This document shows, one piece after another, positions 1 through 64,000 of a stretch of DNA of 64,000 bases; the first letter of the stretch is position 1; every line of letters starts with the position of its first letter. The position numbers were made by a program, and so were the translations under genes. Source of the DNA: Candidatus Collierbacteria bacterium RIFOXYD2_FULL_45_13 (GTDB lineage Bacteria > Patescibacteriota > Microgenomatia > UBA1400 > MFAQ01); NCBI GenBank assembly GCA_001774685.1, contig MFAS01000001.1:415557-479556 (forward strand), written 5' to 3'. The notes under the pieces are model-generated. The model saw only the letters and a program-made list of their open reading frames with translations. It searched no databases and was not told the origin of the DNA.

Positions 1-12
1 TCTGACTGGCTT

Positions 13-1308
13 ATGTCTGATCCTTGGGAGGCTCGTTACAACGACGTCCCCATCACCTATACCGATGTCATCACCAGATTAGAAGCCTATTTGGCCAAAC
101 ATCTTCACGTAAACTTTCCGGTCGTGGTTTTTTATGTCTTTGGCGGTGATAATGCCCCTTTTGCCAGACTCTTTGCCAAGAAAGGAGGCTGTGTCTGTAT
201 CAAAAGACCGTCCCACGAAGATAGACTAGTCAGCATCAGCCACGACCCTTTGATCACCGGAAACAATAATATATTGATAGTTGATGCTTTTTACGACCAA
301 CCAAACATCTCCTCAACTGAGATTAGAAACGGGACCAAAGAAGGCCTTGCCTCTATCGACGCACTGCTTAAAGAATGGCAACATCAATATCCAAAGGCCT
401 CTGAAAACAAACAAAAATATATCTATGCCATCAGGAATGACTCACGATATGCCACCAAAATTTGGACCAGAAAAAATAGCGAGATTGACCTCACCCTAGC
501 TAGCCTAGAGTTTCTGGATAAACTATCAAGAAATTTAGAATTTGCATTTTCGAATTGCTCTAGTCCTGACATCCCCATTTTGGTTGAGCCCATACTAATC
601 GATCTCAATGATCAACAAAATTATGTGACTGTGCTAGAGCACAACAAGCCGATTATCAATCTAGATACATGTACTTTTAGTTCTCAAAAACTTGATTTTT
701 CTAGACTGTTTAGTTTGTGTGACGGTCAGTGTCGTTGGGAACGCCTAGTTTGTCGACCAGGAAGTGAATCGATGTCAAAGCAGTTTGCCGTCATTAAGCC
801 TGGGAAGTATGATTTGATAGACGACGACATTGCCACCGGCTATACAGTCAATTCAATCATGGAAATAGCGCCGAAAAATATAAAAATTGACAAACGGGTA
901 GGTTTGCTTCAGGAGTATTTAGACAAACACAAGGACCAGATAAATCCAAAGGGAGACAAAGAGCTCCTTGATATTGTTGATTTCCGGGATTTTTTAGTCG
1001 GCTCGCTGGATAGCGGACTGGTAGTTTCCATGCCTACCGGTGAGATAATTCGGGCTCCATATCTCCTTCCATACGTATCTCTGGTTTCCCGGGGTATGAT
1101 ACCGCCTTCCGTAGAGCTTTCGGTTTCCATGCAGATCTGGAAGCTAAACATTACCTTCCATAACTATTTAAAATCCGAGATCCTACTCGAAGACAGCGAT
1201 CCCTCCTTTATCAAACTCATGAAATATATCGGTTTCGACGACAAAACAAGAATGGTCGATATTTGCCGATGGCATCTAAACAGACTCCAAAAACTAGCCT
1301 TCAAATAG
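13..1308 (+). CDS. Phosphoribosyltransferase-domain protein, hypothetical
   Basis: 431 aa ORF. Internal PRTase-like PRPP-binding motif 'YDLIDDDIATGYTV' and a weaker N-terminal copy 'NILIVDAF'. No further family assignment possible by eye. Confidence 0.4.
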   Translation: MSDPWEARYNDVPITYTDVITRLEAYLAKHLHVNFPVVVFYVFGGDNAPFARLFAKKGGCVCIKRPSHEDRLVSISHDPLITGNNNILIVDAFYDQPNISSTEIRNGTKEGLASIDALLKEWQHQYPKASENKQKYIYAIRNDSRYATKIWTRKNSEIDLTLASLEFLDKLSRNLEFAFSNCSSPDIPILVEPILIDLNDQQNYVTVLEHNKPIINLDTCTFSSQKLDFSRLFSLCDGQCRWERLVCRPGSESMSKQFAVIKPGKYDLIDDDIATGYTVNSIMEIAPKNIKIDKRVGLLQEYLDKHKDQINPKGDKELLDIVDFRDFLVGSLDSGLVVSMPTGEIIRAPYLLPYVSLVSRGMIPPSVELSVSMQIWKLNITFHNYLKSEILLEDSDPSFIKLMKYIGFDDKTRMVDICRWHLNRLQKLAFK

Positions 1309-2461
1309 TTTTTTCCGGTAGCCTGTGTTTTTCTAAGAACTCACTCACTCTGTCTTCCAATGGTATCTGACCGACAGTGTTGTACTCTTCTTCTTTTTCC
1401 TTAAGATACTTTTCCTTGCATTCATGATCCAATGACATGAGATGCTCCATGTTTCTATCTTCGTTAAATCTTTCAATGGCATCAACCGTTCTCGTCGAAC
1501 AAACATCACAGTTCTTTGGGACTTCCGAGTCGGCATTACTTTCTTTTCTTAGCTCAGATATAACTACACGGGGGAAAGCATTTGGAGACTGAGCGGCACT
1601 TCTTTTTAGCACTTCAATAATGGTCCAAAGCCAAGGGGTACGGAATTTACCTTCCTTATTAAGTAAGGCCAATACTGTGTTTGGAGCTACTCTAGTGGCA
1701 CAAAGGATCGGATTCTGGATACCAAGTTCATGTAAATACTGGATCGATTTCACGGCATCCTCGATAGCCTCGTCATCAGTCAAAAAAGGAGGTTTGATCA
1801 TCAAGAACGCCTGAATCATGAAGTCGAACTCCTTGAGTAAAGCATAGGCCCGCTCAAAAGACTCTCTGGTAGTTGTAGTGTTTACTGATATGGCTCTAGT
1901 CAGATCGCTTGCTGATTGTAAACCTATCGCCACGATCAGCTTCTTATTTCCAATAATGTTTTTAGCCTCCTCCATTTTCTCTCTAGTCAGGAACTGGGGT
2001 AAAGATTCAACAAGCAAAAATTTGGCCTTGCTCTGCCTAAACAATTTATACATATGTTCCCGGCTTACAGGTGGTACCTCTGCGTCTGCAAAGAAATTGC
2101 CGTTCGTGTAAAGGGTCAGTAGGTCAAAGTCTGCGTCATCCGCGTCCTTCATCACACTATCAAACTGAGCCGAGATTTCTTCCGGCATGATGGGTCGTCT
2201 TTTACTATCAAGGGCTTCATTGGGTAGGGGACACATTAAACAAGTTGCGGCCGAGCACATGGGGGTCAGAAGTACGATTCTACGTCTTTTTACCATTTTG
2301 TCACCCAGCAGCACGTGATCATCTCTAGCCGACTGTGGAGCCGTAAGGCTAGCGTCCTCGGGGATAGTACTCACACGGATACCCCTAGCCAGTCTTGTTA
2401 GATCCCGCCTCATCAGGGCTATCTTCTCCGGGTTTTTAATATCGTCGTAGTTGTATTTCAT
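1301..2461 (-). CDS. Radical-SAM-like Fe-S enzyme, atypical CX4CX2C cluster
   Basis: 386 aa ORF. Cys triad 'CSAATCLMC' (C-x4-C-x2-C) near the N-terminus of a predicted half-barrel ('LLVESLP', 'IVAIGLQSASD', 'ELGIQNPILCATRVAPNT'). Extra C-terminal CxxC. Family is an inference. Confidence 0.35.
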   Translation of the reverse strand: MKYNYDDIKNPEKIALMRRDLTRLARGIRVSTIPEDASLTAPQSARDDHVLLGDKMVKRRRIVLLTPMCSAATCLMCPLPNEALDSKRRPIMPEEISAQFDSVMKDADDADFDLLTLYTNGNFFADAEVPPVSREHMYKLFRQSKAKFLLVESLPQFLTREKMEEAKNIIGNKKLIVAIGLQSASDLTRAISVNTTTTRESFERAYALLKEFDFMIQAFLMIKPPFLTDDEAIEDAVKSIQYLHELGIQNPILCATRVAPNTVLALLNKEGKFRTPWLWTIIEVLKRSAAQSPNAFPRVVISELRKESNADSEVPKNCDVCSTRTVDAIERFNEDRNMEHLMSLDHECKEKYLKEKEEEYNTVGQIPLEDRVSEFLEKHRLPEKTI

Positions 2462-2500
2462 ATAATCTATAATCTATATTGTTAAATAATTTTAAGATAA

Positions 2501-3145
2501 ATGCAATCAAGTCTACACGAAACTGTCAAAGGCCCTGCTGTCGCGGTTGATACCGTAGTCTTTGGAATAGACGAAAAACAGCTAAAGGTCCTATTGCTCA
2601 AGATCAAAGGCGGGCCCTATAACGGCAAGTGGGCTTTACCAGGAGGACTGGTAAACTTGGGCGAGTCACCAGAAATAACCGCAACTAGAGTCCTTAAAAA
2701 CAAGACCAATATTCGTTCTGGATACCTGGAGCAGTTATATACTTTTGGTAATCCTGACCGAGACATGCGCGGTCAAGTTATTTCCGTTGCCCATATGCTG
2801 TTGGTCAATAATACCCAGTCTTACGATTTAATTGTCTCCGAACACTACACTGATATCCAATGGCTTCCCGTTTTAGAGCTCCCGGAAACGGCCTTCGATC
2901 ACTCACAGATTGTCGACTTTGCATTAGTGAGACTCAGAGGGAAAATGGCCTATTCAAACATTGCCGGCTCGTTTCTTCCGAAAGATTTTTCATTAAACGA
3001 ACTTAGGGAAATATACGAAGTAGTAATGAATAAGTCCTACGACCAAAAAACATTTGAAAACGAACTTTTATCCCACGGTCTTCTAATCGAATCAGATAAC
3101 GGGCTATATCATTTCAAGGCTGATTCGTTGTCCTATTTCGACTGA
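2501..3145 (+). CDS. Nudix hydrolase with C-terminal NrtR-like winged-helix (Nudix-related regulator)
   Basis: 'ALPGGLVNLGESPEITATRVLKNKTN' is a degenerate Nudix box. C-terminal ~70 aa resemble the NrtR DNA-binding domain. Confidence 0.55.
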   Translation: MQSSLHETVKGPAVAVDTVVFGIDEKQLKVLLLKIKGGPYNGKWALPGGLVNLGESPEITATRVLKNKTNIRSGYLEQLYTFGNPDRDMRGQVISVAHMLLVNNTQSYDLIVSEHYTDIQWLPVLELPETAFDHSQIVDFALVRLRGKMAYSNIAGSFLPKDFSLNELREIYEVVMNKSYDQKTFENELLSHGLLIESDNGLYHFKADSLSYFD

Positions 3146-3809
3146 GTTTTCCCCTTAGCAGGATCAAAAATCCGATAGCCAAAGATAACAACCCAAATAT
3201 CATAGCCGTTGGCACTCCATTAATTCTCCAGATAATTTCATTCGGACGTATGCCTTCCAGTAATATTCTAATTACTCCATAGCCTATCAGATAGACGCCT
3301 AGTAATTTCCCCGAAAACGTCTTCTTTTTTCTCAGTGTCAAGAGGATTACAAAAAGAGATAGGTTTAATAATGCTTCGCAGGCAAAAAGCGGCTCACCGT
3401 TTTTGCCGTAAAGCTCGCCATTTACCCAGTTTCCCAGTCTTCCAATTGCCTGAGCTATCGGTGCGCCAATAGCCAAGGCCTCCAGCACCGGCCACACGTT
3501 TTTCTTTTTGAAATAACCATAGAGAAAAACACCAAATATCGCACCCAAAACCGCCCCCCATATTCCCAGCCCACCTTCCCAAACAGCCCAAATCTTCCCC
3601 AAATTATATTGATAATACCTATTCCAATAATCTACAACGTGGTACAGTCTCGCCCCCGCCACCCCTCCCACTAGTGCCCACAGAAGGGCTGTCTCAATTT
3701 CCTTCTTTATTTTAGGAAAAGCTAGCTGGGCGGCCTCTATACCCACCCACACACCCAAACCCAAAATGATACCGTACCCGTGCATGGTTACCCCCCAAAG
3801 GTCAAACAT
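3114..3809 (-). CDS. lgt: Prolipoprotein diacylglyceryl transferase
   Basis: Multi-TM protein with the Lgt signature 'GRLGNWVNGELYG'. An alternative start MHGYG sits 8 codons downstream. Overlaps the proS stop by 8 nt. Confidence 0.85.
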   Translation of the reverse strand: MFDLWGVTMHGYGIILGLGVWVGIEAAQLAFPKIKKEIETALLWALVGGVAGARLYHVVDYWNRYYQYNLGKIWAVWEGGLGIWGAVLGAIFGVFLYGYFKKKNVWPVLEALAIGAPIAQAIGRLGNWVNGELYGKNGEPLFACEALLNLSLFVILLTLRKKKTFSGKLLGVYLIGYGVIRILLEGIRPNEIIWRINGVPTAMIFGLLSLAIGFLILLRGKLSRNRTTNQP

Positions 3810-5043
3810 TTTTTAGAAAATCGACAATTTTCTCCGCCGAGATTATTTCGCTTTCCGAACTTTGTCTCATTTTTACCTCCACCCCACCCTTGTCCAAACT
3901 TCTCTGAGAAATTACCATGCGGACCGGACAACCAATCAAGTCTGCATCGGCAAACTTTTCCCCGGCGGTCACCCCTTCCCTGTCATCCCACAAAACCTCT
4001 ACACCCGCCTTCTTAAGGGAATTATAAACCTCCCCAGCTTTTTCTTTTTGTTGTAAATCAACCAGATGAACCAAGAAAGGAGCGACACTCTTTGGCCAGA
4101 CAATCCCTTTATCATCGTGAAACTTCTCTACAATCACTCCCATAGTCCGGCTAATCCCTATGCCGTAACAACCCATGATAGGAAATATATTTTCGCCATT
4201 TTTCCCCGTCACGTTCATTTCAAAAGCTTTGGAGTATTTTTGCCCTAAGTCAAAAACATTCCCTACCTCGGCAGCTTTTGCCGGTTTCAATTTGCTGCCC
4301 CCACATTTCGGACACAGATCACCTTCGGCATTGGTATGAATGTCGTCTACATTTACGCAAAATTCACAAGCTTCACAGTACAAAATATTAGCTTCTCCTG
4401 CATCTGTCAGCACCTCAAACTCGTACGAAACTTTTTCGGTAAAAGCACCACCTGACGCCTCGGTCACTTTGGCATCCAATCCGAGTCTCTTGAACACCTC
4501 AATGTAGGCAGCTTTTACCTTTTCATAATAACTGTCGAAATCTTCTTGAGATTCATGCCACGAGTACATATCCTTCATCAAAAACTCTCGGCCTCTTAAG
4601 ATTCCCGATTTGGCTCTCAGTTCGTCTCTAAACTTCCACTGAATGTGATAAGTGGCTCTTGGCAGATCCTTATACGAATGAATGAATTCTTTCATGAGAG
4701 GGGTAACTACTTCTTCCTGAGACTGCCCTAAGGCGTACTCTTTATCGGTTCTGCTTTTGAGTTTAAACAAGACATGTACGCTATCCCATCCTCCTGACTT
4801 CTTCCAAATTTCTGCTGGGTGCAACATTGGCATCAGTATCTCTTCACCTTCAATCTTATCCATTTCTTCACGCACAACTTGGCTGATTTTTCTCAACACC
4901 ATGAGGCCCATGGGTAAGTAGGTGTAGACACCTGCCATCAGTTGCCTCACAAAACCAGCCTGAACCAATAATTGGTGATTGATTGATTCGGACTCTTTAG
5001 AAACCGTCTTCTCGGGCTTCGCACCCATTCTGCTCATTTTCAT
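3802..5043 (-). CDS. proS: Prolyl-tRNA synthetase, short bacterial-type lacking the INS editing domain
   Basis: Class II aaRS motifs. 'QLLVQAGFVRQLMAGVYTYLPMG' matches the ProRS N-terminus. 413 aa. Confidence 0.9.
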   Translation of the reverse strand: MKMSRMGAKPEKTVSKESESINHQLLVQAGFVRQLMAGVYTYLPMGLMVLRKISQVVREEMDKIEGEEILMPMLHPAEIWKKSGGWDSVHVLFKLKSRTDKEYALGQSQEEVVTPLMKEFIHSYKDLPRATYHIQWKFRDELRAKSGILRGREFLMKDMYSWHESQEDFDSYYEKVKAAYIEVFKRLGLDAKVTEASGGAFTEKVSYEFEVLTDAGEANILYCEACEFCVNVDDIHTNAEGDLCPKCGGSKLKPAKAAEVGNVFDLGQKYSKAFEMNVTGKNGENIFPIMGCYGIGISRTMGVIVEKFHDDKGIVWPKSVAPFLVHLVDLQQKEKAGEVYNSLKKAGVEVLWDDREGVTAGEKFADADLIGCPVRMVISQRSLDKGGVEVKMRQSSESEIISAEKIVDFLKNV

Positions 5044-5065
5044 ACTGTTATTCTACCTCATCGCC

Positions 5066-5106
5066 GTCATTGCGAGGAGCAGGGCGACGTGGCAATCTCA
5101 CTCCAC
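5066..5106. repeat. Dispersed repeat copy A (GTCATTGCGAG-N-GGCAATCTCACTCCAC family)
   Basis: Left motif GTCATTGCGAG at 5066-5076 and right motif GGCAATCTCACTCCAC at 5091-5106. Intergenic between proS and the ATP-cone gene. Produces the spurious TTG-start N-terminal extension 'MRGAGRRGNLTP' in the ORF track. Confidence 0.8.
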
Positions 5107-5975
5107 TACCTGTTATTATAAATTCAGTGATAACCCTTAGTCCCATTACCATTACCAAGGCTTCCGGTGAGCAAGAGCATTTTGATGAATCTAAGCTCGT
5201 AAAGTCTCTAGCCAAAACAGGACTTTCTGTCGACGTTGCCTCACAAACCGTTGACTACCTCAAGCGCCATCTCAGAACCGGCATTACCACCAAAGATATC
5301 CACGGGCACGTTTCCTTCTATCTCAAAGAAAATGCGCCGGTCAGCAACTACTACAACTACGGCCTCAAACGAGCCATTATGGATCTGGGTCCCTCGGGTC
5401 ACCCCTTCGAAACCATTGTGTCTGATGTTCTCTCGGAATACGGATACAAATCCGAAGTTGGCGTCATCGTTCTCGGTAAATGCGTTACTCACGAAATTGA
5501 TGTTGTGGCCAAAAAAGAGACGAAGCAATTTTTTATCGAGTGTAAATTCCACAACAGTCCCGGTGTCAAAACCGATGTTCAGGTTGCTCTCTACACCTAT
5601 GCTCGATTTTTGGACATCAAGTCGGCGATGGAGCAAAGTCACGGAACCAACATTACCTACTACCCATGGTTAGTTACAAACACCAAAGTGACTTCTGAGG
5701 TATTTGACTATGCGGGCTGTGTGGGTTTGGAGCTTACTTCCTGGCTACACCCACAAGGACACGGTATGTCGGATCTGATCATGGCCGCCGGGCTTCATCC
5801 TGTCACCTTGATTTACTCCATTCCCAGATTCAAAATCAACCAGCTTCTGGAGAGGGGAATCGTTACTTGCGCCAGACTTAAAAAGGCGATTGAAGAGAAC
5901 CAAGTCTCCGATATTCTTACTCACGAGGAAATAAATATGACTTTTCAGCATATCAAAGTAATATGTAAAACCTAA
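5070..5975 (+). CDS. ATP-cone domain + Mrr-like PD-(D/E)xK restriction-endonuclease domain protein
   Basis: 'ITKASGEQEHFDESKLVKSL' is an ATP-cone N-terminus. 'HEIDVVAKKETKQFFIECK' is a D...ExK nuclease core. True start probably GTG near 5134 (MITLSPITITK). The first ~20 codons of the ORF are the repeat element. Confidence 0.6.
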   Translation: MRGAGRRGNLTPLPVIINSVITLSPITITKASGEQEHFDESKLVKSLAKTGLSVDVASQTVDYLKRHLRTGITTKDIHGHVSFYLKENAPVSNYYNYGLKRAIMDLGPSGHPFETIVSDVLSEYGYKSEVGVIVLGKCVTHEIDVVAKKETKQFFIECKFHNSPGVKTDVQVALYTYARFLDIKSAMEQSHGTNITYYPWLVTNTKVTSEVFDYAGCVGLELTSWLHPQGHGMSDLIMAAGLHPVTLIYSIPRFKINQLLERGIVTCARLKKAIEENQVSDILTHEEINMTFQHIKVICKT

Positions 5976-5984
5976 TCGTAACAA

Positions 5985-6350
5985 ATGAATAATATATTTA
6001 TGCGAATCGTCATAGTTAGCCTTGCATTATTTGGAGTGTACAAAATGTTTCCTCAGATTTCGCAGCCCGTTGACTACTATGTCAAGAACCCTCAATTTCA
6101 AACTTCAGTGATCGTTCCGGCTGTGGGCTTAGCCAACAAAGTTCTCCCGGATAAGATTCAAATTCCCACCCCAAAAATTATGGGAGTCACTACCGAATAC
6201 ACTCAATCCCCAATTTCTTCGATCACGGAGGAAATAAGCAGACAGGCCGCTAGTGTCGCCGCCAGCCTAGTCGAGAAATCTTCCAAGGCAGTCTCTGAGC
6301 AGTTCTGTAACGCCCTCCTCGAAAAAATCAAATCCGAGTGCGGTAAATAG
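5985..6350 (+). CDS. Hypothetical membrane-anchored protein
   Basis: 121 aa. N-terminal TM helix 'IVIVSLALFGVY'. Confidence 0.4.
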   Translation: MNNIFMRIVIVSLALFGVYKMFPQISQPVDYYVKNPQFQTSVIVPAVGLANKVLPDKIQIPTPKIMGVTTEYTQSPISSITEEISRQAASVAASLVEKSSKAVSEQFCNALLEKIKSECGK

Positions 6351-6373
6351 ATATTCGACATATCTTAAGTTCT

Positions 6374-6697
6374 TTACCCAACGGTCACCCCGATCATGTC
6401 CAGCTTAGGTAGATATCTCTTGATCTCATTTTTAAACTTCTCGGCCAATCCTGCTGAGTAAGTCGCATTCTGGGTATTCTCCATATGTCCACAGAGTTTG
6501 TTTTCATACAGGCGCACGATCTCCATAATTTTTTCCCCCTCGGCATTAAACTCCGCTTGGTGTTTTTGGGGATCTTTTTCATATCTATCGTGTAGCTCCT
6601 GAAAACTATCAAACTCGTTTTCATATTTAGTTACCATTTCTTCAAAAATTTCTTTGAACTTTGCAGCCATGGAAACAATGTTACCAAAACTCCACAA
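6374..6697 (-). CDS. Hypothetical cytoplasmic protein
   Basis: 107 aa charged helical ORF. No recognisable motif. Confidence 0.4.
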   Translation of the reverse strand: MWSFGNIVSMAAKFKEIFEEMVTKYENEFDSFQELHDRYEKDPQKHQAEFNAEGEKIMEIVRLYENKLCGHMENTQNATYSAGLAEKFKNEIKRYLPKLDMIGVTVG

Positions 6698-6700
6698 AAA

Positions 6701-7321
6701 ATGTACACTGTAATTATGAAAAGGACAGTTATTGGATTGGTAGGCCCCATTGCCTCCGGGAAAGGCGAGGTAGCCAAATATCTTCGTGGTTTAGGTTTCA
6801 CCATCCTTAGTCTCTCGGATCGTGTCCGTGAAGAAGTTGACGCGCGTGGGTTACCAATGTCCAGAGAAAACCTTCAGAACGTCGGCAATGATCTCCGGGA
6901 AACTTTTGGTGGTCATATTTTGGCGGAAAGAACCTTGGAACTATTTGGTAACATCGAAGGCAACATTGTTATTGATTCCATTAGGAATCCCTCAGAGATT
7001 GAGTTTCTGAAGCAGACGCTCGACCTTACCGTTATCGGCATCGATGCTTCGCCGGAGCTCAGACTCGAGCGGTACTTGTACCGAGCAGCTCGGCGAGGAG
7101 AGGATCGGGTTTCCGAGTCAGATTTTATTCATTCCAACAGTCGGGACCTGGGCATTGGCGAAAGTGTTTTCGGTCAGCAAGTTGGTCGTTGTCTGGAAAT
7201 GGCTGATGTGGTCATCCAAAACGAAGACACCAAAAAACATTTACTGGAGGCGGTTGATTATTATCTGATTTCCGAGTTGAGTTTCAGCCCCGAAGGCGCT
7301 CGCCGAGCAAAAGAAAAATAA
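6701..7321 (+). CDS. P-loop nucleotide/nucleoside kinase-like protein
   Basis: Walker A 'GLVGPIASGKGE'. 'VIDSIRNPSEIEFLK' resembles an NMP-kinase/AAA_18-type lid. Confidence 0.5.
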   Translation: MYTVIMKRTVIGLVGPIASGKGEVAKYLRGLGFTILSLSDRVREEVDARGLPMSRENLQNVGNDLRETFGGHILAERTLELFGNIEGNIVIDSIRNPSEIEFLKQTLDLTVIGIDASPELRLERYLYRAARRGEDRVSESDFIHSNSRDLGIGESVFGQQVGRCLEMADVVIQNEDTKKHLLEAVDYYLISELSFSPEGARRAKEK

Positions 7322-7324
7322 AAA

Positions 7325-7341
7325 CCCCGCCAAAGGCGGGG
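7325..7341. terminator. Bidirectional intrinsic terminator hairpin
   Basis: CCCCGCC-AAA-GGCGGGG, flanked by an A-run on + and a T-run on the minus reading (TTTTTATTTTT). Confidence 0.7.
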
Positions 7342-7348
7342 CAAAGAA

Positions 7349-7647
7349 CTACAAATCGGTGCTCAGGCTACCATGAAGAGTTATGTGAATATCCTTAGTC
7401 GGAACTTTACCTTCAAGGGCGAGAAAGACCGCAAGCTTGATGGCGGACATGACGACAACCGCTTTAGTTGGTTTCAGATTGAAATCATGAAGGACAACGC
7501 TTACTCCTTTGGCGGTTTTTGCTGAGGAGGTCGAAACGGTGGTTTCAATCTTCGTTACTTTGATAATGGCCTTCTGAACTACAATCTCTACCAATTCCAC
7601 GGTCATCGCGGAGAAATCAGGAACATACAATGTCACATTTTTCATAG
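7349..7647 (-). CDS. Hypothetical protein
   Basis: Start taken at MKNVTLYVPDF with a strong SD (GAGGAG, 7 nt upstream) rather than the longer ORF start at 7714. Confidence 0.5.
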
Positions 7648-7716
7648 CTACTCCTCGTCTACACAGTTTTTTCAGGAACACCCGTATTCTACCAATCCCA
7701 TAGTACAAAAGCAAGC

Positions 7717-8034
7717 CTACTCCTCGGGTACGGCAGCGTATTTAGGCACGAACCTGTATCTCCAAGTAGCCTCTATATCTTCCTGATCGGAATATTCAAA
7801 GTCGAGATTCTCCCGCTCCATGACAGCGAAAAACTCCTCCCAGGAAATATCTTTGGTGGTGGCTCTTCCCGAGCTCAGCATTCTTTCATCTTTGTTTCCT
7901 GGCCAGTCGATCCTTAGTCCCACTTGATCTCTCACGATCTCGGAGTCGTTAATCATCGCCGGCTTGCCCTCATGCAGTACGACCCAGTTTCTAATTTCTT
8001 CGTTAGTTTGAGCTTTTCTATAGACTACTTCCAT
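7717..8034 (-). CDS. Hypothetical protein
   Basis: 105 aa acidic ORF. No motif. Confidence 0.4.
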   Translation of the reverse strand: MEVVYRKAQTNEEIRNWVVLHEGKPAMINDSEIVRDQVGLRIDWPGNKDERMLSSGRATTKDISWEEFFAVMERENLDFEYSDQEDIEATWRYRFVPKYAAVPEE

Positions 8035-8090
8035 AAAATAATATTAGCATTAATTCCTACTAAACCCCGAGTGTTGTCCAACCTTTTTTA

Positions 8091-8110
8091 TTTGAGTTTT
8101 TGATTTTTTG
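8091..8110. repeat. 20-nt U-rich motif TTTGAGTTTTTGATTTTTTG (copy 1)
   Basis: Identical 20-mer recurs at 40965-40984. Followed by further GAGTTTTT units. Confidence 0.6.
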
Positions 8111-8114
8111 CGTT

Positions 8115-8864
8115 TTAGAGTTTTTGAGTTTTTTCTTCCTGTCTATTTTTTTCATACAACACCAGAGCCGTGGCCACACTAACATTCAAAGATGCCACAG
8201 ATTTTTGCATAGGGATGTTGATAAAGAAGTCACACTCTTTTTGCAAAGGTTCGGATATTCCTTCGGACTCTCCTCCCATCAGAAAGGCTACCGGACCGGT
8301 CAGTTTTTGTTCATACATCGTCTTGCCCATTTCCACCTCTACTCCTACTACCGGTACGGCATATTCGTGAAGCATCTTTATTGCCTGAAACAAGCTCATC
8401 GGGATCAGGGGTACGTAGGCGGCTCCGCCCATGGAAACTTTGGCCACCACTGGTGTAATTTCATGCACTCCATTTGGAGACGCCACTACGGCGTCGACGC
8501 CGGCAGCCCACGCCGTTCTCAGTATCGCTCCCATATTCTGCTCATAGTCGATTCGATTTAGCAGCAAGATGAAACAATTCCTTTTGTTATCCAATATCTG
8601 TTTCAGGGAAATCACCTCCGGTACATCCATAAGGGCAATGACTCCTTGAGGGTTTCTCGACTCCGCCATTTTGTTCAGATCATCAGTCGGAATAGTTCGG
8701 ATTTGCACTCCTTTTTCTCTGGCCATTTTCTCAATCTCTTTGATCTTCGGGTCCCCGACTGATCCGAGCGCCAGCATCACCGTACCAATTTTTTGTCCGG
8801 AGGACAACCCATCTCTTACCATATTTCTGCCTTCCAAAGTTACGTAGTCTATCTGTTTTGCCAT
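8115..8864 (-). CDS. SpoU-family 23S rRNA (guanosine-2'-O)-methyltransferase, RlmB-like
   Basis: N-terminal substrate-binding domain plus SpoU motifs 'LNRIDYEQNMGAILRTAWAAGVDAVV' and 'LNVSVATALVLYE'. Confidence 0.8.
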   Translation of the reverse strand: MAKQIDYVTLEGRNMVRDGLSSGQKIGTVMLALGSVGDPKIKEIEKMAREKGVQIRTIPTDDLNKMAESRNPQGVIALMDVPEVISLKQILDNKRNCFILLLNRIDYEQNMGAILRTAWAAGVDAVVASPNGVHEITPVVAKVSMGGAAYVPLIPMSLFQAIKMLHEYAVPVVGVEVEMGKTMYEQKLTGPVAFLMGGESEGISEPLQKECDFFINIPMQKSVASLNVSVATALVLYEKNRQEEKTQKL

Positions 8865-8881
8865 AGTTTATTATTATACTT

Positions 8882-10207
8882 GTGCACCGGAAAAAGCGTA
8901 CTCGTCTCACTCATGAAGAGAAGTTTATTATTAGTGGTAGTTCACATATTGGTTTTGGAGGCCAGACCAAGCTACTTCACAAAGTTTTCTCATCGTTACC
9001 GGCTCTAAAGAGCCGTAATTGCCGGCGCTATTTTGCCGGTCAGCTTATCTCCATCATCGGTAGCTGGATGCAAATTGCGGCTCTCGGCTGGCTCACACTT
9101 CAGTTGACCAACTCCGCTTTTATGGTCGGGTTGGTGGCGGCACTGTTTCCCTTACCGGCTCTTTTCTTCTCTCTCTTTGGAGGTATCATCGTTGACCGAT
9201 TTTCCAAAAAGCAGTTGTTACTTATCACCAACTCTTTATCTATGCTCTTAGCCTTTGCCTTGGGTATACTTACTGTTCTGGGAGTTGTTAATATCACCGA
9301 GGTCATTGTTATTTCCTTGTTGGGTGGCATTGTCAGTTCTGTATCTATGCCGGCACACTTTGCCTATCTTAGTGAGCTGGTCGACAAAGAAAATATTTCT
9401 TCAGCCATGTCCATAAACGCCGGCATCTCCAGTCTTGGTCGGGTCCTAGGTCCGGGAATTGCCGGGCTCTACATCGCATTTGCGGGTACTGGAGGAGCCT
9501 TCATTCTCAATGGTCTAAGCTATGTTGCTGTCATCGTTGCTCTTCTACTTATAGACACTCCTTACAAAGTTACCAACCAACATTTGGCACCACTGACCGC
9601 TATCAAAGAGGGGATTGCCTATTCTTTCATGAATCCCATGATACGTTCCATCTTTTTATATGTCAGTGCTATGTCTATTTTTGGCTGGTCCTACACCACC
9701 ATTATTCCCGTCCTAGCGAGAGATGTTTTTCATTCAAACTCTACCGGTATGGGCTATCTTTTCTCATCCATCGGGATTGGGGCTATAGTGGCCACATTAC
9801 TGGTCTCCGCCCTTTCCGGTAAGTTTAGTAAGCTCTCCATCGTCATCTTTGGTAATTCATTATTTTCTCTTAGTCTCTTTCTTTTTTCCTTCACCTCCAA
9901 TCTAAACTTGGGGATATTTTATCTTTTTCTGGCAGGTGGTGGCTTGGTCGCCATTAACGTCATTTTGGGGACCATGGTCCAGTTGATGGCCGATGAAAAA
10001 TACCGTGGTCGTGTTTCCAGTATCTACTATCTTCTTTATGCGGGGCTCTTGTTTCTTGGCAATCTGGAAATTGGTTATCTCACCGACGTTTTTGGTAGCG
10101 GCACAGCTCTTCGCATCAATACTCTGGCTGTCCTTACAATTAGCCTTGCCATCTATTTCACCAAAGACAACCTTCGGTCGGCACAACAGATCTATCTCAA
10201 GTCATAA
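8882..10207 (+). CDS. MFS transporter
   Basis: 12-TM profile with an MFS_1-type N-terminus 'RRYFAGQLISIIGSWMQIAALGW'. Confidence 0.8.
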   Translation: MHRKKRTRLTHEEKFIISGSSHIGFGGQTKLLHKVFSSLPALKSRNCRRYFAGQLISIIGSWMQIAALGWLTLQLTNSAFMVGLVAALFPLPALFFSLFGGIIVDRFSKKQLLLITNSLSMLLAFALGILTVLGVVNITEVIVISLLGGIVSSVSMPAHFAYLSELVDKENISSAMSINAGISSLGRVLGPGIAGLYIAFAGTGGAFILNGLSYVAVIVALLLIDTPYKVTNQHLAPLTAIKEGIAYSFMNPMIRSIFLYVSAMSIFGWSYTTIIPVLARDVFHSNSTGMGYLFSSIGIGAIVATLLVSALSGKFSKLSIVIFGNSLFSLSLFLFSFTSNLNLGIFYLFLAGGGLVAINVILGTMVQLMADEKYRGRVSSIYYLLYAGLLFLGNLEIGYLTDVFGSGTALRINTLAVLTISLAIYFTKDNLRSAQQIYLKS

Positions 10208-10266
10208 AAGATGCTCGGTTTACCCCCAAAAAACCCGCCTTTGCGACGGGTTTCGATAATGTCTTA

Positions 10267-10647
10267 TCAACATTCTGGAAAATATTTCTCAGCCAGCTTC
10301 TTGGCCTGTGTGAAGTAATTATCTCCATCAGTCTTATATCCCTCCGCGGCTTGGTTACGATAAAAACGCAATGGAGGCTCAGCCGGCAGATGATGACTAA
10401 TAAAGACCTCTTCGTGTTTCCAGGTGGCGTAATTGATGATAGCGAGCGCTAGCAGTGTGGCAATTGCTTCAGCTGCATTTTCATCAGTGATGAGGAATAA
10501 TAGCTGACCGGCTTTTCCAGGTTCAAACGAGGCTAGTTGCATCACCACTTCCAGCATATCCGATAAACCAAATGAGCTGGCCAGCTTTGAAACTTCCTTG
10601 ATCACATTATCACTCGGATCAAGATCCAAAATCAGATTGATTACCAT
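10267..10647 (-). CDS. Hypothetical protein
   Basis: 126 aa. No motif. Confidence 0.4.
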   Translation of the reverse strand: MVINLILDLDPSDNVIKEVSKLASSFGLSDMLEVVMQLASFEPGKAGQLLFLITDENAAEAIATLLALAIINYATWKHEEVFISHHLPAEPPLRFYRNQAAEGYKTDGDNYFTQAKKLAEKYFPEC

Positions 10648-10703
10648 TCAATCTCCTTTAATGTGCCTAAGATAAGGCATTCTATCACATTTGCATCCGA
10701 CAG

Positions 10704-10732
10704 TTGACAACCCTATAACAAGATGATATAGT
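10704..10732 (+). promoter_or_regulatory. Sigma70-type promoter (TTGACA-17-TATAGT)
   Basis: TTGACA at 10704-10709, 17-nt spacer, TATAGT at 10727-10732. Predicted TSS sits at or next to the ATG at 10738. Confidence 0.45.
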
Positions 10733-10737
10733 ACTAA

Positions 10738-10863
10738 ATGCCAATTTTGGCAAACCAAATGAAAAACACGGTCATAAATATCAGGTTAACTCTTCCACAA
10801 GATCTCGTGGAAGGTTTTACTGGCCTTAACTGTGCCTCGGTCTTTGCGTATATCAATCCGTAA
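10738..10863 (+). CDS. Candidate leaderless leader peptide (41 aa) upstream of ABC exporter
   Basis: ATG 6 nt after the -10 hexamer. ORF MPILANQMKNTVINIRLTLPQDLVEGFTGLNCASVFAYINP ends in TAA 25 nt before a terminator hairpin. Below the 60-aa ORF-track cutoff. Confidence 0.3.
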   Translation: MPILANQMKNTVINIRLTLPQDLVEGFTGLNCASVFAYINP

Positions 10864-10888
10864 TTCGAATTAAATTAGATTTACTCAA

Positions 10889-10915
10889 ACGCCGCGGCCT
10901 ACGCGGCGTTTTTGT
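10889..10915 (+). terminator. Intrinsic terminator / attenuator hairpin in 5' leader of ABC exporter
   Basis: AACGCCGCG-GCCTA-CGCGGCGTT followed by TTTTTGTG. Lies 30 nt upstream of the SD 'AAAGGAGG' of the 10945 gene. Confidence 0.5.
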
Positions 10916-10944
10916 GCGCACTTTAAAAAAACAAAGGAGGTTCT

Positions 10945-12681
10945 ATGTTTCGGAAACTTTGGTCACTCTTGGCACCCTTTCACCGCACGTTTCTCGTTTT
11001 TGTCTTCTTGGCCTTTCTCTACGAGACGGTCCAGTTGGGAAATAGTTATGTCATCAGCCTGGTGGTTACCCTCTTCGGCTCTGGAGTTGCCGCGTATACT
11101 TGGATATTCCTGGTAGCCGGACTACTTCTTTTCGACGAGTTAAACATGAGGCTAGATAACGCTTTTGACTGGCACATAATCGCCAAACAAAGCCACCCTC
11201 TCTACCGTTTTTTGAAACTTTCAGCTATTTCTAAGTTCCTCAAGATGAATATCCCTTGGCACCACAAACACAACTCGGGGACTCTGGTTGGCAAAGTTGG
11301 AGATGGGGTCTGGAAAACACTGGAGATCGTTGATGTCATGAGTTGGGAGTTTGTGCCCACCGTGGTTCAAACCGTTATTAGCCTGATTCCCCTATTTTTC
11401 ATTAGTCCTTGGGTTGCTTTGATTTCGATTGTCACCTTCGTCCTGTTTGCCTGGCTCACCATCAAAGGCAATCGTGAGAAAGAGCCCTTCAGAGCCAAGC
11501 GTCAAGACTACTATGAAGATGAGTGGAACAAATCCATTGCTTCAGTTCAGTCCGTAGAAACCAATTTGATGTTTGGTCAGCAAGAGCGCTTACTGCGCGA
11601 TCAATCTGCAATTCACGACGGCATCATTGGCGAAGCCCTCCAAGAACACCGGCTCGGCATCTTCAAGTACAACCGCTGGCGCATCCGGGTTCTTACCGTT
11701 GCTCGAAGAGTCGTCCTGGTTATCTGGATTCTTCAGCTATTACAGGGTTCACTTACTCTCGCCTCTCTAATCTTTGTTAGTGTTTTGGTAGAGAGGCTAT
11801 TTTCCAGTTTTTGGCGCTTTGCCAGACTTTTGGATCGGGCGGCTCAAAACAGTGAAGGCGCCAAAAGACTGGCCGATCTTCTGAGTGAGGCAGAGCCGGT
11901 CGAGACAGGTTCGATTCAGACATTACCAAGCAAACCTTTGGGGATCAGTATTCAAGATGTTTGTTTCGCCTACGAAGGAGATTATTCTGAAGAAGACGGA
12001 GCCTTGCACGACTTTAGTTTGGATATAGAGCCTGGTCAAGTCACGGCTCTTGTCGGTCCGTCGGGGGCAGGAAAGACCACTATCAGAAAAATCGTCACCC
12101 GTCTTGCCGGATGTCAAAAGGGTTCCATTTTTGTTGGAGGTATAGACATCAACGACTGGGATGGACCTCAACTGCTGGAACAATTTTCCTATGTGCCCCA
12201 AGGTGACGACGTTTATATTTTTGACGAAACTATTCGTTATAACATTTCTTTTCCCCGGCCGGAAGCCACCGATGAGGAAGTCATCAACGCATCAAAGCTA
12301 GCCGGTATTCATGACTTTGTCTTAGGTTTAAAGGATGGCTACAACACTCAGGTGGGGGAAAGGGGCATCCGTCTTTCAGGTGGTCAAAAACAGCGGGTAG
12401 CTCTGGCCAGAGCTATCTTAGCCAATCGGCCCATCCTCATCCTCGATGAAGCCACTAGCGCCGTAGATGCCATTACCGAGAGCGAAATTCAGACCAACAT
12501 GAGGACAATCCTTACAGGAAAAACCGCCCTGGTCATTGCCCATCGGTTATCCACCGTTTGGGGGCTGGCAGACAAGATTGTCGTTATGGATAACGGTAAA
12601 AAGGTCGAAGAGGGCACTCATGCTCAACTGGTGGATCAAGGAGGACTCTACGCCAAAATGGTCTCCTTACAAACAGAATAA
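10945..12681 (+). CDS. ABC transporter, fused permease/ATPase (type I exporter, MsbA/multidrug-like)
   Basis: 6-TM N-domain. Walker A 'GPSGAGKTT', signature 'LSGGQKQRVALARAIL', Walker B 'ILILDEATSAVD'. Strong SD. Confidence 0.9.
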   Translation: MFRKLWSLLAPFHRTFLVFVFLAFLYETVQLGNSYVISLVVTLFGSGVAAYTWIFLVAGLLLFDELNMRLDNAFDWHIIAKQSHPLYRFLKLSAISKFLKMNIPWHHKHNSGTLVGKVGDGVWKTLEIVDVMSWEFVPTVVQTVISLIPLFFISPWVALISIVTFVLFAWLTIKGNREKEPFRAKRQDYYEDEWNKSIASVQSVETNLMFGQQERLLRDQSAIHDGIIGEALQEHRLGIFKYNRWRIRVLTVARRVVLVIWILQLLQGSLTLASLIFVSVLVERLFSSFWRFARLLDRAAQNSEGAKRLADLLSEAEPVETGSIQTLPSKPLGISIQDVCFAYEGDYSEEDGALHDFSLDIEPGQVTALVGPSGAGKTTIRKIVTRLAGCQKGSIFVGGIDINDWDGPQLLEQFSYVPQGDDVYIFDETIRYNISFPRPEATDEEVINASKLAGIHDFVLGLKDGYNTQVGERGIRLSGGQKQRVALARAILANRPILILDEATSAVDAITESEIQTNMRTILTGKTALVIAHRLSTVWGLADKIVVMDNGKKVEEGTHAQLVDQGGLYAKMVSLQTE

Positions 12682-12692
12682 GCTCTCTACAA

Positions 12693-12722
12693 GCCTCGCA
12701 TTTGCGGGGCTTTTTATTTTTT
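12693..12722. terminator. Intrinsic terminator (bidirectional)
   Basis: GCCTCGC-ATTT-GCGGGGC followed by TTTTTATTTTTTT. Confidence 0.65.
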
Positions 12723-12971
12723 TCTCTTGGTACTTTTCTTAACCACGACCTTGGGAGAAGTTCCCACAAAGACATCCTTGTGAATCACGAGATAAATGGT
12801 TGGCAAGATTCCCATGCTGTTGACCAAAAGAAGAGCGACGAACCAAACAACCTGCTTTCTTCCGGCACTCTTATATAGAGCAATCCCTTTTAGGATTAAG
12901 TCCAACAGGACGAAAAAGTATAGCCAACCGAAGCGGCCCGAGAACATCATGTTTTGATAATAGTTGTACAT
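12714..12971 (-). CDS. Small membrane protein (DUF5652-like)
   Basis: 85 aa, two TM helices, lysine-rich C-terminus. Small-membrane-protein type. Confidence 0.45.
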   Translation of the reverse strand: MYNYYQNMMFSGRFGWLYFFVLLDLILKGIALYKSAGRKQVVWFVALLLVNSMGILPTIYLVIHKDVFVGTSPKVVVKKSTKRKK

Positions 12972-13014
12972 ATATTAATATTACACAATTTTTTGGCCGT
13001 ATACTAATTACTAG

Positions 13015-13704
13015 ATGTCTGTCGCACTTGTTCCGCTTAGTCTGCTCTTATTATTCTTTTCCAAAAGATGGTTAACCATTGAAATAAGTCGACTTGTTCA
13101 CCGTTTCGGCGGAGGGCACCAAAGCCTTATTGTCATCTGGAGTGTTATCTTCCTACCCGGGACTGTTATTCACGAAATGTCTCACTTCTTCTTCGCTATC
13201 ATTACCGGGGCCAGAACCGGCAAGATCGAAATTTTTCCCGAATACTTAGAAGGTGATTGGGAGGATGAAGAAGAGGGGAGGTCTGTCGCTCTGGGTTATG
13301 TTCAGACCCAAAAACTAAATCCGATACAAGGTTTCTTTGTAGGAACCGCCCCGTTTATTGTAGGTATGTTTCTTTTGGTCTGGTTGGCTTCTCTTCTTCA
13401 GACAAGTTATGCCTCCGGTCAAATACTATTTTTATGTCTTCAGGGATATTTATTCTTTACGGTTGCCAACTCTTTTTTCCCAAGTTGGTCTGATATCCGG
13501 CAAACCTTACCCCTAGTGATCATCGCTTTAGTTTGTCTCCTTATAGCCTGGACTCTCGGTCTACAATTATTCATTAGACCCACTGCGCAGATAGTAACCT
13601 TGGCGGACACCATCTCTGCCACCTTTCTCTTTAGCTCTGTTTTCAACCTTCTCATTATTGGCGGCCTGTTTTTAACCAATAAAGTGTTTTTTCGCACCAG
13701 ATAG
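13015..13704 (+). CDS. Membrane-embedded zinc metalloprotease-like protein (HExxH, M50/DUF3267-like)
   Basis: Polytopic membrane protein with 'HEMSH' in a TM segment. Confidence 0.5.
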   Translation: MSVALVPLSLLLLFFSKRWLTIEISRLVHRFGGGHQSLIVIWSVIFLPGTVIHEMSHFFFAIITGARTGKIEIFPEYLEGDWEDEEEGRSVALGYVQTQKLNPIQGFFVGTAPFIVGMFLLVWLASLLQTSYASGQILFLCLQGYLFFTVANSFFPSWSDIRQTLPLVIIALVCLLIAWTLGLQLFIRPTAQIVTLADTISATFLFSSVFNLLIIGGLFLTNKVFFRTR

Positions 13705-13768
13705 AGCGTGTTTGAATATTGTCTTTGCAAAACTCTCTATAATGGAGTCATATCAATTACTTTTCAGC

Positions 13769-14308
13769 ATGAAAAAGTCCCTCCTTCTTCTTCCTGCCGC
13801 CCTGTTGTTTTCTGGTTGTATCTTGTTTCCCCAAGCACCAATCACCGGCACTACACAGCAAAAGGCCGAAAAGCTCTCTCAGATTATTAGTAGTGGTGGC
13901 CAGGCAAACTGTAAAGTGACCAATCTGGCAGACAATACGAGTACCCAAATCACCGTTTCCGGTAAAAAAATGAAAGTGGTTGGCTCCGATTTTGGCGAAG
14001 GTAAAAAAGGCACCATGATCAATGACGGCGTTAATACCTACGTCTGGACCGAAGGTGAGAAAATTGGCTTCAAAACCAAACTGGAAACCGAAAAGCCTCT
14101 CCGGCCTACAGTCACCCTGACTCAGGCGGAATCCGTAAATCCGGCCGAAACAGCGGCAGGTTACGAAGACGATACCAAATACCGGATGGACTGTACTCGA
14201 GGAGGTGTTTCGGACGCCGATTTTACTCCGCCGGCCGACGTCAAATTCACTGACTTCTCGGAAATGATGAAAGCGGTCCCCACTATTCCTACCGTTCCTG
14301 CCAGATAG
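13769..14308 (+). CDS. Lipoprotein, hypothetical
   Basis: Start moved to 'MKKSLLLLPAALLFSGC' (lipobox LFSGC). The ORF-track start at 13712 adds 19 unsupported codons. Confidence 0.55.
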   Translation: MKKSLLLLPAALLFSGCILFPQAPITGTTQQKAEKLSQIISSGGQANCKVTNLADNTSTQITVSGKKMKVVGSDFGEGKKGTMINDGVNTYVWTEGEKIGFKTKLETEKPLRPTVTLTQAESVNPAETAAGYEDDTKYRMDCTRGGVSDADFTPPADVKFTDFSEMMKAVPTIPTVPAR

Positions 14309-14331
14309 TCTCTAAATTACCACAAAAAAAA

Positions 14332-14352
14332 GACCGGCATATTATGCCGGTC
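14332..14352. terminator. Bidirectional intrinsic terminator
   Basis: Perfect 9-bp stem GACCGGCAT-ATT-ATGCCGGTC with an A8 run upstream (a T8 run on the minus reading). Confidence 0.8.
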
Positions 14353-14359
14353 TAAATTG

Positions 14360-15388
14360 TTATCGGGAGCCCATCTCCAGCAGAGCTTCCAGAAACTTCG
14401 TCAGGTCCATCGGATCGATAACTCCGTGCTCTTCGGGGGACCAGCCGATCACTTCGTGCTCTACTCCATTTACGGAGATTTTCTTGGTGAAGAAGAATCG
14501 GTCACGCAGTATGGGCACGGAGGCGATCAGGTTGATCGGATCGTACTGTGCCCAGGCGTGACTCTTTAGGTAAGGCACAATTTCTCCATCGTCGGCGATC
14601 GGCGGGTTCACACCACCGCAGAACACACTCACAAACCAGGCTCGATTTCGAGACATTGGCAGTTTTCCGCGGAGCTTCGATCCTTCCGGAGCCGTACAAG
14701 AGCGCCAGAAGCTTTGTGTGTTTCGGGGAACCCGGACAGCAAAGCACTTTCCCACCTCGCCCATCCGCTCGAAGATGTTATGGCTGAGCATCGCCTTAAA
14801 GGTAGCGTTCTTAGTCGTTATAGTCATGGGGACGCCAAGTTCTTGTAATCTCCGATAGCAGAACTCAGCAGCTTTCTTGTCGAATAGAACATTCATCGCA
14901 TCGTTCGGTTGGATGAAGCCATCACTTGAAAGCTCGGTCATCACACCACCCATAAACACCACCCTGCTTACCTTTCGGAGCACCAAGTCTAGGTGTTCTT
15001 CAAGAAGCCACTTCAGATCGGTCATGGCTGTCTGGATGACGATCACGACTCCCAAATTCTCAGCTTCGGTCAGTACCTTGAGTATCAATTCTTTCCCTTC
15101 CCGAAGGGTTGTTCCACCTTGATCGATGTAGGGGATCAGGTGCAGGTCGGGGCAAAGGTCAGGCTCGGGCATGACCGTCTCGCCGACCGCTACAGGCACA
15201 GTGTCGAGTCCCAGCCAGTTCATCAAGCCTCGAATCACTCGGGCTCGATCTCTTTCCGGGTTCGTGTTGGCTACCACGCCTGCCATGGACAAGAGCTCCA
15301 TTTTTACTAATGCATTCATTGCAACGATCGAGGACTCATCATCCATATCGTTGTGATTGGGATCACAAATTACGATTGTTTTTTTCAA
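14360..15388 (-). CDS. Inosine-uridine preferring nucleoside hydrolase family protein
   Basis: N-terminal aspartate cluster 'ICDPNHNDMDDESSIV' matches the IU-NH signature DxDxxxDD. Confidence 0.7.
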   Translation of the reverse strand: MKKTIVICDPNHNDMDDESSIVAMNALVKMELLSMAGVVANTNPERDRARVIRGLMNWLGLDTVPVAVGETVMPEPDLCPDLHLIPYIDQGGTTLREGKELILKVLTEAENLGVVIVIQTAMTDLKWLLEEHLDLVLRKVSRVVFMGGVMTELSSDGFIQPNDAMNVLFDKKAAEFCYRRLQELGVPMTITTKNATFKAMLSHNIFERMGEVGKCFAVRVPRNTQSFWRSCTAPEGSKLRGKLPMSRNRAWFVSVFCGGVNPPIADDGEIVPYLKSHAWAQYDPINLIASVPILRDRFFFTKKISVNGVEHEVIGWSPEEHGVIDPMDLTKFLEALLEMGSR

Positions 15389-15463
15389 GGAACCTCCAGG
15401 AGGAATAGGTTAAGACATCCTATATTATATGAGATCACTGCCTCATATGTCAAGACGTCCCCC

Positions 15464-17050
15464 TTAGGGATTCTTCTGCTTTTGTTCCGCTTTCTGCTTC
15501 AGTAGTTCTATGTAGCGTCGAATGTCAGGTATGTCCACAATCTCCAAAGCTTTACTCGCATGTACGATGGCCATATCCCAATCGTCATACGACTCATCCA
15601 AAAATGCCAGTTTTAGGTAAGACATCCACAAGTTGGGATTGATCTTGAGTGCCTCCTCAAAACCCTCTCTAGCCTTTTCTCTTTCGCCAAAAAACATATA
15701 GGTAGAGGCTCTATTATGCATCGCATCTGCGTAATTCGGATTTAGCTCAATTGCTCTGGTGAACTCCTCGATCGCCTTTTCGGCATTGCGTAAATTGACA
15801 TAAGCATCCCCCAGGTTATTATGGTTTATTGGGCTATTGGGAGAATATTCCTCGGCCGAAAACCACAAAGCGTCAGCCGTCCTCCAGTCTCTGATCCGCA
15901 GCAAGGTCCTGCCGGCCATGAGTAAAACCCAGACCGTTACCAGACAGTACAAGACAATCCACTGTTTCTTTTTCTCGGATATGTAGGTGGTGGATAGAGA
16001 AATCATGACGGCTAAGCAAGCGTACCCAAAATATGCATATCTTTCGGCTACCATCATGTTCATACCCGTAGGCGTCAAAGTCACCAGAAGCGAAGTCATA
16101 AATAGCGCCGGCCATAACCAAAAATTCTTTATTTTTTTATTGTCAATCCACGCCCACAGGAGGAAAAGTAAACTAATCCCGCCAAAGGAGAAGATAAATT
16201 TCCAACTAAGATCCACCTCCGAATGATACAGAGTCAGGGCCTTAGGCCAAAAATATAGCCATATATAATTCCCCGTTGGGACCAATACTTTGGCTATGGG
16301 GTTTTCGATTATTTCCCCCGCCACCGTGTAATATGAGTTGGTAAGTACAGCCGCCCGTTCACCGTAGACGGATATCAAGGCAAGTCCTCGTAAAAAAGAC
16401 ATCAAAAAGAGACCGGTCAAGGCCATACTCATTTTTCTCAGTCTTTTGTTTCTCCAGTCCCAAATAAATAACAACACAGGAACAAAAATATATTTTTCGC
16501 ATGAGACTAACGTCAAGATCCAAAGCGCGACTTCGGCAGCATGTTTGAGCTTTGTCTGTTTTTCATCCCAGTGTAGGTACATACAAAGCATCGTCAGCAT
16601 TCCTCCCAAAACATATGGCATTCCCGAAATCCACACTACCGGTTCAACGACGGTGGGAGCCAGTACAAACAAAGCTACAGCGATGATCGCCACCGGGAAG
16701 TCGTACCATCTCCGGACAATTTTGAACAATACAAATGAAGTTGTTAGGTGAAATAGAATACCGGTGAGCCGTAATGGCCAGGGGACTACTCCGAATATGT
16801 TAGTCAGGACTGCATAAATCAGATATTGAAAGGACCACCACGGTCGGAATAGGTCAAAGCTCCAGATACCCACCTTCGCATTGTCCAAAATCGTCGGAAT
16901 ATCATCAGACACGAATTTGTTTGGCAGGCTCGTCAGCCAGATTAGTAAGGCCACCGTCAAAAGCCCCCAAAGGATAGGCGCCTCGAACTTCGCTGCGGTA
17001 GTTGCCTTCGGCTCGGCAATGCTCTTCTCATCCAGTTTGTGTTTATTCAT
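15464..17050 (-). CDS. Polytopic membrane protein with C-terminal TPR repeats (GT-C/PMT-ArnT-like glycosyltransferase family, inferred)
   Basis: About 11 TM helices followed by TPR units ('AIEEFTRAIELNPNYADAMHNRASTY...', 'EALKINPNLWMSYLKLA'). Confidence 0.5.
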   Translation of the reverse strand: MNKHKLDEKSIAEPKATTAAKFEAPILWGLLTVALLIWLTSLPNKFVSDDIPTILDNAKVGIWSFDLFRPWWSFQYLIYAVLTNIFGVVPWPLRLTGILFHLTTSFVLFKIVRRWYDFPVAIIAVALFVLAPTVVEPVVWISGMPYVLGGMLTMLCMYLHWDEKQTKLKHAAEVALWILTLVSCEKYIFVPVLLFIWDWRNKRLRKMSMALTGLFLMSFLRGLALISVYGERAAVLTNSYYTVAGEIIENPIAKVLVPTGNYIWLYFWPKALTLYHSEVDLSWKFIFSFGGISLLFLLWAWIDNKKIKNFWLWPALFMTSLLVTLTPTGMNMMVAERYAYFGYACLAVMISLSTTYISEKKKQWIVLYCLVTVWVLLMAGRTLLRIRDWRTADALWFSAEEYSPNSPINHNNLGDAYVNLRNAEKAIEEFTRAIELNPNYADAMHNRASTYMFFGEREKAREGFEEALKINPNLWMSYLKLAFLDESYDDWDMAIVHASKALEIVDIPDIRRYIELLKQKAEQKQKNP

Positions 17051-17250
17051 TTCAATTCCTTTATCTGTTTCTTTAAAGAATCCACCAAGGCTTGATAGGT
17101 CTCCGTCAAACTTACCGCCAGATCGTAAGCATTATTATCATGCCAGTCACAGTTTTCCCCACAGGCCTCGCCTTGTTCTTTCATTGCCTGATCCAGTTTC
17201 AGCTGAGCCCTCTTGAGTTGTTCCTCCAACCGTTTTCTTTCTGTCTCCAT
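17047..17250 (-). CDS. Small coiled-coil protein (GreA-N-terminal-like?)
   Basis: 67 aa. 'QGEACGENCDWHDNNAYD' loosely resembles the 'GDLSENAEYH' tip of Gre factors. Stop overlaps the start of the downstream gene (ATGA). Confidence 0.3.
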   Translation of the reverse strand: METERKRLEEQLKRAQLKLDQAMKEQGEACGENCDWHDNNAYDLAVSLTETYQALVDSLKKQIKELK

Positions 17251-17328
17251 TCTTTTGATTATATTTCAACTAACATAGTTTTTTATAAGTGGTAGAATTG
17301 TTCCCATCTCACGAAGAAGGAGGCATCT

Positions 17329-17622
17329 TTGAAAGCTAAAATAATTGGTCAAAAAGTTTCCCTAAGCATAATGGACTATGTTCATGGCGGCGGACACTAT
17401 ATGCGTCGTATTTTTGTTCCGGAAGCCGCCAATCTGGTATTTGGGGTGGCCGAAGGAAAAGTCTTTGCCTTTACCCACTATGATTTAGAAGCAAACCAGC
17501 CCGACATCCTTGCCGAGATCAACCTTCCCGACGAACTCGTCAAAAAAGCTCTCAAGTTGGCCATTGCCACCATGGAACTCAGCACAGAGAAATCCCAGAT
17601 CGAAGATTTACTGCATGACTAA
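17329..17622 (+). CDS. Hypothetical protein
   Basis: 97 aa. No motif. Confidence 0.4.
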   Translation: MKAKIIGQKVSLSIMDYVHGGGHYMRRIFVPEAANLVFGVAEGKVFAFTHYDLEANQPDILAEINLPDELVKKALKLAIATMELSTEKSQIEDLLHD

Positions 17623-17635
17623 AGACGAGCATTCA

Positions 17636-17662
17636 GCCCCCTTTACCAGGGGGCATTTTGTT
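17636..17662 (+). terminator. Intrinsic terminator
   Basis: GCCCCCT-TTACC-AGGGGGC followed by ATTTTGTT. Confidence 0.7.
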
Positions 17663-17679
17663 GGAATATAATATAGAGC

Positions 17680-18324
17680 ATGACAAGAAAAAGTAAGAAG
17701 GTTTTTCTTTTAGTTCTGATTCTTCTCTTAATTTTTTTATTCATTTTCAGTCGCCGAGCCTTGTCTCCAAACAAAACTGCCTTGAGTAACGTTACGCCAA
17801 CACCCGCCCCCTCTCAAGTTTCCGAAAGCACCACCAAATGCCAAAACGTCGTCGTTTCTGCCGGAGAAACCGTCGAGCTTTTTACCTATCAATCCGGCCA
17901 GTTCATCCGTTTCGATTATCGTGTAGCTGCTACGACGGAGGAAAAGGCTCTCAATCTTCAAGTACTTTCCGATGGCCAGTGGCTCTATGTTTGGAATCAG
18001 CCTCACCGTTACAACAAGGACGACGTCGTCGTCAATCCCCCGGGAAAGAAGGTCAGGCTTTCCTCGCTACCTCTTTCCATAGCTACCTCAACCCCCGATG
18101 AAGTTCAGAGAATCAGTGGTCCAAATATCTCCGGTGACCGGCTTTGTTATGTATGGGATGACGTTGATCCTGTCTTCAAGGTTCCCGCCGATTTTACTTT
18201 TGAAGACTCAAACGAAACCTCTCAAAAGATCAAGGAAGACTTGGCCAAAATCTGTCAAGTTTGTGCCAAAACTTCAAACGCAACCGCCGCTTCAGCTTGT
18301 CGCACTAATCTCAGCTGTCTCTAG
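17680..18324 (+). CDS. Membrane-anchored secreted protein, hypothetical
   Basis: N-terminal TM 'VFLLVLILLLIFLFIF', PT-rich linker, Cys-containing C-terminal domain. Confidence 0.5.
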   Translation: MTRKSKKVFLLVLILLLIFLFIFSRRALSPNKTALSNVTPTPAPSQVSESTTKCQNVVVSAGETVELFTYQSGQFIRFDYRVAATTEEKALNLQVLSDGQWLYVWNQPHRYNKDDVVVNPPGKKVRLSSLPLSIATSTPDEVQRISGPNISGDRLCYVWDDVDPVFKVPADFTFEDSNETSQKIKEDLAKICQVCAKTSNATAASACRTNLSCL

Positions 18325-18368
18325 GGAGGTGTATTATTTACTTATACCAATTAAGTCCTAGTATACCT

Positions 18369-18821
18369 ATGGAAGAAACAAAAAAATCTCGAAACCCCAT
18401 TATCATCGGTCTCCTGATCGTTGCCGTGATTCTCGTTATCTCCAGATTATCTAATTCCGGCAAGGCCATCCGTCCGGAAATAGAAAGTGTGGTTTCTCCT
18501 ACCCCGACTACCGAGCAAACCCCAACCACCATGGTGGATGTTGGAAACGGCCAGATCACTATCGAAGCCGGCAGTTTCTACTTCACGCCAAATTTGATTC
18601 GGGTCAAAAAAGGCGAAAAAATAAAACTTATCCTAAAAGCAAACGACCTGATGCATGACTTTAATATCGACGAATTAGGAGTAAAAGTTCCTGTCACCAA
18701 AGCGGGTAATTCCTCCATTGTCGAGTTCACGGCCGACAAAGCGGGGGAGTTCGAGTACTACTGTTCCATCGGTGAACACAGGCAAAGAGGACAAGTCGGA
18801 AAACTCATCGTCATCGAGTAA
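18369..18821 (+). CDS. Membrane-anchored cupredoxin-like protein
   Basis: N-terminal TM plus a domain with candidate Cu ligands: His in 'MHDF', Cys and His in 'YYCSIGEH', then 'GQVGKLIV'. Confidence 0.45.
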   Translation: MEETKKSRNPIIIGLLIVAVILVISRLSNSGKAIRPEIESVVSPTPTTEQTPTTMVDVGNGQITIEAGSFYFTPNLIRVKKGEKIKLILKANDLMHDFNIDELGVKVPVTKAGNSSIVEFTADKAGEFEYYCSIGEHRQRGQVGKLIVIE

Positions 18822-18954
18822 GGAAATATCCATAAATAGACATCGCTGAGACCAACACGCCGAGGATGCATGTCAGCCATAGGAACCTCCGGCTTTTCTT
18901 GCTTTTTGCCACAATCAAGTTAAACAGCAAGACCAATAAAATAATTGTCTTCAT
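18811..18954 (-). CDS. Small membrane protein ORF (47 aa), not in ORF track
   Basis: MKTIILLVLLFNLIVAKSKKSRRFLWLTCILGVLVSAMSIYGYFLTR. Convergent with the 18369 gene. No clear SD. Confidence 0.25.
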   Translation of the reverse strand: MKTIILLVLLFNLIVAKSKKSRRFLWLTCILGVLVSAMSIYGYFLTR

Positions 18955-18997
18955 GTATTTACATTATAGCTCTAGACAGGTCGCGGTCTCAAACCAT

Positions 18998-19023
18998 AAA
19001 AAAAGACGCCTTTGTCGGCGTCT
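18998..19023 (-). terminator. Intrinsic terminator downstream of the tRNA pair
   Basis: Minus reading: AGACGCC-GACAAA-GGCGTCT followed by TTTTTTT. Confidence 0.7.
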
Positions 19024-19034
19024 TGACTGACGAG

Positions 19035-19107
19035 CAGGCCTGGTAGGATTCGAACCTACAACCTTTCGCTTTGGAGGCGACTACTCTACCAATTGAGCTA
19101 CAGACCT
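19035..19107 (-). tRNA. tRNA-Trp (anticodon CCA)
   Basis: Hand-folded cloverleaf. Acceptor AGGTCTG/CAGGCCT (one G-U), D-arm GCTC-AATTGGTA-GAGT, anticodon loop CTCCAAA, T-arm GTAGG-TTCGAAT-CCTAC. CCA not encoded. Confidence 0.75.
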
Positions 19108-19136
19108 CTGTTAATGTGATCCCGGATGGGATCGAG

Positions 19137-19209
19137 CGCCCCGAGCGGGAGTCGAACCCACAACCAACGGCTTAGAAGGCCGGTGCTCTATCCATTGAGC
19201 TATCGGGGC
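19137..19209 (-). tRNA. tRNA-Arg (anticodon TCT)
   Basis: Acceptor GCCCCGA/TCGGGGC, D-arm GCTC-AATGGATA-GAGC, anticodon loop CTTCTAA, T-arm GTGGG-TTCGACT-CCCGC. CCA not encoded. Confidence 0.8.
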
Positions 19210-19298
19210 TGGGCCTTCCACAATCCTGTTTTGTTGAGGAATTATCCTATATACAGCTCACCCTGTCAACTATTCTTAATTAGTGCTATCATCTAGCC

Positions 19299-20237
19299 AT
19301 GGGAGCAGAAGCAGATGGCGGAGATCGGTCGGGACAAGAACCTGCTGAGAGAGACCGAAACAAGCCACCACTACCGAGGTACACACTTGATTTGTTTAAA
19401 GAAAAAATTGCAGTCATTGACGTGGGTGAAGATGCCCAGAACAAAATTAACCTATGGTGGAGACAGGCGGCTGATGTGCAGGATTGGATAGAACGGTTCC
19501 AAAAAGCCACCAAACTTCTTACACCTGCCACACCGGAGAAACAGGATGCCAACGCCGCTCTCAGTGGATGTCCAGATCTCTTCGATGAAATCAACGACAA
19601 ACTAAGAGTGCTAATCAGCAGAAATACGGGGTTTTCAGCCAGGACATTGTTAATATACCCTATTCTTAGCCAGTTCGGACGACAGTCACCAGAAATAACG
19701 CAAGCCGAAGACCTCGTCGCCACCATAAATTCTTTTGACAAAAAATACTGGACCAGAGACAATGATCAGGTAATTGCTGTTTGCGAGGCAATCAACGAAA
19801 GGGGTGTCGCAGATCTCGAGATGATTCGCTTGCTGGTTGCTCAGTGGTCATTCCAAGAATTTGTGGAAAGTATTCCCAGACAAAAGCTCCACCACCTTTT
19901 TGAAGGTATGGAAGATCAATCGCTTGTGGACGATCTGGAACTCGAAAAAATGGAGATTCAGACAGCTTTAGCCGGCCATCCGTGGTCCGGTGAGAAAAAA
20001 GAAAAATTCCGCAGACTTCATCGTCGGCTTCGTAAAGCCATGGACGATCTCGATGCAGAAGAGCAGGTAAAGCGGGATTTTGATGAGGCCTTTAAATATG
20101 CAGTCGGAGACCTAGGTAAAACTGTTTCAGCCATTGATATTCTGCGTAATGCCGAAGCCGCCTGGGACGGTTTCAAAAGAGACTCCACTCTAAAAGCTTT
20201 CTGGGAGTACGAACAAGAAAAGCTTGGATCGTCATAA
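19299..20237 (+). CDS. Hypothetical acidic cytoplasmic protein
   Basis: 312 aa. No motif. Start uncertain. Confidence 0.45.
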   Translation: MGAEADGGDRSGQEPAERDRNKPPLPRYTLDLFKEKIAVIDVGEDAQNKINLWWRQAADVQDWIERFQKATKLLTPATPEKQDANAALSGCPDLFDEINDKLRVLISRNTGFSARTLLIYPILSQFGRQSPEITQAEDLVATINSFDKKYWTRDNDQVIAVCEAINERGVADLEMIRLLVAQWSFQEFVESIPRQKLHHLFEGMEDQSLVDDLELEKMEIQTALAGHPWSGEKKEKFRRLHRRLRKAMDDLDAEEQVKRDFDEAFKYAVGDLGKTVSAIDILRNAEAAWDGFKRDSTLKAFWEYEQEKLGSS

Positions 20238-20395
20238 ACAAGTATTTGAAGTAATATTATTACACCGTGTCAGAAACAAAACTCTTCAGGCTTTTTCGAC
20301 GTTAGCCGATAGTAGGGTAGTCGGTCGTGCTATCACATTTCAGGTGTCCTATGAAACATTTCCCCTTATTAACCACATAGGTGTTCTAACTTAAG

Positions 20396-20788
20396 TTAGT
20401 CCTGTTGTTCGCCGGAAAAGATTCTGACCAAAGCGACGATACCCCAGGCCACGATCATATAAACAATCAAGGCTACCATCGTCGACGGTTCCAAGACCGA
20501 CGCGGTTTCCAAACCTTCAGTTACCGCGCTACGGAATATCCCTTGAAACGGTAAGGTAAAAACTCCGGTGATGGCATAGATGAAGTTCACAAACCCACTT
20601 ATAGTACTCGCCCCCATGAGTTTAAGAATTAGCCGAAATACGAGAAGAATTTCAATGATTCCAAAGATAAAATACACAAAGTATTCGATAGTCTGAGAAT
20701 CGGTCGCTTGTCTGGTAACGGGAGCAATCACAATTGGTTTTTGGCTTTCACCTTGGGTGACCACAGTTTCCTTAATAATTTCCGCCAT
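20396..20788 (-). CDS. YggT-like small membrane protein
   Basis: Two TM segments around 'ILLVFRLILKLMG' and 'PSTMVALIVYMIVAWGIV' resemble the YggT/Ycf19 family. Confidence 0.45.
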   Translation of the reverse strand: MAEIIKETVVTQGESQKPIVIAPVTRQATDSQTIEYFVYFIFGIIEILLVFRLILKLMGASTISGFVNFIYAITGVFTLPFQGIFRSAVTEGLETASVLEPSTMVALIVYMIVAWGIVALVRIFSGEQQD

Positions 20789-20860
20789 ATTATTTTAGAT
20801 TTAATAACGGTAACACAATAAGTATAACAAATAGTAATGTTTATTACACAATACCAACAA

Positions 20861-20990
20861 AAAGACGAATTGCCTGCAGGCCGTTCGCTCACCATGTCGA
20901 CATATCTGCCTCGCGGCTAGCCGCGGCCAAAGTGGCTTCAAGGACTGTCCTTGAAGATACCGGAACTCTGCGGTTCCAACAATAGTGGCA
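20861..20990. repeat. GC-rich palindromic (REP-like) cluster in divergent intergenic region
   Basis: Three consecutive perfect hairpins or palindromes: CGCGGC-TA-GCCGCG, CTTCAAGGA-CTG-TCCTTGAAG and GGAAC-TCTGC-GGTTCC. Also GCCTGCAGGC. Local GC is much higher than the flanks. Confidence 0.6.
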
Positions 20991-21027
20991 CTGTACAAAT
21001 ACATCAAGAGGTTGTATTGTAATAATT

Positions 21028-21222
21028 ATGACAACCAAATCAAGTACATCAACCAATTCAAATAAGAAGTCCCAAAGAGTAACTTTATTTCTCAAACCGG
21101 AAATCTTAAAACAGGCAAGGGCTCAGGCTGTTATTGAAGAAATTACCCTTACCCAATTGGTTACAAACGCTCTAATCGCACATTTACCATTGGTAACCAT
21201 TATTAAAAAAGTCGTTCTTTAG
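21028..21222 (+). CDS. Ribbon-helix-helix (CopG-like) DNA-binding protein
   Basis: 'RVTLFLKPEILKQARAQAVIEEITLTQLVTNALIAHL' has the beta-strand plus two-helix RHH pattern. Confidence 0.5.
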   Translation: MTTKSSTSTNSNKKSQRVTLFLKPEILKQARAQAVIEEITLTQLVTNALIAHLPLVTIIKKVVL

Positions 21223-21326
21223 GATCGACACGAGTCTCCCGGGAGATCTCAGTTCACAATTCCTACCCGGATATCATGTCTAATAATATCGGCGTTGACG
21301 TTACTAATTAATAAAAAACAATAAAT

Positions 21327-21584
21327 ATGGGAATAATACTTTGGGTAGTATTTGGAGCTTTAGCGGGTTGGATTGCCTCGATGTTGATGCATACAGACTC
21401 CAGTCAAGGCACGTTAGGGGACATTATCATGGGCATTATTGGTTCGGTCGTAGGGGGTTTTCTTATGAATCTAATTGGCAAATCTGGAGTAAGTGGGTTT
21501 AATCTTTACAGTCTATTTGTCGCTGTAATCGGTGCCGTTGTTGTCATTTACATCGGTCGCATGATGAGGAAGGGGTCAATGTGA
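21327..21584 (+). CDS. GlsB/YeaQ/YmgE family transglycosylase-associated membrane protein
   Basis: 'MGIILWVVFGALAGWIASMLM...GIIGSVVGGFLMNLIG' is the typical family signature. Confidence 0.8.
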   Translation: MGIILWVVFGALAGWIASMLMHTDSSQGTLGDIIMGIIGSVVGGFLMNLIGKSGVSGFNLYSLFVAVIGAVVVIYIGRMMRKGSM

Positions 21585-21724
21585 ACTTTAGTACTACAAG
21601 TCTTAGCCCACTAGCCTCGTTAGTTTTTGGACTTCTCATTTTGGCGTTCCCCAAATTTCTAAACTACCTTATCGCTTTTTATCTAATCCTTATCGGCGCT
21701 TTAGGGCTGGGACTATTAAAATGA
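21581..21724 (+). CDS. DUF3096-like small membrane protein (47 aa), GTG start coupled to upstream stop
   Basis: VNFSTTSLSPLASLVFGLLILAFPKFLNYLIAFYLILIGALGLGLLK. GTG overlaps the upstream TGA (ATGTGA). Stop overlaps the next ATG (AAATGA). Absent from the ORF track because it is under 60 aa. Confidence 0.5.
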   Translation: MNFSTTSLSPLASLVFGLLILAFPKFLNYLIAFYLILIGALGLGLLK

Positions 21725-22065
21725 TCAACTTAATTTTCTTACTTTTGACAGGCTCTATTCTGGCTTACGTTTCTAAGTACAATCTAGACCTAGTCACGGT
21801 CAATCTAGGGAAATATACCATTACAGACGTTCCCCTTTTCTATGTCATTATTGGATCTCTACTGCTAGGCCTTGTTATATCTTTTTTGATGCAACTTTTC
21901 AGAAATATTTCCAATTCGTTTGCTTTGCGTAGTAACAAAAAAGCAATAAAATCTGGTCAAGACGAGGTTTTAGAGCTTACCAAGAGAGTCCATCAGCTGG
22001 AGCTTGAGAACGAGAAAATTAAAAATGGAACCACAATGGAGGTCATCGATACTAATGCTTTGTGA
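21721..22065 (+). CDS. LapA-domain (DUF1049) inner-membrane protein
   Basis: N-terminal TM pair followed by the coiled-coil 'LELENEKIK'. Confidence 0.55.
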   Translation: MINLIFLLLTGSILAYVSKYNLDLVTVNLGKYTITDVPLFYVIIGSLLLGLVISFLMQLFRNISNSFALRSNKKAIKSGQDEVLELTKRVHQLELENEKIKNGTTMEVIDTNAL

Positions 22066-22532
22066 AATCTCTACTTACGAAACTGTGGAAGATTCTGCAC
22101 CTGCCCAAAAGTCTCCAGCTCTTTATAATGCGTTTTTTTCAAGACCAATTTCTTGTAGGGGTAACAGGAATTATTTTTAACGCCAAGAACGAAGTTCTGC
22201 TTTTTAAACATATCTACCGAGCACATTCGTGGAGCTTGCCGGGAGGATATCTAAAAGCAGGAGAACATCCTATCGAAGGACTTGAGAGAGAAATTAAAGA
22301 AGAATCCGGGTTAGTGGTAAGCTTGGATGATTCGCTTAAAACACGTACTGACCGAGGCTCTGCTCGGCTTGATATTTGCTACACGGGAGTGATCATTGGA
22401 GGGGATTTTGTACCAACACACGAAGTGTCCGAATGTGGATTCTTCACCATTGATAACTTTCCTCTCCTCCGAAAAAATCAGATCTTTTTGATTGACCAAG
22501 CTTTAAAACAGAGACTCCTCAACGGTATTTGA
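22062..22532 (+). CDS. Nudix hydrolase
   Basis: Canonical Nudix box 'LPGGYLKAGEHPIEGLEREIKEESGL'. Confidence 0.85.
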   Translation: MKSLLTKLWKILHLPKSLQLFIMRFFQDQFLVGVTGIIFNAKNEVLLFKHIYRAHSWSLPGGYLKAGEHPIEGLEREIKEESGLVVSLDDSLKTRTDRGSARLDICYTGVIIGGDFVPTHEVSECGFFTIDNFPLLRKNQIFLIDQALKQRLLNGI

Positions 22533-22687
22533 ACCAGGAGCTATAGTGGCGATAGCGTTATTCGCGATAATTGCATAAGGTATCGTGAGATTATTGCAGG
22601 CGATCTCGGAAGAAGATAGTTAAACCACTAAGGTTCATTACGAAACTACTTCCGACTTGCGATCCTTGTGTATTGGCAATATAAAAA

Positions 22688-22713
22688 CCCTCCGTCAGGA
22701 GGGTTTTGTTTTC
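22688..22713. terminator. Bidirectional intrinsic terminator
   Basis: CCCTCC-GTCAG-GGAGGG followed by TTTTGTTTT. A T-run also follows on the minus reading. Confidence 0.75.
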
Positions 22714-22981
22714 AAAAGGGGAGGATTATTCCGCTCAGCATAAGAGTGGGCATTACGCCAAAAAGCCAAAATATGCCAATCAGTGCCCCCACCATGAACA
22801 TCATGTGTGGTTCGGTGCTATTCCTGATGTTGCTCTCAGGCATAAACCCAGCGTACAACGGACCACCTAGTCCAAAGTAGGCGGCTGGGGCCAGCGCCAA
22901 AACCCACGGATTTGGGAACATTGCGGAAGTGGCGATTACGGCCAATCCAATTAGCAAAAACACAACCTGATATCTCTTCAT
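22712..22981 (-). CDS. Small membrane protein, hypothetical
   Basis: Start at MKRYQVVFLLIGLAV with SD GGAGGA 7 nt upstream. The longer ORF-track start at 23125 has no SD. Confidence 0.5.
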   Translation of the reverse strand: MKRYQVVFLLIGLAVIATSAMFPNPWVLALAPAAYFGLGGPLYAGFMPESNIRNSTEPHMMFMVGALIGIFWLFGVMPTLMLSGIILPF

Positions 22982-23136
22982 GGTTTCCTCCAAAATTTGA
23001 ATTTGCAACGCTACCGCTATTATAGGACATTTCAAATAGAATGTCAACCTTTTTGGCTTGGACTTGAAATCAAGGTTTGTGAGGTGAGGTGTTATAACGA
23101 AATTCGAACTTATTTTCGGGACCATTACTAATTAAT

Positions 23137-23240
23137 GGCTCACCGCACGGCAAAATTGCCTCGCGGTTCGCCAACCCCGCCAGCCGGCAGGGTTCACCGG
23201 TCGCGCGACACCGCACCTCCAACTGGGTTGTCGGTGAGCC
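23137..23240. repeat. GC-rich structured element (9-bp terminal stem GGCTCACCG/CGGTGAGCC enclosing ~85 nt)
   Basis: Internal hairpins GGCAA-AA-TTGCC and the 12-nt palindrome GGTCGCGCGACC. The central 8-bp stem is perfect only on the minus reading (U-G versus C-A). About 68% GC. Confidence 0.45.
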
Positions 23241-23267
23241 ATACAAACTCGGTATCCCGTCCTCGTC

Positions 23268-23313
23268 GTCATTGCGAGTTTCGATACTTCGAACCGAAGC
23301 AATCTCACTCCAC
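23268..23313. repeat. Dispersed repeat copy B
   Basis: GTCATTGCGAG at 23268-23278, internal TTCGA-TAC-TTCGAA, right motif GCAATCTCACTCCAC at 23299-23313. Confidence 0.8.
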
Positions 23314-23436
23314 TGACACTCGTTTGGGATGATTGCTCTCCGAGCAAGCGACAGCTATCGCTGTCGCATCTCTATGTTCGCCAAAGATCACATAGTGACG
23401 TGGCGAAGCTATCTCAATATATGACTCGTCAAAATC

Positions 23437-23470
23437 GTCATTGCGAGGAGTGCAATGACGAAGCAATCTA
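23437..23470. repeat. Dispersed repeat copy C (degenerate right end)
   Basis: GTCATTGCGAGGAGTGCAATGACGAAGCAATCTA, then the palindrome CAATCTATATAGATTG. A right-end-like fragment GACGTGGCGAAGCTATCTC sits at 23397-23415. Confidence 0.6.
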
Positions 23471-23494
23471 TATAGATTGCGTTTCCTCGCCATA

Positions 23495-23532
23495 AAATAC
23501 CCACTGATTAGGAGAAAATTTTATCAGTGGGT
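23495..23532. repeat. Perfect 12-bp inverted repeat ATACCCACTGAT / ATCAGTGGGTAT with 14-nt spacer
   Basis: Read directly from sequence. Followed by the further palindromes CTGGC-G-GCCAG and GCCTGC-TTC-GCAGGC at 23551-23585. Confidence 0.7.
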
Positions 23533-23637
23533 ATTAAAAGCATTGAGACATCATTGGCCTGGCGGCCAGTGCCTGCTTCGCAGGCATGCAAGCTCATTTG
23601 TATATAAAATACCATTATTTGGTATAAAATAACCTTA

Positions 23638-23826
23638 ATGGACGAGAAAAAAGCAAAATTTTACCAGTCCTACGCGAACCTCCCTTTAGAACTTAGATCT
23701 GAAATTTGTCTAGTTATAGATGGTGAACCAATCACTTGGAATGTGGCAAAACTGGAAATAGATACTGACACAGCAAAAGGAAACGAGATACTTCAAAAAT
23801 TATTTGACTTACTAATTCTAAAATGA
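23638..23826 (+). CDS. Hypothetical protein (AT-rich islet gene 1)
   Basis: 62 aa. No motif. Confidence 0.35.
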   Translation: MDEKKAKFYQSYANLPLELRSEICLVIDGEPITWNVAKLEIDTDTAKGNEILQKLFDLLILK

Positions 23827-24056
23827 CACAAAAAATAACCGACCAGGAAATAAGGAATCTAGTCATCGAAAGACTTAAGTCAATTTCAGATGAATCCAGT
23901 TTGATGATTGGAGGAGACAAAAAACTCTCAAAATCAGACATGATAAAAAGTGTGAAAGACGGAGATGAGATCGGTCAAAAGATAATCGATATGCAAATGA
24001 CTTATTTGAGAGATTTGGCTAGTGGAAAACTGATGGAAAATATTATGTCACTTTAA
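23823..24056 (+). CDS. Hypothetical protein (islet gene 2)
   Basis: 77 aa. ATGA start/stop overlap with gene 1. Confidence 0.4.
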   Translation: MTQKITDQEIRNLVIERLKSISDESSLMIGGDKKLSKSDMIKSVKDGDEIGQKIIDMQMTYLRDLASGKLMENIMSL

Positions 24057-24060
24057 AAAA

Positions 24061-24702
24061 ATGGCCGGAATACTAATAACACGGCCAAATCATGATCAGA
24101 TAACAACTTATTTATCTCAGTGGTCAGAATATGTCATCACATTGGCCAAGTCAAGAGGTAAATCTGTATTTGATTTATTCAGTACTAAGGCTGAGAGAAA
24201 ATATTTTGAACAATATTTAGAATCTAAGAAACCCAATTTTCTATTTCTAAATGGACATGGATCCTCTGACGTGATTTGTGGGTTTAACGACGACGTTTTG
24301 TTGGATGAAGCTGCAAATTCATCAGTGGTGAAAGGACTACTAATTTTTGCCAGAAGTTGCAACGCTGGTGAACATTTAGGACAAATATTGGTGGATAAGG
24401 GAGTAAAAACCTTTATCGGTTATTCCAAGTCGTTTTCTATTGCTATAAATAATCATTATGTCTTTAGACCTAAGGATGATCCGTTAGCAAAGCTATTCAT
24501 CGAACCCTCTAATTTAATCGCAACAACAATTATTAAGGGGAATACCGTACAAGAGGCACATCACAGGTCACTATTGGAAATGAGAAAGACCCTTTCTGAA
24601 ATGATTTCATCTGACATTCCAAACAAAAAAGATTACGCCTTTGCTCTTTACAACAATATGATCGGACAGGTCGTGATAGGTGACGATCAGGCAAAAATAT
24701 GA
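24061..24702 (+). CDS. Caspase-fold (C14/C11/CHAT-like) putative cysteine peptidase (islet gene 3)
   Basis: 'FLFLNGHGSSD' carries the His-Gly dyad after a beta-strand. 'GLLIFARSCNAG' carries the catalytic-Cys strand. Spacing matches the caspase-hemoglobinase fold. Inference only. Confidence 0.4.
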   Translation: MAGILITRPNHDQITTYLSQWSEYVITLAKSRGKSVFDLFSTKAERKYFEQYLESKKPNFLFLNGHGSSDVICGFNDDVLLDEAANSSVVKGLLIFARSCNAGEHLGQILVDKGVKTFIGYSKSFSIAINNHYVFRPKDDPLAKLFIEPSNLIATTIIKGNTVQEAHHRSLLEMRKTLSEMISSDIPNKKDYAFALYNNMIGQVVIGDDQAKI

Positions 24703-24721
24703 ACAACTAACCTAATCAACT

Positions 24722-25138
24722 ATGGCAAAAAAATCAGACAACAGTATCTGGGAGGACGGAGTACAAGTATTCACCAAAGCCGGACATCTTGGCAAAAAAT
24801 TTCGCTATTATGTTCTTTTTACGACAATCAGCGACAAAAAATTAACTGAACATGACAAAGAAATCATTGAGCACACCATCAAAGAAGTAGACAATAAATA
24901 TAAAAGTAAGGCTGAATCTGTTTCCTTTGGAGACGAAACCTACGTCCATATTCATTGGTTAATTCCGGACAACGTTCCACCTCAATCTGTTTACGATCTG
25001 TTCTTGGATGTCATATCTTCAAAATTCAATATCGTGAATTATCATGTCAATTCCTCGAACGTTGACGATTTCACTTCGAAAGATATTGTTGAATACAAAG
25101 AATTCCTGAGAAAAATTAAGAATAAAATGGACGATTAA
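24722..25138 (+). CDS. Hypothetical protein (islet gene 4)
   Basis: 138 aa. No motif. Confidence 0.4.
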   Translation: MAKKSDNSIWEDGVQVFTKAGHLGKKFRYYVLFTTISDKKLTEHDKEIIEHTIKEVDNKYKSKAESVSFGDETYVHIHWLIPDNVPPQSVYDLFLDVISSKFNIVNYHVNSSNVDDFTSKDIVEYKEFLRKIKNKMDD

Positions 25139-25239
25139 AACTGTTTATCACCAAGTTCGTTGAGAAAAGTAAGCCGAATTTCCACCTTTTGAGATCCCAG
25201 AAATCTGGGCGAAACTTCTTTGAGGTAGCGTACTCGCGG

Positions 25240-25335
25240 CGGCGGGAATCGAACCCCTCGGTCAAGTCTGCTGACTTGCCTCGGGGCGCGGCTCGCAGAG
25301 ATCGTTACGAGCTCTGCTCCGCCAGGCTCTCTTCC
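25240..25335 (-). other. tRNA-like fragment / pseudo-tRNA sharing a 17-nt T-arm segment with tRNA-Glu
   Basis: CGGCGGGAATCGAACCC is identical to a segment of tRNA-Glu. The minus reading contains GGTTCGATTCCCGCC and a variable-arm-like hairpin CAAGTC-AGCA-GACTTG. I could fold no consistent acceptor or D-arm. Confidence 0.3.
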
Positions 25336-25350
25336 CGCAAGATGACAATC

Positions 25351-25380
25351 AAAAAAGACTGGATAAACCAGTCCTTTTTT
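25351..25380. terminator. Bidirectional terminator hairpin
   Basis: AAAAAA-GACTGG-ATAAA-CCAGTC-CTTTTTT. Confidence 0.65.
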
Positions 25381-25385
25381 GCTTG

Positions 25386-25459
25386 TGACCCCGGCGGGAA
25401 TCGAACCCGCGATCTTTTGGATGAGAACCAAATGTCCTGGACCGCTAGACGACGGGGCC
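25386..25459 (-). tRNA. tRNA-Glu (anticodon CTC)
   Basis: GGCCCCG-TC-GTCT-AGCGGTCC-AGGACA-TTTGG-TTCTCAT-CCAAA-AGATC-GCGGG-TTCGATT-CCCGC-CGGGGTC-A. Closely parallels the canonical tRNA-Glu fold. CCA not encoded. Confidence 0.8.
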
Positions 25460-25693
25460 ATCGAGCTTATTTTATCATTTTTGGGCTCAGACACGCCTAC
25501 GACATTTTGTGCCTAAATCCGCTTCCAATACTTGACAAAATGGGTGATCCAAACTAAAATACATCTACTATATAGCGTTGTCGTGTCGGTTCCCAGCCAG
25601 AATCCACAAAGCTGGTATTTTTTTACCCACTTTGAGGCTTGACTTCCTATCCACAACCTTTATATTGATACAAATATTGTAATTACAAAAAAC

Positions 25694-26167
25694 ATGGCCC
25701 AAAACACACAACGAGTTCAGATGACCCCTCTAGGCTACAGAGCCTTGGTAGATGAACTCAAACAACTAGAATCAACCGGTCTTCCAGAGGCCATTGAGCG
25801 CGTGGCCAAAGCCCGCGAGTTTGGCGACCTCTCCGAGAACGCCGAATACCACTCCTCAAGAGAAGATCTGGCCGCCCTTGAGGGCCGCATCGAAGAGCTT
25901 AGAGACATCATTACCAGAGTCAACGTCGTCGATATCAAGCGATCCGGAGAAGAAGAGGTTGGTATCGGTAGTGTGGTCATGGTCACTATCAACAACAGTC
26001 AGCATGAGTTCTCCATTGTTGGAGAGTGGGAAGCCGATCCTGCCGCCAAAAAGATCTCTCACGAATCCCCTTTAGGCAAAGCACTTCTTGGTAAAAAAGT
26101 CGGTGATCACGTCGAAGTCGAAGCCCCTGCAGGCAAAGTCACCTACATCGTCAAGTCGGTTAAGTAA
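25694..26167 (+). CDS. greA: Transcription elongation factor GreA
   Basis: 'GDLSENAEYHSSREDLAALEGRIEEL' coiled-coil tip plus FKBP-like C-domain. 157 aa. Confidence 0.95.
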   Translation: MAQNTQRVQMTPLGYRALVDELKQLESTGLPEAIERVAKAREFGDLSENAEYHSSREDLAALEGRIEELRDIITRVNVVDIKRSGEEEVGIGSVVMVTINNSQHEFSIVGEWEADPAAKKISHESPLGKALLGKKVGDHVEVEAPAGKVTYIVKSVK

Positions 26168-27928
26168 CTACCAGCTTCCGCCACCGCCGCCACCACCACC
26201 ACCTCCCGAAGATCCTCCGGAAAATCCGGAACCTCCTGATGAGGAAGACGAGGGGTTGTACGAAAGTCCGCTGGCTGCCGTATGACTGAAGTCCGACACA
26301 AAGCCGGACCACGCCAGATTATTCATGCCCACCCCGCCATCTAAATATTTTGGTGGTTTAATATTTAATGCAGACATGTCCTTGGCCAGTTTGCCAATGA
26401 CACCCAGAGCGATCGCAAAGGGGAGCACTTCTTCAATAAAGAGATGTTTTTCTTTTATCTCCTCCCTCCATTTTCCGAGACGTATCGTTTCACGCAGACC
26501 CTTGATCTGAAGGGTGAAGTTAGTCCCAACTGCGGTTTTTTGAGGCATGTTCCAAGCAAACCAAATCGAGACTAGGATAGAAACCAATAGGGTTATCACC
26601 GGCCACCCTTCTTGCAGAAAACTAATGGGACCGATGGTGACTGCAAAAGTCAAACCGGACACGCATACTGCCAGTACCATCCATACACCACGGGTAGTAC
26701 TGGGGTTGGCCGTAAACAACCTCCTTTCTTTCAACCGATCGTTGATCATTTTCTTTACCTTGGTCATATGAGTGTAGAAAGTCCCCTTCAGGTCACTGAG
26801 TTTGACCGAGGTTTTGGAATTAAAAATGTGCTCCATCAGGTATTCCTGTTGAGGCGGTAGATCTCCCGGACCGGACTTGAACTTGGTCAACAGAAAGTCA
26901 TGTCCAAACTTCAGGAAGCCTTTCTTCTCCACCTTCTCAATCCCTAGGTATTTCTTTCGGGCGAGGTCAATTATCTCGGCCACCACATCTTGATTATCCA
27001 CCTTCTCATCCAGCATGGCTCCGGCTTCTCCCGGCGTCAGATCCTTCAGCGGTTCGTAAACCATTGGTATATTTATTGGTTCAAAAATCGGTCTTAATGC
27101 ATTTGGTTGACCTGGATCTAGATTAAATGCATTGGGAGAATTAAATCGGAAGTCTCGCCCTTTCTTATACCAAACCAAAAACATTAATAGTCCGGGAACA
27201 ATCGTCAAGGCCAAAAACAGGTTGTTCGTGGCCGTCGCTATCCATCTCTCGGTCGTCGTGGGAAAGATTAAATTATTATTTTTATCCAGTTTCACTGCAA
27301 CCGTAAAATTGTCTCCATAACCGACCTCTTCAAGTGCCTCTATTCTTAGCCGATTGTCTTCCTGGCCGATTTTACAGTTCGAAGATACACTTCCCACGGG
27401 TCCTACAAAACAAATTGTTTCTCCACTTGAGGCAAAAGGGGATCTGATCGTCACCGTCGAAGTCAAGACCGGAAACTGCCAGCCTTCGCCGGTGATATCC
27501 CAATAAAGTTCATCGAAGTCTTTATGTCTGAGAATGGCGTGGTCGATTTTGTAGGAAATATTGTAGACGCGACTTCCCGAAAAAGTTTGTTCGGGATCTC
27601 CAATCTTCAACGTCAGATTTCCACTTTCTCTCGTCGTGGAAAATGGCATTGGTTTACCTTCGGTATCGGTTACGGAAATATCGGAGACTGGGTTAGTATA
27701 GACCAGTCCTTCTCGTCTGTATTTCTCTGGAATATAGCGAAAGATGCCGTGTTTCTCAACAGGCGAAAAGTACTCGATCTTCTCGGTAATAGACAAAGAG
27801 GTGTCCTGGTTTATCTCTATGACGGAATCAAAGCTGGTGATAGCTTCTCCTGTGGGTTCCTGAGCCATGACGCCGGGTATTTGCACGAGGGACAAAATCA
27901 GCGCCAAGCAAATCACAATTTTCTTCAT
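26168..27928 (-). CDS. DUF2207-family membrane protein with Gly/Ser-rich C-terminal tail
   Basis: Signal peptide, large extracytoplasmic domain, TM cluster and poly-G/S tail 'SSSGGSGFSGGSSGGGGGGGGGGSW'. Confidence 0.6.
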   Translation of the reverse strand: MKKIVICLALILSLVQIPGVMAQEPTGEAITSFDSVIEINQDTSLSITEKIEYFSPVEKHGIFRYIPEKYRREGLVYTNPVSDISVTDTEGKPMPFSTTRESGNLTLKIGDPEQTFSGSRVYNISYKIDHAILRHKDFDELYWDITGEGWQFPVLTSTVTIRSPFASSGETICFVGPVGSVSSNCKIGQEDNRLRIEALEEVGYGDNFTVAVKLDKNNNLIFPTTTERWIATATNNLFLALTIVPGLLMFLVWYKKGRDFRFNSPNAFNLDPGQPNALRPIFEPINIPMVYEPLKDLTPGEAGAMLDEKVDNQDVVAEIIDLARKKYLGIEKVEKKGFLKFGHDFLLTKFKSGPGDLPPQQEYLMEHIFNSKTSVKLSDLKGTFYTHMTKVKKMINDRLKERRLFTANPSTTRGVWMVLAVCVSGLTFAVTIGPISFLQEGWPVITLLVSILVSIWFAWNMPQKTAVGTNFTLQIKGLRETIRLGKWREEIKEKHLFIEEVLPFAIALGVIGKLAKDMSALNIKPPKYLDGGVGMNNLAWSGFVSDFSHTAASGLSYNPSSSSSGGSGFSGGSSGGGGGGGGGGSW

Positions 27929-28005
27929 ATCTACCAGTATAAATCAAGTCTTTGAGCCAGGTATGTTATAATATCCCATATAACTCAGAAAAAGGAGCTC
28001 TGAAC

Positions 28006-28179
28006 ATGAACAAGAAGTTGCTTCGTTACCTCGATCCGATCAGCGCTATGGGGTTTGGGTGGATTCTGGCCTCGATCTTTTTGTTTCTTTCATCGGCAAA
28101 CTCGGCTCTTTTCCTCCTCATCGTCTGTCTCGTCATGGTTGGCGGGAGTTTCGCCTACCACTACTTCTCTGGTTCTTGA
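28006..28179 (+). CDS. Small membrane protein (57 aa)
   Basis: ATG at 28006 with SD AAAGGAG 8 nt upstream. MNKKLLRYLDPISAMGFGWILASIFLFLSSANSALFLLIVCLVMVGGSFAYHYFSGS. An extended -10 TGTTATAAT sits upstream. Confidence 0.5.
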   Translation: MNKKLLRYLDPISAMGFGWILASIFLFLSSANSALFLLIVCLVMVGGSFAYHYFSGS

Positions 28180-28237
28180 CCAGACGTTACTATCTACCCC
28201 GCCTTGCGGCGGGGTATTTTTTGGCTTAAAATGCCTG

Positions 28238-28825
28238 ATGAACCAAGAATACCTTCAGGCCGTTAAGACCCAGTTGGACGAAAAAATCTTTACCCACTCA
28301 CTCGCTCTTCGAGCCTGTATGGGAGGGCTTTATGACTATTTCTCCGAAAACAACTTACTCGGTACAGATGAGCCTCCCAAAGAAGATTGGCTACTGGCCG
28401 GTCTAGTTCACGATATTGATTATTCCGAACCCTTCAAGGCCGAACATCCTGCCCACACCAAAGAGGCTCTAGCCAAATACGGCTTGGACCTTTCTGACTC
28501 GGTTCACCATATCGTCCTCGCCCACGCTCCCGAGTTGACCGGCGTCAAGCCAATTACCAAAGCCGACTGGTCCATTTTTTGTGCCGACTCTCTCACCGGC
28601 CTCATCATGGCCGTCGCTTACGTTTACCCTAGCCGGAAACTGGCTGACGTCAAAGTTAGTTCTGTCCTCAAACGCTTTCTCAAAGAGCCCAAGTTCGCCG
28701 CCGGCACCCGCCGTGACGAGGTGGCCATGTGCGAGAATCCTGAAGGTCTCGGTCTCCCCCTCGAAAAATTCATCGACCTCTGCCTCACCTCCATGCAAAA
28801 AGTGGCCGAAGATCTAGGGCTCTAA
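28238..28825 (+). CDS. HD-domain phosphohydrolase
   Basis: 'HSLALRA...' provides the His and 'LAGLVHDIDY' provides the HD motif. Start set at the only in-frame Met (MNQEYLQ). The ORF-track start at 28055 overlaps the small membrane ORF. Confidence 0.6.
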   Translation: MNQEYLQAVKTQLDEKIFTHSLALRACMGGLYDYFSENNLLGTDEPPKEDWLLAGLVHDIDYSEPFKAEHPAHTKEALAKYGLDLSDSVHHIVLAHAPELTGVKPITKADWSIFCADSLTGLIMAVAYVYPSRKLADVKVSSVLKRFLKEPKFAAGTRRDEVAMCENPEGLGLPLEKFIDLCLTSMQKVAEDLGL

Positions 28826-28845
28826 AAGATTTGCTACAATATATC

Positions 28846-29006
28846 CTGAAAGCGTTTGAGTTCCGGTTTTCCACCGGAGCAAGCTTCCCGGGGTAACAAC
28901 CGAGGACGGGTCGGCCCGTAATAGCCAAATTAAGTAATTGTTAAGGTGGCACCTTCCCGAAGCAAATCGGGACCCTAACGCGCAAATGTTTGCGTGTTTT
29001 TTTGTA
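28846..29006 (+). promoter_or_regulatory. Structured 5' leader of serS with T-box-like motif and terminator (candidate T-box riboswitch)
   Basis: Extended -10 TGCTACAAT at 28832-28840. Hairpins TCCGG/CCGGA, ACGGG-TCGG-CCCGT and TCCCGA-AGCAAA-TCGGGA. 'AATTGTTAAGGTGGCACC' resembles the T-box sequence AATTAGGGTGGNACC, and its UGGC would pair with tRNA-Ser GCCA. Terminator CGCAA-ATGT-TTGCG plus T7 run at 28979-29006. Confidence 0.3.
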
Positions 29007-29037
29007 GGGTAAGATATTAATAAGTTAAATAAACAAA

Positions 29038-30312
29038 ATGCTAGATATAAACTACATCCGCGAAAATACGGACAAAGTCAAAGAAGCCGCCAAAAACAAA
29101 AACCGTAACGCCGATGCCGTCGATCGGGTACTGACCCTCGACTCGGACAGACGCCGCCTGATCGTCACTATCGAAAGTATCCGCTCCGAAAGAAACAAAT
29201 TAAACGATGAGTTAAAAAAAGGCCGTACCGACGAACTAATCGCCAAGTCTACCGAGCTCAAGACTCAACTCCAAGACCTGGAACCCCGGCTACGAGAAGT
29301 AGAAAAGACCTTTGAGGAAATAATGCTCCAGATCCCCAATGTTCCTTTTGACGAAGTTCCCGTGGGCAAAGATGAGACCGGAAATAAAACCATCAGGACT
29401 TGGGGTGATAAACCCAAGTTCGACTTCGAAACCAAGAACCACATTGAACTGGCCAAAGATCTGGATCTTATCGACTTCGAACGTGGCACCAAGGTCGCCG
29501 GTTTCCGTGGTTACTTTCTCAAAGGTGATGCCGTCATGTTGCAGTTTGCTCTCATGCATTACACCCTACAAAAATTTATTTCCAAAGGCTATACCCCGTT
29601 CGTCCCTCCGGTGATCCTCAAAAGGCGTAATTTTGTCAACAGTGCCCATTTTCCTTGGAGCGAGCAGGATGTATACAAATTTGTGACCGATGAAGGAGAG
29701 GATGAGTACTTCCTTACCGGCACTGCCGAAGTTCCTCTAGTCTCTTACTACCAGGATGAGGTTCTAAACGAAAAAGATCTTCCCATCAAGATGATTGGTT
29801 TCTCTCCTTGTTACCGCAAGGAAGCCGGTAGTTATGGAAGGGACACCCAAGGGGTCTACAGGGTCCATGAGTTTGTCAAAACCGAGCAAGTAGTCCTTTG
29901 CAAAAACGACGTCGAGGAGTCTCTCCGTTTACACGAAGAAATGATGGCCCACACCGAAGAAATTGCTCAGGAACTAGGATTGCCCTATCGTGTCCTGCTC
30001 ATGTGTACCGGAGACATGGGCGAACCACAGACCAAAAAATACGATCTCGAGGCCTGGATGCCCGGCCGAGACAACTGGGGCGAGCTCGCCTCCGACTCTA
30101 TTGTGACCGACTTCCAATCCCGCAGAGCCAACATCCGCTACCGCGACGCCAAAAACGAGATGCAATATGTCCACATGTTAAACAACACCGCCAGCAACTC
30201 ACCTCGTTGGTTAGTGGCTATCCTGGAGAACTACCAACAAGCTGACGGCTCAATCAAAATCCCGGCTGTTCTGGTTCCATACATGGGGAAGGATCGTATA
30301 GAACGTGTCTAA
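29038..30312 (+). CDS. serS: Seryl-tRNA synthetase
   Basis: N-terminal coiled-coil arm plus class II core. 'GFSPCYRKEAGSYGRDTQGVYRVHEF' is motif 2. 424 aa. Confidence 0.95.
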   Translation: MLDINYIRENTDKVKEAAKNKNRNADAVDRVLTLDSDRRRLIVTIESIRSERNKLNDELKKGRTDELIAKSTELKTQLQDLEPRLREVEKTFEEIMLQIPNVPFDEVPVGKDETGNKTIRTWGDKPKFDFETKNHIELAKDLDLIDFERGTKVAGFRGYFLKGDAVMLQFALMHYTLQKFISKGYTPFVPPVILKRRNFVNSAHFPWSEQDVYKFVTDEGEDEYFLTGTAEVPLVSYYQDEVLNEKDLPIKMIGFSPCYRKEAGSYGRDTQGVYRVHEFVKTEQVVLCKNDVEESLRLHEEMMAHTEEIAQELGLPYRVLLMCTGDMGEPQTKKYDLEAWMPGRDNWGELASDSIVTDFQSRRANIRYRDAKNEMQYVHMLNNTASNSPRWLVAILENYQQADGSIKIPAVLVPYMGKDRIERV

Positions 30313-31354
30313 GAAAATTATTATCATTCTTTTGCTACTCTTCGTGATCTGCGGAGCCGTTTCCTATGTGTTTTTGCACCGGGGTTCTTTGGCCCTTATC
30401 TCCCCCTTGTTCACCGGACAAGATCAGACGGAAAAAATTTCTAAAAAAGTCAGCCAATTTCGGCTGGACTTTACCAAATCCAAAGAGTTATCTTCCTTGG
30501 AACAAGTTCCCCGATATATCGTCTACCACGCCGATACCGGCCTCGTCTACTACAGCAAGGGGACTGGCCTACGAATGTCTCCAGCTTCTTTTACAAAGCT
30601 CCTCTCCGCTCAAGTAGTTCTCGACCTAATACCTTTGGATAATCAGATTACTGTTTCGGACAAATCCTTAGACAAGGTTCCTACCATTTTGGGACTCAAA
30701 ACCGGCGAAACTCTCCCTGCCTCCGACCTTCTTCGTGGGGCCATAGCTACGAGCGCCAACGACTCGGCCCAGGCCTTGGCCGACGGGGCTGCCAGTGCTG
30801 TCAAGATTTTTCCGTCGGAGTTTATTTATTACATGAATCAAAAAGCTCAGTTGCTTCAGATGACTCACTCACACTTTGCCAACCCCGACGGGCTGGATGA
30901 TCAAAATCAGTACTCAACTTTGGCAGACCTGGCAAAGCTCGTCAATAACGTACAAAAAAATTACCCGGATATTGTTTTGGCCGGCAAATCGGATAACCAA
31001 GATATTCAGCAGACCACCACTCACGGTAAATATTATCTGCCCAACTGGAACGGCCTTCTGGGAGTTTACCCCGGAGTCAATGGTTTGAAGATCGCCTACA
31101 CCGAAGAAGCCGGCTACTCTACCATTATTACGGCGATCAGGGACAACACACCGGTGGTGGCTATTGTCTCGGGTACCGGCTCGTATCTGGAAAGAGATCG
31201 GGCCGCCGCGGATCTGTTGGATGCCGCCTATCTAACGAAGGGTCTACCCCCGGTCCGTGTTTCTACACTCATGCTCAACCGTCATTATCAAGTCTGGGGA
31301 GACCTAGCCCGAAAAATTCGCAGTGAAATAAAGTTAACTCAAAGTCTTAACTAA
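30305..31354 (+). CDS. D-alanyl-D-alanine carboxypeptidase (peptidase S11, PBP5-like)
   Basis: SxxK 'SPASFTK', SxN 'SANDSA' and a downstream KTG-like region. N-terminal TM. Confidence 0.8.
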   Translation: MSKKIIIILLLLFVICGAVSYVFLHRGSLALISPLFTGQDQTEKISKKVSQFRLDFTKSKELSSLEQVPRYIVYHADTGLVYYSKGTGLRMSPASFTKLLSAQVVLDLIPLDNQITVSDKSLDKVPTILGLKTGETLPASDLLRGAIATSANDSAQALADGAASAVKIFPSEFIYYMNQKAQLLQMTHSHFANPDGLDDQNQYSTLADLAKLVNNVQKNYPDIVLAGKSDNQDIQQTTTHGKYYLPNWNGLLGVYPGVNGLKIAYTEEAGYSTIITAIRDNTPVVAIVSGTGSYLERDRAAADLLDAAYLTKGLPPVRVSTLMLNRHYQVWGDLARKIRSEIKLTQSLN

Positions 31355-31355
31355 T

Positions 31356-31985
31356 ATGTCCTTCCGTCATTTATTTTTTCCTCAAACCCTCAAACTACCG
31401 GACTCCAAATTCAATCACCACATTTCCATCAACCTCTACTTTCTCCAGCCCACCTTGCATGTTGACGGTTTGATCGAATCCGGTGATATTCTGACTCATA
31501 TCTGGAAAACCGGTATCAAAAAGTTAATCCCTAAGTATTTCATCCCCAAAACAATTTTAATTTTGGGACTCGGCGGTGGATCTAACACTCTACTGGTCAG
31601 GCGTCTCTATCCCAAAGCTAAAATCATTGCGGTCGAGATAGACCCATTTATGGTGGAAATCAGCAAGAAATATTTTGGAATTGGAAAGGTCAAAAACCTG
31701 GAAATTATTGTGGACGATGCCCTCCATTTTGCCGCTAACTTAACCTCGAAGGACAACTACGATCTGATATTGGTCGATTGTTTCGAAGGCAAGTACATTC
31801 CTCATAAATTGGAGGATCTGAACTTTATGCAACAGCTCAAAGACCACTCTCGCTTTACTTTGGTCAATCGTATCCATTGGTACGACCATCACTTACCGAC
31901 CATCAATTTTATGAGATCCCTGTCCACTCGCTTTGTCTTTGTCACTGCCCGCACCGTCTCCAATCTCATCATTTCCTTGGTTTAG
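31356..31985 (+). CDS. Spermidine-synthase-like class I SAM-dependent transferase
   Basis: 'ILILGLGGGS' glycine-rich loop, 'IIAVEIDP' and 'DLILVD'. Confidence 0.5.
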   Translation: MSFRHLFFPQTLKLPDSKFNHHISINLYFLQPTLHVDGLIESGDILTHIWKTGIKKLIPKYFIPKTILILGLGGGSNTLLVRRLYPKAKIIAVEIDPFMVEISKKYFGIGKVKNLEIIVDDALHFAANLTSKDNYDLILVDCFEGKYIPHKLEDLNFMQQLKDHSRFTLVNRIHWYDHHLPTINFMRSLSTRFVFVTARTVSNLIISLV

Positions 31986-32004
31986 ACAGTATAATCATGT
32001 CTGT

Positions 32005-34662
32005 ATGTTTTCATTTCTAGACTCCATTCTCAATCCGAACAAAATCGAGATCGACAAGATCAAAAAGATTGTGACCACTGTCAACTCCTTGGAGGACTGG
32101 GCCAAAGGTCTGAAAGACGATGAGTTTAAACCGGAAATTGCTCAAATCAAAGAAGAATTAAAAGGTGAAAAAACTCTTGATGACGTCCTGCCCCAAGTCT
32201 TTGCTCTGACGAGAGAAGCCGCCTCCCGCACCTTGGGGATGAGGCCTTACGACGTTCAGCTCATCGCCGGTATCGCCTTCCATCAAGGCAATATTGCCGA
32301 GCAAAAAACAGGTGAAGGCAAGACTTTGTCGGCTGTACCCGCCCTGGTTCTCAACGCTCTCACCGGAGAAGGTGCTCATCTGGTGACCGTTAACGATTAC
32401 TTGGCCAGACTCCACGCCGGCTGGATGGGTCAGATCTATGATTTTCTAGGCTTAAGCGTCGGCTGTATTTATTCCGGTCAGGGAGACCAGCCCGCCGTCA
32501 TGTACGACTCAACCTTTACCGACTCCTCCCATTCAGACCACCGCCTCCATCATCTCAAGCCGGTTACCAGGACGGAAGCCTACGCCTGCGACATTACCTA
32601 TGGCACCAACAACGAATTTGGTTTTGACTATCTCCGAGACAACATGGCGAAGACTCCCGAGCAGCTCGTTCAGCGCCCGCATCATTTTGCTATTGTGGAC
32701 GAGGTCGACTCCATTCTCATCGATGAAGCCCGCACCCCCTTAATTATTTCCGCTCCGGACACCGAAGCCACCGATCAGTACGTCCGTTTTTCGGGTCTGA
32801 TTAGAGGGCTTTCTGCCGATACCGATTTTGAGGTGGACGAAAAACAAAGGACCGCCAATCTTACGGATCATGGTCTCCGGAAGCTAGAGAAAATTTTAAA
32901 TGTCGAAAATCTTTATCAGCAAGACTATCAGACCCTTCACCATCTGGAACAAGCTCTCAAAGCCCAGACTCTCTTCGTCAAAGACCGTGACTATGTGGTG
33001 AAGGATGATCAGGTGATCATCGTTGATGATCATACCGGCCGTCTCATGTTTGGCCGACGTTACTCCGATGGATTGCATCAGGCCATCGAAGCCAAAGAAG
33101 GCGTCAAGATCCAGCAAGAAAGCAGAACGATGGCCACCATCTCTCTCCAAAACTATTTCAGGCTTTACAAAAAGCTTTCCGGTATGACCGGGACTGCCGC
33201 CACCGAAGCCGAAGAGTTCAAAAAGATTTACAACCTTAACGTTCTAATTATCCCCACCAACAGACCCAATATTCGTCAGGATAACTCGGACATTATTTAC
33301 AAGACTCAGCGAGCAAAATATGGCGCCTTAGTAGCCGAAGTCGCGGAGCTCCACGCCAAAGGTCAGCCGGTCCTCATCGGTACCAAGTCTATCGAGCAAA
33401 ACGATGTCGTCGGCCAGTATCTAAAAAAGAAGCATATTCCCCATCAAATCTTAAATGCCAAGAACCATGAGAACGAAGCCATGATTATTTCCGAAGCAGG
33501 GAGATTGAACGCTGTCACGGTGGCTACCAACATTGCCGGCCGAGGTGTCGATATCATGCTCGGAGGTGACCCGCAGGGGAGAGAGCTCAAAGAGTGGCAG
33601 AAGGAAGCCGACAAGGTTAAGAGCCTGGGTGGTTTACATATCATTGGCGCCGTCCGTCACGAATCACGCCGTATCGACAATCAGCTAAGAGGTCGCGCCG
33701 GTCGCCAGGGGGATCCCGGATCCACCCGTTTTTATATCTCACTCGAGGACGACATCATGCGTATTTTTGGTGGCGATCAGGTGGGTCGCCTGATGGACTT
33801 CCTCAAAGTTCCCGATGATCAGCCGTTGGAAGCAGGTATGGTTACCAAAGCAATAGAAACTGCTCAGACCAAAGTTGAGTCCTTTTATTTTGACCAGCGG
33901 AAACATTTGGTCGATTATGACGACGTTATGAATAAACAGCGTCAGATCTTTTACGCCCGCCGGCATCATTTGTTGACGGAGGGGCCAGATGTCGCCACCG
34001 CTTCGGTCGATCAAGCCTTGGAAAAAGAAATTGCTTATCTTTCTAATATCTACGCCGCTTCAGGTATAGATAAGGTTGAAGCCGACCAAATCGGTAAAGA
34101 ATTCCAAAGCATCTTGCCCCTGGATCCACGGTCAGCCGACTCACTGGAAAAAAATCTGGTCGGCAAGACAGGAGAGGATGTCCAAGAAATGCTTAGCAAA
34201 ATTATTCTTCAGGCCAGAGCTGCCCAGAAAGAACGGTTTGGTAATGATGTTCTTCCTCAAGTAGAGAGATATGTTTTGTTAGAAACTTATGACGAACTTT
34301 GGATGAACCATCTCGACGCCATTGACAATCTCCGTGATGGAATCGGTCTGCGTGGCTATGCTCAGAAAGATCCCTTGGTGGAATACAAACAAGAATCTTT
34401 TTCCATGTTTGAGAGTCTCCTGTCCCGGATCGACTCCACCGTCTCACATCGTATTTTCCGGGTCCAGATAAATATTCCACAGCCAGTTACCCGCCGTACT
34501 ATTGAAAAATCATCTTCCGACACCGATACATCCTCGCCATTACCGGGAGGTACTCCGACACGACAATCCATAAAAAATACCAACAAGCTCGGTCGCAACG
34601 ATCCTTGTTGGTGCGGCAGCGGTAAAAAATGGAAATCCTGCCATTATCCTAAATTGGGTTAG
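32005..34662 (+). CDS. secA: Preprotein translocase ATPase SecA
   Basis: DEAD-motor motifs and the C-terminal zinc finger 'CWCGSGKKWKSCH'. Start set at MFSFLDSILNPNK (32005) because the upstream 24 codons overlap the previous gene. Confidence 0.95.
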   Translation: MFSFLDSILNPNKIEIDKIKKIVTTVNSLEDWAKGLKDDEFKPEIAQIKEELKGEKTLDDVLPQVFALTREAASRTLGMRPYDVQLIAGIAFHQGNIAEQKTGEGKTLSAVPALVLNALTGEGAHLVTVNDYLARLHAGWMGQIYDFLGLSVGCIYSGQGDQPAVMYDSTFTDSSHSDHRLHHLKPVTRTEAYACDITYGTNNEFGFDYLRDNMAKTPEQLVQRPHHFAIVDEVDSILIDEARTPLIISAPDTEATDQYVRFSGLIRGLSADTDFEVDEKQRTANLTDHGLRKLEKILNVENLYQQDYQTLHHLEQALKAQTLFVKDRDYVVKDDQVIIVDDHTGRLMFGRRYSDGLHQAIEAKEGVKIQQESRTMATISLQNYFRLYKKLSGMTGTAATEAEEFKKIYNLNVLIIPTNRPNIRQDNSDIIYKTQRAKYGALVAEVAELHAKGQPVLIGTKSIEQNDVVGQYLKKKHIPHQILNAKNHENEAMIISEAGRLNAVTVATNIAGRGVDIMLGGDPQGRELKEWQKEADKVKSLGGLHIIGAVRHESRRIDNQLRGRAGRQGDPGSTRFYISLEDDIMRIFGGDQVGRLMDFLKVPDDQPLEAGMVTKAIETAQTKVESFYFDQRKHLVDYDDVMNKQRQIFYARRHHLLTEGPDVATASVDQALEKEIAYLSNIYAASGIDKVEADQIGKEFQSILPLDPRSADSLEKNLVGKTGEDVQEMLSKIILQARAAQKERFGNDVLPQVERYVLLETYDELWMNHLDAIDNLRDGIGLRGYAQKDPLVEYKQESFSMFESLLSRIDSTVSHRIFRVQINIPQPVTRRTIEKSSSDTDTSSPLPGGTPTRQSIKNTNKLGRNDPCWCGSGKKWKSCHYPKLG

Positions 34663-34671
34663 AATATCTTC

Positions 34672-35622
34672 ATGAGCCTAGACGCACCAGATCAGGAGTT
34701 CAGTATCCAGATTTTGCCTAATACTGAAATAAAAGAAACATCTCCCTCCATCGAATACTATCTGGATCGACAAGAATTCAGAGATGTCATCAAAGAAAAC
34801 TGGCCGGACTTATTAGAAATGTTAGACCATATCGTTCACCCAGCCTGCAGTCAGCATCCAGACGCGCTTGAATCATGGGAGATAGACCAACGAAACAATA
34901 GAACTGACACGATATCTCGCCTGCCACCTCTTTTTGCCTTACAGATTCTCCTTTATGAGGAATGTTTTGGAGTCAATGCCAATCCTGGCAGAAAATTAAG
35001 CGACCCAGAAATCAGCATGCAAGACTCTTATGCGCCTTCGCCCGGAGGCCTTCTTTCTCATGGTTATCCCTACGGTACTTTTGATGGAGCCACTCTCGAA
35101 TCGGTTTCACAGCTCCCATTTGCGGGAGACTCTGCTAAAGAGGCAGTCGCCTCGTTGAGCGATAGGAATCAAAGAAGACAGCTCGCCGGGATTATTTCAA
35201 GATCTCTCTATCCGGAAGATTTTGGTCCATCATCCACTTTCTCTGACCAAAGAAGACGTAACACCGCTCGATCTCTCGAAGATCCAAACGTGACGCCCAG
35301 AGACGAAGCCAATTCTTGGGCTCTCAGGTTAGTTAAGATGGTCAAGCTGGCAACGTTAGGCAATTCGGTCAAAGATCAAAGTTTAAAAGACATTGTCTAT
35401 AGAGATTCGAAGGGGGAATGGTCCCTTGCTATGTATTGGCATCTGCTTTGGAAAAAGATGTCTCGCTCTCTAATAGAGAGTGACCAAAGTAGCCAATTCA
35501 AAAATCCATATGATACTGAGGTTAAAAAGGCCATCGGTGATCTGTTACGGGTGCGTCTCAACCCTGACGTTCAGGTATTATTCAAATATATTTCCCCATC
35601 TGGGTACATAAATGGTCAATAG
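34672..35622 (+). CDS. Hypothetical protein
   Basis: 316 aa. No motif. Confidence 0.4.
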   Translation: MSLDAPDQEFSIQILPNTEIKETSPSIEYYLDRQEFRDVIKENWPDLLEMLDHIVHPACSQHPDALESWEIDQRNNRTDTISRLPPLFALQILLYEECFGVNANPGRKLSDPEISMQDSYAPSPGGLLSHGYPYGTFDGATLESVSQLPFAGDSAKEAVASLSDRNQRRQLAGIISRSLYPEDFGPSSTFSDQRRRNTARSLEDPNVTPRDEANSWALRLVKMVKLATLGNSVKDQSLKDIVYRDSKGEWSLAMYWHLLWKKMSRSLIESDQSSQFKNPYDTEVKKAIGDLLRVRLNPDVQVLFKYISPSGYINGQ

Positions 35623-35690
35623 AAAAAAACAATTCCCCCTCCGAAGTCAAGCATTTTTTGAGCGATAAACAGATAATATAATACAAATAA

Positions 35691-36227
35691 ATGGAAAAAA
35701 CTCTACCCATCACAAATGAGAAATTTGACTATCTGACTCTAAGTGAGAGGTTTAAGCTAGCAGAGTCTGTTTTATTGATATGTTCCCTGGAAGATGCCAA
35801 TTATGCAAAAGAGCTCGCTGCAGGTTTAAAGAAAGAGGGTATTAAGGTCCTCACCCGTGATGAGATAGATTTCCACCAGATCACCTCAACTGACGACCAA
35901 AAACGTCTGCGTTCGGATCTTGGGGGTATTTTTATCATCCCATCAGATTCTCTCATGAAAGCAGATAGCGATCTTGTTTCTTTTCTATATCAAGCAAATA
36001 GTGAGTTGCCAGATGGTGAAGTCGCCCATAGCATTTTTATGCTGACCGACCACCGTCAAGTGCGATACCTTGAGCCATTAGAGACCAGACTAGGTCACTC
36101 AATTACCGCCCTATCGCTTGTCGGAGATACAGACTACGACTCTTCTGCTAAAGTTCGGATTGCCGGTAAAGACGCCACACCCAGATTTCTCAAGTTCTTT
36201 AAGCAACAAAGGCTAAAGAAAAGGTAA
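35691..36227 (+). CDS. TIR-like (flavodoxin-fold) domain protein, hypothetical
   Basis: 'VLLICSLEDANYAKELAAGLKKEGIKV' then 'IFIIPSDSLMK' parallels the TIR signatures '(V)FLSH..D..fa..L...L...G..V' and 'VVVLSPAF'. Inference. Confidence 0.35.
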   Translation: MEKTLPITNEKFDYLTLSERFKLAESVLLICSLEDANYAKELAAGLKKEGIKVLTRDEIDFHQITSTDDQKRLRSDLGGIFIIPSDSLMKADSDLVSFLYQANSELPDGEVAHSIFMLTDHRQVRYLEPLETRLGHSITALSLVGDTDYDSSAKVRIAGKDATPRFLKFFKQQRLKKR

Positions 36228-36245
36228 TTTTTCGACCAACTCGAG

Positions 36246-36749
36246 CTAATTTATTGCGCACGCCTCGAGTAGTTTTTCAGCAAAGTCCTTCCCGGCATTC
36301 AGATTTCCCAATTTAACGTAACCACCTTTCGCCTTTCCAATGAAGCCAAACGCCTGTCTTAAGTGATTTGGAGAAAAAGCAACAACTTTGTACGAATCAG
36401 TCTGACCAGTACATAGCTTCTTTATAGTATCCAAAATCACTCTGTTCTCGCTACTTGGAAACGGATCGCAGAATTCTGGAGCAATTACTATTGTCGCGTC
36501 GGCTTTATTGTAATCCTCAAGATAGGTAGATACAGATCCGCCTGGAATCGGTTTTTCTTGACTACGAAGCACAACCTTCGCCCCCAGATCGTTCACCTCC
36601 TTCTCAAGTCTGGCTCCAGCCCTCTCATCCATCTTGCGTGCAGCAAATATAACCACCCTCCTACCCTCCATTTGATTTCCGAGAGCTGTCTTGACTTCGT
36701 CCCAAAAGGCAGTTATTTCATGCTCATTGAATTTTTGGTCTTCACTCAT
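36246..36749 (-). CDS. TIR-like / DUF1863-like domain protein, hypothetical
   Basis: 'RVVIFAARKMDERAGARLEKEVNDLGAKVVL' and 'ADATIVIAPEF' follow the same pattern as the convergent neighbour. Confidence 0.35.
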   Translation of the reverse strand: MSEDQKFNEHEITAFWDEVKTALGNQMEGRRVVIFAARKMDERAGARLEKEVNDLGAKVVLRSQEKPIPGGSVSTYLEDYNKADATIVIAPEFCDPFPSSENRVILDTIKKLCTGQTDSYKVVAFSPNHLRQAFGFIGKAKGGYVKLGNLNAGKDFAEKLLEACAIN

Positions 36750-36834
36750 TCTATTATTTTATCACTCAATTTCCTATAACATAAGAGGAGCCGAAAATTT
36801 CGCTGATACTGATATCGCGTGATATAAATACTAT

Positions 36835-37245
36835 ATGGAGGAAATCAAAGAAAATATTTTTCAAGAGCTATGGCCTGGAGAAAAACTATTATCTACGGGG
36901 AACGAGTTGCCTGTACTGCCCCAGCGGCCGGATATGGTCACACTGACTCATGATCATTCCAGATCACTGGTAATCATGGATTCCCGGAGAAGAGTGCTGG
37001 CTTGGTATCCCGCCGGCCATATACTTGACGACCGAGAAACCGATTACGATACAGAAAAACTAGAAGCTGACATTATCAGTGAAATTGCCAGAAGGGATAT
37101 CCCTTTAGATTTCACTGTTCATGATTTGGAGTTATCCAAGGAAGAACAAGACTTGCTGAGTGGAGTCAAAGTTTTCGAGCTCGAATACTTAACAGGGGGA
37201 GTCAGGGTAAGTTTCAAAGACGATGACACCGAGGAGGATGGCTAA
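36835..37245 (+). CDS. Hypothetical acidic protein
   Basis: 136 aa. No motif. Confidence 0.4.
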   Translation: MEEIKENIFQELWPGEKLLSTGNELPVLPQRPDMVTLTHDHSRSLVIMDSRRRVLAWYPAGHILDDRETDYDTEKLEADIISEIARRDIPLDFTVHDLELSKEEQDLLSGVKVFELEYLTGGVRVSFKDDDTEEDG

Positions 37246-37269
37246 TCACTCTCACGGTATACTTTTTAT

Positions 37270-37515
37270 ATGAGAAAACTAATCTGGATTATTCTGATAC
37301 TTATTGCCTTTGTCTGGCTGGCGATTGCTTTTTTTTGGACCGGGGTAAATACAGAAAACAAATCCTATGATTTCCCGGAGGCTACCCCCACGGTCTCGGA
37401 AGAAGTACAGTCTCAGATCTCACCCGTTCCCCCAGCCACCTCTTCATCCGAAGCCACACCGTCCTCACCCGTGAAGCTCCTCTCACCCACTGTCAAAGTT
37501 AATCTCAACTACTAG
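37270..37515 (+). CDS. Small membrane protein
   Basis: 81 aa. One TM then a PT/S-rich tail. Confidence 0.4.
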   Translation: MRKLIWIILILIAFVWLAIAFFWTGVNTENKSYDFPEATPTVSEEVQSQISPVPPATSSSEATPSSPVKLLSPTVKVNLNY

Positions 37516-37548
37516 AGGTAAAGGTCGGGGACGAAGTATACTGAAAGT

Positions 37549-39444
37549 ATGAATCCCAAGAGAGGATTGATGGGTTTATTTATATTGCTGTTTTTTCTAT
37601 CATCTATTACTTTGGCTCTGCTAGTACTTGACGACCAAAAGGATATGTCCAGCCGTGCTTCAATTAGTTTGGTCGGTGGTCTTCAGCCTGCTCTACCCAC
37701 TGAAAAGTTAGTTCCCAATGAGTCAGTCTGGGACGGCCGGCTTCATGATCTTCCCGTCATCATTAGATACAACCCTGCTTTGTGGTTTCCACCGGACAAA
37801 GATGCCCCCGTTTTTTATCATCTTGGGCAATCCACCACGGCCAGAATCATCGTTGGCTCGGTTACACTAGGTGAACTCAGACAAATTCTCGGATCGGACT
37901 TCGTAGCACCACAGTTTCTTGGCACTCCCCGGACAAATCTCGAGAACTGGAATATCCAAAGTTATTCTTTCCATTTTCTTGGTGAAGAAAAAATTGTCGA
38001 CGTTTGGATCGGTTCTGGGGGGATAAGTTTGGTGGCCGTCATGTCGGATGACTCCACGCGCCGCGAAGTCGGTGACCTTGCCTCTCAAACCACTTATGTG
38101 GAAATCGGCAAGGTCCAAGGAGACTCCACCCCGGATGACTCCGCTCGGCTGGCTGCTCAAATGAGGCCATCGGTGGTAATGATTCTCAACAACTTCTGCG
38201 CCCAAGCAAATTTTTCCGGCAAGGCATACCCATTTTGCTTGGCTCAAGCCGGCAGCGGTTTCTTTGTCAATAAAGATGGCTACATTGCCACGAACGGACA
38301 TGTGGTTGGTAATCTTCCGGAAACTTCAATTTTTAACGCCGTCACCACCGGAGGGCTCGATGGGTTACTGGTCGATTCGCTTCAGGCTTATTACTCTGTC
38401 CAGATGGGTTCTTTGGTCGACAAAACCTTAGTCGAAACCAAAGTCAAGGAGGCCCATGCCAAAAAAGAAGCCATCTATCAAATTGCGGGTTTAATCGGAC
38501 AGATGTATAAGAAAAATTTGATCACTCTCGAGTCTGCCGAGAGTCATTATTTTATTCAGCTGGGGAACACTCCGATCCAGCTCTCCAAAACCGGAATAAA
38601 CTCAGGTTCCGGTATCGTGACCGCCACCCTGATCGCCTCAGACTACGCCGAGCCGGATTCGGTTCTCGGTTTTTCCACTTCGGATGTGGCTTTGTTAAAA
38701 ATAAACGGCACCAATTTTCCAGCCCTATCATTGGGAAATCTGACCGATGTTGGTGTCGGTTCAGGGTTGCTATTGGTCGGTTTCCCTGGCGTGGCAATGG
38801 GAAGCAATAGCCAGTTGTTGGATACTTCCGCCAATGCCGAACCAACCTTTACCAAAGGCGTAGTCAGTGCTTTTAAGCAGGCCAAGGGCAACAAGAAGAA
38901 TCTAATTCAAACCGATGCCTCAATTAATCATGGCAACAGTGGTGGCCCGGCGGTATCTACAGACGGCAAGGTCGTTGGGCTAGCAACTTACGGTCTCACA
39001 CCGGACGAAGGCGGGGGCAATTACAACTTTTTAAGAGACATTGGGGATCTCAAAGAGTTAATGGTCAAAAATAATGTAACAGCAGATATGGGGGAGACCT
39101 ATGCCATTTGGAAAAGCGGTCTGAACAATTATTGGATATCTTATTTTAAGTCCGCCAAAGCCGATTTCGAAAGAGTACTGTCTCTCTATCCAGACCATCC
39201 CACCGCCTCACGATATCTCAATGAGGCAACATCCAAAACCGGCAGTCTCGAAGACAAAACCCCCAGATTTACGAGAGCCCAGAGACAGTTATACATTGGT
39301 GCCTCTAGCGGTCTGATGATCTTTTCAGTTATGATAATTGTGGTACTCGGTGTTAGTAATTACATCGATTCCAAGAGAAGGCGGGCCCCTGTGATTCTCC
39401 CTCCGAGAGCACCCTTGCCTCCCAGACCAATTCAAACATTTTAA
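37549..39444 (+). CDS. Membrane-anchored trypsin-like serine protease (S1C/HtrA-like) with C-terminal TM and Pro-rich tail
   Basis: Catalytic triad contexts 'YIATNGHVV', 'DVALLKI' and 'GNSGGPAV'. Confidence 0.75.
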   Translation: MNPKRGLMGLFILLFFLSSITLALLVLDDQKDMSSRASISLVGGLQPALPTEKLVPNESVWDGRLHDLPVIIRYNPALWFPPDKDAPVFYHLGQSTTARIIVGSVTLGELRQILGSDFVAPQFLGTPRTNLENWNIQSYSFHFLGEEKIVDVWIGSGGISLVAVMSDDSTRREVGDLASQTTYVEIGKVQGDSTPDDSARLAAQMRPSVVMILNNFCAQANFSGKAYPFCLAQAGSGFFVNKDGYIATNGHVVGNLPETSIFNAVTTGGLDGLLVDSLQAYYSVQMGSLVDKTLVETKVKEAHAKKEAIYQIAGLIGQMYKKNLITLESAESHYFIQLGNTPIQLSKTGINSGSGIVTATLIASDYAEPDSVLGFSTSDVALLKINGTNFPALSLGNLTDVGVGSGLLLVGFPGVAMGSNSQLLDTSANAEPTFTKGVVSAFKQAKGNKKNLIQTDASINHGNSGGPAVSTDGKVVGLATYGLTPDEGGGNYNFLRDIGDLKELMVKNNVTADMGETYAIWKSGLNNYWISYFKSAKADFERVLSLYPDHPTASRYLNEATSKTGSLEDKTPRFTRAQRQLYIGASSGLMIFSVMIIVVLGVSNYIDSKRRRAPVILPPRAPLPPRPIQTF

Positions 39445-39445
39445 C

Positions 39446-40633
39446 ATGTCCAAAACAATTCTCATTTCAGGTGGCAGTGACGGACTGGGTAAGGCTATCG
39501 CCACCAAGCTGGCACCGGCTCACAAATTAATTATTCTTTCTCACAACTCCGAAAAATTAGCAATAGTCTCCAAAGAACTAGGTTGTGATTTTGCTGTCGC
39601 GGATGTTACCGATTACGCTTCTATCAGTTCCGCCATCGAGAAAGTCTTGGTTAAACACCAAAAGATCGACGTCTTGATAAACAACGCCGGTATCTGGATA
39701 CAAGGTAATCTGGAGGACAACGACGCAAAGCAGATCAAAGAAGTCCTTGAGGTGAACTCACTTGGGACAATGTTACTCACCAAAGCCGTTTTACCTTCGA
39801 TGAAAGCCAACAGGGGTGGTAGGATCATCAATATTATTTCTCAGGATGGGCTACACGCCAAAGAAAATAGGAGCATCTACACCGCCTCGAAGTGGTCCAT
39901 CACCGGCTTTACTAAATGTCTTCAGCTGGATCTATCGCCGTATCATATTGGTGTTACAGGAATATATCCCGGACTCATGAAGACGGGACTCTTCGAAAAA
40001 CAAGGAGCAGTAAGAGATCTCGGTCAAGCCCTAGACCCTCAAGAAGTCGCCTCGGTCGTGGAATATGTTATAAACTTATCAACAGATACTCTCATAGATG
40101 ATATCGGCATCAAAAATATTAATAATCCCAAAACGAATATGGACGATAGCGGCTCACCACAAATAGGACTCGATCTAAATCCTGACATGATCACTCCTCA
40201 GACCGGCATGCCTCAAACGGCACCGGCTCAATCAGTCACCCCCGACACTTTACCCGTTACTCCCGGTGTCATCGATATCACCCCTGGTGCGAGTACTTCC
40301 GAAGATCTTCATCCAGATAAGGTGGAAGATATTACACCGCTCGACACCACCCCCGTCTCGCCACCACTCCAGACAGTTCCAGGTGTCATCGATATCACTC
40401 CTGGCAAAACCGAGTCTCCGGATCCGGCTATTTCGGAAATCCCGATGACAGACACCGGAGTGCACTTAGCGGACGTTGTTCCGACAATCTTACCGGACAC
40501 TTCGCTTCCTGGCCCAATACCGGCGACACCTCCGACAGCCGATGAGACGGCATCTGTTTCGGTGGAATTGCCACCGACCTCTCCCGCCAACCCACTGCAA
40601 GAAGATCCGGATCTTGTCAAGCTCAATAAATAA
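39446..40633 (+). CDS. SDR-family oxidoreductase with ~170-aa Pro/Thr-rich C-terminal extension
   Basis: 'ISGGSDGLGKAIA' (TGxxxGxG) and 'YTASKWSITGF' (YxxxK). The tail contains the direct repeat TPGVIDITPG twice, with a near-identical 26-nt DNA repeat at about 40262 and 40379. Confidence 0.75.
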   Translation: MSKTILISGGSDGLGKAIATKLAPAHKLIILSHNSEKLAIVSKELGCDFAVADVTDYASISSAIEKVLVKHQKIDVLINNAGIWIQGNLEDNDAKQIKEVLEVNSLGTMLLTKAVLPSMKANRGGRIINIISQDGLHAKENRSIYTASKWSITGFTKCLQLDLSPYHIGVTGIYPGLMKTGLFEKQGAVRDLGQALDPQEVASVVEYVINLSTDTLIDDIGIKNINNPKTNMDDSGSPQIGLDLNPDMITPQTGMPQTAPAQSVTPDTLPVTPGVIDITPGASTSEDLHPDKVEDITPLDTTPVSPPLQTVPGVIDITPGKTESPDPAISEIPMTDTGVHLADVVPTILPDTSLPGPIPATPPTADETASVSVELPPTSPANPLQEDPDLVKLNK

Positions 40634-40956
40634 TGGCCAATGTTATCTGGACTACTCATTTGCGAGAGAGGATCAAACAGCGTGGTCTAAATCCGGACTG
40701 GGTAGACCGTGCCGTCAGATTTCCCGACGAAGTTCAAGCCAGCTCGACCACCAATTCCCAGAAGCATATCAAGATAATTCAGGGTTACAAAATTGTGGCC
40801 GCCGTCAAAAGACAAGGTGGTGATTGGATTATCACCTCCGCTTGGTGGAATCCTGTATATAGCCATCCTGCCCATCAAAAAAATAACCGGTTCTTTCTGG
40901 AAAAATGGGTCGACAATGCTCTCCGGTCTTTGGAAAAACTCTTCACCAAAAAATAA
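40633..40956 (+). CDS. DUF4258-like small protein
   Basis: 'VIWTTHLRERIKQRGLNPDWVDRAV' fits the DUF4258 N-terminal 'HA.eRm.eRgI' pattern. Start overlaps the SDR stop (TAATGG). Confidence 0.4.
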   Translation: MANVIWTTHLRERIKQRGLNPDWVDRAVRFPDEVQASSTTNSQKHIKIIQGYKIVAAVKRQGGDWIITSAWWNPVYSHPAHQKNNRFFLEKWVDNALRSLEKLFTKK

Positions 40957-40964
40957 TCCTCTCA

Positions 40965-40984
40965 TTTGAGTTTTTGATTTTTTG
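40965..40984. repeat. 20-nt U-rich motif TTTGAGTTTTTGATTTTTTG (copy 2)
   Basis: Exact match to 8091-8110. Sits between convergent gene ends. Confidence 0.6.
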
Positions 40985-40991
40985 AGTTTTT

Positions 40992-41318
40992 TTATATTTC
41001 TTGAGTTTCCGGCTCCTCAGTCTTCTGAGGAAATAACTTTTCAGTTCCGGCTTTAATTTTTAGATACTCTTCACAACGCAGTCGGGCGAAAACTCCTTCT
41101 CTCTGTTCATTGGGACACTCGGTAATGAGAGCCATTCCAAAAAAAGTCATGCTGATAATTATCATCGAAAAAATCGAAACTCCCACGATTCTAAATTTGT
41201 AATAGACATCATCCAGTACGATTTCTCCCCAGCCTTCTACCAAATGGTAAAACCATTCCGAAAAAGCCACCAAAAATATAATTGCAACTATGACCCCAAC
41301 CGCAATCGGCATCTGCAT
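40992..41318 (-). CDS. Small membrane protein
   Basis: 108 aa. Two TM helices. Confidence 0.45.
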   Translation of the reverse strand: MQMPIAVGVIVAIIFLVAFSEWFYHLVEGWGEIVLDDVYYKFRIVGVSIFSMIIISMTFFGMALITECPNEQREGVFARLRCEEYLKIKAGTEKLFPQKTEEPETQEI

Positions 41319-41347
41319 ACTAGACCCATGTTATCATAGACACATCC

Positions 41348-42046
41348 ATGAAAAAACTTCTTCCAATAGTATTCGCGCTTTTTTTAGCCGGTTGTCAGCT
41401 TTTTCCCGCCTCTCAGCCATCATCAATTAAGCTGACCGATCCAAAAATTACCATCATTACTCCGTCACCGACCATTATTAACACTCCCGAATTAACACCC
41501 ACAACTATGTCTACACCCTCAGCCATTATTACCGAGGCTACTGCCGTTATCAAAACTACCAAAGGTGACATCACCGTCGAACTTTTTCCCAAGTCTGCCC
41601 CCAAGACGGTTGCCAACTTCATCGGCTTGTCCAAAGGAACTATTGATTGGACCAATCCCAAGACCGGTGAAAAGGTCTCCGGAAAATCACTATATAACGG
41701 AACTATTTTCCACCGAGTCATCTCCGACTTCATGATTCAAGGAGGGGATCCTCTCGGTACCGGCACAGGAAGCCCCGGTTATCGATTCGAAGACGAGTTC
41801 GATTCCTCCTTAAATTTTAGTCAGCCCTATATGCTCGCTATGGCCAACTCTGGCCCAAACACCAACGGTTCCCAGTTCTTTATTACCGTTGTTCCCACCA
41901 CCTGGCTCAACAACAAACACACCATTTTTGGCAAAGTCACCAAGGGCGAAGAAGTGGTTGATGCTATTGTCAACGCTCCTACCTCGGCTGGCGACAAGCC
42001 TGTCACTGACATCTCCATCAAGGCTATCGACATCGTAGAGAAATAA
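41348..42046 (+). CDS. Cyclophilin-type peptidyl-prolyl cis-trans isomerase, lipoprotein
   Basis: Lipobox 'LFLAGC'. 'FHRVISDFMIQGGDP' and 'MANSGPNTNGSQFFIT' are cyclophilin signatures. Confidence 0.85.
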   Translation: MKKLLPIVFALFLAGCQLFPASQPSSIKLTDPKITIITPSPTIINTPELTPTTMSTPSAIITEATAVIKTTKGDITVELFPKSAPKTVANFIGLSKGTIDWTNPKTGEKVSGKSLYNGTIFHRVISDFMIQGGDPLGTGTGSPGYRFEDEFDSSLNFSQPYMLAMANSGPNTNGSQFFITVVPTTWLNNKHTIFGKVTKGEEVVDAIVNAPTSAGDKPVTDISIKAIDIVEK

Positions 42047-42882
42047 TGCGTTATATCGGCGGTCATGTTTCTATTTCAGGAGGCCTGCCTCACGCCATCG
42101 AAAATACCATTAAGATAGGAGGAAACTGTTTACAGATTTTTGCCGGTTCGCCTCGACTTTGGTTTCGCAAGCCCTTTCCGGACTCGGAAGTAAAAACATT
42201 ATTATCGGGAATGAAGCAAAACAATTTCGGACCGGTCTTTATTCATGCTTTATATCTTGTGAATCTTGCCTCCCAAAATATCGAGTTGCTTGAAAAATCA
42301 ATTGCCTCTTTGGTAATCGATATCGAAAATGGCGCCCGTATTTTTTCGGCTGGGGTCATCGTCCATATTGGTTCTCATATGGGAGCTGGCTTTGACTCGG
42401 TCAAGGATCAGCTGGTGGCGGTCATTCAGAGGATACTGGGGGAAACTCAAAATTGTGATCTAATTCTGGAAAACGCCGCCGGCCAAAACGGCAAAATAGG
42501 TTCTCTCTCCGAACTTGCATACTTGCTCAAAAAAGTAAACGATCCTCGGTTAAAAGTTTGTCTGGACACAGCTCACCTCTTCGCTGCCGGGGTTGATTTG
42601 AGAAGTCTCTCAGCCATCAAAGAGTTGACTCTGGAACTGAGAGATCTGAATCTCTTAGACAGACTGGTTTGTTTACATCTTAATGATTGCGCTTCTGACT
42701 TGGATTCCCACCGCGATCTCCATGCCAATATTGGAGAAGGAAAAATCGGTCTAGAGGGGCTAAGGTTATTCATCAATCAAAAAGAACTCCTTCATCTACC
42801 CCTCATCCTCGAAGTTCCGGGTGACAACAAACAAGGCCCAAACCTCAAAAATATTTCTCTGGTTAGGGGAACTACTTCTTAG
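42046..42882 (+). CDS. nfo: Endonuclease IV (AP endonuclease family 2)
   Basis: 'MRYIGGHVSISGG' N-terminus. TIM-barrel metal ligands '...IHALYLVNLAS', 'IVHIGSH' and 'VCLDTAHLFAAG'. Confidence 0.8.
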   Translation: MRYIGGHVSISGGLPHAIENTIKIGGNCLQIFAGSPRLWFRKPFPDSEVKTLLSGMKQNNFGPVFIHALYLVNLASQNIELLEKSIASLVIDIENGARIFSAGVIVHIGSHMGAGFDSVKDQLVAVIQRILGETQNCDLILENAAGQNGKIGSLSELAYLLKKVNDPRLKVCLDTAHLFAAGVDLRSLSAIKELTLELRDLNLLDRLVCLHLNDCASDLDSHRDLHANIGEGKIGLEGLRLFINQKELLHLPLILEVPGDNKQGPNLKNISLVRGTTS

Positions 42883-43552
42883 CTTCTTCCGGTAAGTCAT
42901 GGCGGATGTCAACTGCCGTTCCTGGGAAAAACGACATTGACGATCTGGAGGACCAATAATCTGCTTCCCTGACCGCCTCTTCAATTCTAGTTGGAAACAT
43001 CGCCCGTGACATTTCTTCTAGATTCTTATTCATTTCTTCTTTGGTATAAGGTCTGTCTTCAAAAGGGCTGACGGCATAGCACCACGGGGCCATATGATAG
43101 CGAACGGCATTCTGAATAGCCACTTTAGCGGTTGGTTCCAGATGAAACTTCTCCAGCCATTCGGACGCAATCAGGCCATGAGTGTAATCCGTTTTGGGTG
43201 TTGTCCACACTACTCCATTTTTACAGGTATCATGAAGTAAAAATGCACTGATGGCTTCGTCAAGTTCCCTCTGAGAAAATCTGGCTCTTCTGGCAAATTG
43301 CTCAATCACCGCCACACCTTTAATTACATGGCGCACTAAACCACCTTCGCCGTTATCTTCCGGCGGGTGAAATTTCCCCGAAGAACTGGCCGGGGCCGTC
43401 CAATAATTTTCATCCACTTCGGCAAGCGCTTGGTACGTAAACTCTTTAATATCTTCAGAGACAATCTTTTCGACTTCTTTTTGAACCAACCTCAAACCTT
43501 CAATGGCTATCTCAGACAACTCGGCACTTTTTGTTTTAAGCATTTCTGTCAT
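42872..43552 (-). CDS. HD-superfamily phosphohydrolase-like protein
   Basis: His in 'SGKFHPPED' and HD in 'AFLLHDTCK'. Confidence 0.45.
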   Translation of the reverse strand: MTEMLKTKSAELSEIAIEGLRLVQKEVEKIVSEDIKEFTYQALAEVDENYWTAPASSSGKFHPPEDNGEGGLVRHVIKGVAVIEQFARRARFSQRELDEAISAFLLHDTCKNGVVWTTPKTDYTHGLIASEWLEKFHLEPTAKVAIQNAVRYHMAPWCYAVSPFEDRPYTKEEMNKNLEEMSRAMFPTRIEEAVREADYWSSRSSMSFFPGTAVDIRHDLPEEAKK

Positions 43553-43571
43553 AGACAGAATATATCACAAA

Positions 43572-44771
43572 CTATTCATATCGGATCGCTTCCATAGGGG
43601 AGAGATCGGCGGCCTTTTTGGCCGGAAAAACGCCGAAGAAAATTCCTATGGCACTGGAGACACCAATAGCCAAAATTACCGCAAAAACATTTACCGCAAC
43701 AGGGAACCAGTTTCGAATAAACAACACAATTGCACTAGCCAGTACTAGTCCCACTATTCCTCCAAAAAGAGAGAGCATTGTAGACTCTGTCAGGAAATGA
43801 AGCAAGATATCTTTTCTTGTAGCCCCCAAGGCTCTCCGTATTCCGACTTCTCTGGTCCTCTCAGTCACGGTTGCATACATGATATTCATAATACCTACCC
43901 CGCCAACAATAAGGGAGATGGATCCAATAGCGATCAAAAACAAGTTCAATATAGCAAATATTTGATTGATTGAAGATAATATTTCCGACTGTTCAGTGAC
44001 TGAGAACTTATCTTTGTCATACCGTCTTAAAAGTGTTGTTTCAACGCTTTCCTTTACTTCCCCGACTAAGTCTTGGTTGGCAATCCCCAGATATATAGCA
44101 AAAAATGTTTTCTTGGTGTTTATGGAGCCAAAGGTGGTGGTGTAGGGAATAAAAGCCGCTTCATCGCGCTCTTGATTCCCAATTTTTTTGGACACTCCTA
44201 CTACCTTCAACCTCAGACCTTCAATGCGAATGGTCTTTCCTAGAGCTTCACTTGGGTTCTTATACAAGTTCTCAGCAATGGTATATCCTAAGACAGCAAC
44301 CTTTGCTTTTTTTTCCACGTCAGACTTAGTCCATAGTTCACCCGCATGAACTTTCAGATTCAGCAGAGAGAACATGTCCTCATTAGCTCCCATCACATTC
44401 ACTTTCTTTTCTTCATTTGCTGAACTGACAGTCGATGAGTGGATAAATACCGGAACAACGTATTTAATGTTCGGCAACTTGTTAATACTAGACACGTCTT
44501 TTTCGTCAAACTCGGCTCCTCCGGTTAAACTCGCGGGGTTACCTCCACCAGAGAATCCGGCACCGGGCAGAATCATTACCAGGTTTGCTCCAAGACTTTC
44601 AAACTGATCACGTATGTAGTTTTTTAGTCCGAGACCGAAAGCGATAAGAAGCACTACCGAAAGAACCCCAATCATGATCCCAAGAGAGGTGAGGCCGGTT
44701 CGGACCTTGTCTCGTTTAAAGTCTGCCCAAGCCGATTTAAGTAATAGATAAATTTCTATAGTGATCTTCAT
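43572..44771 (-). CDS. ABC transporter permease, FtsX/MacB-like
   Basis: N-terminal TM, large periplasmic domain, three C-terminal TMs. MacB/LolE family pattern. Confidence 0.85.
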   Translation of the reverse strand: MKITIEIYLLLKSAWADFKRDKVRTGLTSLGIMIGVLSVVLLIAFGLGLKNYIRDQFESLGANLVMILPGAGFSGGGNPASLTGGAEFDEKDVSSINKLPNIKYVVPVFIHSSTVSSANEEKKVNVMGANEDMFSLLNLKVHAGELWTKSDVEKKAKVAVLGYTIAENLYKNPSEALGKTIRIEGLRLKVVGVSKKIGNQERDEAAFIPYTTTFGSINTKKTFFAIYLGIANQDLVGEVKESVETTLLRRYDKDKFSVTEQSEILSSINQIFAILNLFLIAIGSISLIVGGVGIMNIMYATVTERTREVGIRRALGATRKDILLHFLTESTMLSLFGGIVGLVLASAIVLFIRNWFPVAVNVFAVILAIGVSSAIGIFFGVFPAKKAADLSPMEAIRYE

Positions 44772-45466
44772 TTTTTATCGCTAACAACTTGACCATCCAG
44801 GATCTTGATTTGTCTCCCGGTCCGTTCTGCAATTTCCATTTCGTGGGTGACCATAACCACAGTGATCCCTTCCGATTTATTAAGATCCTCAAAGAGATTA
44901 ATGATCTCAGTGCCTGTTTTACGATCCAAATTGCCGGTAGGTTCGTCAGCTAAAACCAGTTGAGGTTTCATGATCAGTGCCCTGGCAACCGCCACTCTTT
45001 GCTGTTGACCTCCTGATATTTTATTTGGGAAAGAGTCCTTTTTAGATAATATTCCAAACTTCTCCATCAGCATCTCTGCTCTTTCATCAGGATCAAAATC
45101 TAATTTTCTCCGACTATATGTAGCCGGTAAAAGAATATTTTCTTTGATTGTCAGTTTGTTTAATAAATTAAACTGCTGAAATACAAAACCGACATAAGAG
45201 TTGCGCAGAGTTGATGTCTGGTTGTCGTCTAACTTAGCCACATCGTTTCCGTTAACGATTATCTCTCCTCGAGTTGGTTTGTCCAGTAGGCCGATCATGT
45301 GCATCAGGGTAGATTTTCCCGATCCGGAGGGTCCGATTATGGCCGAAAACTCGCCTTCATGAATATCCAGATTTATGTCCCGAAGCGCCGTAAAGACGGT
45401 CTCATCTCCCAATACATATTCTTTCCATAGATTCTTAAGGCTGATTATAGATGACGTCGTTTTCAT
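44768..45466 (-). CDS. ABC transporter ATP-binding protein (MacB/LolD-like)
   Basis: 'GPSGSGKST', 'SGGQQQRVAVARAL' and 'VLADEPTGNLD'. Overlaps the permease by 4 nt. Confidence 0.9.
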   Translation of the reverse strand: MKTTSSIISLKNLWKEYVLGDETVFTALRDINLDIHEGEFSAIIGPSGSGKSTLMHMIGLLDKPTRGEIIVNGNDVAKLDDNQTSTLRNSYVGFVFQQFNLLNKLTIKENILLPATYSRRKLDFDPDERAEMLMEKFGILSKKDSFPNKISGGQQQRVAVARALIMKPQLVLADEPTGNLDRKTGTEIINLFEDLNKSEGITVVMVTHEMEIAERTGRQIKILDGQVVSDKK

Positions 45467-46463
45467 TTAGTCCTTCCTTTATTTCCACCATGCCTTCCAC
45501 GTTTTCTCCTACAATGATCTCCACTTTTTTCGAAATACCATTATCCAACATGGTGACATAGTGTTTTCCGTCGATCTTTATGATATACGCTTCGGGTATG
45601 GCCAGCACATTCTTGTTCTCCTTAAGAATGAAGTTTACATCGCCCGTCATACCCATCTTAATGGCCTCTCGGGTCCCACCTGGATCAAAATTAATTACCA
45701 GCTCATATACAGTCCCGGACTCTCCCTCTTTTGGTACAAAACCGACTCTTTCAAGTTGGGCTTTATATTCCTGTTCCGGAAAAGAATCCAACATAATAGT
45801 TCCGGTCATTCCGGACTGGAGGGCGGGAACTTCTGTCTGATCCGCTGTTGCCGAGAAATAAAGGCTAGCCGGATTCACAATACTAAAGACCGCGCCAGCC
45901 GGGGTAATATTCGTCCCAGGTTGGGGTACGTCTACCTTAGTTACAATTCCCTCGAAGGGGGAGAAGATAGTGGCAAACTTGATGGCCAAATTTTTCGCCT
46001 CAAAAGCCAGCACGGCGTTATTTAGATCAAACTGATTTTTGTCCAGTGTTCTTTTGACCGCGTCTCTGGCGGCATCTGTCATTCCTCTTGTCTGCCAATC
46101 TTTGTTGTCGTCCACTCCTTGTTCAAAATCCCATCTTTCTTTCAGAAAAAGATTCATATATTGATTAAGGCTATTGGTCAGTTCTCTCTTGTCCAGCGAA
46201 GCTAACGCCTGATATTTTTTGACCGTGTCTCCTTCTTTCACACCCACCCAAGTCAACAGTCCGGAAGTTTGAAATTTGACGTCGGCCTTTTCTTTAGCAT
46301 CAACTTCACCGGAAAGCGAAAGTGTGTCGGTTAGGTCGTGTTTTATTACAGTGTAGGTTCTAGACTTCAGCTCGCTCGCCTGTGCGTTTCTCCACAGCAT
46401 AAATCCTCCACCGGCCAACAGGCCAATAAAAAAAATCCACCAAAAACGTTTCACGAACTTCAT
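45435..46463 (-). CDS. Efflux periplasmic adaptor (HlyD/MacA-like membrane fusion protein)
   Basis: N-terminal TM, biotinyl/lipoyl-like hairpin 'VKEGDTVKKYQALASLD', beta-barrel C-terminus. Confidence 0.75.
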   Translation of the reverse strand: MKFVKRFWWIFFIGLLAGGGFMLWRNAQASELKSRTYTVIKHDLTDTLSLSGEVDAKEKADVKFQTSGLLTWVGVKEGDTVKKYQALASLDKRELTNSLNQYMNLFLKERWDFEQGVDDNKDWQTRGMTDAARDAVKRTLDKNQFDLNNAVLAFEAKNLAIKFATIFSPFEGIVTKVDVPQPGTNITPAGAVFSIVNPASLYFSATADQTEVPALQSGMTGTIMLDSFPEQEYKAQLERVGFVPKEGESGTVYELVINFDPGGTREAIKMGMTGDVNFILKENKNVLAIPEAYIIKIDGKHYVTMLDNGISKKVEIIVGENVEGMVEIKEGLNENDVIYNQP

Positions 46464-46547
46464 TACTTCATTTTATCTAATTCCAACTGGAAAAGCCAAC
46501 AGCGAATATTTCTTATATATAAACGGAACATAAGATAGAATATCTTC

Positions 46548-47657
46548 ATGACTTCAGATTCTCAGATCGATCTAGCCAGCCTCAAAAATAGGGCCAAGGA
46601 TATCGTCGATAAGCTAAACTTACCGGCTCTTCGTTTGGATTTGGAAAAGTTGACTTTTGAGTCGGGGCTGCCGGGTCTCTGGACGGACGAAGCTCACGCC
46701 AAGGACGTTATGTCTCGTGTGGCTGGTGTTCGCGGCTCCATCGAATCGGCTGAAAGGTTGATGGCCGATCTGCAAAGTCTGGGGGAACTTCTGGAAATGT
46801 CAAAAACCTCAGAGGATGAAAGTATGAATAGAGACATCAAGATTCTCTACGAAACTTTACAGAGAAGTGTCGAAAAGATGGAACTCATTACCTTTCTTTC
46901 CGGTATTTACGATTCTTCGGAGGCCGTTTTTTCCATCAAAGCCGGACAGGGAGGTACCGAAGCTATGGACTGGGCGAGCATGCTTAGCCGGATGTATACT
47001 CGTTTTTTTGAGAAAAGAGGTTGGAGTTACGAAACGGTAGAATACTCGCCCGGGGAAGAAGCCGGGATTAAATCTGTCACCTATATTGTGCACGGCCGTT
47101 TCCCCTATGGATATTTGAAAAATGAAAAAGGTACCCACCGCCTGGTCCGGCAGTCTCCGTTCAACGCCGACAAACTGCGACAGACCTCGTTTGCCGGAGT
47201 TGACATCACCCCTCTTCTTCCAGAAGAAGCCGAGGTGGAAATCCGTGACGAAGATATCGAGTTTGAGGCGAGCCGTTCTAGTGGTGCAGGAGGTCAAAAC
47301 GTTAATAAAGTCAGTACGGCTGTTCGCATTAAGCATCTTCCTTCTGGCATCGTCGTCGAGTGCCAGACTCAGCGCTATCAGGATGCGAACAGAAAAATTG
47401 CCATGCAAATACTCAAGTCGAAACTTTGGGAAATTCAGGAAGCCAAGAGACAAGAAGAATTAAACAAAATAAAGGGCCGTGCTACGATCGCTAGTTGGGG
47501 GCACCAGATTCGTTCTTACGTTCTTCATCCTTACAAGCTGGTTAAAGATCTACGCACTGAGTATGAAGAGACCAATCCGGACTCCGTTCTCGATGGTAAC
47601 TTAGATGGCTTTATCGAGTCAGAACTAAAGTACTTCGCCACCACCTCACCACCATGA
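46548..47657 (+). CDS. prfB: Peptide chain release factor 2
   Basis: 'SPF' tripeptide (RQSPFNA) and GGQ ('SGAGGQNVNKVSTAVRIKHLPSG'). A single uninterrupted frame, so no programmed +1 frameshift. Confidence 0.9.
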   Translation: MTSDSQIDLASLKNRAKDIVDKLNLPALRLDLEKLTFESGLPGLWTDEAHAKDVMSRVAGVRGSIESAERLMADLQSLGELLEMSKTSEDESMNRDIKILYETLQRSVEKMELITFLSGIYDSSEAVFSIKAGQGGTEAMDWASMLSRMYTRFFEKRGWSYETVEYSPGEEAGIKSVTYIVHGRFPYGYLKNEKGTHRLVRQSPFNADKLRQTSFAGVDITPLLPEEAEVEIRDEDIEFEASRSSGAGGQNVNKVSTAVRIKHLPSGIVVECQTQRYQDANRKIAMQILKSKLWEIQEAKRQEELNKIKGRATIASWGHQIRSYVLHPYKLVKDLRTEYEETNPDSVLDGNLDGFIESELKYFATTSPP

Positions 47658-47709
47658 GTGTCGGGGGAATCTATATAATTAAGTTTCAATATATTTGATA
47701 AGATAAGTC

Positions 47710-48255
47710 ATGGAAATAAAGACAATCGATCTTGATAGAGCTGACCCCGTTACTCCTAGAGTTGATGAAGTTCCGGTCTATCAACCGAAAATTACTAACA
47801 AAAGCATGATCTCTAAATCAAACATCCTCACCGTAGTTACTTTTATTATTGTGGCGGTTGCCGGTTTTTATACCGGAGCCACTCTAAAAACTTCTCTTGG
47901 TGGTAAAACGGCCGGAAGTACCTCGGGAGATTTGAAGAACATCCAAGCCGAAGTACCGGTCACAGGGGTCAAAGTCGGAGACATCTATGGTTCCCCGGAT
48001 GAAAAGGCTTTCAACACCACCGCTACCGGCGTGCTCGACAAAGGCGGTCTCAACGGAGAAGGTACTCACAAGCTGGTACGCCCCGGCGGTCCTTCTCAAA
48101 CTGTTTACATGACCAGTTCCGTAATTGATTTGGATACTCTCATTGGGCACCAAATCACTGTCTGGGGAGAAACATTCAAAGGCCAAAAGGCTGGTTGGCT
48201 AATGGATGTCGGTCGTGTTAAGGTTGAAAACCTGAACATGCCCTTACCAAAATAA
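47710..48255 (+). CDS. Membrane-anchored hypothetical protein
   Basis: N-terminal TM 'ILTVVTFIIVAVAGFY', Gly-rich domain. Confidence 0.45.
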   Translation: MEIKTIDLDRADPVTPRVDEVPVYQPKITNKSMISKSNILTVVTFIIVAVAGFYTGATLKTSLGGKTAGSTSGDLKNIQAEVPVTGVKVGDIYGSPDEKAFNTTATGVLDKGGLNGEGTHKLVRPGGPSQTVYMTSSVIDLDTLIGHQITVWGETFKGQKAGWLMDVGRVKVENLNMPLPK

Positions 48256-48262
48256 CGATCCC

Positions 48263-48306
48263 GTCATTGCGAGTTTCGTACTCGAACCGTGGCAATCTCA
48301 CTCCAC
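48263..48306. repeat. Dispersed repeat copy D
   Basis: GTCATTGCGAG at 48263-48273 and GGCAATCTCACTCCAC at 48291-48306. Intergenic, upstream of ftsE. Confidence 0.8.
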
Positions 48307-48344
48307 ACAGTCAACGATAATTAATAATTAGACGGCATACAACC

Positions 48345-49133
48345 TTGATTGATTTTTCCCATATTACCAAGTCGTACCCCAATGGCGATGTGGTTCTGAA
48401 TGATGTAAATTTTTCCGTCTCACCTGGAGAATTTGTCGTGATCACCGGTAAGTCCGGAGCCGGGAAAACTACCTTGGGGCGTTTACTTATTCGCGATCTT
48501 CTTCCCATCAAAGGGAAAATAGTTATCGATGGTGAAGATCTTAATCAGATTAAACCGAAAAATATACCCCTGATCAGAAGAAAGGTGGGGTTCGTCTTTC
48601 AAGATTACAAAATTATTCCGGATAAAACTATCGGTGAAAACATCACTATCGCCTTGGAGATTGGTGGATACAACCGCAAAAAAATCCAGGAAAAGATTAC
48701 GGAATTACTCAAAATTGTTGGGATACCGGGTAAAGAGCATTTATTTCCTGGTCAACTATCCGGTGGAGAAGTTCAGCGAGCCGCTATTGCCCGAGCCATC
48801 GCTTGCGAGCCGGCCATTTTATTCGCCGATGAACCTACAGGGAACCTTGACAAAGATACCTCTGTTGAAATCTTTAACCTCCTCAAAAAAATCAACGATG
48901 GTGGTACCACCGTTATCTTGGCCACTCACGATGTTACCTTGATCGGTTTGAACCCGGATCGCAATATCCATCTGGAAAAGGGTAAGATAGTTTCAGATGT
49001 CGATGGCAAACCATCCAAATCGGAGCCATCTTCCGATTCCTCGTCATTGCGAGAAGGTACTCCGACGTGGCCCGCTGGTCCCCGAAGGGGGAAATCTCAC
49101 TCCACCAAGCGTAAAATAAATATCAATAAATGA
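48345..49133 (+). CDS. ftsE: Cell-division ABC ATPase FtsE (with ~35-aa C-terminal extension created by an in-frame repeat)
   Basis: 'GKSGAGKTT', 'LSGGEVQRAAIARAI' and 'LFADEPTGNLD'. The C-terminal 'SSLREGTPTWPAGPRRGKSHST' is the translation of repeat copy E. Stop overlaps the ftsX start (ATGA). Confidence 0.85.
   Translation: MIDFSHITKSYPNGDVVLNDVNFSVSPGEFVVITGKSGAGKTTLGRLLIRDLLPIKGKIVIDGEDLNQIKPKNIPLIRRKVGFVFQDYKIIPDKTIGENITIALEIGGYNRKKIQEKITELLKIVGIPGKEHLFPGQLSGGEVQRAAIARAIACEPAILFADEPTGNLDKDTSVEIFNLLKKINDGGTTVILATHDVTLIGLNPDRNIHLEKGKIVSDVDGKPSKSEPSSDSSSLREGTPTWPAGPRRGKSHSTKRKININK
49043..49105. repeat. Dispersed repeat copy E (long variant, inside ftsE 3' end)
   Basis: GTCATTGCGAG at 49043-49053, extra GC hairpin CCCC-GAAG-GGGG, right motif AAATCTCACTCCAC at 49092-49105. 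Confidence 0.75.
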
Positions 49134-50035
49134 ACACCGCTCTAAAAAATATCCGCCGCTCGCCCTTTCAAGCCTTGTCTGCTGTTTTTATTATTAGTCT
49201 GACCCTCTTCGTAGTTGGCATCTTTACCCTGGTCACTCTAGCCTCTCACGTTATCCTACTCAATTTCGAAACCAAACCCCAGATCATTGCCTACCTTAAA
49301 GATGGCCATACTACGGACCAAGTAGCCGGGCTCATCAGCACCATGACTTCTACCCAAGGCGTCAAAAATGCCGTGTACATCAGTAAGGCAGAAGCCTTGG
49401 AGATTTACAAAAAGAGCGTCGGCAATGACCCGGTATTGTTGGGCACCGTTACGGACTGGGGGATTGTCACCGCCGATATCCTCCCGGCCAGCGTCGAAAT
49501 CACCGCTTCCGATCCAAGTGCTTTCAATACTATTGTTTCTATCATGGAGAAATCAGACATTGTCAGCGCCACGCCACAAGGAAAAAAAGAAATCGACTTT
49601 CCCCAGGACGTCATTTCTGAGCTTACCAAATGGACCAACGCCATTCGCGGAGCCGGACTGATCCTCATCATCGCTCTGACATTTGTTTGTATTTTGACCG
49701 TCATGATTATTATTTCCATGAAAATTTCGGGCAGAAGGACTGAAATTAGCACCCTCAAACTTTTGGGAGCTCAAAACCTCTACATCATCAAGCCTTATAT
49801 TACCGAATCTCTTATCTACGGCTTATTGGGAGCCTTCTTCGGTTGGACTCTTAGCTACATCGCCCTTCTTTATTCCACCCCCTTTCTGGCACCCAGGCTT
49901 GGAGGCGTCATTTCTTTCCCCATACCTTACTGGATCAACCTTTCCCTCCTGGTTGGTTTACTGGCTTTTGGTTTAATCCTGTCTCTCATCTCTAGCTTTT
50001 TTGCCGCCGCTAGATTTGTCAAGAGATCAAGATGA
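49130..50035 (+). CDS. ftsX: Cell-division permease-like protein FtsX
   Basis: N-terminal TM, periplasmic domain, three C-terminal TMs. Adjacent to ftsE. Confidence 0.85.
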   Translation: MNTALKNIRRSPFQALSAVFIISLTLFVVGIFTLVTLASHVILLNFETKPQIIAYLKDGHTTDQVAGLISTMTSTQGVKNAVYISKAEALEIYKKSVGNDPVLLGTVTDWGIVTADILPASVEITASDPSAFNTIVSIMEKSDIVSATPQGKKEIDFPQDVISELTKWTNAIRGAGLILIIALTFVCILTVMIIISMKISGRRTEISTLKLLGAQNLYIIKPYITESLIYGLLGAFFGWTLSYIALLYSTPFLAPRLGGVISFPIPYWINLSLLVGLLAFGLILSLISSFFAAARFVKRSR

Positions 50036-51249
50036 AAAAAGTTTGTTTGCTACTTGCCGCCTTATTTTTTCTGATGGTCCCCACGAAAATATTTGCGGTT
50101 AATTGTGATGATAAGCCAGCCGACAATCTTAGTCAAACTGACCTGGAGACCTTTTGGAAAGATGTCAGTACTGCATGCGCCACCCAGATTGCCCAAAACC
50201 GAAATGACCAAAACACTCTCAAGCAAGCAATCTCGTCTCTAAACGCCAAAATCAACTTGACTCAAGCCCAGATAAATCAAACTACGGTTCAAATTGCCTC
50301 ACTAGAAAAAGATATTACCGTCTTGAGTGGCGTCTTGGAGACAGTCAATCAATCAGTAATCGAACTCACACAAATATATCTGGCACGGGTAAAAGAAAGT
50401 TATCGACGCACACGGATCACTCCTGTCGATCTGATTTTTTCGACAAATTCTTTTGGTGACTACTTTACAAAACTCAAATACCTAAATTCTCTCAAGGCTA
50501 AAGATCAGCTTATCCTGGCAGAACTGGAAAATTCGCGAAAAGATTACGACTTACGCAAACAAACGAAAATCACAAAACAACTAGAAATTGAAAAGCTCAA
50601 GACAAAGCTCATCACACAGCAAAAGGTTATAGTGACCCAGCAAAAAGACAAACAAAGCCTGCTCGCTTCGACGCAAAATGATGAAAAAAGATTTCAAGAT
50701 CTTCTAAAACAGGCTAATGCTCAAGTCGCGGCCTTCAAGAAATTTACTTCTGGAGCAACTCCTCTATCCAATCAGACTCATTGCGATGGCTGGGGTTGTT
50801 ATTACAGTCAGCGTGATTCGGCCTGGTTTTATCACAATATTGGCAACTCCCCCGAAATTTTGGGTCAAGTTGGGTGTTTGATAACCTCCACCGCCATGGT
50901 TGCTTCTCACTATGGTAAAAGTTTAAAGCCTAGTGATATCGCCAGTAGCAACGAACCCTTTTTCCTGGACACTGCTTATATGAAATTTGACCCATGGTCT
51001 GTCAACGGTGTCCAGATAATTCGATCCACTATCAGTAAAGACAAGGCCGACGAAGAGATCAATGCCGGTCGGCCGGTAATCGCCGGTCTCAATACGGGTA
51101 ATGGAACCCATTTCATCGTTCTGAAAGGCAAAGATGGCGACAACTACATTATGAATGATCCTTATATGGAGAATGGCTATGATAAGCCATTTTCTGGCAC
51201 ATATAATCTAAACCAGGTTTTTCGATTTGATAAAGTTTCTGTCAATTAA
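50032..51249 (+). CDS. Secreted coiled-coil + CHAP/C39-like cysteine peptidase (PcsB/EnvC-like putative FtsEX-activated cell-wall hydrolase)
   Basis: Signal peptide, ~230-aa coiled coil, C-terminal domain with Cys in 'GQVGCLITSTAMV' and His in 'GTHFIVLKG'. Overlaps the ftsX stop. Confidence 0.55.
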   Translation: MKKVCLLLAALFFLMVPTKIFAVNCDDKPADNLSQTDLETFWKDVSTACATQIAQNRNDQNTLKQAISSLNAKINLTQAQINQTTVQIASLEKDITVLSGVLETVNQSVIELTQIYLARVKESYRRTRITPVDLIFSTNSFGDYFTKLKYLNSLKAKDQLILAELENSRKDYDLRKQTKITKQLEIEKLKTKLITQQKVIVTQQKDKQSLLASTQNDEKRFQDLLKQANAQVAAFKKFTSGATPLSNQTHCDGWGCYYSQRDSAWFYHNIGNSPEILGQVGCLITSTAMVASHYGKSLKPSDIASSNEPFFLDTAYMKFDPWSVNGVQIIRSTISKDKADEEINAGRPVIAGLNTGNGTHFIVLKGKDGDNYIMNDPYMENGYDKPFSGTYNLNQVFRFDKVSVN

Positions 51250-51252
51250 TCT

Positions 51253-51543
51253 AAAAAAAAGAAGCCTCCCGTTACACGGGAGGCTCTCACCAATAAGAGT
51301 CGACTTCAGAAGTTCACCCCCCAGTGGAGGGCACCTTTTTGAACCAGTCGATAATACGGTTCAAACGCGGTACTTCTTTGTCAACTTCTCCCACCGGAAG
51401 GTGGAATCGGGCTTAAAACCCGGGCACGGAGTCGCACCGTGCACTAAAGGCAAGCTCCGGGAACAAGGCTAGGCACTGGAGGTCGGGAAACCCGAACTCT
51501 ATATACACCCAAACGCCCCATGCCCAGACCGCCTTTTAACAAC
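51253..51543 (-). ncRNA. Candidate ~290-nt structured ncRNA (unassigned family)
   Basis: Minus strand. Consensus promoter TTGACA-16-TATAAT (plus coordinates 51576-51549). GC-rich body with hairpins CCACC-GGAA-GGTGG, GCACGG-AGTCGCA-CCGTGC and TCGGG-AAA-CCCGA. Ends in the terminator GCCTCCCG-UGUAA-CGGGAGGC plus UUCUUUUUUUU. No credible ORF. Confidence 0.4.
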
Positions 51544-51548
51544 TTTGT

Positions 51549-51576
51549 ATTATAAGCCCAAGTTTCTCATTGTCAA
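51549..51576 (-). promoter_or_regulatory. Consensus sigma70 promoter overlapping helicase stop codon
   Basis: Minus reading: TTGACA (plus 51576-51571), 16-nt spacer, TATAAT (plus 51554-51549). Confidence 0.5.
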
Positions 51577-54461
51577 GCCTTTTTAAGGACTTCTTTCAGC
51601 TTCAATCCTATCTTAGAGACCCCCTTTTCTTCCGTTACACTCAGCACTTCCACGCGGACCAGGTCACCTATACTCAGGATGTCGCTCGGCTTGTTTACCC
51701 ATGTGCCCATCTTGGAGATGTGGATCAGGCCTTGGTAGCCAAGATCCAGGGAAACAAACGTTCCGAAAGCCGCAAAATTGACTACTCTTGCTTCCAGAAG
51801 TTGTCCAACTTTGTACCGGTTTATCGGGCTATTTTCCGGAATAGCCAGGCTCATCCTAATGCTCTGACGTTCCTTGTCGAACTCGATCACCTTAGCTTTG
51901 ATAGACTCACCGTGACGAATTACTTGGGTAGCGTCTTTGATGAACGAGCTCTTGTTGATTTCACTGACATGGATATAGACATTCATATTTTCCGGAGTAT
52001 TGGCAAAGACGCCTCCACTGATGACGGATTTAACTTTCACTTCCAGAACCCGTCCCAAAGGATAAGTCTTGGCCATGCTTCTTTCCCAATCTTCCTCGAC
52101 CAATGCGATGGCCTCCTCGAGAGTCAGGTCCATCCCTTCGAAAACCCGGGCACAGGCCTCATCGGCATCATCGTTTGCGTCCAATCCAATCAGCTCTCTC
52201 GCCAGTGCAAGCGACGAAAGATTGTCAGCAACGCTTTTTGCTACCGCCTTTTTTCGTTCTGCCGGTAAGAACATCTGATAAGTAGCGCTCGTACCGCTAT
52301 CAGCAGAAATCTTCGGGTTGTAGGAATACCCGCTTTCGGCCACTTCTTTGTAAGGTATGCAATAAGCCAAAATCATTCTTGCCCGGTTAAGCAATCGGAA
52401 ATCAATTTCTCGGAAGTTGCTATCTTTTTTGTGGGTATTCAACAGTCTTAGTATCTGATTCCGCTCGGTGTCAACCTCTTCAATTACCTGCATATTTACG
52501 TAGTATTCTGCACACCAGATTTCCCGGCGTTCGGCCAAACTCTGTTTCTTCACCGATTTTTTCTGACGTTCGGGCGGACTGATCCACAATTGGTAGAGTT
52601 TCAAAATAAACTCCACGTCGTCTTTGCAGTTTTTCCAAAGTAGCTGGTGGGCTATTTTAGCCTTTTGAGCTTCTTTTTTATCCCAATCGTCATTCGATGT
52701 CAACAAGTATTTGTGACCACCATTCTTAATGACCGGCAGTAATGTAGCTACCTCCACTGCACAGCCAAATCTATCGGAAAGAATAATAAGGTCGGTCAGT
52801 TTGCTGGTGTAAGCAAACTCCCTGAGCATAGATCCGTACTCCGTGAGCATCTCATCTTCGTCGATAGCCTTACTCGCCTTTAGTGAGGTAAGCGATCTGG
52901 AAAGTTCGGCTTCTTTTGGTTTTTCAATCCAACCCTCACCGAGGTCATCCACGCCCAATCTTTTTAGAAGCAAGACGATTTCTTCCATAGACGATCTTTG
53001 AATCGCCGGAATGGGGAAGGGGAGCATCGATTTAAACTGTTCTTCCGAATACAAGCAATAAACATCACCTGGTGCAGTTCTTCCCGAGCGTCCCCATCTT
53101 TGTTTAGCGTTTGCTTGGGAAATTAGAGTCAGACCGACTTTGGTTTCCAAAGTCTCCGACCTCCAGTTGGCTTGATTTTCAACTCCGGTTTCTACCACAT
53201 AGACAACCCCGGAAACCGTCACCGACGCTTCGGCGACATTAGTACTGACGATCACACGAATCTTGCCAGAGTTTGAATCTCTCAGAACAACATCCTTCAC
53301 TCCCTTATCCAGGTCGCTGTAAAGAGGATAAACTTCGACCTTATCTCGAAGGTTGTCACTCTGCCCAATCGCTTTCTTCAATCCCGACACGGCTTCCTCA
53401 ATCGGTTTTACTCCTTGAAGAAAAGCCAGGATGTTTCCCTTAACTTTTCTACCGGAGAGTTGCTCGTTGAGTAACCACATTACCTTTTTTGTCATGGCCG
53501 AAACAATCAAGTTCCTTAAATGTGGTGGGTTGTCGTAGGGCAGCTTTTCACTTTCGGGAGCAAAATTAACCTTGTATTCAAACTTTCTTTTTGCTTCAAA
53601 CTCGATAATTTTGGCCGTATCACAGCCAAAGTAGTTTAGGAAAAGATTTTTGTTGATCGTCGCACTGACGATTAGCACTTTTAAATGGGGATAAAGCGGC
53701 AATTGATCTTTCAGAAGCCGCAAAATGATATCGATGTTCTCCGATCTTTCATGAGCTTCATCGATCATCACCACACTCAAGTCCGACAGCTGACCTTTCA
53801 TAATCATATTGATCAGACTTCCGTCGGTAGCCAAAAACGCCGCATTAAAACGATCGGTATTTCGGTCCTTACTGTACCGGTATCCAATATCAAAACCCTT
53901 ACCGACAGTCGATCCAAGTAGCACCCCCATATATTCTGCAATGGAGGTAGTGGCTACGATTCTCGGCTGGGTGATCAGGATTTGGCCGTCACGGATAAAG
54001 AAATCTGCGGGCACTCCTTTTGGAGGAAAAATCAGCCAGTAGGGGAGGGCCGTGGACTTTCCGGATCCGGTCTCCCCGATAATAATGGCTACCTGATGGT
54101 TCTTATCTTTTAACCACTGATAAATTTCTACAATTTTATCCGGAGTAGCCCCAAATTGAGTTTCATCAAAGGTGGACGGTTTCTCCACTTTCGTATGGGG
54201 TCTCTGCGGATGATAAACCATCCCCAATTCTCCAGGGAGAGCGATCGAGAGATCCTCTCCAGGGAGTGTCTTCACCGAGAAATAAGCCGCTCCCATCGTC
54301 ATTTTTTCCAAGAGTAGTGCTTTGCGGCACTCTTCACAATATTCCGGGCGTGACTGCCCATACTCTTTAATTTTTTCGTACATCATTCCGGAGTATCCAA
54401 TTTCAATTCCACACCTCTTACACTTGACCGTATACTCTACCGTTGTTCTGGTCATTGTCAC
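51573..54461 (-). CDS. DEAH-box ATP-dependent RNA helicase (HrpA/HrpB-like) with N-terminal zinc ribbon and C-terminal tandem S1 domains
   Basis: 'GETGSGKST', 'DEAHERS', 'SAT', 'QRWGRSGR'. N-terminal CxxC...CxxC. C-terminal S1-like repeats 'GRVLEVKV...' and 'GQLLEARVVNF...'. Confidence 0.85.
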   Translation of the reverse strand: MTMTRTTVEYTVKCKRCGIEIGYSGMMYEKIKEYGQSRPEYCEECRKALLLEKMTMGAAYFSVKTLPGEDLSIALPGELGMVYHPQRPHTKVEKPSTFDETQFGATPDKIVEIYQWLKDKNHQVAIIIGETGSGKSTALPYWLIFPPKGVPADFFIRDGQILITQPRIVATTSIAEYMGVLLGSTVGKGFDIGYRYSKDRNTDRFNAAFLATDGSLINMIMKGQLSDLSVVMIDEAHERSENIDIILRLLKDQLPLYPHLKVLIVSATINKNLFLNYFGCDTAKIIEFEAKRKFEYKVNFAPESEKLPYDNPPHLRNLIVSAMTKKVMWLLNEQLSGRKVKGNILAFLQGVKPIEEAVSGLKKAIGQSDNLRDKVEVYPLYSDLDKGVKDVVLRDSNSGKIRVIVSTNVAEASVTVSGVVYVVETGVENQANWRSETLETKVGLTLISQANAKQRWGRSGRTAPGDVYCLYSEEQFKSMLPFPIPAIQRSSMEEIVLLLKRLGVDDLGEGWIEKPKEAELSRSLTSLKASKAIDEDEMLTEYGSMLREFAYTSKLTDLIILSDRFGCAVEVATLLPVIKNGGHKYLLTSNDDWDKKEAQKAKIAHQLLWKNCKDDVEFILKLYQLWISPPERQKKSVKKQSLAERREIWCAEYYVNMQVIEEVDTERNQILRLLNTHKKDSNFREIDFRLLNRARMILAYCIPYKEVAESGYSYNPKISADSGTSATYQMFLPAERKKAVAKSVADNLSSLALARELIGLDANDDADEACARVFEGMDLTLEEAIALVEEDWERSMAKTYPLGRVLEVKVKSVISGGVFANTPENMNVYIHVSEINKSSFIKDATQVIRHGESIKAKVIEFDKERQSIRMSLAIPENSPINRYKVGQLLEARVVNFAAFGTFVSLDLGYQGLIHISKMGTWVNKPSDILSIGDLVRVEVLSVTEEKGVSKIGLKLKEVLKKA

Positions 54462-54540
54462 ACTCCTTTTGTTGTCAATGTTCGGTCATCCTTGAAGGAT
54501 GCTCTGATTCTACGCCCAAGCCATCAAAAAACAAATAGCC

Positions 54541-54578
54541 ACAAAAACAAAAAACCGAGGGTGAATATTCACTCTCGG
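54541..54578 (-). terminator. Intrinsic terminator ending the 3-gene operon
   Basis: Minus reading: CCGAGAGTGAA-TAT-TCACCCTCGG followed by TTTTTGTTTTTG. Confidence 0.65.
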
Positions 54579-54590
54579 TAGTCACACGGG

Positions 54591-55739
54591 TTAGCTCCAG
54601 ACCCTTCCTTCCTCATATTCTTCCCCAAAATAATAATGAGGAATTACCTCCAACTCCGGCGCCGATTTTTCTCTTTTCAACAGTTCTTCAGTTAGCGCTC
54701 GATAAAAACCAACCACAGCCGGCTGGAATCCAGTCTGGAAGAAGGCGATTCGATAGATCCCCTCACTCCGTAATTTTTCGAAAATTTCTTTCGCTCTTAC
54801 ATAAGCCGCCTCATCCGATTCTGCGGCTGTTTTCCCGATGGAGATTTCCTGGTTTCGGAAGAAATACACCTTCACCACCTCGTCCATTTCATGATGCCTT
54901 CCGCTCATCATTCCCACGTTTAAGATGGGATGTTTGGACAAAGCCTTCAGTTTTTCACTTCTAAACTTAAGACAGCGGATCGGTAATGGTTTGCCTTTCG
55001 ATCCGTCAGCGTAAATTACCGGTAAATACATCGGTCTTCCACCTTGATATACAAATTCGCGCAGTATCTCGGTAATGACATTGTGTGCCAGATCACTAAA
55101 ATTGACACCCGTCTGAATTCCTTTCTCCATATCAGCGATCACGGTGTTGATCTGATTCCTGAGGGCCATGAACGAGTTAACGTCTTTGGCGGAGGTAATC
55201 TTGTCGCTCACAGGAATTGATAAAAATTTAGATATCAGTCCGTCTTCGGGATTTACCTCTGCATCTTCGGTAATCAGCTGCTCTTGCAGTTCCAGTATGT
55301 GTAACTTATTTTTTTCGGCATCACGATAGAAGCGTATTTTTTCTTGTATTTCTTTCCGGTCGGAAACGCCTGCCCGCTTTACCAGGTTTTCGAACAGACT
55401 GATCTGCTCGGTGATTTTGGACCATGGACAGAAGTTGGCCGATACTCTAGCGGACCTGAATTCAACAGGGAAACGTGCCTGTATTTGCAGCAGAAGTTCA
55501 AAATACTCGATTCCCAACTCCACTGACCGAACCGATTTATTCATACCGATAAAACTACCCAAGTATTCCATTCGGTCACACAGGATATGATAACGCCGCT
55601 GTTCATCATCGGGGTTTACCCCCTTCCTCAAACGCTCTTCGATCTTGAGGGCTTTAGACATCAGTACCCTCAAGTCAAGCCTCTCGACGAGGCATGCATC
55701 ATCAGGAACGGCAATCAGCTTTATGGAAGTTTTCATCAT
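54591..55739 (-). CDS. Hypothetical protein (operon gene 3, 382 aa)
   Basis: No recognisable motif. Start overlaps the stop of gene 2 (4 nt). Confidence 0.5.
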   Translation of the reverse strand: MMKTSIKLIAVPDDACLVERLDLRVLMSKALKIEERLRKGVNPDDEQRRYHILCDRMEYLGSFIGMNKSVRSVELGIEYFELLLQIQARFPVEFRSARVSANFCPWSKITEQISLFENLVKRAGVSDRKEIQEKIRFYRDAEKNKLHILELQEQLITEDAEVNPEDGLISKFLSIPVSDKITSAKDVNSFMALRNQINTVIADMEKGIQTGVNFSDLAHNVITEILREFVYQGGRPMYLPVIYADGSKGKPLPIRCLKFRSEKLKALSKHPILNVGMMSGRHHEMDEVVKVYFFRNQEISIGKTAAESDEAAYVRAKEIFEKLRSEGIYRIAFFQTGFQPAVVGFYRALTEELLKREKSAPELEVIPHYYFGEEYEEGRVWS

Positions 55740-56890
55740 TGCCGCGTTCTCCTTCCTGTTTCCAAACGACGGATTGCCTCTTTGTCCAAACTCGTCATAC
55801 TATCCGGCGCCAACATCAAATACACACCCTCCTTTTTTAATTGGCTGATAATCTGAGTTTGAAAGGCGAGGGATACATCTTCAAAGTCACGAGGAACTAG
55901 ATAGAAGACCATGGTAGTAGCGTCTTTTCGGTACTTGGCAATCAGTTTTTTCAAACTTCCCAAATCGTTCAGAAAATATTTTTGAATTTCTCCATCCGAC
56001 CTGGCTCGGACCAGTACCACCATGCGCTGGCCGGCAGAGAGCATTTTATTCTCATCGATCCACGGAATCATTAGTTCAGTGTCGGCATGATATATTTTGG
56101 CAAAATAAACCGAGTCAAAATCAATAGCCAGAGGGGATTCTTCATCTTCCGACTCCACGATTTGACCACCTTCAAACAGCTCGGTTCTGAGCAGTTTTCT
56201 ATCCAGCACTCCTCCCAAGATCGCCGATCCGGCTACTCGTAGGTCGTTGAGATACAAGTGTCTGTCTTCAGGATCCGAGGCACTTTGTAGCAACCTCTCC
56301 GGGTGACGGCTGCCGAGAATAATAGATTCTGCTTCCGACAAACTCCAGACTCCTCCCATTATCAAGAAACATACTCTCTCTGGAGAAATTAGTTTATCTA
56401 CTGCCATCTTCATAATCTTTTCTTTGGCTGTCTGAGAAAATCCGGCCAGACCAAGATACAATTGTCGTGCTTCAAAAGGCGTAATATGGCCTTCAAAAAC
56501 ATGTTTGAGCTTGACACCCATCTCGATAGCTAGGTCGCAAATGTAGGCAGGAACCCGGCCACCCTCGACATTCGAAGTAAAGACGATTTCCATCGACCCG
56601 CCACATTTGTAGCTTTCGGAAAGTAAAAAACCCAGAGCTACTTTTGCTCCGCTGTTTTCTACATACTGCGGGGGGTTGGCAATCAGACAGACGTCGACCT
56701 CTAGAAAGTTTCCTTTGCGGTTATGTTTAACCACCAAGAGCGAAAAAACAATATCTCTTGAACACCAGCGGTAAGGCCGATAGTCAAAGTTTTTTGGCAG
56801 CTTATTTCTTTTCCGGAACGAATTCTCATAATCGGTTACATGTTTCTTAAATGCTTCAAGACCATGCAGAACCTCTTCGGTTGTCGGCAT
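55736..56890 (-). CDS. Hypothetical protein (operon gene 2, 384 aa)
   Basis: No recognisable motif. Confidence 0.5.
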   Translation of the reverse strand: MPTTEEVLHGLEAFKKHVTDYENSFRKRNKLPKNFDYRPYRWCSRDIVFSLLVVKHNRKGNFLEVDVCLIANPPQYVENSGAKVALGFLLSESYKCGGSMEIVFTSNVEGGRVPAYICDLAIEMGVKLKHVFEGHITPFEARQLYLGLAGFSQTAKEKIMKMAVDKLISPERVCFLIMGGVWSLSEAESIILGSRHPERLLQSASDPEDRHLYLNDLRVAGSAILGGVLDRKLLRTELFEGGQIVESEDEESPLAIDFDSVYFAKIYHADTELMIPWIDENKMLSAGQRMVVLVRARSDGEIQKYFLNDLGSLKKLIAKYRKDATTMVFYLVPRDFEDVSLAFQTQIISQLKKEGVYLMLAPDSMTSLDKEAIRRLETGRRTRQ

Positions 56891-56899
56891 ATTCTCTCC

Positions 56900-57376
56900 T
56901 CATCTTAGTTGTGTTACATCAACGAGCTGAGATTCCGGGTCGATATGAATTACCAAGAACTCAACATTAGCCGCTCCAACCCGAAGAATTTCTTCTCCGA
57001 TCATTGCATTGGCAGCCGAATAGAAACTAGAAGTTGGGTCACACATCAGGGTGGCTTTGTACTCTACCCACTCGACAGACCCTTCCCGTCCGTGAACTGT
57101 ATCTTTCAAAGATGCCACTCCGGAAGACTTGGTGGCCTTTGCCTCCACTATTACGAGCTTACCGGCTCCATCTCGAAACACGTTGTCATAGCCATGAATT
57201 TTTTTGTCAAATCGCTCTGTTCCCAAATTTAGTTCTTTGACAGCGTGCTCCGTAGCCATTTGTTCTCCCAGATCACCCTGCCAGATGTTTCCATATCTCT
57301 GGACAGTATTTAAGACAACCAAAGCAATATAACCCGCATCTTCTTCGGTCGGAATTTTTCCGCAGCATTGGGACAT
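56900..57376 (-). CDS. Mrr-like PD-(D/E)xK nuclease-domain protein (operon gene 1, 158 aa)
   Basis: 'HGYDNVFRDGAGKLVIVEAK' closely parallels 'HEIDVVAKKETKQFFIECK' of the ATP-cone/Mrr protein at 5070. Same D...(E)xK core spacing. Confidence 0.45.
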   Translation of the reverse strand: MSQCCGKIPTEEDAGYIALVVLNTVQRYGNIWQGDLGEQMATEHAVKELNLGTERFDKKIHGYDNVFRDGAGKLVIVEAKATKSSGVASLKDTVHGREGSVEWVEYKATLMCDPTSSFYSAANAMIGEEILRVGAANVEFLVIHIDPESQLVDVTQLR

Positions 57377-57470
57377 ATAGGCTCCTTTTTCTAACCCTAG
57401 TTTTCAAAGTTCATCTACGCTTATGGATGAATTCTACCACCACGTAGGTTCAAAATGATAAAATATTTTT

Positions 57471-58064
57471 ATGGATCAGCAAATACACGTTAAGGCCCAA
57501 ACTCTCTACGGGTTAGCAAGACAAGCTGGCCTCATCACCTCAGAACCCTTTTCCACTGTTTTTTCCCAAGAAATACTCCGGGGAATTTCGGAGATGTTAG
57601 ACCGTGAGAGGACCTTTCTAATTCACTCAAAACCAAAGACCGAAGATCCAGAAAAGCTTTGGAAGGAGGGAATTGATCTCAAGATTTCCGAGTTAGTTGC
57701 TCAGGAGTTGCTAGATTTTCTCCAAAACATTCACAAGGCCTTTAGTGTTGCTTACGACCAGCCTGTCGAGGATGTTGTTTTCAATTTCCGCACTGTCTCC
57801 GAAGATCTCAGCATTTCGGACTTAGGTGAAAAGCAAGAAAACGGCAAGTGGTTTCAAGGTATGAAAATTGATGAAGAAACTTTTTGGTACCTGGCCGATG
57901 AGCCGGCTCTGGTCCAGGACACCCTCCATGATATAAATCAAAAGCTCTCTCCTCTTTCCAAGGGCATCCTGCGTGCAGACTTCCGAGATCAGGATCAATA
58001 TGTCGTCATTGATCTAAAACATCTCCCTGAATTTGAAAAATTTGGTTTTTCCTCGGTATCGTGA
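57471..58064 (+). CDS. Hypothetical protein (divergent from the 3-gene operon)
   Basis: 197 aa. No motif. Confidence 0.45.
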   Translation: MDQQIHVKAQTLYGLARQAGLITSEPFSTVFSQEILRGISEMLDRERTFLIHSKPKTEDPEKLWKEGIDLKISELVAQELLDFLQNIHKAFSVAYDQPVEDVVFNFRTVSEDLSISDLGEKQENGKWFQGMKIDEETFWYLADEPALVQDTLHDINQKLSPLSKGILRADFRDQDQYVVIDLKHLPEFEKFGFSSVS

Positions 58065-58136
58065 TAATATATTCTTGAGATCAGCCCGTATCGCGTAACT
58101 TCTGTTACGTGACTAGGTTGATCTCAATTTCTTTCA

Positions 58137-58165
58137 AAACTGCCTATTGACACTGGTTTCATTGT
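58137..58165 (+). promoter_or_regulatory. Sigma70-type promoter TTGACA-17-TACAAT
   Basis: TTGACA at 58137-58142 and TACAAT at 58160-58165, upstream of the 58297 gene. Confidence 0.45.
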
Positions 58166-58296
58166 AACTTACAATCATAAATAGTCGAGAACGCAAGTTT
58201 TCGATCAGAGATACTAGCAATAGTAAATCGGAAAAAGGCTCCGCAAGGAGTTCTTTTTCTTTATATACCCCTCCATTCTGTTATAGTTGGTATAAA

Positions 58297-59196
58297 GTGA
58301 AACAAATCCTGCCCGTGTTGTTTCTTTTTCTGTTGTTCTTCCTTATATCTCCTCCTCACACACTTGCAGTTTCCTTCACTATTGATAATCCCGTCAGAGA
58401 AGGGGATTACTATATCGTCGATGCCAGCGTTTCCGGGATCTCTTCCTCCTCAGCTTACGTCTTTGGTATGTTTACCAACAAGGACAATCCTGATTATTTC
58501 GGTTTCACTTGGGGTCAGAAAGAAGATTGGGTCGAGTATCAATCCACCACCAAAGAGTTTATTTCGGCCAATTTACCCATTCTTTTGAGGGACACACTTC
58601 AAAAAATTTGGATCAAACCAAACTATCAAAACCCAGGTTACAAAGGACCGGGTGATTACTATCTGAAACTCAAACGATACACCGGCTCGTCCGACGGGTC
58701 AGCTGGTGATTCAAATGTACTAACCATCCATCTTATGGAGACCACCCCAACTCCAACGCCCACCGAAGAAAGTACCACCACTCTTACTCCAACTCAGACT
58801 TCCACTCCTACTACAAGCTCAGTCCAAGAGCCGACTGTTACTTTGAATCCTACCAAGACTCCTACACCAACGGCCATTAAAACCCCTACCCCAACTCCTC
58901 TTAAAACATCCACTCCTACCAAAACACTCACACCCACCCCGCCCGTCATTGCGAACCCCACTTTAGTGGGGCGTGGCAATCTCACTCCACCCGATTCCTC
59001 TCGCTCCTCCATTCTCGGCATGTCAACCGCGTCTGCGTCTCCGGATGTCATCATTGCGAGGAGCGGAAGTGACGCGGCAATCTCAAATTCAAGAAGTGCT
59101 TTCAACGCTTCAAATCTCAAATACACCTTTATTTTTGGGGTCATCATCACCTCACTTTCCGGAGGTGTCCTGTATTTTAGACACCGGAACGTCTAA
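58297..59196 (+). CDS. Secreted PT-rich surface protein with C-terminal TM anchor (contains two in-frame repeat copies)
   Basis: Signal peptide 'ILPVLFLFLLFFLISPPHTLA', TPTPT linker, C-terminal TM 'FIFGVIITSLSGGVLYF'. Repeat copies F and G are translated as 'PPVIANPTLVGRGNLTPP' and 'DVIIARSGSDAAIS'. Confidence 0.55.
   Translation: MKQILPVLFLFLLFFLISPPHTLAVSFTIDNPVREGDYYIVDASVSGISSSSAYVFGMFTNKDNPDYFGFTWGQKEDWVEYQSTTKEFISANLPILLRDTLQKIWIKPNYQNPGYKGPGDYYLKLKRYTGSSDGSAGDSNVLTIHLMETTPTPTPTEESTTTLTPTQTSTPTTSSVQEPTVTLNPTKTPTPTAIKTPTPTPLKTSTPTKTLTPTPPVIANPTLVGRGNLTPPDSSRSSILGMSTASASPDVIIARSGSDAAISNSRSAFNASNLKYTFIFGVIITSLSGGVLYFRHRNV
58945..58990. repeat. Dispersed repeat copy F (inside CDS)
   Basis: GTCATTGCGA at 58945-58954, internal CCCCAC-TTTA-GTGGGG, right motif GGCAATCTCACTCCAC at 58975-58990. 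Confidence 0.8.
59050..59085. repeat. Dispersed repeat copy G (degenerate, inside CDS)
   Basis: ATCATTGCGAGGAGCGGAAGTGACGCGGCAATCTCA. Confidence 0.6.
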
Positions 59197-59206
59197 AATA
59201 ACCTTT

Positions 59207-59596
59207 ATGAAGAAATTTTTTCATAGATACCTTCCGGTAGTCCTTTGGATGCTCCTTATTTTTCTGATGTCTTCAAAGTCTGATTTGCCGGTGAATGGCA
59301 CCATCACCGAAGACTTTCTTTCTAAGAAGCTAGCTCACATCTTCGAATACGCCGTGCTCATGTTCTTTATGTTTCGGGCGGTGGGAGAGAAAAGCCCCGC
59401 CAGAGCTTTCCTCTACTCACTCGTTTTTGCCTTTACCGATGAGATTCACCAGCTCTTTATACCCACCAGAACCGGTAAACTTCGCGACGTAGGGATTGAC
59501 TCGATAGGTTTGATCTTAGCTTCAATTTCAATTATCAAACTCTCTACATGGAACAGCTTTTTGTTAGTTCATCCACTGAAGAAACTCAAGAAATAG
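59207..59596 (+). CDS. VanZ-family membrane protein
   Basis: Start set at MKKFFHRYLPVV. 'FAFTDEIHQLFIPTRTGKLRDVGIDSIGLILA' is the VanZ signature. The ORF-track N-terminal extension overlaps the previous gene. Confidence 0.65.
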   Translation: MKKFFHRYLPVVLWMLLIFLMSSKSDLPVNGTITEDFLSKKLAHIFEYAVLMFFMFRAVGEKSPARAFLYSLVFAFTDEIHQLFIPTRTGKLRDVGIDSIGLILASISIIKLSTWNSFLLVHPLKKLKK

Positions 59597-59985
59597 CCTC
59601 CCGCCTCGCCACCAAATTGGAACAGGGGACTACTGTCTGTCTTTATGGAAATCTGGCGGCAGGTAAAACTACCTTTACCCAAGGACTGGCTGCATTCTTC
59701 CGGATTCCTCGTCTGGTCTCACCTACTTTTATCATCATGCGCCAGTACCCAGTAACCTCACACCCTGTGATCAAGACCCTCAATCATCTAGACCTCTATC
59801 GTCTCAATTCCGTCGAGGAGATCAAGGCGTTTGACGTCGAAGAAATCTGGTCCGATCCCAGCAACTTACTCATCATCGAATGGCCGGAAAAATTTGTGGA
59901 CATTCTTCCTCACAAAAGAATCGACATCTTCCTCAAAGCCACCACCGATGACGAACGCGAAATAAAAATCATTACTCACTGGTAA
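59548..59985 (+). CDS. tsaE: tRNA threonylcarbamoyladenosine biosynthesis ATPase TsaE
   Basis: 'CLYGNLAAGKTTFTQGLA' P-loop. Size and pattern typical of YjeE/TsaE. Confidence 0.8.
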   Translation: MEQLFVSSSTEETQEIASRLATKLEQGTTVCLYGNLAAGKTTFTQGLAAFFRIPRLVSPTFIIMRQYPVTSHPVIKTLNHLDLYRLNSVEEIKAFDVEEIWSDPSNLLIIEWPEKFVDILPHKRIDIFLKATTDDEREIKIITHW

Positions 59986-60023
59986 CTTGATTGCATTATC
60001 CGAGTATATAATGAGGTACAAAT

Positions 60024-60407
60024 ATGTCATTACTTCCTGAAATAGAAACCGGTTCCCATCATAATATTAGTTATTCGCGCTATCAAGAACTAGGAGGAAT
60101 TATCAATGAAGATGATTACCGGAGTGTCCTAGAGCGAGCAGCTCGGACCCATGTAACGACCGAATCATTAATTAGTCAAGCAAAATACACCGCCAGACCG
60201 GCCGGTATAGATCTGAGTAAGATCGAAGGTGGTCCCGATGGAATAATAAATCTATATGGGGTTCTCCGCACCGACATAAATCCTGGAGCTGTCCACCACC
60301 ACGGCCAAATGTCTGATCAAAGGTTATTTGTTGAGGCTCTCAGAATGCTCGACTACCCCGACTTATTGGAAAAAGTGATTAGTGTATACCCCAACATTGA
60401 TTTCTAA
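60024..60407 (+). CDS. Hypothetical protein
   Basis: 127 aa. No motif. Confidence 0.4.
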   Translation: MSLLPEIETGSHHNISYSRYQELGGIINEDDYRSVLERAARTHVTTESLISQAKYTARPAGIDLSKIEGGPDGIINLYGVLRTDINPGAVHHHGQMSDQRLFVEALRMLDYPDLLEKVISVYPNIDF

Positions 60408-60425
60408 TAACTTCATCCGAACTTA

Positions 60426-60764
60426 ATGAAACTTTTTTTGGACTCCACCGACAACACCCGAGTTCTCGTCCGTTTGGATAATAAAGAATTTGTAAATCAT
60501 GTCGATTCACCGCGCAATCAAGATGTTTTTGGTTTTCTTCTTTCTTGTGTGGAAATAGAAAATCTTAAGCAGGAAGATATTACCGAGGTCGAGGTCAACT
60601 GTGGACCAGGCTCCTTCACCGGTACTCGTATCGGTGTGTCCATTGCTAACGCTCTCGGTTTTGCTTTGGGCATCCCAATCAATGGCCAAAAGAATCCCGT
60701 CGAACCCATCTATTCCTCTGCTCCCAGCATCACTCCTTCCAAACAAACTAAGGTTTCGATTTGA
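60426..60764 (+). CDS. TsaB-like (YeaZ N-terminal half) protein
   Basis: 'GPGSFTGTRIGVSIANALGFALGIP' matches the TsaB/Kae1 ASKHA motif. Only 112 aa, so truncated relative to canonical TsaB. Confidence 0.6.
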   Translation: MKLFLDSTDNTRVLVRLDNKEFVNHVDSPRNQDVFGFLLSCVEIENLKQEDITEVEVNCGPGSFTGTRIGVSIANALGFALGIPINGQKNPVEPIYSSAPSITPSKQTKVSI

Positions 60765-60795
60765 CCAAGATCATCTTTTCCGTTATGCTTTTCTC

Positions 60796-62085
60796 ATGAA
60801 GAAAGCAATTAATTTTGTTCTATCGCTCGCATCCGGACTTCTGATCACCAGCTCGATGACTTTAATGGTCAGAGCTCAGGGCCGTGATGGAGTAACTAAC
60901 GGAAACATCCCCGATTCATATATAGTAGTTTTCCATGAAAACGTCACTGCTCCAGAAGAGCACGCAAATGGAATGGCCCGTAAATATGGATTGGGTCTAA
61001 CCTACATATACAGTCATGCCATCAAAGGTTTTTCGGCGACTATTCCTGCCGTCAGGCTTGAACAGATCAAAAAAGATCCCTCGGTAAAATTTATTAGCCA
61101 AGATCGGATGGTTTCAGCTGATGTCCATGTACAAGGCAAACCGAATCCATCACCGGTTCCCCAACCTACGCAAGTTATCCCTAACGGTATCAAGCGAATA
61201 GGCAGGAATACCACCGATTTGGGAACAAATATCGGCGTTGCCGTTATCGATACCGGCATCGATCTCAAACATCCCGACCTGATTGAAAATATTAAGGGAA
61301 ACATCACCTGTGTGAACAGAACGACTACCGGTAATGACGATAATGGACACGGTACACATGTTGCCGGTACTATCGCCGCCAGAGATAATGCTATTGGAGT
61401 GATCGGTGTCGCTCCCGAGGCCAATCTCTACGCTGTAAAAGTTCTGGACAAAAGAGGTAGTGGTTCTTGGTCATCCGTCATTTGCGGCATCGACTGGGTC
61501 ACGAAATGGGTCAAGGATCACCCAAACACTATTCAAGTAGCCAATATGAGTCTTGGCGGTAGTGGTAATAGCGACAAAAACTGTGGCAATACTGATGGTG
61601 ATGCTCTTCACCAAGCCATTTGTAGATCAAGAGATGCAGGTATTACTTATGTTGTCGCCGCCGGAAACGAAAAAGATGATGCGGCCAACCATGTCCCTGC
61701 GGCTTACGACGATGCGGTTATTACGGTCTCGGCACTTGTGGACACCGATGGTTTGTCGGGAGGTTTGGGGAGTAATACCAACTATGGTAACGACGACACT
61801 TTTGCTTCTTTTAGTAACTTTAGTCCCATCATCGTAGATCTGGGTGCTCCCGGAGTTTCCATTCACTCGACCTGGAAAGGGGGAGCTTACAATACTATTA
61901 GTGGTACCAGTATGGCCACACCTCACGTTGCCGGTGCCGCCGCACTATATATATTGAACAATCCCCAGTCATCTTGGGTCGACGTCAAAGATGGTCTGAT
62001 CAGCTCGGGTGAAGCCAACGGTTTTGGCCACACAGATCCCTCCCTTTTACATCCAGAAGTGGTTCTTCGTGCGGGAAATTTATAG
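60796..62085 (+). CDS. Subtilisin-like serine protease (S8) with I9 propeptide
   Basis: Start at MKKAINFVLSLASG (signal peptide). Asp 'VAVIDTGID', His 'HGTHVAGTIAA', Ser 'GTSMATPHVAG'. The ORF-track start at 60601 overlaps tsaB. Confidence 0.85.
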   Translation: MKKAINFVLSLASGLLITSSMTLMVRAQGRDGVTNGNIPDSYIVVFHENVTAPEEHANGMARKYGLGLTYIYSHAIKGFSATIPAVRLEQIKKDPSVKFISQDRMVSADVHVQGKPNPSPVPQPTQVIPNGIKRIGRNTTDLGTNIGVAVIDTGIDLKHPDLIENIKGNITCVNRTTTGNDDNGHGTHVAGTIAARDNAIGVIGVAPEANLYAVKVLDKRGSGSWSSVICGIDWVTKWVKDHPNTIQVANMSLGGSGNSDKNCGNTDGDALHQAICRSRDAGITYVVAAGNEKDDAANHVPAAYDDAVITVSALVDTDGLSGGLGSNTNYGNDDTFASFSNFSPIIVDLGAPGVSIHSTWKGGAYNTISGTSMATPHVAGAAALYILNNPQSSWVDVKDGLISSGEANGFGHTDPSLLHPEVVLRAGNL

Positions 62086-62103
62086 CATTTCCCTTAGTGT
62101 CTG
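62083..62103 (+). terminator. Terminator-like hairpin after S8 protease
   Basis: GGGAAAT-TTATAGC-ATTTCCC followed by a T-moderate tract. Confidence 0.4.
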
Positions 62104-62151
62104 CGTTTTCATCTTGACGTAGCTTATAATCCATGCGACAATCGCATCATA

Positions 62152-64000: not shown

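Follow-up and report, generated by a model that had tools for sequence, protein, structure and literature searches.

Repeat copies in the window and their gene context

The window, i.e., the whole 64-kb stretch of DNA analysed here, belongs to Candidatus Collierbacteria, the host being a tiny genome of the candidate phyla radiation (CPR/Patescibacteria). Dispersed between and within its genes, among them ftsE and a gene for a secreted, membrane-anchored protein, are seven genuine copies of one small DNA hairpin element. The motif GTCATTGCGAG (at most one mismatch) was found at 5066, 23268, 23437, 48263, 49043, 58945 and 59050, always on the plus strand, against 0.75 matches expected by chance, and none of 100 shuffled windows reached seven matches. 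The motif GGCAATCTCACTCCAC (at most three mismatches) was found five times against 0.46 expected. A covariance model, trained on 81 related copies and run unfiltered on both strands of the window, returned exactly the same seven as significant (all plus strand, E = 2e-18 to 3e-3), and the best match below them had E = 0.33. The dispersed family of seven copies proposed in the initial annotation thus stands, and its enrichment over chance is confirmed. The density corresponds to ~1 element per 9 kb, retained in a streamlined genome of ~1 Mb.

Copy A (5065–5106, plus strand; covariance-model score 59.0 bits, E = 1.4e-15) is a full element with the layout CGTC-ATTGC-GA-GGAGCAGGGCGAC-GTG-GCAAT-CTCACTCCAC. 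It lies in a spacer of ~90 nt that separates a divergently oriented class II aminoacyl-tRNA synthetase gene (3802–5043, minus strand) from an ATP-cone/Mrr_cat gene, and it supplies the TTG start of an over-long ORF. The copy is identical at the orthologous site of the related locus L146, the flanks of which are 76–91% identical. Copy B (23267–23313, plus strand; 62.8 bits, E = 9e-17), also a full element, has the inner hairpin TTCGA-TACT-TCGAA and sits at the 3' end of a ~500-bp non-coding module present in multiple copies, with orthologous or paralogous counterparts in L179, L123, L170 and L173. The stretch GACGTGGCGAAGCTATCTCAATATATG at 23397–23423 (plus strand), recognised by reading the sequence and not significant by the covariance model, was initially noted as a fragment; it is the right-half remnant of a further copy, a full element being found at the corresponding place in sister genomes (filled versus partial sites in L170, L173 and L196). 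Copy D (23436–23478, plus strand; 38.6 bits, E = 2.4e-9) is a variant with the tail CTATATAGATT. Here, pairing occurs in addition between the left end and an inverted copy of that end (CGTCATTGCG/TGCAATGACG), and the DNA fold of copy D reaches -11.2 kcal/mol (z = -5.25).

Alignment of filled with decayed sites revealed a relic (…GGGGGAATCTATATAATTAAG) at about 47658–47683 (plus strand), of which the intact counterpart is found at the orthologous site of L155 (GTCATTGCGAGCGTAGCGTGGCAATCTATATAAATAAG). Copy E (48262–48306, plus strand; 68.3 bits, E = 1.9e-18) is a full element that starts 7 nt past the stop codon of the preceding gene (47710–48255) and 45 nt before ftsE. The site is occupied likewise in L150 and L155; in L155, the inner stem has undergone a compensatory change (TTCG/CGAA to CTCG/CGAG), and the outer stem contains a G:T pair. 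Copy F (49042–49105, plus strand; 18.7 bits, E = 0.003) lies within the 3' end of ftsE, where translation makes it the C-terminal tail of the 262-aa FtsE protein; the ftsE stop codon overlaps the ftsX start. It is split between GTGGC and AATCTC by an extra small hairpin of 21 nt, CCGCTGGTCCCCGAAGGGGGA (49072–49092, plus strand). At the same site, L150 has an uninterrupted copy that misses this hairpin, and L155 has a variant with the outer stem ATCTC/GAGAT. Similar nested hairpins (CCTGCCTGCCGGCAGGCAGG) were seen in L181 and L162.

Copies G and H are both translated in frame (VIANPTLVGRGNLTPP and IIARSGSDAAIS, respectively) in the linker between the Thr/Pro-rich region and the C-terminal membrane anchor of the secreted protein (58297–59196). 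Copy G (58944–58990, plus strand; 56.4 bits, E = 8e-15) is a full element with the inner hairpin CCCCAC-TTTA-GTGGGG and a DNA fold of -8.7 kcal/mol (z = -2.8). Copy H (59050–59085, plus strand; 27.4 bits, E = 6.5e-6) has a degenerate tag, ATC for GTC, and is devoid of the ACTCCAC tail. The gene context drawn in the initial annotation was upheld for the false TTG extension at copy A, the FtsE tail at 49043 and the copies at 58945 and 59050 in the surface protein.

Architecture of the element

Each unit spans 34–64 nt. It opens with a (C/T)GTC tag followed by ATTGC and GA, continues through a variable hairpin, G-N-R and GCAAT, and closes with CTC and the lineage-specific tail ACTCCAC. An outer stem of 5 bp, paired in 99.5% of the cells of the 81-copy alignment, is formed by ATTGC with GCAAT, and GA opposite G-N-R constitutes a conserved, purine-rich asymmetric internal loop (2x3 nt). 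The variable inner hairpin measures 10–40 nt, with a helix of 4–7 bp and loops and inserts of 3 to >30 nt. Both the conserved ends and the variable hairpin core initially described are therefore present, and the individual cores and extra hairpins were found in the sequence. The earlier statement that the two ends are not mutual inverted repeats needs to be corrected, as they are partly so through the outer stem. Likewise, a pseudoknot between CGTC and GACG does not hold as a feature of the family, GACG being found in only 32% of copies.

The 5' tag reads CGTC in 70 and TGTC in 9 of the 81 aligned copies (CGTC in six of the seven window copies). At position -1, CPR copies mostly have C (83%) and IMG/VR copies mostly T (77%). 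The first two stem pairs, A-U (7-39) and U-A (8-38), are kept in 81 and 80 of the 81 copies, respectively. Two-sided changes occur at all seven pairs of the inner helix, amounting to 167 such cells against 63 +/- 6 after shuffling (0 of 500 shuffles as high), and the covariation score was 0.359 against 0.035–0.110 in slid registers. The outer stem covaries across the wider family (ATTGC/GCAAT, ATTCC/GGAAT and ATTTC/GAAAT). The 3' end is an unpaired pyrimidine tail, CTC, to which ACTCCAC is added in Collierbacteria and relatives (CPR copies); the post-hairpin bases correspond to CTCACTCCAC, with A, C, T, C, C, A and C at 77–91% each. An intrinsic terminator was rejected, as this tail rather than a T-run follows the hairpin. 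As free single-stranded DNA, single copies fold weakly (-3 to -9 kcal/mol, z mostly > -1.5). In the Rfam search, only three tRNAs in the window reached the gathering score, and there was no relevant match at E up to 10 around the copies or in copy-rich loci.

Distribution, placement and turnover

The ACTCCAC-tailed form was detected in 88 genome stretches, almost all of Collierbacteria, Woesebacteria or Daviesbacteria. The core GTCATTGCGAG...GCAATCTC is very abundant in viral and metagenomic contigs: at least 120 IMG/VR stretches carry it, the density in phage contigs reaching 11 copies in 12 kb among the matches listed. Near-identical copies occur in Methylosinus, Methylocystis and Novosphingobium (Alphaproteobacteria included), in a Halomonas replicon and in gut phage records; in Novosphingobium, the same core forms a head-to-head dimer ending in CCAG. 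Sister Collierbacteria genomes contain, besides, 52 copies of classical CGTC REPs (GTCATTCCCGCGAAGGCGGGAATCCAT and GTCATTCCGGGCTTGACCCGGAATCCAG).

According to crude ORF calls, 38 copies lay between unidirectional genes in sense, 18 between unidirectional genes in antisense, 9 between convergent and 16 between divergent genes. By the same calls, many sense copies begin 1–10 nt past a stop codon; in antisense copies, it is the tail that adjoins a stop codon. The in-frame tolerance inside genes claimed at the outset was borne out, with 56 of 80 full copies stop-free in all three sense frames. Identity at orthologous sites was 99% for the ends, 90% for the inner part and 84% for the flanks. Comparison of filled with empty or decayed orthologous sites showed that the element was gained or lost at some sites between close relatives, and a given orthologous site was seen to carry differing inner hairpins. 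The inner sequences differ for nearly every copy within a genome (15/16, 24/26 and 7/7); since there are almost no identical paralogues, we see no sign of recent bursts or recent transposition. No consistent target-site signature emerged from the comparison of filled with empty sites, no protein family recurred beside the copies in 88 CPR loci, and IS200/IS608-type query sequences detected no Y1 HUH protein of this kind among the ORFs from a six-frame translation of 1.7 Mb of loci. Altogether, the repeats form a genuine, structured and widespread family that is conserved at orthologous sites, with copies mostly just past gene 3' ends or in tolerant protein tails and linkers.

Orientation of the copies

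The new result of this study is that the copies are aligned with the chromosome-wide strand asymmetry, not with transcription. The top strand of the element lay on the locally C-rich strand in 126 of 137 copies (p ~ 1e-25), and the replication-type polarity was put at 93%. The bias was 119:17 when the comparison was restricted to DNA at distances above 2 kb, and 80:2 with one vote per locus (in 80 of 82 loci, most copies are oriented in line with the skew). The skew itself is strand-wide and does not depend on gene orientation. For copies on a given strand, the sense:antisense ratio of 78:48 equals the coding fraction on the C-rich strand (61%), and gene orientation adds nothing. These two observations, the bias beyond 2 kb and the absence of any contribution from gene orientation, argue for a DNA-level, replication-linked mechanism acting on a single-stranded hairpin. 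Classical CGTC REPs of the sister genomes were biased likewise (40:12 and 46:4), as were the IMG/VR copies (135:34 at an absolute skew of 0.05 or more). The head-to-head dimer in Novosphingobium indicates that the polarity is not universal.

The G-rich strand carries dnaA (4/4) and tRNAs (17:9), but the C-rich strand carries 61–64% of coding bases as well as the genes for EF-Tu, S12 and DnaK. At four dnaA loci, copies lay on both sides of dnaA or adjoined it. In the 12 nt upstream of the copies, G is depleted, and position -1 is C or T. A replication-linked orientation bias has been documented for the single-stranded DNA transposons of the IS200/IS605 group (PMC3971601; PMC6006769).

Possible nature of the repeats

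Our preferred reading, to which we give a probability of roughly 55%, is that the repeats are small, non-autonomous REP-like DNA hairpin elements, a bipartite-stem, CGTC-tagged variant acting and spreading as folded single-stranded DNA at forks. GTAG-REPs and IS200/IS605 ends are recognised as single-stranded DNA and handled by HUH Y1 transposases. By analogy, the element would act and spread as a folded single DNA strand exposed at replication forks, where its tag, mismatched loop and tail would be recognised by a putative enzyme supplied in trans. The intragenic copies would then be by-products, their survival being due to a top strand free of stops in every reading frame. Against this reading, the searches revealed neither a mobilising enzyme nor any trace of recent transposition, single copies fold weakly, the markers of the replication strand are divided between the two strands, and the Novosphingobium dimer departs from the polarity; the better conservation of ends than flanks is equally compatible with a host function.

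It is attractive to speculate further that ATTGC-GA...GNR-GCAAT elements and CGTC repeats generally are substrates of a putative conserved single-stranded DNA enzyme or replisome activity working on one template strand at forks, a possibility that we regard as doubtful. If genuine, this activity would account for the cross-phylum conservation, the missing transposase and the 93% polarity, and streamlined CPR genomes may keep copies for a polar function in replication.

Alternatively, the hairpins might be domesticated host DNA signals of ancient spread, maintained by the cell for a polar role in replication or chromosome handling, e.g., as fork or helicase signals or as sites of priming or primosome type on a single template strand. 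The superior conservation of the ends, the near absence of identical paralogues within a genome, the density kept in a small genome, the replication-type polarity and the copies near dnaA all agree with such a role. We nevertheless consider it unlikely, as (i) a core found in many phyla and densely in phage contigs suits a parasite better, (ii) close relatives differ by gain, loss and decay of sites, (iii) head-to-head dimers occur in Novosphingobium, and (iv) the free-standing tail octamer CTCACTCC, counted 39 times, is not unusual among composition-matched words (mean 19, maximum 49) and thus gives no KOPS-like signal.

For many REPs, a role against 3' exonucleases, in processing or in protein binding has been proposed, and the hairpins may similarly be transcribed and serve as stabilisers, processing sites or protein-binding sites between cistrons or at the 3' ends of mRNAs. 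The many copies starting shortly after an upstream stop codon and the G:U-type pairs within the covariation would fit this idea, and transcription and RNA-level action of many REPs were argued in the survey by Di Nocera, De Gregorio and Rocco (BMC Genomics 14:522, 2013; PMC3733652). The orientation, however, tracks strand asymmetry: relative to the nearest gene, 38% of copies run in antisense, which is exactly the background coding proportion, and IMG/VR loci gave a sense:antisense ratio of 149:131. Moreover, antisense copies hug gene 3' ends too, the hairpin is followed by no T-run and matches nothing in Rfam, and G:T versus A:C mismatches (13 versus 9) show no clear strand preference, so that an RNA-level cis element is improbable.

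Folded recombination sites resembling integron attC, used by a tyrosine or serine recombinase to exchange or insert DNA, would explain the paired ends, the unpaired central loop and the terminal structure of very variable length, the strand specificity, the swapping of inner hairpins or outer stems at the same orthologous site and the insertion of extra hairpins at one fixed junction. This explanation appears highly unlikely, since the copies are dispersed singletons with neither an R-box consensus (GTTRRRY/RYYYAAC) nor cassette arrays, and no recombinase gene recurs near them. Least probable are decaying fossils devoid of present activity or function with a polarity due to insertion-site or decay bias tied to base composition, for although G depletion upstream and the C or T at -1 fit them and a possible approach to extinction of the CGTC families was suggested in PMC3733652, the weak upstream preference would yield by our estimate at most about a 2.5-fold bias against the 13-fold seen, the strand bias persists with distant DNA, conservation of the ends exceeds that of adjacent coding DNA, and compensatory changes preserve the pairing of the stems.

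Comparison with known repeat classes

MITEs are 70–300 bp long, with terminal inverted repeats of 15–30 bp and a target-site duplication. The initial annotation rightly set the family apart from classical MITEs: the elements measure only 34–64 nt, 5 nt of their ends are complementary, and no consistent duplication was seen at filled versus empty sites. Integron attC sites function as folded single strands, carry R''/R' boxes (RYYYAAC/GTTRRRY) and form cassette arrays beside the integron integrase. The repeats described here share with them conserved paired ends, an unpaired central spacer, a variable terminal structure, strand specificity and a position just after ORFs. Membership was rejected, the R/L box consensus being absent from the aligned copies, which are dispersed singletons with no integrase, cassette array or recurring recombinase.

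With GTAG REPs (the REPIN-RAYT system) and IS200/IS605 ends, the elements have in common that they are short imperfect hairpins carrying a conserved tetranucleotide at their 5' foot. In contrast to GTAG REPs, the tag is (C/T)GTC, no RAYT/Y1 gene lies nearby, no REPIN dimers are formed, and the stems are highly diverse within a genome instead of being nearly identical; membership in this class was also rejected, on the tag and on the failure to detect a Y1 protein in the 1.7 Mb of loci. Rickettsia palindromic elements (RPEs), of which RPE-1 measures ~150 bp, are likewise small palindromic repeats tolerated in coding DNA, adding short peptides in non-critical regions. Their sequences are unrelated except for the CGTC-type members, and here three of the seven window copies are coding, all as C-terminal tails or linkers.

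The closest known kind is the CGTC-tagged REP-like superfamily, the repeats fitting in as a structural variant and not as a textbook member. In the survey cited above (PMC3733652), this superfamily comprises families CGTC-1 to -4 from many phyla and includes Neisseria dRS3 and Rickettsia RPE-4/RPE-6. Its members are described there as having an unpaired CGTC tag (sometimes TGTC or CCTC), a stem of 8–9 bp that opens with A-T pairs, a loop of 4–5 nt and a short tail fitting CCA; they form predominantly head-to-head dimers downstream of unidirectional or convergent ORFs, with some intragenic copies and no associated transposase. The survey mentions neither leading or lagging strands nor, in its phylum list, CPR/Patescibacteria, and its table of intragenic copies lacks the ATTGCGAG type. 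The initial annotation had not recognised the family. The exact variant was indeed not found catalogued; the kind matches an already catalogued class and its core is abundant elsewhere, which weakens the claim of an unrecognised family. The differences lie in the 5-bp outer stem, GA/GNR loop and variable hairpin in place of a perfect 8–9-bp stem with a 4–5-nt loop, in the tail CTC(ACTCCAC) in place of CCA, and in Collierbacteria-type copies being mostly singletons of one orientation rather than head-to-head dimers. Both have the 5' CGTC/TGTC tag, a stem starting with A-T and then T-A, a short pyrimidine tail, a length of 30–60 nt, a location just downstream of ORFs with occasional in-frame intragenic copies, an occurrence in several phyla and no transposase gene. 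Classical members in the sister genomes share, in addition, the same strand bias.

Copies of the repeat in the window

The dispersed repeat family is real. The motif GTCATTGCGAG was found seven times with at most one mismatch, on the + strand only and against a chance expectation of 0.75, in the seven copies reported by the initial annotation (A, 5065..5106; B, 23267..23313; D, 23436..23478; E, 48262..48306; F, 49042..49105; G, 58944..58990; H, 59050..59085), and the wording of the copy sequences in that annotation matches the DNA as read. For the right end, GGCAATCTCACTCCAC, five occurrences with at most three mismatches were counted in the window, compared with 0.46 expected. A covariance model of the copies, a check already proposed in the initial annotation, was built from 81 non-identical copies from related genomes (model R1), and both strands of the window were searched with filters off. 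The significant matches were exactly the seven copies (68 to 19 bits, E 2e-18 to 3e-3), and no other match with E <0.3 was obtained on either strand. The fragment noted at 23397 proved to be the right half of an element, namely a remnant, and a decayed copy at ~47658-47683 has an intact counterpart in a sister genome. Separately from this family, T-rich 8-nt periodic tracts (TTTTGAGTTTTTGATTTTTTG) were seen at two intergenic sites (8090-8140 and 40964-40998).

Anatomy of the element

We aligned or compared ~140 copies from related genomes and ~280 copies from other contigs. The element reads, in order, (C/T)GTC, ATTGC, GA, N, a variable hairpin, N', G-N-R, GCAAT, CTC and (ACTCCAC), with GTG, GAA or GCG on the 3' side of the internal loop. 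Its ends had been described as not being mutual inverted repeats, which is not right, because ATTGC and GCAAT are paired in 99.5% of cells. The fourth position of this outer stem covaries across the wider family (ATTGC/GCAAT, ATTCC/GGAAT and ATTTC/GAAAT), and the outer stem at the ftsE site of one genome is ATCTC/GAGAT. The inner helix comprises seven pairs with two-sided changes at all seven; 167 doubly changed cells were counted, as against 63 +/- 6 in shuffles (the observed value was reached by 0 of 500), and the signal disappears in slid registers. Free ssDNA folding of single copies is weak, so that the structure rests on covariation, not on stability. Regarding the strand that folds, the wobble-pair asymmetry was 13 G:T vs 9 A:C, and hairpin stability put the top strand (the strand carrying GTCATTGCGAG) only slightly ahead. 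The CGTC/GACG pseudoknot suggested initially is not general and was ruled out, as only 32% of copies contain GACG, and a kink-turn or loop-E for the GA/GNR loop was dismissed by inspection, as the strands do not match the consensus.

The element can hold a second small hairpin at a single, fixed junction where the inner hairpin meets the 3' arm. Such an insert is present in copy F (49072-49092, CCGCTGGTCCCCGAAGGGGGA) and missing from the orthologous copy in the CPR locus L150. Tiny extra hairpins, of which CCTGCCTGCCGGCAGGCAGG is one, were seen at the fixed junction inside elements of two CPR loci (L181 and L162) and also inside a 500-bp module (L196 and L137), and look like a second, still smaller class of mobile hairpin.

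This module is a ~500-bp non-coding stretch (window 23084-23590) that is multi-copy in Collierbacteria genomes, with two to three copies within a few kb in each of L173, L196 and L137, and is present too in L123, L170 and L179. Its core has GGCTCACCG…CGGTGAGC as a long-range closing helix, along with internal segments that are conserved, and Rfam gave no match for it. Copy B lies at the 3' end of the module, followed by small ORFs of unknown function. The stretch may represent a structured RNA of unknown type, or else the boundary of a cassette. In L173, an IS3-family transposase pair (OrfA/OrfB-like ORFs, 3-1119) adjoins the repeated modules.

A subfamily bears the tail CTATATAAAT in place of CTCACTCCAC (window 23436-23478 and 47658-47683; L155, L121, L124 and L208; the L155 copy is on the - strand and, in reverse-complement coordinates, starts at 5966). 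At its shortest, 28 nt, the subfamily reads TTGCGA-N16/18-TATA(T/A)A, with the spacing and boxes arranged as in a sigma-70 promoter, and a subfamily element lies ~40 nt upstream of a start codon in both L155 and the window.

Position in and near genes

By crude ORF calls, the copies are mainly intergenic, and sense copies often begin 1-10 nt past the upstream stop codon; copy E, for example, starts 7 nt after one. The tails of antisense copies abut stop codons, the complement of the tail containing TGA. The genic placements proposed by the initial annotation were borne out: copy A lies between divergent genes, where it gives an over-long ORF its TTG, translation through copy F makes up the final ~30 residues of FtsE (262 aa; its stop overlaps the ftsX start), with the same C-terminal extension in the ftsE orthologues of two sister genomes, and copies G and H are translated in a linker ahead of a C-terminal membrane anchor. 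Such tolerance inside genes is explained by the fact that 56 of 80 full copies are stop-free in every sense frame; the antisense strand usually has one open frame only. In the annotation of CPR genomes, the elements cause spurious ORFs, false start codons, C-terminal extensions and recurrent 'hypothetical protein' peptides, and R1 can be used to mask them.

Thr/Pro-rich 18-nt periodic repeats (ACTCC(T/C)AC…) were also seen in two putative surface proteins (window 62236-62562 and 58840-58940). The word ACTCCAC is common to these repeats and the element tail, probably by composition.

Distribution

The tailed form (…AATCTCACTCCAC) was found in 88 stretches of the species-representative genome collection, nearly all from Collierbacteria, Woesebacteria, Daviesbacteria or unnamed Patescibacteria; several of these MAGs bear the label 'uncultured Pseudomonadales', and we read them as mislabelled CPR genomes. 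A few further matches are in Deltaproteobacteria, Nitrospira, Gemmatimonadales and Anaerolineae MAGs. The core, GTCATTGCGAG-N10-40-GCAATCTC, is far more widespread: IMG/VR has only 3 stretches with the tailed form, and >120 with the core among the matches listed, many of which come from a single phage clade. Replicons of Methylosinus, Methylocystis, Novosphingobium and Halomonas contain near-identical core copies, as do gut phage records, and Novosphingobium pSA1 carries the core as a head-to-head dimer with CCAG tails.

In this IMG/VR phage clade (e.g. L112, L113, L020 and L070), 32 loci with a common capsid-like protein have many core elements between structural genes, at densities of up to 11 per 12 kb. 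Truncated left halves often stand in tandem with these elements (GTCATTGCGAGG…CCCTTTTCC-GTCATTGCGAG…).

Orientation and proposed mode of spread

The GTCATTGCGAG strand is the locally C-rich strand in 126 of the 137 copies of the CPR loci and the window. The ratio is 119:17 when only DNA >2 kb from any copy is used, and 80:2 with one vote per locus. The skew is strand-wide, with reference-strand values of -0.094 and -0.186 for genes on the two strands, and is negative along the entire 64-kb window irrespective of gene orientation. The same bias was found for IMG/VR core copies (188:73 in total; 135:34 at an absolute skew of 0.05 or more) and for classical CGTC REPs, members of the CGTC-tagged REP-like superfamily (40:12 in CPR loci and 46:4 in IMG/VR loci); calibration in a proteobacterial replicon gave one head-to-head dimer only, in 40 kb. 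An insertion-site composition artefact was rejected, as the G-poor upstream preference is too weak for a 13-fold bias, and the bias holds >2 kb away.

Such a strong polarity, which follows strand asymmetry and not transcription, gives a concrete hint at the mechanism and points to ssDNA at replication forks. The best-supported reading, to which we assign a probability of about 0.55, is that the repeat is a non-autonomous DNA hairpin element; at the fork, a trans-acting factor would recognise its folded single strand and propagate it, as happens with IS200/IS605 ends and GTAG-REPs. It is unlikely that the copies are a domesticated replication signal; a KOPS-like role of the tail octamer was discarded, since counts of free-standing CTCACTCC do not depart from the range for words of matched composition. 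About equally doubtful is an element of RNA 3' ends. Once the strand is given, sense:antisense is 78:48, which equals the 61% coding-DNA share of that strand, so that the direction of transcription adds nothing to orientation; orientation at the RNA level was thus rejected as no different from background. That the copies are attC-like recombination sites is the least probable of these explanations.

The turnover of the copies was seen in comparisons between genomes. Orthologous copies are 99% identical in the ends, 90% in the inner parts, which show compensatory changes, and ~84% in the flanks. A site occupied in one genome is in some cases empty or decayed in another, and such sites revealed no consistent target duplication. 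Across genomes, the inner hairpin at one site may vary, and so may the outer stem. Within a genome, the inner sequence is distinct for nearly every copy, and there is thus no sign of a recent burst. Clustering of all ORFs in the loci found no neighbouring transposase, and phmmer with IS200/IS608 TnpA queries found none in the six-frame ORFs of 1.7 Mb of loci. What the data show is how the element is built, where it occurs, its polarity and turnover, and that no transposase lies next to it; the single-strand mechanism and a trans-acting enzyme are inferred.

As a usual rule, the leading strand is G-rich. The placement of dnaA (4/4 loci) and tRNAs (17:9) on the G-rich strand agrees with this rule. 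The C-rich strand carries 61-64% of coding DNA (window and L121-L208, the CPR loci), together with the genes for EF-Tu, S12, DnaK and three further translational GTPases; of the two GroEL genes, one lies there as well. The evidence from dnaA loci, tRNA genes and housekeeping genes is contradictory, and either the GC-skew rule or the leading-strand gene preference seems not to be valid in these genomes. The dnaA loci displayed no skew switch within 3-6 kb, and a DnaA homologue search listed no protein on the window's own 1.09-Mb contig. Under the usual GC-skew rule, the top strand would be the leading-strand template; it would be the lagging-strand template, as for IS608, if gene orientation were the more reliable guide.

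Comparison with known repeat classes

Rfam has no family for the repeat, at either the gathering score or permissive E-values. Literature searches on its DNA string and encoded peptides yielded nothing relevant, and a search on CPR and palindromic repeats yielded only papers on TIGR-Tas, where the repeats stand in tandem arrays instead of being dispersed. Among IS families, and notably for the ssDNA transposons IS200/IS605, an orientation linked to replication has been described (PMC3971601, PMC6006769). The literature search found no such orientation for REPs, and Di Nocera 2013 (PMC3733652) says nothing of leading or lagging strands. As far as could be found, the replication-type polarity of this family is unreported. 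The polarity makes the way in which CGTC-type repeats arise and spread testable on complete genomes and in vitro.

In that paper, CGTC-tagged REP-like repeats have a CGTC or TGTC tag, 8-9-bp stems starting with A-T pairs, 4-5-nt loops and CCA tails. They form head-to-head dimers in most cases, occur in five phyla, downstream of ORFs and in some cases intragenically in frame, and an associated transposase is explicitly absent; the intragenic-copy table does not contain the ATTGCGAG sequence type (PMC3733652). Classical CGTC REPs, e.g. GTCATTCCCGCGAAGGCGGGAATCCAT and GTCATTCCGGGCTTGACCCGGAATCCAG, are present in 52 copies in sister Collierbacteria loci and absent from the window. The initial annotation did not recognise the family; its dispersed nature stands, and its kind is one already known. 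The window family and CGTC-tagged REPs have in common the tag, the A-T stem start, a pyrimidine tail, their place in the genome and the absence of a transposase, but the window family departs from them in having neither a simple stem, nor CCA tails, nor dimers. On these grounds we class it as structurally variant within a kind already known, namely as a form of CGTC-type REP-like repeats with a bipartite stem and adapted to CPR genomes, and not as categorically new. CGTC-type REPs differ from the GTAG REPs in having neither a RAYT nor another dedicated transposase.

What the first reader, a model, noticed from the sequence alone, without database searches (positions are those of the whole stretch)
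10704..10944. Leaderless 41-codon leader ORF plus intrinsic terminator in front of the ABC exporter, a candidate translation-coupled attenuator
A near-consensus promoter (TTGACA-17-TATAGT) places the predicted TSS at or on an ATG (10738). That ATG opens a 41-codon ORF, MPILANQMKNTVINIRLTLPQDLVEGFTGLNCASVFAYINP. Twenty-five nt after its stop lies a strong terminator hairpin plus T-run. Only after that come the SD (AAAGGAGG) and start of a single-polypeptide multidrug-type ABC exporter. This layout matches ribosome-stalling attenuators that induce exporters and resistance genes, for example bmrB-bmrCD and erm/cat leaders.
Basis: partly seen in the sequence, partly recalled or inferred. Interest (0 to 1): 0.65.

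Follow-up and report, generated by a model that had tools for sequence, protein, structure and literature searches.

The report
Leader-peptide attenuator before ABC exporter
A short reading frame and two mutually exclusive RNA hairpins in front of an ABC exporter gene form a classic translation-sensing on/off switch, and the switch is conserved across many uncultivated "candidate phyla radiation" (CPR) bacteria, for which I found no published example.

Summary
Two details need correction. The conserved start codon is ATG 10759 (34 codons), not the "leaderless" ATG 10738. The ABC protein is a 578-aa half-transporter.

The window comes from a Candidatus Collierbacteria (CPR) genome. I compared 24 distinct leaders taken from ABC orthologues of 53-90% identity. 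Every one has an SD-less 30-46-codon ORF, a mid-ORF hairpin, and a GC hairpin ahead of the ABC gene.

The key new result is an antiterminator. The last codons of the ORF (10831-10855) pair with the spacer, the terminator 5' arm and its loop (10877-10901).
- The pairing covaries across lineages: 77% of cells paired against 69±1 in shuffles, and 18 pairs changed on both sides, with 0 of 500 shuffles reaching either value.
- It forms in the minimum-energy fold of every transcript truncated before the 3' arm.
- In the window it is iso-energetic with the terminator (-18.0 against -18.2 kcal/mol).

The near-invariant codons of "CASVFAYI" are therefore largely an RNA constraint. The ABC gene's own synonymous sites are saturated.

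Best reading: a ribosome-dependent transcription attenuator of the trp/bmrB kind. Leader translation destroys the antiterminator and switches the gene off. Delayed translation switches it on. The signal it senses is unknown. I rate it a new member of a known kind.

The parts
10704..10732 (+). Sigma-70-type promoter: -35 TTGACA (10704-10709), 17-nt spacer, extended -10 TGaTATAGT (10724-10732). The predicted transcription start is about 10738-10740.
   Evidence: 11/12 match to consensus. The -35 hexamer is invariant and the -10 is conserved in 12/12 Collierbacteria-type leaders.
10739..10752 (+). P1: a hairpin at the very 5' end of the predicted transcript (UGCCAAUUUUGGCA). It is probably an mRNA-stabilising or start-site-presenting element.
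   Evidence: Appears in the MFE fold. Relatives keep a hairpin here with different sequences: GCCG/CGGC, GUCU/AGAC, GUCC/GGAC, GGCAG/CUGCC.
10738..10740 (+). It is in frame with the conserved ORF but occurs only in this genome.
   Evidence: Relatives have TTG, CTT or other bases at this position.
10759..10863 (+). Conserved leader ORF: 34 codons plus stop (MKNTVINIRLTLPQDLVEGFTGLNCASVFAYINP), with no Shine-Dalgarno sequence.
   Evidence: The ATG is conserved. The ATG-to-Cys/Phe distance is 21-25 codons within the Collierbacteria group, so all indels there are in frame. The ORF is open in every lineage. It is annotated as a 34-aa hypothetical protein. The SD is absent in 23/24 leaders. pN/pS for codons 2-24 is about 0.35-0.85 in nine of ten close pairs, with one pair at 1.5.
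10788..10816 (+). P2: a hairpin in the middle of the ORF, followed by UUUUAC. It may be an RNA polymerase pause or synchronisation hairpin (inferred).
   Evidence: -11.6 kcal/mol, z = -4.0. Stem pairs show compensatory changes in relatives. A hairpin occupies the same place in the minimum-energy fold of most lineages.
10831..10855 (+). Antiterminator 5' strand ('region 2'): UGU GCC UCG GUC UUU GCG UAU AUC A, that is codons Cys25-Ile32.
   Evidence: Codons are invariant or near-invariant, although 239 of 240 conserved residues of the ABC gene vary their codon. It pairs with 10877-10901.
10877..10901 (+). Antiterminator 3' strand ('region 3'): end of the spacer, the terminator 5' arm and the loop (AGAUUUACUCAAACGCCGCGGCCUA).
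   Evidence: 19 of 25 positions pair in the window. The antiterminator hairpin is -18.0 kcal/mol, z = -2.9. Covariation is shown.
10887..10913 (+). Intrinsic terminator ('regions 3:4'): a 10-bp stem, loop GCCUA, and a U-run at 10909-10913.
   Evidence: -18.2 kcal/mol, z = -4.05. Conserved in relatives, with compensatory changes in L010, L053, L055 and L056.
10917..10927 (+). Conserved motif GCACUUUAAA between the terminator and the SD. Its role is unknown.
   Evidence: GCAC(C)UUUAA-like sequence lies 15-20 nt 5' of the SD in nearly all lineages.
10933..12681 (+). SD AAAGGAGG (10933-10940) and the regulated gene: a 578-aa type-IV (ABCB/Sav1866/MsbA-like) ABC exporter half-transporter (10945-12681).
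   Evidence: Pfam ABC_membrane plus ABC_tran; NCBIfam MsbA-related hits below the curated cut-offs. The nearest half-transporter-length solved structure is Sav1866, with the top hits being eukaryotic ABCB proteins. A strong SD is present in 23/24 orthologues.
12691..12722 (+). Terminator of the ABC gene, which closes the transcription unit.
   Evidence: 9-bp GC-rich stem plus TTTATTTTTT, 10 nt after the stop codon.

Best explanation
This is a ribosome-dependent transcription attenuator that gates a monocistronic ABC-exporter gene.

Transcription starts at the conserved promoter near 10739. The leader RNA can adopt two mutually exclusive folds.
- Antiterminator (AT): the last eight codons of the leader ORF (10831-10855) pair with the spacer end, the 5' arm and the loop of the terminator (10877-10901).
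- Terminator (T): 10887-10911 plus the U-run.

The AT 5' strand lies inside the ORF. The ORF always stops between the two AT strands. A ribosome that translates the leader promptly therefore unwinds or occupies the AT strand. The terminator then forms and transcription ends about 30 nt before the ABC start codon (OFF). If the leader ribosome is late, slowed or stalled in the first ~20 codons, or never initiates, the AT forms first. It sequesters the terminator's 5' arm, and polymerase reads into the ABC gene (ON).

Shown by sequence and comparison: the promoter, the conserved ORF, the terminator, the covarying antiterminator, their overlap, and the lack of any other promoter for the ABC gene.

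Inferred: that the ORF is translated, the direction of the logic, a pause role for the mid-ORF hairpin P2, and the nature of the signal. The signal is most likely general slowing of translation, for example by ribosome-targeting compounds or low translation capacity, as for B. subtilis bmrB-bmrCD.
For: (1) Anatomy in the window. AT is -18.0 kcal/mol and T is -18.2 kcal/mol, and they share 10887-10901.

(2) The ABC gene depends on read-through. Only 31 nt separate the U-run from the ATG, and no promoter-like site lies between them. The gene has its own terminator.

(3) Conservation. All 24 distinct leaders, upstream of ABC orthologues of 53-90% identity (Collierbacteria, Woesebacteria, WWE3 and others), have the ORF followed by a hairpin. 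The ABC gene is the only neighbour conserved throughout.

(4) RNA-level constraint. In the ABC gene 1 of 240 invariant-residue columns keeps one codon, and 4-fold sites are 30-47% identical. The leader codons TGT, GCG and TAT are invariant, and GCC, TCG and TTT nearly so. A degenerate-codon search of metagenomes for CAS[VA]FAYI returned only same-codon copies, all next to the ABC gene where the contig reached it.

(5) Antiterminator covariation. 12-16 of 17 core positions pair in 23/24 leaders. Own-partner pairing scores 311 against 270.8±6.9 when partners are permuted, with 0 of 20,000 permutations reaching it. The counting tool gives 77.1% of cells paired against 69.1±1.0, 18 pairs changed on both sides against 11.7±1.6, and a covariation score of 0.311 against 0.191±0.013, each with 0 of 500 shuffles reaching it. 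Slid registers give 33-51%.

(6) Unbiased folding. The MFE of every transcript truncated before the 3' arm contains the AT (12-21 pairs). Full-length leaders mostly switch to T, with the AT fully replaced in 15 of 24.

(7) Architecture. The stop codon always lies after the AT 5' strand and before or at the 5' arm.

(8) The experimentally established bmrB-bmrCD system uses the same logic (PMC4191407).
Against: The leader ORF has no Shine-Dalgarno sequence in 23/24 lineages, whereas the ABC gene has a strong one. Its translation is therefore inferred only from ORF conservation and in-frame indels.

No run of regulatory codons or recognisable arrest motif was found, so the signal is unknown.

7 of 24 lineages have the hairpin without a U-run. 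Output there may not be intrinsic termination.

A trp-style anti-antiterminator (1:2 hairpin) is weak and not significant. The no-translation state therefore cannot be predicted.

I chose the AT register by eye, which inflates the percentage paired relative to slid registers. It does not inflate the permutation or covariation measures.

There are no transcript data. The transcription start and termination are predictions.
Confidence: 0.7

Rival explanations
1. The antiterminator/terminator switch is real, but a trans-acting factor sets it (an RNA-binding protein, small RNA or small-molecule ligand). The small ORF is not translated, or its translation is irrelevant.
For: The ORF has no SD in 23/24 lineages. 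The conserved 'peptide' block is explained by RNA pairing. Two lineages (L010, L052) break the peptide frame but keep the pairing.
Against: The ORF stays open in all 24 lineages, from a conserved ATG through to a stop located between the two AT strands. Indels of five different sizes are all multiples of three. Third-position variation with a conserved residue is seen, for example Thr4 as ACG/ACC/ACT/ACA. There is no Rfam match. Outside the AT/T strands there is no family-wide conserved unpaired core that could form a ligand pocket. No regulator gene is conserved nearby.
Confidence: 0.13
2. The small ORF encodes a functional peptide that the adjacent ABC transporter exports, such as a pheromone or bacteriocin-like cargo with a conserved C-terminal core. 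The hairpin is then a leaky terminator that sets the peptide-to-exporter ratio.
For: The small gene and the exporter always occur together. The C-terminal block ...G(L/S)NCASVFAYI is conserved, some relatives have a Gly-Gly before it, and the frame is kept in 22/24. An M50B-like membrane peptidase follows the exporter in the closest relatives.
Against: The conserved residues have near-invariant codons, while true protein-level conservation in the same genomes shows saturated synonymous sites. The block covaries with the terminator arm. The exporter has no C39 peptidase domain. The M50B-like gene and all other neighbours are not conserved beyond the close relatives. The N-terminal two-thirds are only weakly constrained, with pN/pS of 0.35-0.85 in nine of ten pairs. 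The C-terminal tails differ completely between lineages (INP, KKKRKP, HQILLILPS...). Two lineages are frame-shifted.
Confidence: 0.07
3. A sequence-specific nascent-peptide arrest (erm/cat/TnaC-like) at the conserved ...ASVFAY motif, triggered by a drug or metabolite, is the sensor.
For: The motif [FLC]-A-[STA]-[VA]-[FL]-[AVG]-[YRH] stays in frame in 22/24 lineages, including ones with different codons: GCC GCA GUC CUU GUA CGC in L051 and GCU GCG GUU CUU GCG CGU in L057. From background knowledge, not tested here: Ala, Ser or Thr at the penultimate position favours arrest by chloramphenicol- or linezolid-type drugs.
Against: A ribosome arrested on this motif would sit on the AT 5' strand and favour termination. 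For an exporter that is the opposite of induction (inference from the geometry). Codon changes in the motif track the terminator arm. L010 and L052 read the strand in other frames. The distance from the motif to the stop codon varies from 0 to 9 codons.
Confidence: 0.07

Closest known systems
bmrB-bmrCD leader of Bacillus subtilis (ribosome-mediated transcriptional attenuation of a multidrug ABC exporter; PMC4191407)
   Same: Both have a small leader ORF upstream of ABCB-type half-transporter gene(s), an intrinsic terminator, and a less or equally stable antiterminator whose formation is prevented by efficient leader translation. In both, slowed translation gives read-through.
   Different: In bmrB the terminator lies inside the ORF. 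Here the ORF stops 23 nt before it. BmrCD is a two-gene heterodimer, whereas here there is a single gene. The leader ORF here has no SD. I did not align the two leader peptides. The inducer is unknown here, while 50S-targeting antibiotics are shown for bmrB. The host is a CPR bacterium.
Classical amino-acid operon attenuators (E. coli trpL and similar)
   Same: Both have a leader ORF and an overlapping antiterminator/terminator pair, with the stop codon placed so that a completed ribosome blocks the antiterminator strand.
   Different: There is no run of regulatory codons for one amino acid. The 1:2 anti-antiterminator is weak or absent. The regulated gene is an exporter, not a biosynthetic operon.
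Antibiotic-responsive leaders found by Term-seq, and erm/cat/vmlR-type attenuators
   Same: All are conditional premature termination (or SD masking) set by ribosome behaviour on a short upstream ORF, in front of a resistance or efflux gene.
   Different: Those systems depend on defined nascent-peptide/drug arrest sites. Here the conserved peptide block coincides with an RNA pairing strand, and no arrest site could be identified.

Membership tests
Ribosome-dependent (leader-peptide) transcription attenuator | Short ORF in the 5' leader, conserved as an ORF | tested here: met
   The ORF is open in 24/24 lineages, the ATG is conserved, and indels are in frame.
Ribosome-dependent (leader-peptide) transcription attenuator | Intrinsic terminator between the leader ORF and the structural gene, with no other promoter for that gene | tested here: met
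   Window hairpin at -18.2 kcal/mol plus UUUUU, with 31 nt to the ATG and no promoter-like site between. A U-run is present in 17/24 lineages and absent in 7.
Ribosome-dependent (leader-peptide) transcription attenuator | Alternative antiterminator helix that sequesters the terminator's 5' arm, supported by covariation | tested here: met
   (0 of 500 and 0 of 20,000 controls reach the observed values). It forms in 24/24 truncated-transcript MFE folds.
Ribosome-dependent (leader-peptide) transcription attenuator | The antiterminator strand lies within the ORF or ribosome footprint, so that ribosome position decides the fold | tested here: met
   The AT 5' strand is codons 25-32. The stop codon always falls between the two AT strands.
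Ribosome-dependent (leader-peptide) transcription attenuator | The leader ORF is actually translated, and read-through responds to its translation | not testable with these tools
   No transcript or ribosome data are available. The absence of an SD is a caution.
Ribosome-dependent (leader-peptide) transcription attenuator | Identifiable sensing feature (regulatory codons or an arrest site) | tested here: inconclusive
   No enrichment of a single amino acid and no motif conserved independently of the RNA pairing.
bmrB-bmrCD family proper | Terminator embedded in the leader ORF; two adjacent half-transporter genes | tested here: not met
   The ORF ends at 10863 and the terminator starts at 10887. 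There is a single ABC gene followed by its own terminator. It works like bmrB but is not a member.
Nascent-peptide arrest leaders (ErmCL, CatA86L, TnaC, SecM) | Arrest motif conserved at the amino-acid level independently of codon choice, and at a fixed position relative to the stall or stop | tested here: inconclusive
   Within Collierbacteria the codons are invariant. Across the family the motif stays in frame in 22/24, but it tracks the terminator arm. The distance to the stop codon varies, and 2 lineages are frame-shifted.
Exported peptide precursor with dedicated ABC exporter (bacteriocin or pheromone loci) | Processing or export signature (double-glycine leader with a C39 peptidase domain on the transporter, or conserved maturation, immunity or receptor genes) | tested here: not met
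   The transporter has only ABC_membrane plus ABC_tran. No other neighbour is conserved.
Known riboswitch or RNA family (Rfam 15) | Match to a curated covariance model | tested here: not met
   The only hits are below-threshold chance matches. The best is isrD at 20.1 bits against a gathering score of 37, on the terminator itself.

The most novel reading that the evidence does not exclude
The SD-less leader ORF may act as a gauge of the cell's capacity to initiate and elongate translation, or it may be a dual-function leader whose peptide also acts in trans or is handled by the exporter. In that case a near-universal ABC exporter of Microgenomates/CPR bacteria would be switched on specifically when their minimal translation apparatus is compromised. 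This would be an ancient, phylum-wide stress circuit in organisms with almost no known regulation.
Probability: 0.12. Interest if true: 0.75.

Novelty: new member of a known kind. Interest (0 to 1): 0.5.

Why it matters
Gene regulation in CPR/Patescibacteria is almost unexplored, because most of these organisms are uncultivated. My literature searches found no paper that links them to leader-peptide attenuation.

This element is a well-supported cis-regulatory switch. It is conserved from Collierbacteria to Woesebacteria and WWE3, always in front of one particular ABCB-type exporter.

It yields concrete predictions that can be tested in heterologous or in-vitro systems. It marks this exporter as a conditionally expressed, probably stress- or drug-responsive function. 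It is also a clean example of a 'conserved peptide' that is largely a shadow of an RNA structure, which is a caution for small-protein annotation.

Tried and rejected
The 41-aa version found only the identical annotated 34-aa protein.
- A viral-contig scan for the peptide found nothing.
- Rfam gave no family.
- I considered masking of the ABC SD by the CCUC of region 2, which appears in the window's full-length MFE. I rejected it because it is only 4-5 bp and is not kept where the SD differs, as in L009.
- I considered pairing of GCGUAU with the terminator loop and 3' arm. It turned out to be part of the longer antiterminator in a different register.
- I tested a trp-like anti-antiterminator (GAGGC:GCCUC and similar). 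It is present at 5 bp or more in 18/24 leaders but is not better than shuffles, with a median p of 0.23. It is weak in the window itself, so I left it as tentative.
- I looked for conserved partner genes such as the M50B-like peptidase, a regulator or a receptor. None is conserved beyond the close relatives.
- I looked for other copies of the region-2 motif in the window. The only other match is its own partner strand.

Full report
**Observation.**
- The best sigma-70-like site in the area is TTGACA-17-TATAGT with an upstream TG (10704-10732, 11/12).
- ATG 10738 opens a 41-codon ORF with the quoted translation, ending at 10863.
- A 10-bp GC-rich hairpin with a U-run lies at 10887-10913 (-18.2 kcal/mol, z = -4.05). 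The simple scanner missed it only because the stem runs into the flanking A and U tracts.
- AAAGGAGG at 10933-10940 precedes the ATG of a 578-aa protein at 10945.
- That protein is a TMD+NBD half-transporter of the ABCB/MsbA/Sav1866 type, not a full-length single-polypeptide transporter.
- The leader as a whole is much more structured than shuffled controls (z = -4.1) and matches no Rfam family.

**Where it comes from, and comparative material.** Close relatives of the ABC protein are in Candidatus Collierbacteria and related CPR (Patescibacteria) assemblies. The identical protein and the identical 34-aa small protein are annotated in Collierbacteria genomes.

I collected leaders by three routes:
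- one-genome-per-species contigs (L001-L011);
- a metagenome scan with degenerate codons for the peptide motif (L035-L048);
- look-ups of progressively more distant ABC orthologues, 64% down to 53% identity, including Woesebacteria and WWE3 (L049-L060).

This gave 24 distinct leaders. In all of them the 230-450 nt upstream of the ABC gene carry a 30-46-codon ORF followed by a GC hairpin. The ABC gene is the only neighbour conserved throughout. The M50B-like membrane protein downstream in the window is kept only in the closest relatives.

**The ORF.** The ATG at 10738 is not conserved. The conserved start is the in-frame ATG at 10759, giving MKNTVINIRLTLPQDLVEGFTGLNCASVFAYINP. Public annotation also calls this 34-aa version.

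The ORF behaves as a genuine ORF.
- The ATG is invariant.
- The distance from the ATG to the conserved 3' block takes five different values within the Collierbacteria group alone (21-25 codons), all multiples of three.
- The frame is open in every lineage.
- Some codons vary only at the third position, for example Thr4 as ACG/ACC/ACT/ACA.
- Codons 2-24 are only weakly constrained as protein, with pN/pS of about 0.35-0.85 in nine of ten close pairs and 1.5 in the tenth.
- The ORF lacks a Shine-Dalgarno sequence in 23 of 24 lineages (anti-SD duplex about -1.5 kcal/mol). The ABC gene has a strong one in 23 of 24 (about -12 kcal/mol).

**The conserved 'peptide' block is largely an RNA constraint.** I compared ten ABC orthologues. 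Only 1 of 240 columns with an invariant amino acid also keeps an invariant codon. Four-fold sites are 30-47% identical, so synonymous sites are saturated.

In the leader, by contrast, TGT, GCG and TAT are invariant, and GCC, TCG and TTT are almost so. A metagenome search that allowed every codon choice for CAS[VA]FAYI recovered only copies with these same codons. Every recovered copy sits next to the ABC gene wherever the contig extends that far. The spacer end (UACUCAAA) and even the terminator loop are conserved as well.

**The antiterminator.** The conserved blocks are complementary.
- The strand 5'-UGUGCCUCGGUCUUUGCGUAUAUCA-3' (10831-10855) pairs with 5'-AGAUUUACUCAAACGCCGCGGCCUA-3' (10877-10901). 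The second strand comprises the spacer end, the whole 5' arm of the terminator and its loop.
- A plain pattern search for the region-2 motif finds only itself and, on the other strand, its partner.
- In the window this hairpin has -18.0 kcal/mol, against -18.2 for the terminator. The two share 10887-10901, so they are mutually exclusive.
- Across the 24 leaders, 12-16 of the 17 core positions pair in 23 of them. The exception, L057, needs a one-base bulge.
- Partners change together. Examples are GCCUCGG/CCGCGGC in Collierbacteria, GCUUCGG/CCGCAGC in L003, GCCACGG/CCGUGGC in L053, GCCACGGC/GCUGUGGC in L055, GCCGUGGCG/CGCUGCGGU in L056, GCCGCAGU/ACUGUGGU in L051 and ACCACGGC/GCUGUGGU in L058.
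- When partners are permuted among 16 lineages, own-partner pairing (311) exceeds every one of 20,000 permutations (270.8±6.9).
- The pair-counting tool gives 77.1% of cells paired against 69.1±1.0 in shuffles. It gives 18 pairs with changes on both sides against 11.7±1.6. The covariation score is 0.311 against 0.191±0.013. No shuffle out of 500 reaches any of these values. Slid registers give only 33-51% paired.
- As an unbiased check, I folded each transcript from just upstream of the ATG to just before the terminator's 3' arm. The minimum-energy structure contained the antiterminator in all 24 (12-21 pairs). In the full-length leaders the terminator fully replaces it in 15 of 24, and at least six terminator pairs form in 21.

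**Architecture and logic.** The antiterminator's 5' strand is the last eight or so codons of the ORF. In every lineage the stop codon falls after this strand and before or at the 5' arm.

The ABC gene has no room for a promoter of its own. Only 31 nt separate the U-run from the ATG, and no promoter-like site lies there. The gene is closed by its own strong terminator. Expression therefore requires read-through of the leader terminator.

The simplest reading is the classical one. A ribosome that follows polymerase through the leader melts or covers the antiterminator strand, the terminator forms and transcription stops. A ribosome that is late or stalled in the first ~20 codons, or absent, lets the antiterminator form and the ABC gene is transcribed. 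This is the logic demonstrated experimentally for bmrB-bmrCD in Bacillus subtilis. There, efficient leader translation prevents the less stable antiterminator, and 50S-targeting antibiotics induce read-through (PMC4191407).

The mid-ORF hairpin P2 (10788-10816, followed by UUUUAC) covaries in relatives, and a counterpart appears in the folds of most lineages. I suggest it is a polymerase pause site that synchronises transcription with translation. That role is an inference.

A trp-like anti-antiterminator (for example GAGGC:GCCUC) can be drawn in 18 of 24 leaders. It is not better than chance and is weak in the window.

**What remains open.**
- Translation of an SD-less ORF is inferred, not shown.
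- The signal is unknown. There is no run of codons for one amino acid.
- The conserved residues ([FLC]-A-[STA]-[VA]-[FL]-[AVG]-[YRH]) coincide with the pairing strand. A ribosome arrested on them would favour termination rather than induction.
- Two lineages (L010, L052) read that strand in another frame while keeping the pairing. This argues that translation through the strand matters more than the peptide's identity. The frame is nevertheless kept in 22 of 24, so a peptide contribution cannot be excluded.
- Seven of 24 lineages have the hairpin without a U-run. In those the output may differ.
- A conserved GCAC(C)UUUAA motif just 5' of the ABC SD is unexplained.

**Comparison and novelty.** The element works like the bmrB-bmrCD leader and the trp-type attenuators, but it is not a member of the bmrB family. 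Its ORF ends before the terminator, it precedes a single transporter gene, and I did not test the two leader peptides for similarity.

It does not meet the criteria for a bacteriocin or pheromone export locus. It has no peptidase domain and no conserved partner genes, and its conservation is at the RNA level. It also matches no known RNA family.

My searches found no paper connecting CPR/Patescibacteria with leader-peptide attenuation.

I rate it a new member of a known kind. It is well supported, phylogenetically broad within CPR and mechanistically conventional, and its input is unknown. Interest is 0.5.

Noticed in passing
window 10917-10927 (and the equivalent position in L001-L060): A GCAC(C)UUUAA-like motif lies 15-20 nt 5' of the ABC gene's SD in nearly all lineages, including distant ones. 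It could pair locally with the AAAG of the SD, or it could be a processing or standby site. Its role is unknown.
   Followed up: partly
L050, L051, L054, L055, L057, L058, L060 (hairpin just upstream of the ABC start at about 1501): In 7 of 24 lineages the hairpin that covaries with the ORF's 3' end is not followed by a U-run. It may not act as an intrinsic terminator there, and the output could be translational or factor-dependent.
   Followed up: partly
L010:2743-3003 and L052 (about 230-340 nt upstream of 1501): These two leaders carry a 1-nt frame change in or just before the conserved block. The peptide tail changes, but the RNA pairing and an open frame are kept. This could be real divergence or assembly error.
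   Followed up: partly
window 12691-12722: A strong intrinsic terminator (AAGCCTCGCATTTGCGGGGCTT plus a T-run) sits 10 nt after the ABC stop codon, so the leader plus the ABC gene form a monocistronic unit. It also shows that this organism uses canonical hairpin-plus-U terminators.
   Followed up: yes
window 8115-10647: The upstream neighbours are a SpoU-family rRNA 2'-O-methyltransferase (RlmB-like, 8115-8864, minus strand), an MFS efflux-type transporter (8882-10207) and a divergent 126-aa protein with no family match (10267-10647, minus strand). The 126-aa protein is conserved only in close relatives. The efflux and rRNA-methylase neighbourhood is suggestive of drug defence but is not conserved.
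   Followed up: partly
window 13015-14308: A 229-aa protein with a weak Peptidase_M50B-like match (below the Pfam cut-off) and a 198-aa protein of unknown family follow the ABC gene. They are syntenic only in the closest relatives. In L005, L007 and L046 the 198-aa homologue lies upstream instead.
   Followed up: partly
L002, L003, L005, L007, L009, L010 (record titles): Several MAGs titled 'uncultured Pseudomonadales bacterium' carry this Collierbacteria-type ABC gene at 68-86% identity, and the leader wherever the contig reaches upstream. The taxonomic label of those records looks wrong.
   Followed up: no
L059:1501: The called start of the ABC gene (594 aa) sits immediately after the leader terminator's U-run. 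The true start is probably about 16 codons downstream, so this looks like a gene-call artefact.
   Followed up: no

What the first reader, a model, noticed from the sequence alone, without database searches (positions are those of the whole stretch)
23126..25470. AT-rich four-gene islet with a caspase-fold protein, wedged between a palindrome-rich hotspot and tRNA-Glu plus a duplicated tRNA fragment
Genes 23638-25138 are all of unknown function: 62, 77, 213 and 138 aa, co-directional, with an overlapping ATGA junction. They are distinctly more AT-rich than the flanking genes. The 213-aa protein has the His-Gly...(S)C(N)AG dyad arrangement of the caspase/CHAT fold. Upstream, 23126-23640 has no credible ORF but holds two copies of the dispersed repeat, a 100-nt GC-rich stem-loop element, and several perfect palindromes. 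Those palindromes include ATACCCACTGAT(14)ATCAGTGGGTAT, GCGACAGC-TA-TCGCTGTCGC and CAATCTATATAGATTG. Downstream lie tRNA-Glu and, 50 nt beyond it, a 96-nt tRNA-like fragment repeating 17 nt of the tRNA-Glu T-arm. A tRNA plus a partial tRNA repeat plus an AT-rich cargo is the classic signature of a decayed integrative element, although I saw no integrase.
Basis: partly seen in the sequence, partly recalled or inferred. Interest (0 to 1): 0.7.

Follow-up and report, generated by a model that had tools for sequence, protein, structure and literature searches.

The report
Mobile cassette with caspase-like protease
The AT-rich four-gene block beside tRNA-Glu is a horizontally moved cassette whose core (two tiny proteins plus a minimal caspase-like protease) is a strictly conserved, unannotated three-gene unit shared by ultra-small CPR bacteria and DPANN archaea; here it is framed by repeats that lie next to a serine recombinase gene in related genomes.

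Summary
There are four co-directional ORFs of 62, 77, 213 and 138 aa. They form the lowest-GC 1.5 kb of the window (0.352 against a median of 0.453). tRNA-Glu(ctc) lies downstream, with an exact 17-nt T-arm repeat nearby.

- **Three-gene unit.** 62-77-213 keeps the same order in every one of about 40 CPR and DPANN loci that has enough upstream DNA. Its neighbours always differ and often include AbiE, PIN, Fic or R-M genes. None of the three proteins has a Pfam, NCBIfam, PHROG or PADLOC model.
- **The "hotspot".** It is one copy of a multi-copy composite repeat of Collierbacteria-like genomes. In at least 8 related contigs this repeat lies 179-226 nt from a divergent large serine recombinase gene.
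- **Permuted ends.** The islet's right-end 33 nt and its left end are contiguous beside that recombinase in other genomes. The window has no recombinase, so its copy is non-autonomous.
- **tRNA-like fragment.** It is a 113-nt element, 92% conserved, that sits downstream of a tRNA-Glu gene in at least one other genome. It is not this islet's att scar.

The function is inferred, not shown: a protease-centred conflict or addiction-type module.

The parts
23063..23090 (+). Left junction: a small hairpin (CTTGAAATCAAG) followed by TTTGTGAGGTGA. It resembles the sequence that abuts tRNA-Glu 3' ends (..TTGTGA|tRNA).
   Evidence: Read. The junction alignment puts the window, L001 and L003 left junctions in register with the tRNA 3' flanks at ..GTGA|.
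23091..23117 (+). Left end of the repeat frame (GGTGTTATAACGAAATTCGAACTTATTTTC). Homology with all other copies begins here.
   Evidence: Single copy in the window. The same boundary is seen in about 35 metagenome copies that have different left flanks. It forms an imperfect inverted repeat with 25164-25182 (I3).
23135..23242 (.).
   Evidence: Perfect 11-nt closing arms (I10). Folding z -3.8 and -4.2. The core 22-mer occurs in 43 metagenome stretches, with 2 copies on several contigs. No Rfam match. RNAalifold shows no useful covariation.
23266..23305 (+). REP-like dispersed repeat unit 1 (TCGTCATTGCGAG ... CGAAGCAATCT).
   Evidence: (D2, D11) and 9: 7 copies in the window against 0.75 expected.
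23435..23469 (+). REP-like dispersed repeat unit 2, which forms its own hairpin (TCGTCATTGC/GCAATGACGA).
   Evidence: (I19, D2, D11).
23496..23535 (.). Perfect palindrome with 13-nt arms and a 14-nt spacer. It belongs to a promoter-proximal module that recurs upstream of other genes in relatives.
   Evidence: I5. Conserved in L003 at two places, 6720-6770 and 5300-5345, and in L084 with different arm sequences.
23555..23637 (+). Two short GC hairpins (23555-23568 and 23570-23586), then an AT-rich stretch with an extended -10-like TGGTATAAAAT (23620-23630) 8 nt before the ATG. Probably the cassette promoter, giving a leaderless or near-leaderless mRNA (inferred).
   Evidence: Sequence. Conserved in L001. 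In L003 the two hairpins are kept but are followed by the 223-aa gene, not by this AT-rich stretch. Kept in L010 even though the rest of the repeat is absent there. The consensus scan did not call it because there is no -35.
23638..23826 (+). p62, first gene of the conserved three-gene unit. Function unknown.
   Evidence: Homologue directly upstream of p77 and p213 in every locus with enough DNA. P16, R20, W34, E40 and L55 are invariant. Only sub-threshold DUF7713 hits. Weak profile similarity to p77.
23823..24056 (+). p77, second gene. A small protein of helix, beta-hairpin and three helices, with no known fold relative.
24061..24702 (+). p213, a stand-alone minimal clan-CD (caspase/gingipain/CHAT-like) cysteine protease with a His66-Cys100 dyad.
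   Evidence: 2256 clusters at 50% identity with E<=1e-3; the 150 best are nearly all 200-220 aa.
24722..25138 (+). p138, a lineage-restricted accessory gene that travels with the repeat frame rather than with the three-gene core.
   Evidence: Only 12 close homologues. Follows the cassette in the window, L001 and L010. Follows a different cargo (a PIN-like pair) in L084, which has the same right end. The HUH-transposase idea is not supported.
25164..25190 (+). Right-end imperfect inverted copy of the left end. Its reverse complement reads GGTGGAAATTCGGCTTACTTTTC.
   Evidence: I3: 19 nt, 74% complementary; the extension is read. An analogous pair in L003 is read.
25194..25226 (+). A 33-nt block (hairpin CCCAGAAATCTGGG plus CGAAACTTCTTTGAGGT). 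In other genomes it lies directly in front of the left-end sequence, between that end and a divergent large serine recombinase gene.
   Evidence: Unique in the window. 100% identical copies in more than 15 loci. Contiguous with GGTGTTATAACG in L003 and in many metagenome copies. Recombinase geometry.
25228..25340 (-). tRNA-like structured element that shares 17 nt with the tRNA-Glu T arm. A conserved element, not a private scar.
   Evidence: Folding z -3.65. 92% identical over 113 nt in L087, where it follows tRNA-Lys and tRNA-Glu(ttc). L058 holds an 82-nt copy whose 3' end reads like the 3' end of tRNA-Glu. Not called by ARAGORN or Rfam.
25345..25386 (.). Bidirectional terminator-like hairpin between tRNA-Glu and the tRNA-like element.
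   Evidence: (I8). L087 has a different hairpin at the equivalent position.
25385..25459 (-). tRNA-Glu(ctc), the anchor of the hotspot.
   Evidence: A 98.7% identical tRNA in L082 is abutted at its 3' end by a large serine recombinase gene.

Best explanation
The islet is horizontally acquired cargo in a tRNA-Glu-linked recombination hotspot of a Collierbacteria-like CPR genome.

**Core (shown).** The core is a self-contained three-gene operon. Two small, translationally coupled proteins (62 and 77 aa) precede a 213-aa stand-alone clan-CD cysteine protease with an intact His-Cys dyad. The unit keeps its order across CPR bacteria and DPANN archaea, while everything around it changes.

**Frame (shown).** In this lineage the operon, plus an accessory 138-aa gene, sits inside a repeat frame.
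- On the left is an end sequence followed by a ~550-nt non-coding module.
- On the right is an end block.
- The frame is multi-copy. It also carries other cargo, for example a PIN-like pair plus the 138-aa gene.
- In several related contigs it lies ~190 nt from a divergently transcribed large serine recombinase gene.

**Mobility (inferred).** The frame and its cargo are moved or rearranged by that recombinase through site-specific recombination at tRNA-Glu or tRNA-like 3' flanks. The window copy has lost the recombinase and is non-autonomous.

**Function (inferred, weakest step).** The operon works as a protease-centred conflict module of the addiction or defence type. The two small proteins would be stoichiometric regulators or substrates of the protease.
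For: **Strict order.** p62-p77-p213 is found in every one of ~40 loci with enough upstream DNA.

**Active-site-intact clan-CD fold.**

**Family size.** 2256 50%-identity clusters for p213, with no fusion among the 150 best listed, which are nearly all 200-220 aa. 373 p77 relatives of 65-88 aa.

**Variable neighbourhoods.**
- No neighbour gene recurs across the 32 loci compared.
- Among 150 neighbour proteins from 29 of those loci, the most frequent families are AbiEii (4), AbiEi (3), PDC-S01/DUF4143 (3), Fic, PIN and mad3.
- The 85%-identical copy has an R-M pair and Fic upstream. Another copy has a faint Zeta-toxin match and a Fic/RhuM gene nearby.

**Composition.** The cassette has lower GC than its flanks in 30 of 35 loci. 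It is the lowest-GC stretch of this window.

**Presence/absence.** The same tRNA-Glu(ctc) has different cargo in L065 (with GreA beside it) and in L082.

**Repeat frame.**
- 43 metagenome stretches hold the core 22-mer. Several contigs have 2 copies and many copies lie at contig ends.
- Diverse genes lie downstream of the frame.
- L084 has the same frame and right end with different cargo plus p138.

**Recombinase link.**
- Large serine recombinases (Resolvase + Recombinase + Zn_ribbon) lie 179-226 nt from the left end, divergent, in L082, L056, L079, L059, L058, L064, L061 and L087.
- The window's right-end 33 nt is identical to the spacer block that directly abuts the left end there. The two ends of the islet therefore rejoin into a sequence that is contiguous elsewhere.

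**Direct repeat in a relative.** In L003 an 83-nt direct repeat (92% identity) flanks the 3.2-kb version of the islet next to tRNA-Glu(ttc).
Against: - No recombinase in the 64-kb window.
- I could not derive one att model that explains all arrangements. In L058 and L087 the left end points away from the tRNA-like element; in the window it points towards it.
- The short shared junction core (TGAGGT) could be chance.
- Many metagenome loci are probably the same site in related strains, so the counts are not independent.
- L010 carries the four genes without the repeat frame.
- For function there is no direct evidence. PADLOC has no model. p77 has no recognisable fold relative. p62 and p138 were not modelled.
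- No toxin-like component is recognisable apart from the protease.
- A family this large and this well conserved could equally serve a housekeeping maturation role.
Confidence: 0.5

Rival explanations
1. Classic decayed tRNA-integrating island. An element integrated into the 3' half of tRNA-Glu using an integrase that was later lost, and the 17-nt T-arm copy is the surviving att repeat.
For: An exact 17-nt repeat of the tRNA-Glu T arm in direct orientation. AT-rich cargo. In L058 the homologous element shares a longer 3' stretch with tRNA-Glu.
Against: - The repeat lies 135 nt from the tRNA, on the proximal side of the islet, so it brackets only a terminator and not the four genes.
- The distal (left) junction lacks the 17-mer.
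- The fragment is 92% conserved over 113 nt and follows a different tRNA-Glu gene in another genome (L087). This argues for a maintained element.
- The recombinases linked to the frame are serine recombinases.
Confidence: 0.12
2. The three-gene unit is an ordinary, vertically inherited housekeeping operon of ultra-small prokaryotes, for example a dedicated maturation protease with two chaperone or substrate proteins. Its low GC would reflect amino-acid composition, not transfer.
For: - Very large, well-conserved family with invariant motifs and strict gene order.
- Confined, as far as the organism labels go, to CPR and DPANN.
- No recognisable toxin.
- No hit in the virus contig scan and none in plasmids.
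Against: - The genomic context differs in every lineage examined.
- Close relatives with the same tRNA-Glu(ctc) gene (L065, L082) lack it at that site.
- GC is lower than the flanks in 30 of 35 loci.
- It sits among TA, defence and R-M genes more often than beside any housekeeping partner.
- A distant two-gene version is in an archaeal virus genome.
Confidence: 0.2
3. The islet is an IS200/IS605-like element. p138 would be a Y1 (HUH) transposase and the flanking palindromes its subterminal hairpins.
For: - p138 has a layout reminiscent of Y1 transposases (YYVLFTT .. YVHIHWLIPDNVPPQSV .. VEYKEFLRK).
- hhalign aligns exactly that HIH segment to the HUH motif.
- p138 travels with the frame independently of the protease cassette.
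- The flanks are rich in palindromes.
Against: - The profile-profile score is insignificant: E 0.19, probability 0.3%.
- No Y1_Tnp hit in Pfam or NCBIfam, and no PDB hit.
- The first His of the motif is Leu in 2 of 12 homologues.
- Only 12 close homologues exist.
Confidence: 0.08
4. The module is virus-derived, for example a viral counter-defence or maturation protease captured by cells.
For: A distant homologue (29% identity; GHG and SC motifs kept; a C-terminal transmembrane helix added) is preceded by a 66-aa p77-like ORF in Caudoviricetes sp. vir519, whose recorded host is Methanofastidiosa.
Against: - One hit among 50,697 phage records.
- None confirmed in the IMG/VR scan.
- Neighbouring ORFs in the cellular loci were not scanned against PHROGs; the most frequent Pfam families among them include only Bro-N as a phage-linked domain.
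- The p77-like match is weak (11.7 bits).
Confidence: 0.07

Closest known systems
Clan CD cysteine peptidases: gingipains (C25), CHAT-domain proteases (SAVED-CHAT, Csx29/TPR-CHAT), metacaspases and caspases (C14), legumain and GPI transamidase (C13), separase (C50)
   Different: - 213 aa with nothing but the catalytic domain. No prodomain, p10/p20 split, TPR, SAVED or Ig domains.
- No sequence-profile match to any Pfam clan-CD family.
- Its own invariant N-terminal TRPNHD motif.
- Always encoded after two dedicated small proteins.
Caspase-like proteases with adjacent small partner proteins in prokaryotic immunity (type III-E Craspase Csx29 with Csx30/Csx31; SAVED-CHAT cascades)
   Same: A clan-CD protease is encoded next to small proteins that, in those systems, are its substrates or regulators. 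It occurs in accessory, defence-rich regions. (That this system works like them is inference.)
   Different: No CRISPR effector, cyclic-nucleotide sensor or any other sensor domain. The partner proteins are unrelated (p77 has no fold relative). Not in PADLOC. No experimental link to phage.
Mobile elements moved by large serine recombinases (phage-type serine integrases; Tn4451/Tn5397-type TnpX/TndX elements). This comparison is from general knowledge.
   Same: A Resolvase + Recombinase + Zn-ribbon recombinase is encoded at the edge of the repeat frame in relatives. The two ends rejoin into a contiguous sequence, as expected for a circular intermediate. One such recombinase abuts the same tRNA-Glu.
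   Different: The window copy has no recombinase. The frame carries long, repeat-rich non-coding DNA (~550 nt). The flanking similarity in L003 is 83+ nt, far longer than typical serine-integrase att sites. Orientation varies between loci.
REP/MITE-type intergenic repeats
   Same: Multi-copy, hairpin-rich, non-coding and often at contig ends. Tiny GC-rich palindromes are nested in the hairpin loops.
   Different: Here the repeats form a composite module of several hundred nt that lies upstream of, and mostly co-oriented with, varied genes, and that is linked to a serine recombinase.

Membership tests
Clan CD (caspase-haemoglobinase fold) cysteine peptidases | Alpha/beta/alpha sandwich with the clan-CD strand order | tested here: met
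Clan CD (caspase-haemoglobinase fold) cysteine peptidases | Catalytic His (usually His-Gly) then Cys, each at the C-terminal end of adjacent central strands | tested here: met
   H66-G67 follows strand 60-64 and C100 follows strand 94-98. H66 and G67 are invariant; C100 is kept in 24 of 25. Residue-level superposition on a solved active site was not available.
Clan CD (caspase-haemoglobinase fold) cysteine peptidases | Match to a curated sequence family (Peptidase_C14, CHAT, C13, C25, C11 and others) | tested here: not met
   No Pfam hit at E<=1. No NCBIfam hit. The PDB sequence profile finds nothing relevant.
Clan CD (caspase-haemoglobinase fold) cysteine peptidases | Peptidase (or transpeptidase) activity | not testable with these tools
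   Needs biochemistry.
tRNA-linked integrative element / genomic island | Own integrase or recombinase gene | tested here: not met
   None of the four ORFs matches a recombinase. tblastn with the L082 serine recombinase finds nothing in the 64-kb window. Relatives do have one next to the same repeat frame and next to the same tRNA.
tRNA-linked integrative element / genomic island | Direct repeats (att) at both ends, one overlapping or adjoining the tRNA | tested here: inconclusive
   In the window only a short, diverged repeat (hairpin + TTTG(T)GAGGT) is present at both junctions. The 17-nt tRNA repeat does not bracket the genes. In L003 an 83-nt, 92% direct repeat brackets the island next to tRNA-Glu(ttc).
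tRNA-linked integrative element / genomic island | Presence/absence or alternative occupancy at the same site in relatives; same cargo at different sites | tested here: met
   L065 (tRNA-Glu(ctc) with GreA) and L082 (tRNA-Glu(ctc)) carry different cargo at the site. The cassette is found in at least 4 contexts.
tRNA-linked integrative element / genomic island | Atypical base composition | tested here: met
IS200/IS605 (Y1 HUH transposase) for p138 | HUH motif plus catalytic Tyr in a Y1_Tnp-like domain | tested here: not met
   hhalign against five solved or canonical Y1 transposases gives E 0.19, probability 0.3%. No Pfam Y1_Tnp hit. The first His is Leu in 2 of 12. The fold was not tested.
Known anti-phage defence or toxin-antitoxin systems | Match to a catalogued system component | tested here: not met
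   PADLOC has no hit for any of the four proteins.
Known anti-phage defence or toxin-antitoxin systems | Location in variable, defence- or TA-rich neighbourhoods | tested here: inconclusive
   AbiEii/AbiEi, PDC-S01, Fic, PIN and mad3 are the most frequent neighbour families, but each occurs in only 2-4 of 150 neighbour proteins and housekeeping genes are also present. There was no background control.
Described structured RNAs (Rfam), for the GC-rich module and the tRNA-like element | Covariance-model match, or covariation support for a structure | tested here: not met
   No Rfam match other than tRNA-Glu at E<=10 that is relevant. RNAalifold covariation term is +0.68, with 1 of 31 pairs showing a double change. 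The copies are too similar to test properly.

The most novel reading that the evidence does not exclude
p62-p77-p213 is a previously undescribed, widespread three-protein system built on a minimal caspase-like protease. It would be specific to ultra-small, host-dependent prokaryotes (CPR bacteria and DPANN archaea) and exchanged between them. It would act as a new kind of protease-based conflict system (addiction, defence, or host-symbiont interaction). In Collierbacteria it would be one of several swappable cargoes of a serine-recombinase-driven cassette platform at tRNA-Glu.
Probability: 0.3. Interest if true: 0.75.

Novelty: new variant of a known kind. Interest (0 to 1): 0.62.

Why it matters
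Caspase-like proteases are central effectors of prokaryotic immunity and programmed cell death. Known examples, however, carry sensor or adaptor domains.

This family is a bare catalytic domain tied to two dedicated small proteins. It comprises more than 2,000 clusters at 50% identity and has no annotation in any library tested. As far as the organism labels show, it is confined to the two radiations of ultra-small symbionts. That makes it a tractable entry point, at three small genes, into the biology of organisms that cannot be cultured alone.

The repeat frame with exchangeable cargo and an associated large serine recombinase is also one of the few concrete candidates for how accessory genes move in CPR genomes.

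Tried and rejected
- **Sequence-profile annotation** of all four proteins against Pfam, PHROGs, PADLOC, NCBIfam and PDB profiles gave nothing above noise.
- **p138 as a Y1 HUH transposase.** Not supported.
- **GC-rich module as a known or covarying RNA.** No Rfam match and no covariation; it is a dispersed repeat.
- **tRNA-like fragment as a tRNA, tmRNA or selenocysteine tRNA.** Not called by ARAGORN or Rfam, and no acceptor pairing is evident.
- **A conserved fourth gene.** None exists.
- **tRNA adjacency as a general property of the cassette.** It holds only in the Collierbacteria-type loci.
- **Viral and plasmid carriage.** One distant viral hit and no plasmid hit.
- **Literature searches.** Nothing relevant was found.
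- **AFDB fold library.** It was unavailable.
- **A single att-site model.** I tried to derive one that fits the window, L001, L003, L058 and L087. The arrangements differ in orientation, so I did not settle on one.

Full report
**What is there**

The window region holds four co-directional ORFs:
- 23638-23826 (62 aa)
- 23823-24056 (77 aa, overlapping the first by ATGA)
- 24061-24702 (213 aa)
- 24722-25138 (138 aa)

Their GC is 0.352. The median of all 1501-nt windows is 0.453 and the 5th percentile is 0.416. Only 0.24% of windows are as low, and all of those overlap the islet.

tRNA-Glu(ctc) lies at 25385-25459 on the minus strand. An exact 17-nt copy of its T-arm region lies at 25240-25256.

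The upstream 23126-23640 holds these features:
- two GTCATTGCGAG...CGAAGCAATC units, of 7 in the window against 0.75 expected;
- a GC-rich element at 23135-23242 closed by perfect 11-nt arms, with folding z about -4;

**The protease**

The closest named relative places the organism among Candidatus Collierbacteria, in the CPR.

No profile library recognises the 213-aa protein. An AlphaFold model built on 25 homologues is very confident, with pLDDT 96.5. Its structural neighbours are all clan-CD peptidases:
- Foldseek: SAVED-CHAT at E 9e-7, then caspase-4/11, gingipain R and legumain.

N64, H66 and G67 are invariant and C100 is present in 24 of 25 sequences. Both catalytic residues sit at the ends of adjacent central strands.

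What is unusual is the size. The protein is just the catalytic domain, with no accessory domain.

**The conserved unit is three genes, not four**

- A full-library HMM search finds 2256 clusters at 50% identity (E<=1e-3). The 150 best are nearly all 200-220 aa stand-alone proteins.
- A scan of one genome per species returned 38 loci. They come from many CPR phyla (Collier-, Gottesman-, Levy-, Shapiro-, Magasanik-, Lipton-, Falkow-, Uhr-, Gribaldo-, Saccharibacteria, Paceibacterota) and from DPANN archaea (Altiarchaeota, Aenigmatarchaeota, Woesearchaeota, Nanohalarchaeota).
- Several records are labelled Gammaproteobacteria or Pseudomonadales. These are probably mislabelled bins, but I could not check.
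- In every locus with enough upstream DNA, homologues of the 62-aa and 77-aa proteins precede the protease in the same order, usually with overlapping or abutting reading frames.
- The 138-aa gene follows only in the window, L001 and L010. It has just 12 close homologues.
- No other neighbour recurs.
- Among 150 flanking proteins the most frequent families are AbiEii, AbiEi, PDC-S01/DUF4143, Fic, PIN and mad3, alongside ordinary housekeeping genes.
- The cassette has lower GC than its flanks in 30 of 35 loci.

**The small proteins**

- p62 and p77 are weakly similar to each other (hhalign E 5e-4 over 33 columns, probability 32%).
- p77 has 373 relatives, all 65-88 aa and never fused.
- p62 gives only sub-threshold DUF7713 matches.
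- A distant two-gene version is in an archaeal virus genome. It is a 66-aa p77-like ORF followed by a 248-aa protease homologue with a C-terminal membrane helix.
- Nothing was confirmed in IMG/VR or in plasmids.

**The "palindrome-rich hotspot" is a dispersed composite repeat**

- The whole stretch, from GTGAGGTGTTATAACGAA (23084) to the start of the genes, is homologous in three different genomic contexts. These are the window, L001/L002 and L003-L006.
- A metagenome scan with a 22-mer from the GC-rich module found 43 stretches. One looks like a chance hit in unrelated GC-rich DNA.
- Several contigs hold two copies, typically one short and one long form in inverted orientation. Many copies lie at contig ends.
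- The left boundary is always ...TGA|GGTGTTATAACGA, while the DNA to its left varies.
- The long form is followed, mostly co-directionally, by many different genes.
- Only two of these loci carry the protease cassette.
- L084 has the same non-coding module, a different cargo and the same right end as the window. The cargo is a 51-aa ORF, a 172-aa PIN-like protein (Pfam PIN E 1e-4, just below cutoff) and a p138 homologue.
- L010 carries the four genes without the frame.
- The GC-rich module shows length variation through small GC palindromes nested in its hairpin loops. It shows no usable covariation and no Rfam match. I treat it as a repeat module whose structure may matter as DNA or as RNA.

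**Link to a recombinase**

- In L082, a tRNA-Glu(ctc) 98.7% identical to the window's is abutted at its 3' end by a large serine recombinase gene with Resolvase, Recombinase and Zn_ribbon_recom domains.
- Homologous recombinase genes (full-length ones 470-590 aa; L061 and L087 hold shorter ORFs of 207 and 320 aa) lie 179-226 nt from the repeat's left end, divergently oriented. This holds in L082 (a second gene), L056, L079, L059, L058, L064, L061 and L087. Pfam domains were confirmed for six recombinases: L056, L079, L064, L059, the second L082 gene, and L048, which is not in that arrangement.
- The spacer between recombinase and left end ends with the 33-nt block ATCCCAGAAATCTGGGCGAAACTTCTTTGAGGT. 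In the window this block sits at the opposite (right) end of the islet, at 25194-25226.
- Joining the islet's right end to its left end therefore recreates a sequence that is contiguous beside the recombinase elsewhere. That is what a circular intermediate or site-specific rearrangement would give.
- Both window junctions contain TGAGGT. The left reads ..GGTTTGTGAGGTGA|GGTGTTATAACG and the right reads ..CTTCTTTGAGGT|AGCGTAC.
- A 19-27-nt imperfect inverted copy of the left end lies at 25164-25190 (I3).
- In L003 the 3.2-kb version (223, 62, 77, 213 and 261 aa) is bracketed by an 83-nt, 92% direct repeat next to tRNA-Glu(ttc).
- The window has no recombinase.
- I could not fit all loci to one att model. 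The orientation of the left end relative to the tRNA-like element differs between the window and L058/L087. The mechanism of movement is therefore inferred, not shown.

**The site is a hotspot**

The same tRNA-Glu(ctc) gene has different neighbours in related genomes:
- the same four-gene cassette in the 85%-identical relative, which also has GreA downstream, but with a completely different left flank (R-M, Fic, hydrolases);
- an inverted copy of the repeat driving an R-M-like pair (a D12 methyltransferase plus a 475-aa protein) in L065, where GreA also follows the tRNA;
- a serine recombinase in L082, whose contig ends before any GreA gene;
- other genes, with the cassette 4 kb away, in L011, where GreA also follows the tRNA.

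**The tRNA-like fragment**

- Relative to L001, the window has about 190 extra nt between p138 and tRNA-Glu. They comprise the right-end blocks, the fragment and a terminator hairpin.
- The fragment (25228-25340, minus strand) folds stably (z -3.65).
- It is 92% identical over 113 nt to a sequence in L087. There it follows tRNA-Lys, tRNA-Glu(ttc) and a different terminator hairpin.
- L058 has an 82-nt copy, cut by the contig end, whose 3' end reads like the 3' end of tRNA-Glu.
- It is therefore a maintained element that follows a tRNA-Glu gene in at least two genomes, not the private scar of this islet. Whether it is an RNA gene or a recombination target is open.

**How it most likely works**

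- Shown: a relocatable, compositionally foreign, strictly ordered three-gene unit encoding an active-site-intact clan-CD protease, and a repeat frame linked to serine recombinases.
- Inferred: the frame and its cargo move by serine-recombinase action at tRNA-Glu-type flanks, and the window copy is non-autonomous.
- Inferred, and the weakest step: the operon is a protease-based conflict module in which the two co-translated small proteins regulate the protease or are cleaved by it. This would work like, but not belong to, the CHAT/Craspase-type systems. A housekeeping maturation role is the main rival.

**Novelty**

The fold is known. The family, its obligatory two partners, its restriction to CPR and DPANN and the repeat/recombinase platform were not found in any library or in the literature searched. 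I rate it a new variant of a known kind.

Noticed in passing
window 25228-25340 (-); L087 3207-3319; L058 2745-2826: A 113-nt structured, tRNA-like element that follows a tRNA-Glu gene (ctc here, ttc in L087) is 92% conserved between genomes, while the intervening terminator hairpin is not. L058 holds an 82-nt copy cut by the contig end. It is not in Rfam and not called as a tRNA. It could be a small RNA gene or a recombination target.
   Followed up: partly
window 5066, 23268, 23437, 48263, 49043, 58945, 59050: REP-like dispersed unit GTCATTGCGAG...CGAAGCAATC, all on the + strand: 7 copies against 0.75 expected. The same unit also occurs inside the long form of the repeat in many related contigs.
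   Followed up: partly
L051, L066, L083, L057, L080 (alignment A14); window 23135-23242 is the uninterrupted form: Different copies of the GC-rich module carry extra small GC-rich palindromes (e.g. CCTGCCTGCCGGCAGG) inserted exactly at hairpin loops, as if a tiny palindromic element nests there.
   Followed up: no
L084 787-1867: The same repeat frame and right end carry a different cargo: a 51-aa ORF, a 172-aa PIN-like protein (a probable toxin-antitoxin pair) and a p138 homologue. p138 therefore belongs to the frame rather than to the protease cassette.
   Followed up: partly
L082 5609-7273 and 7088-7200: The large serine recombinase ORF has no stop before tRNA-Glu and reads through it on the opposite strand. 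Just past the tRNA's 5' end, a 23-nt piece of the tRNA (AAATGTCCTAGACCGCTAGACGA) is repeated in tandem.
   Followed up: no
L055, L066, and contigs Ga0172379_10004778 (L054/L085) and Ga0076010_104 (L056/L057); L064 3657 and 6874: Contigs with two repeat copies have a short form and a long form in inverted orientation, 3-9 kb apart. On some (L055, L056, L064) a serine recombinase lies just outside the short-form copy. This architecture would also fit an invertible segment.
   Followed up: no
window 23620-23640; L001 7560-7580; L010 2890-2912: An extended -10-like TGGTATAAAAT lies 8-9 nt before the ATG of the first gene, with no Shine-Dalgarno sequence. It is conserved in three lineages and suggests a leaderless mRNA.
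   Followed up: no
L090 (BK063666.1) 4705-5648: An archaeal virus genome (recorded host Methanofastidiosa) encodes a distant two-gene version: a 66-aa p77-like ORF followed by a 248-aa protease homologue with a C-terminal transmembrane helix.
   Followed up: partly
window 26168-27928 (-): A DUF2207 membrane protein ends in a run of about 25 Gly/Ser residues. The antisense ORF at 26088-26285, with its poly-Pro run, is its mirror image and is spurious. This gene is absent between GreA and the HD-domain gene in the 85%-identical relative.
   Followed up: no
L003 5200-5390 against 6380-6810: A second, shorter copy of the promoter-proximal module (including the ATAAAATACCCAC..GTGGGTATT palindrome) lies upstream of an 89-aa gene 1.2 kb from the island. 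The module therefore recurs even within one locus.
   Followed up: no
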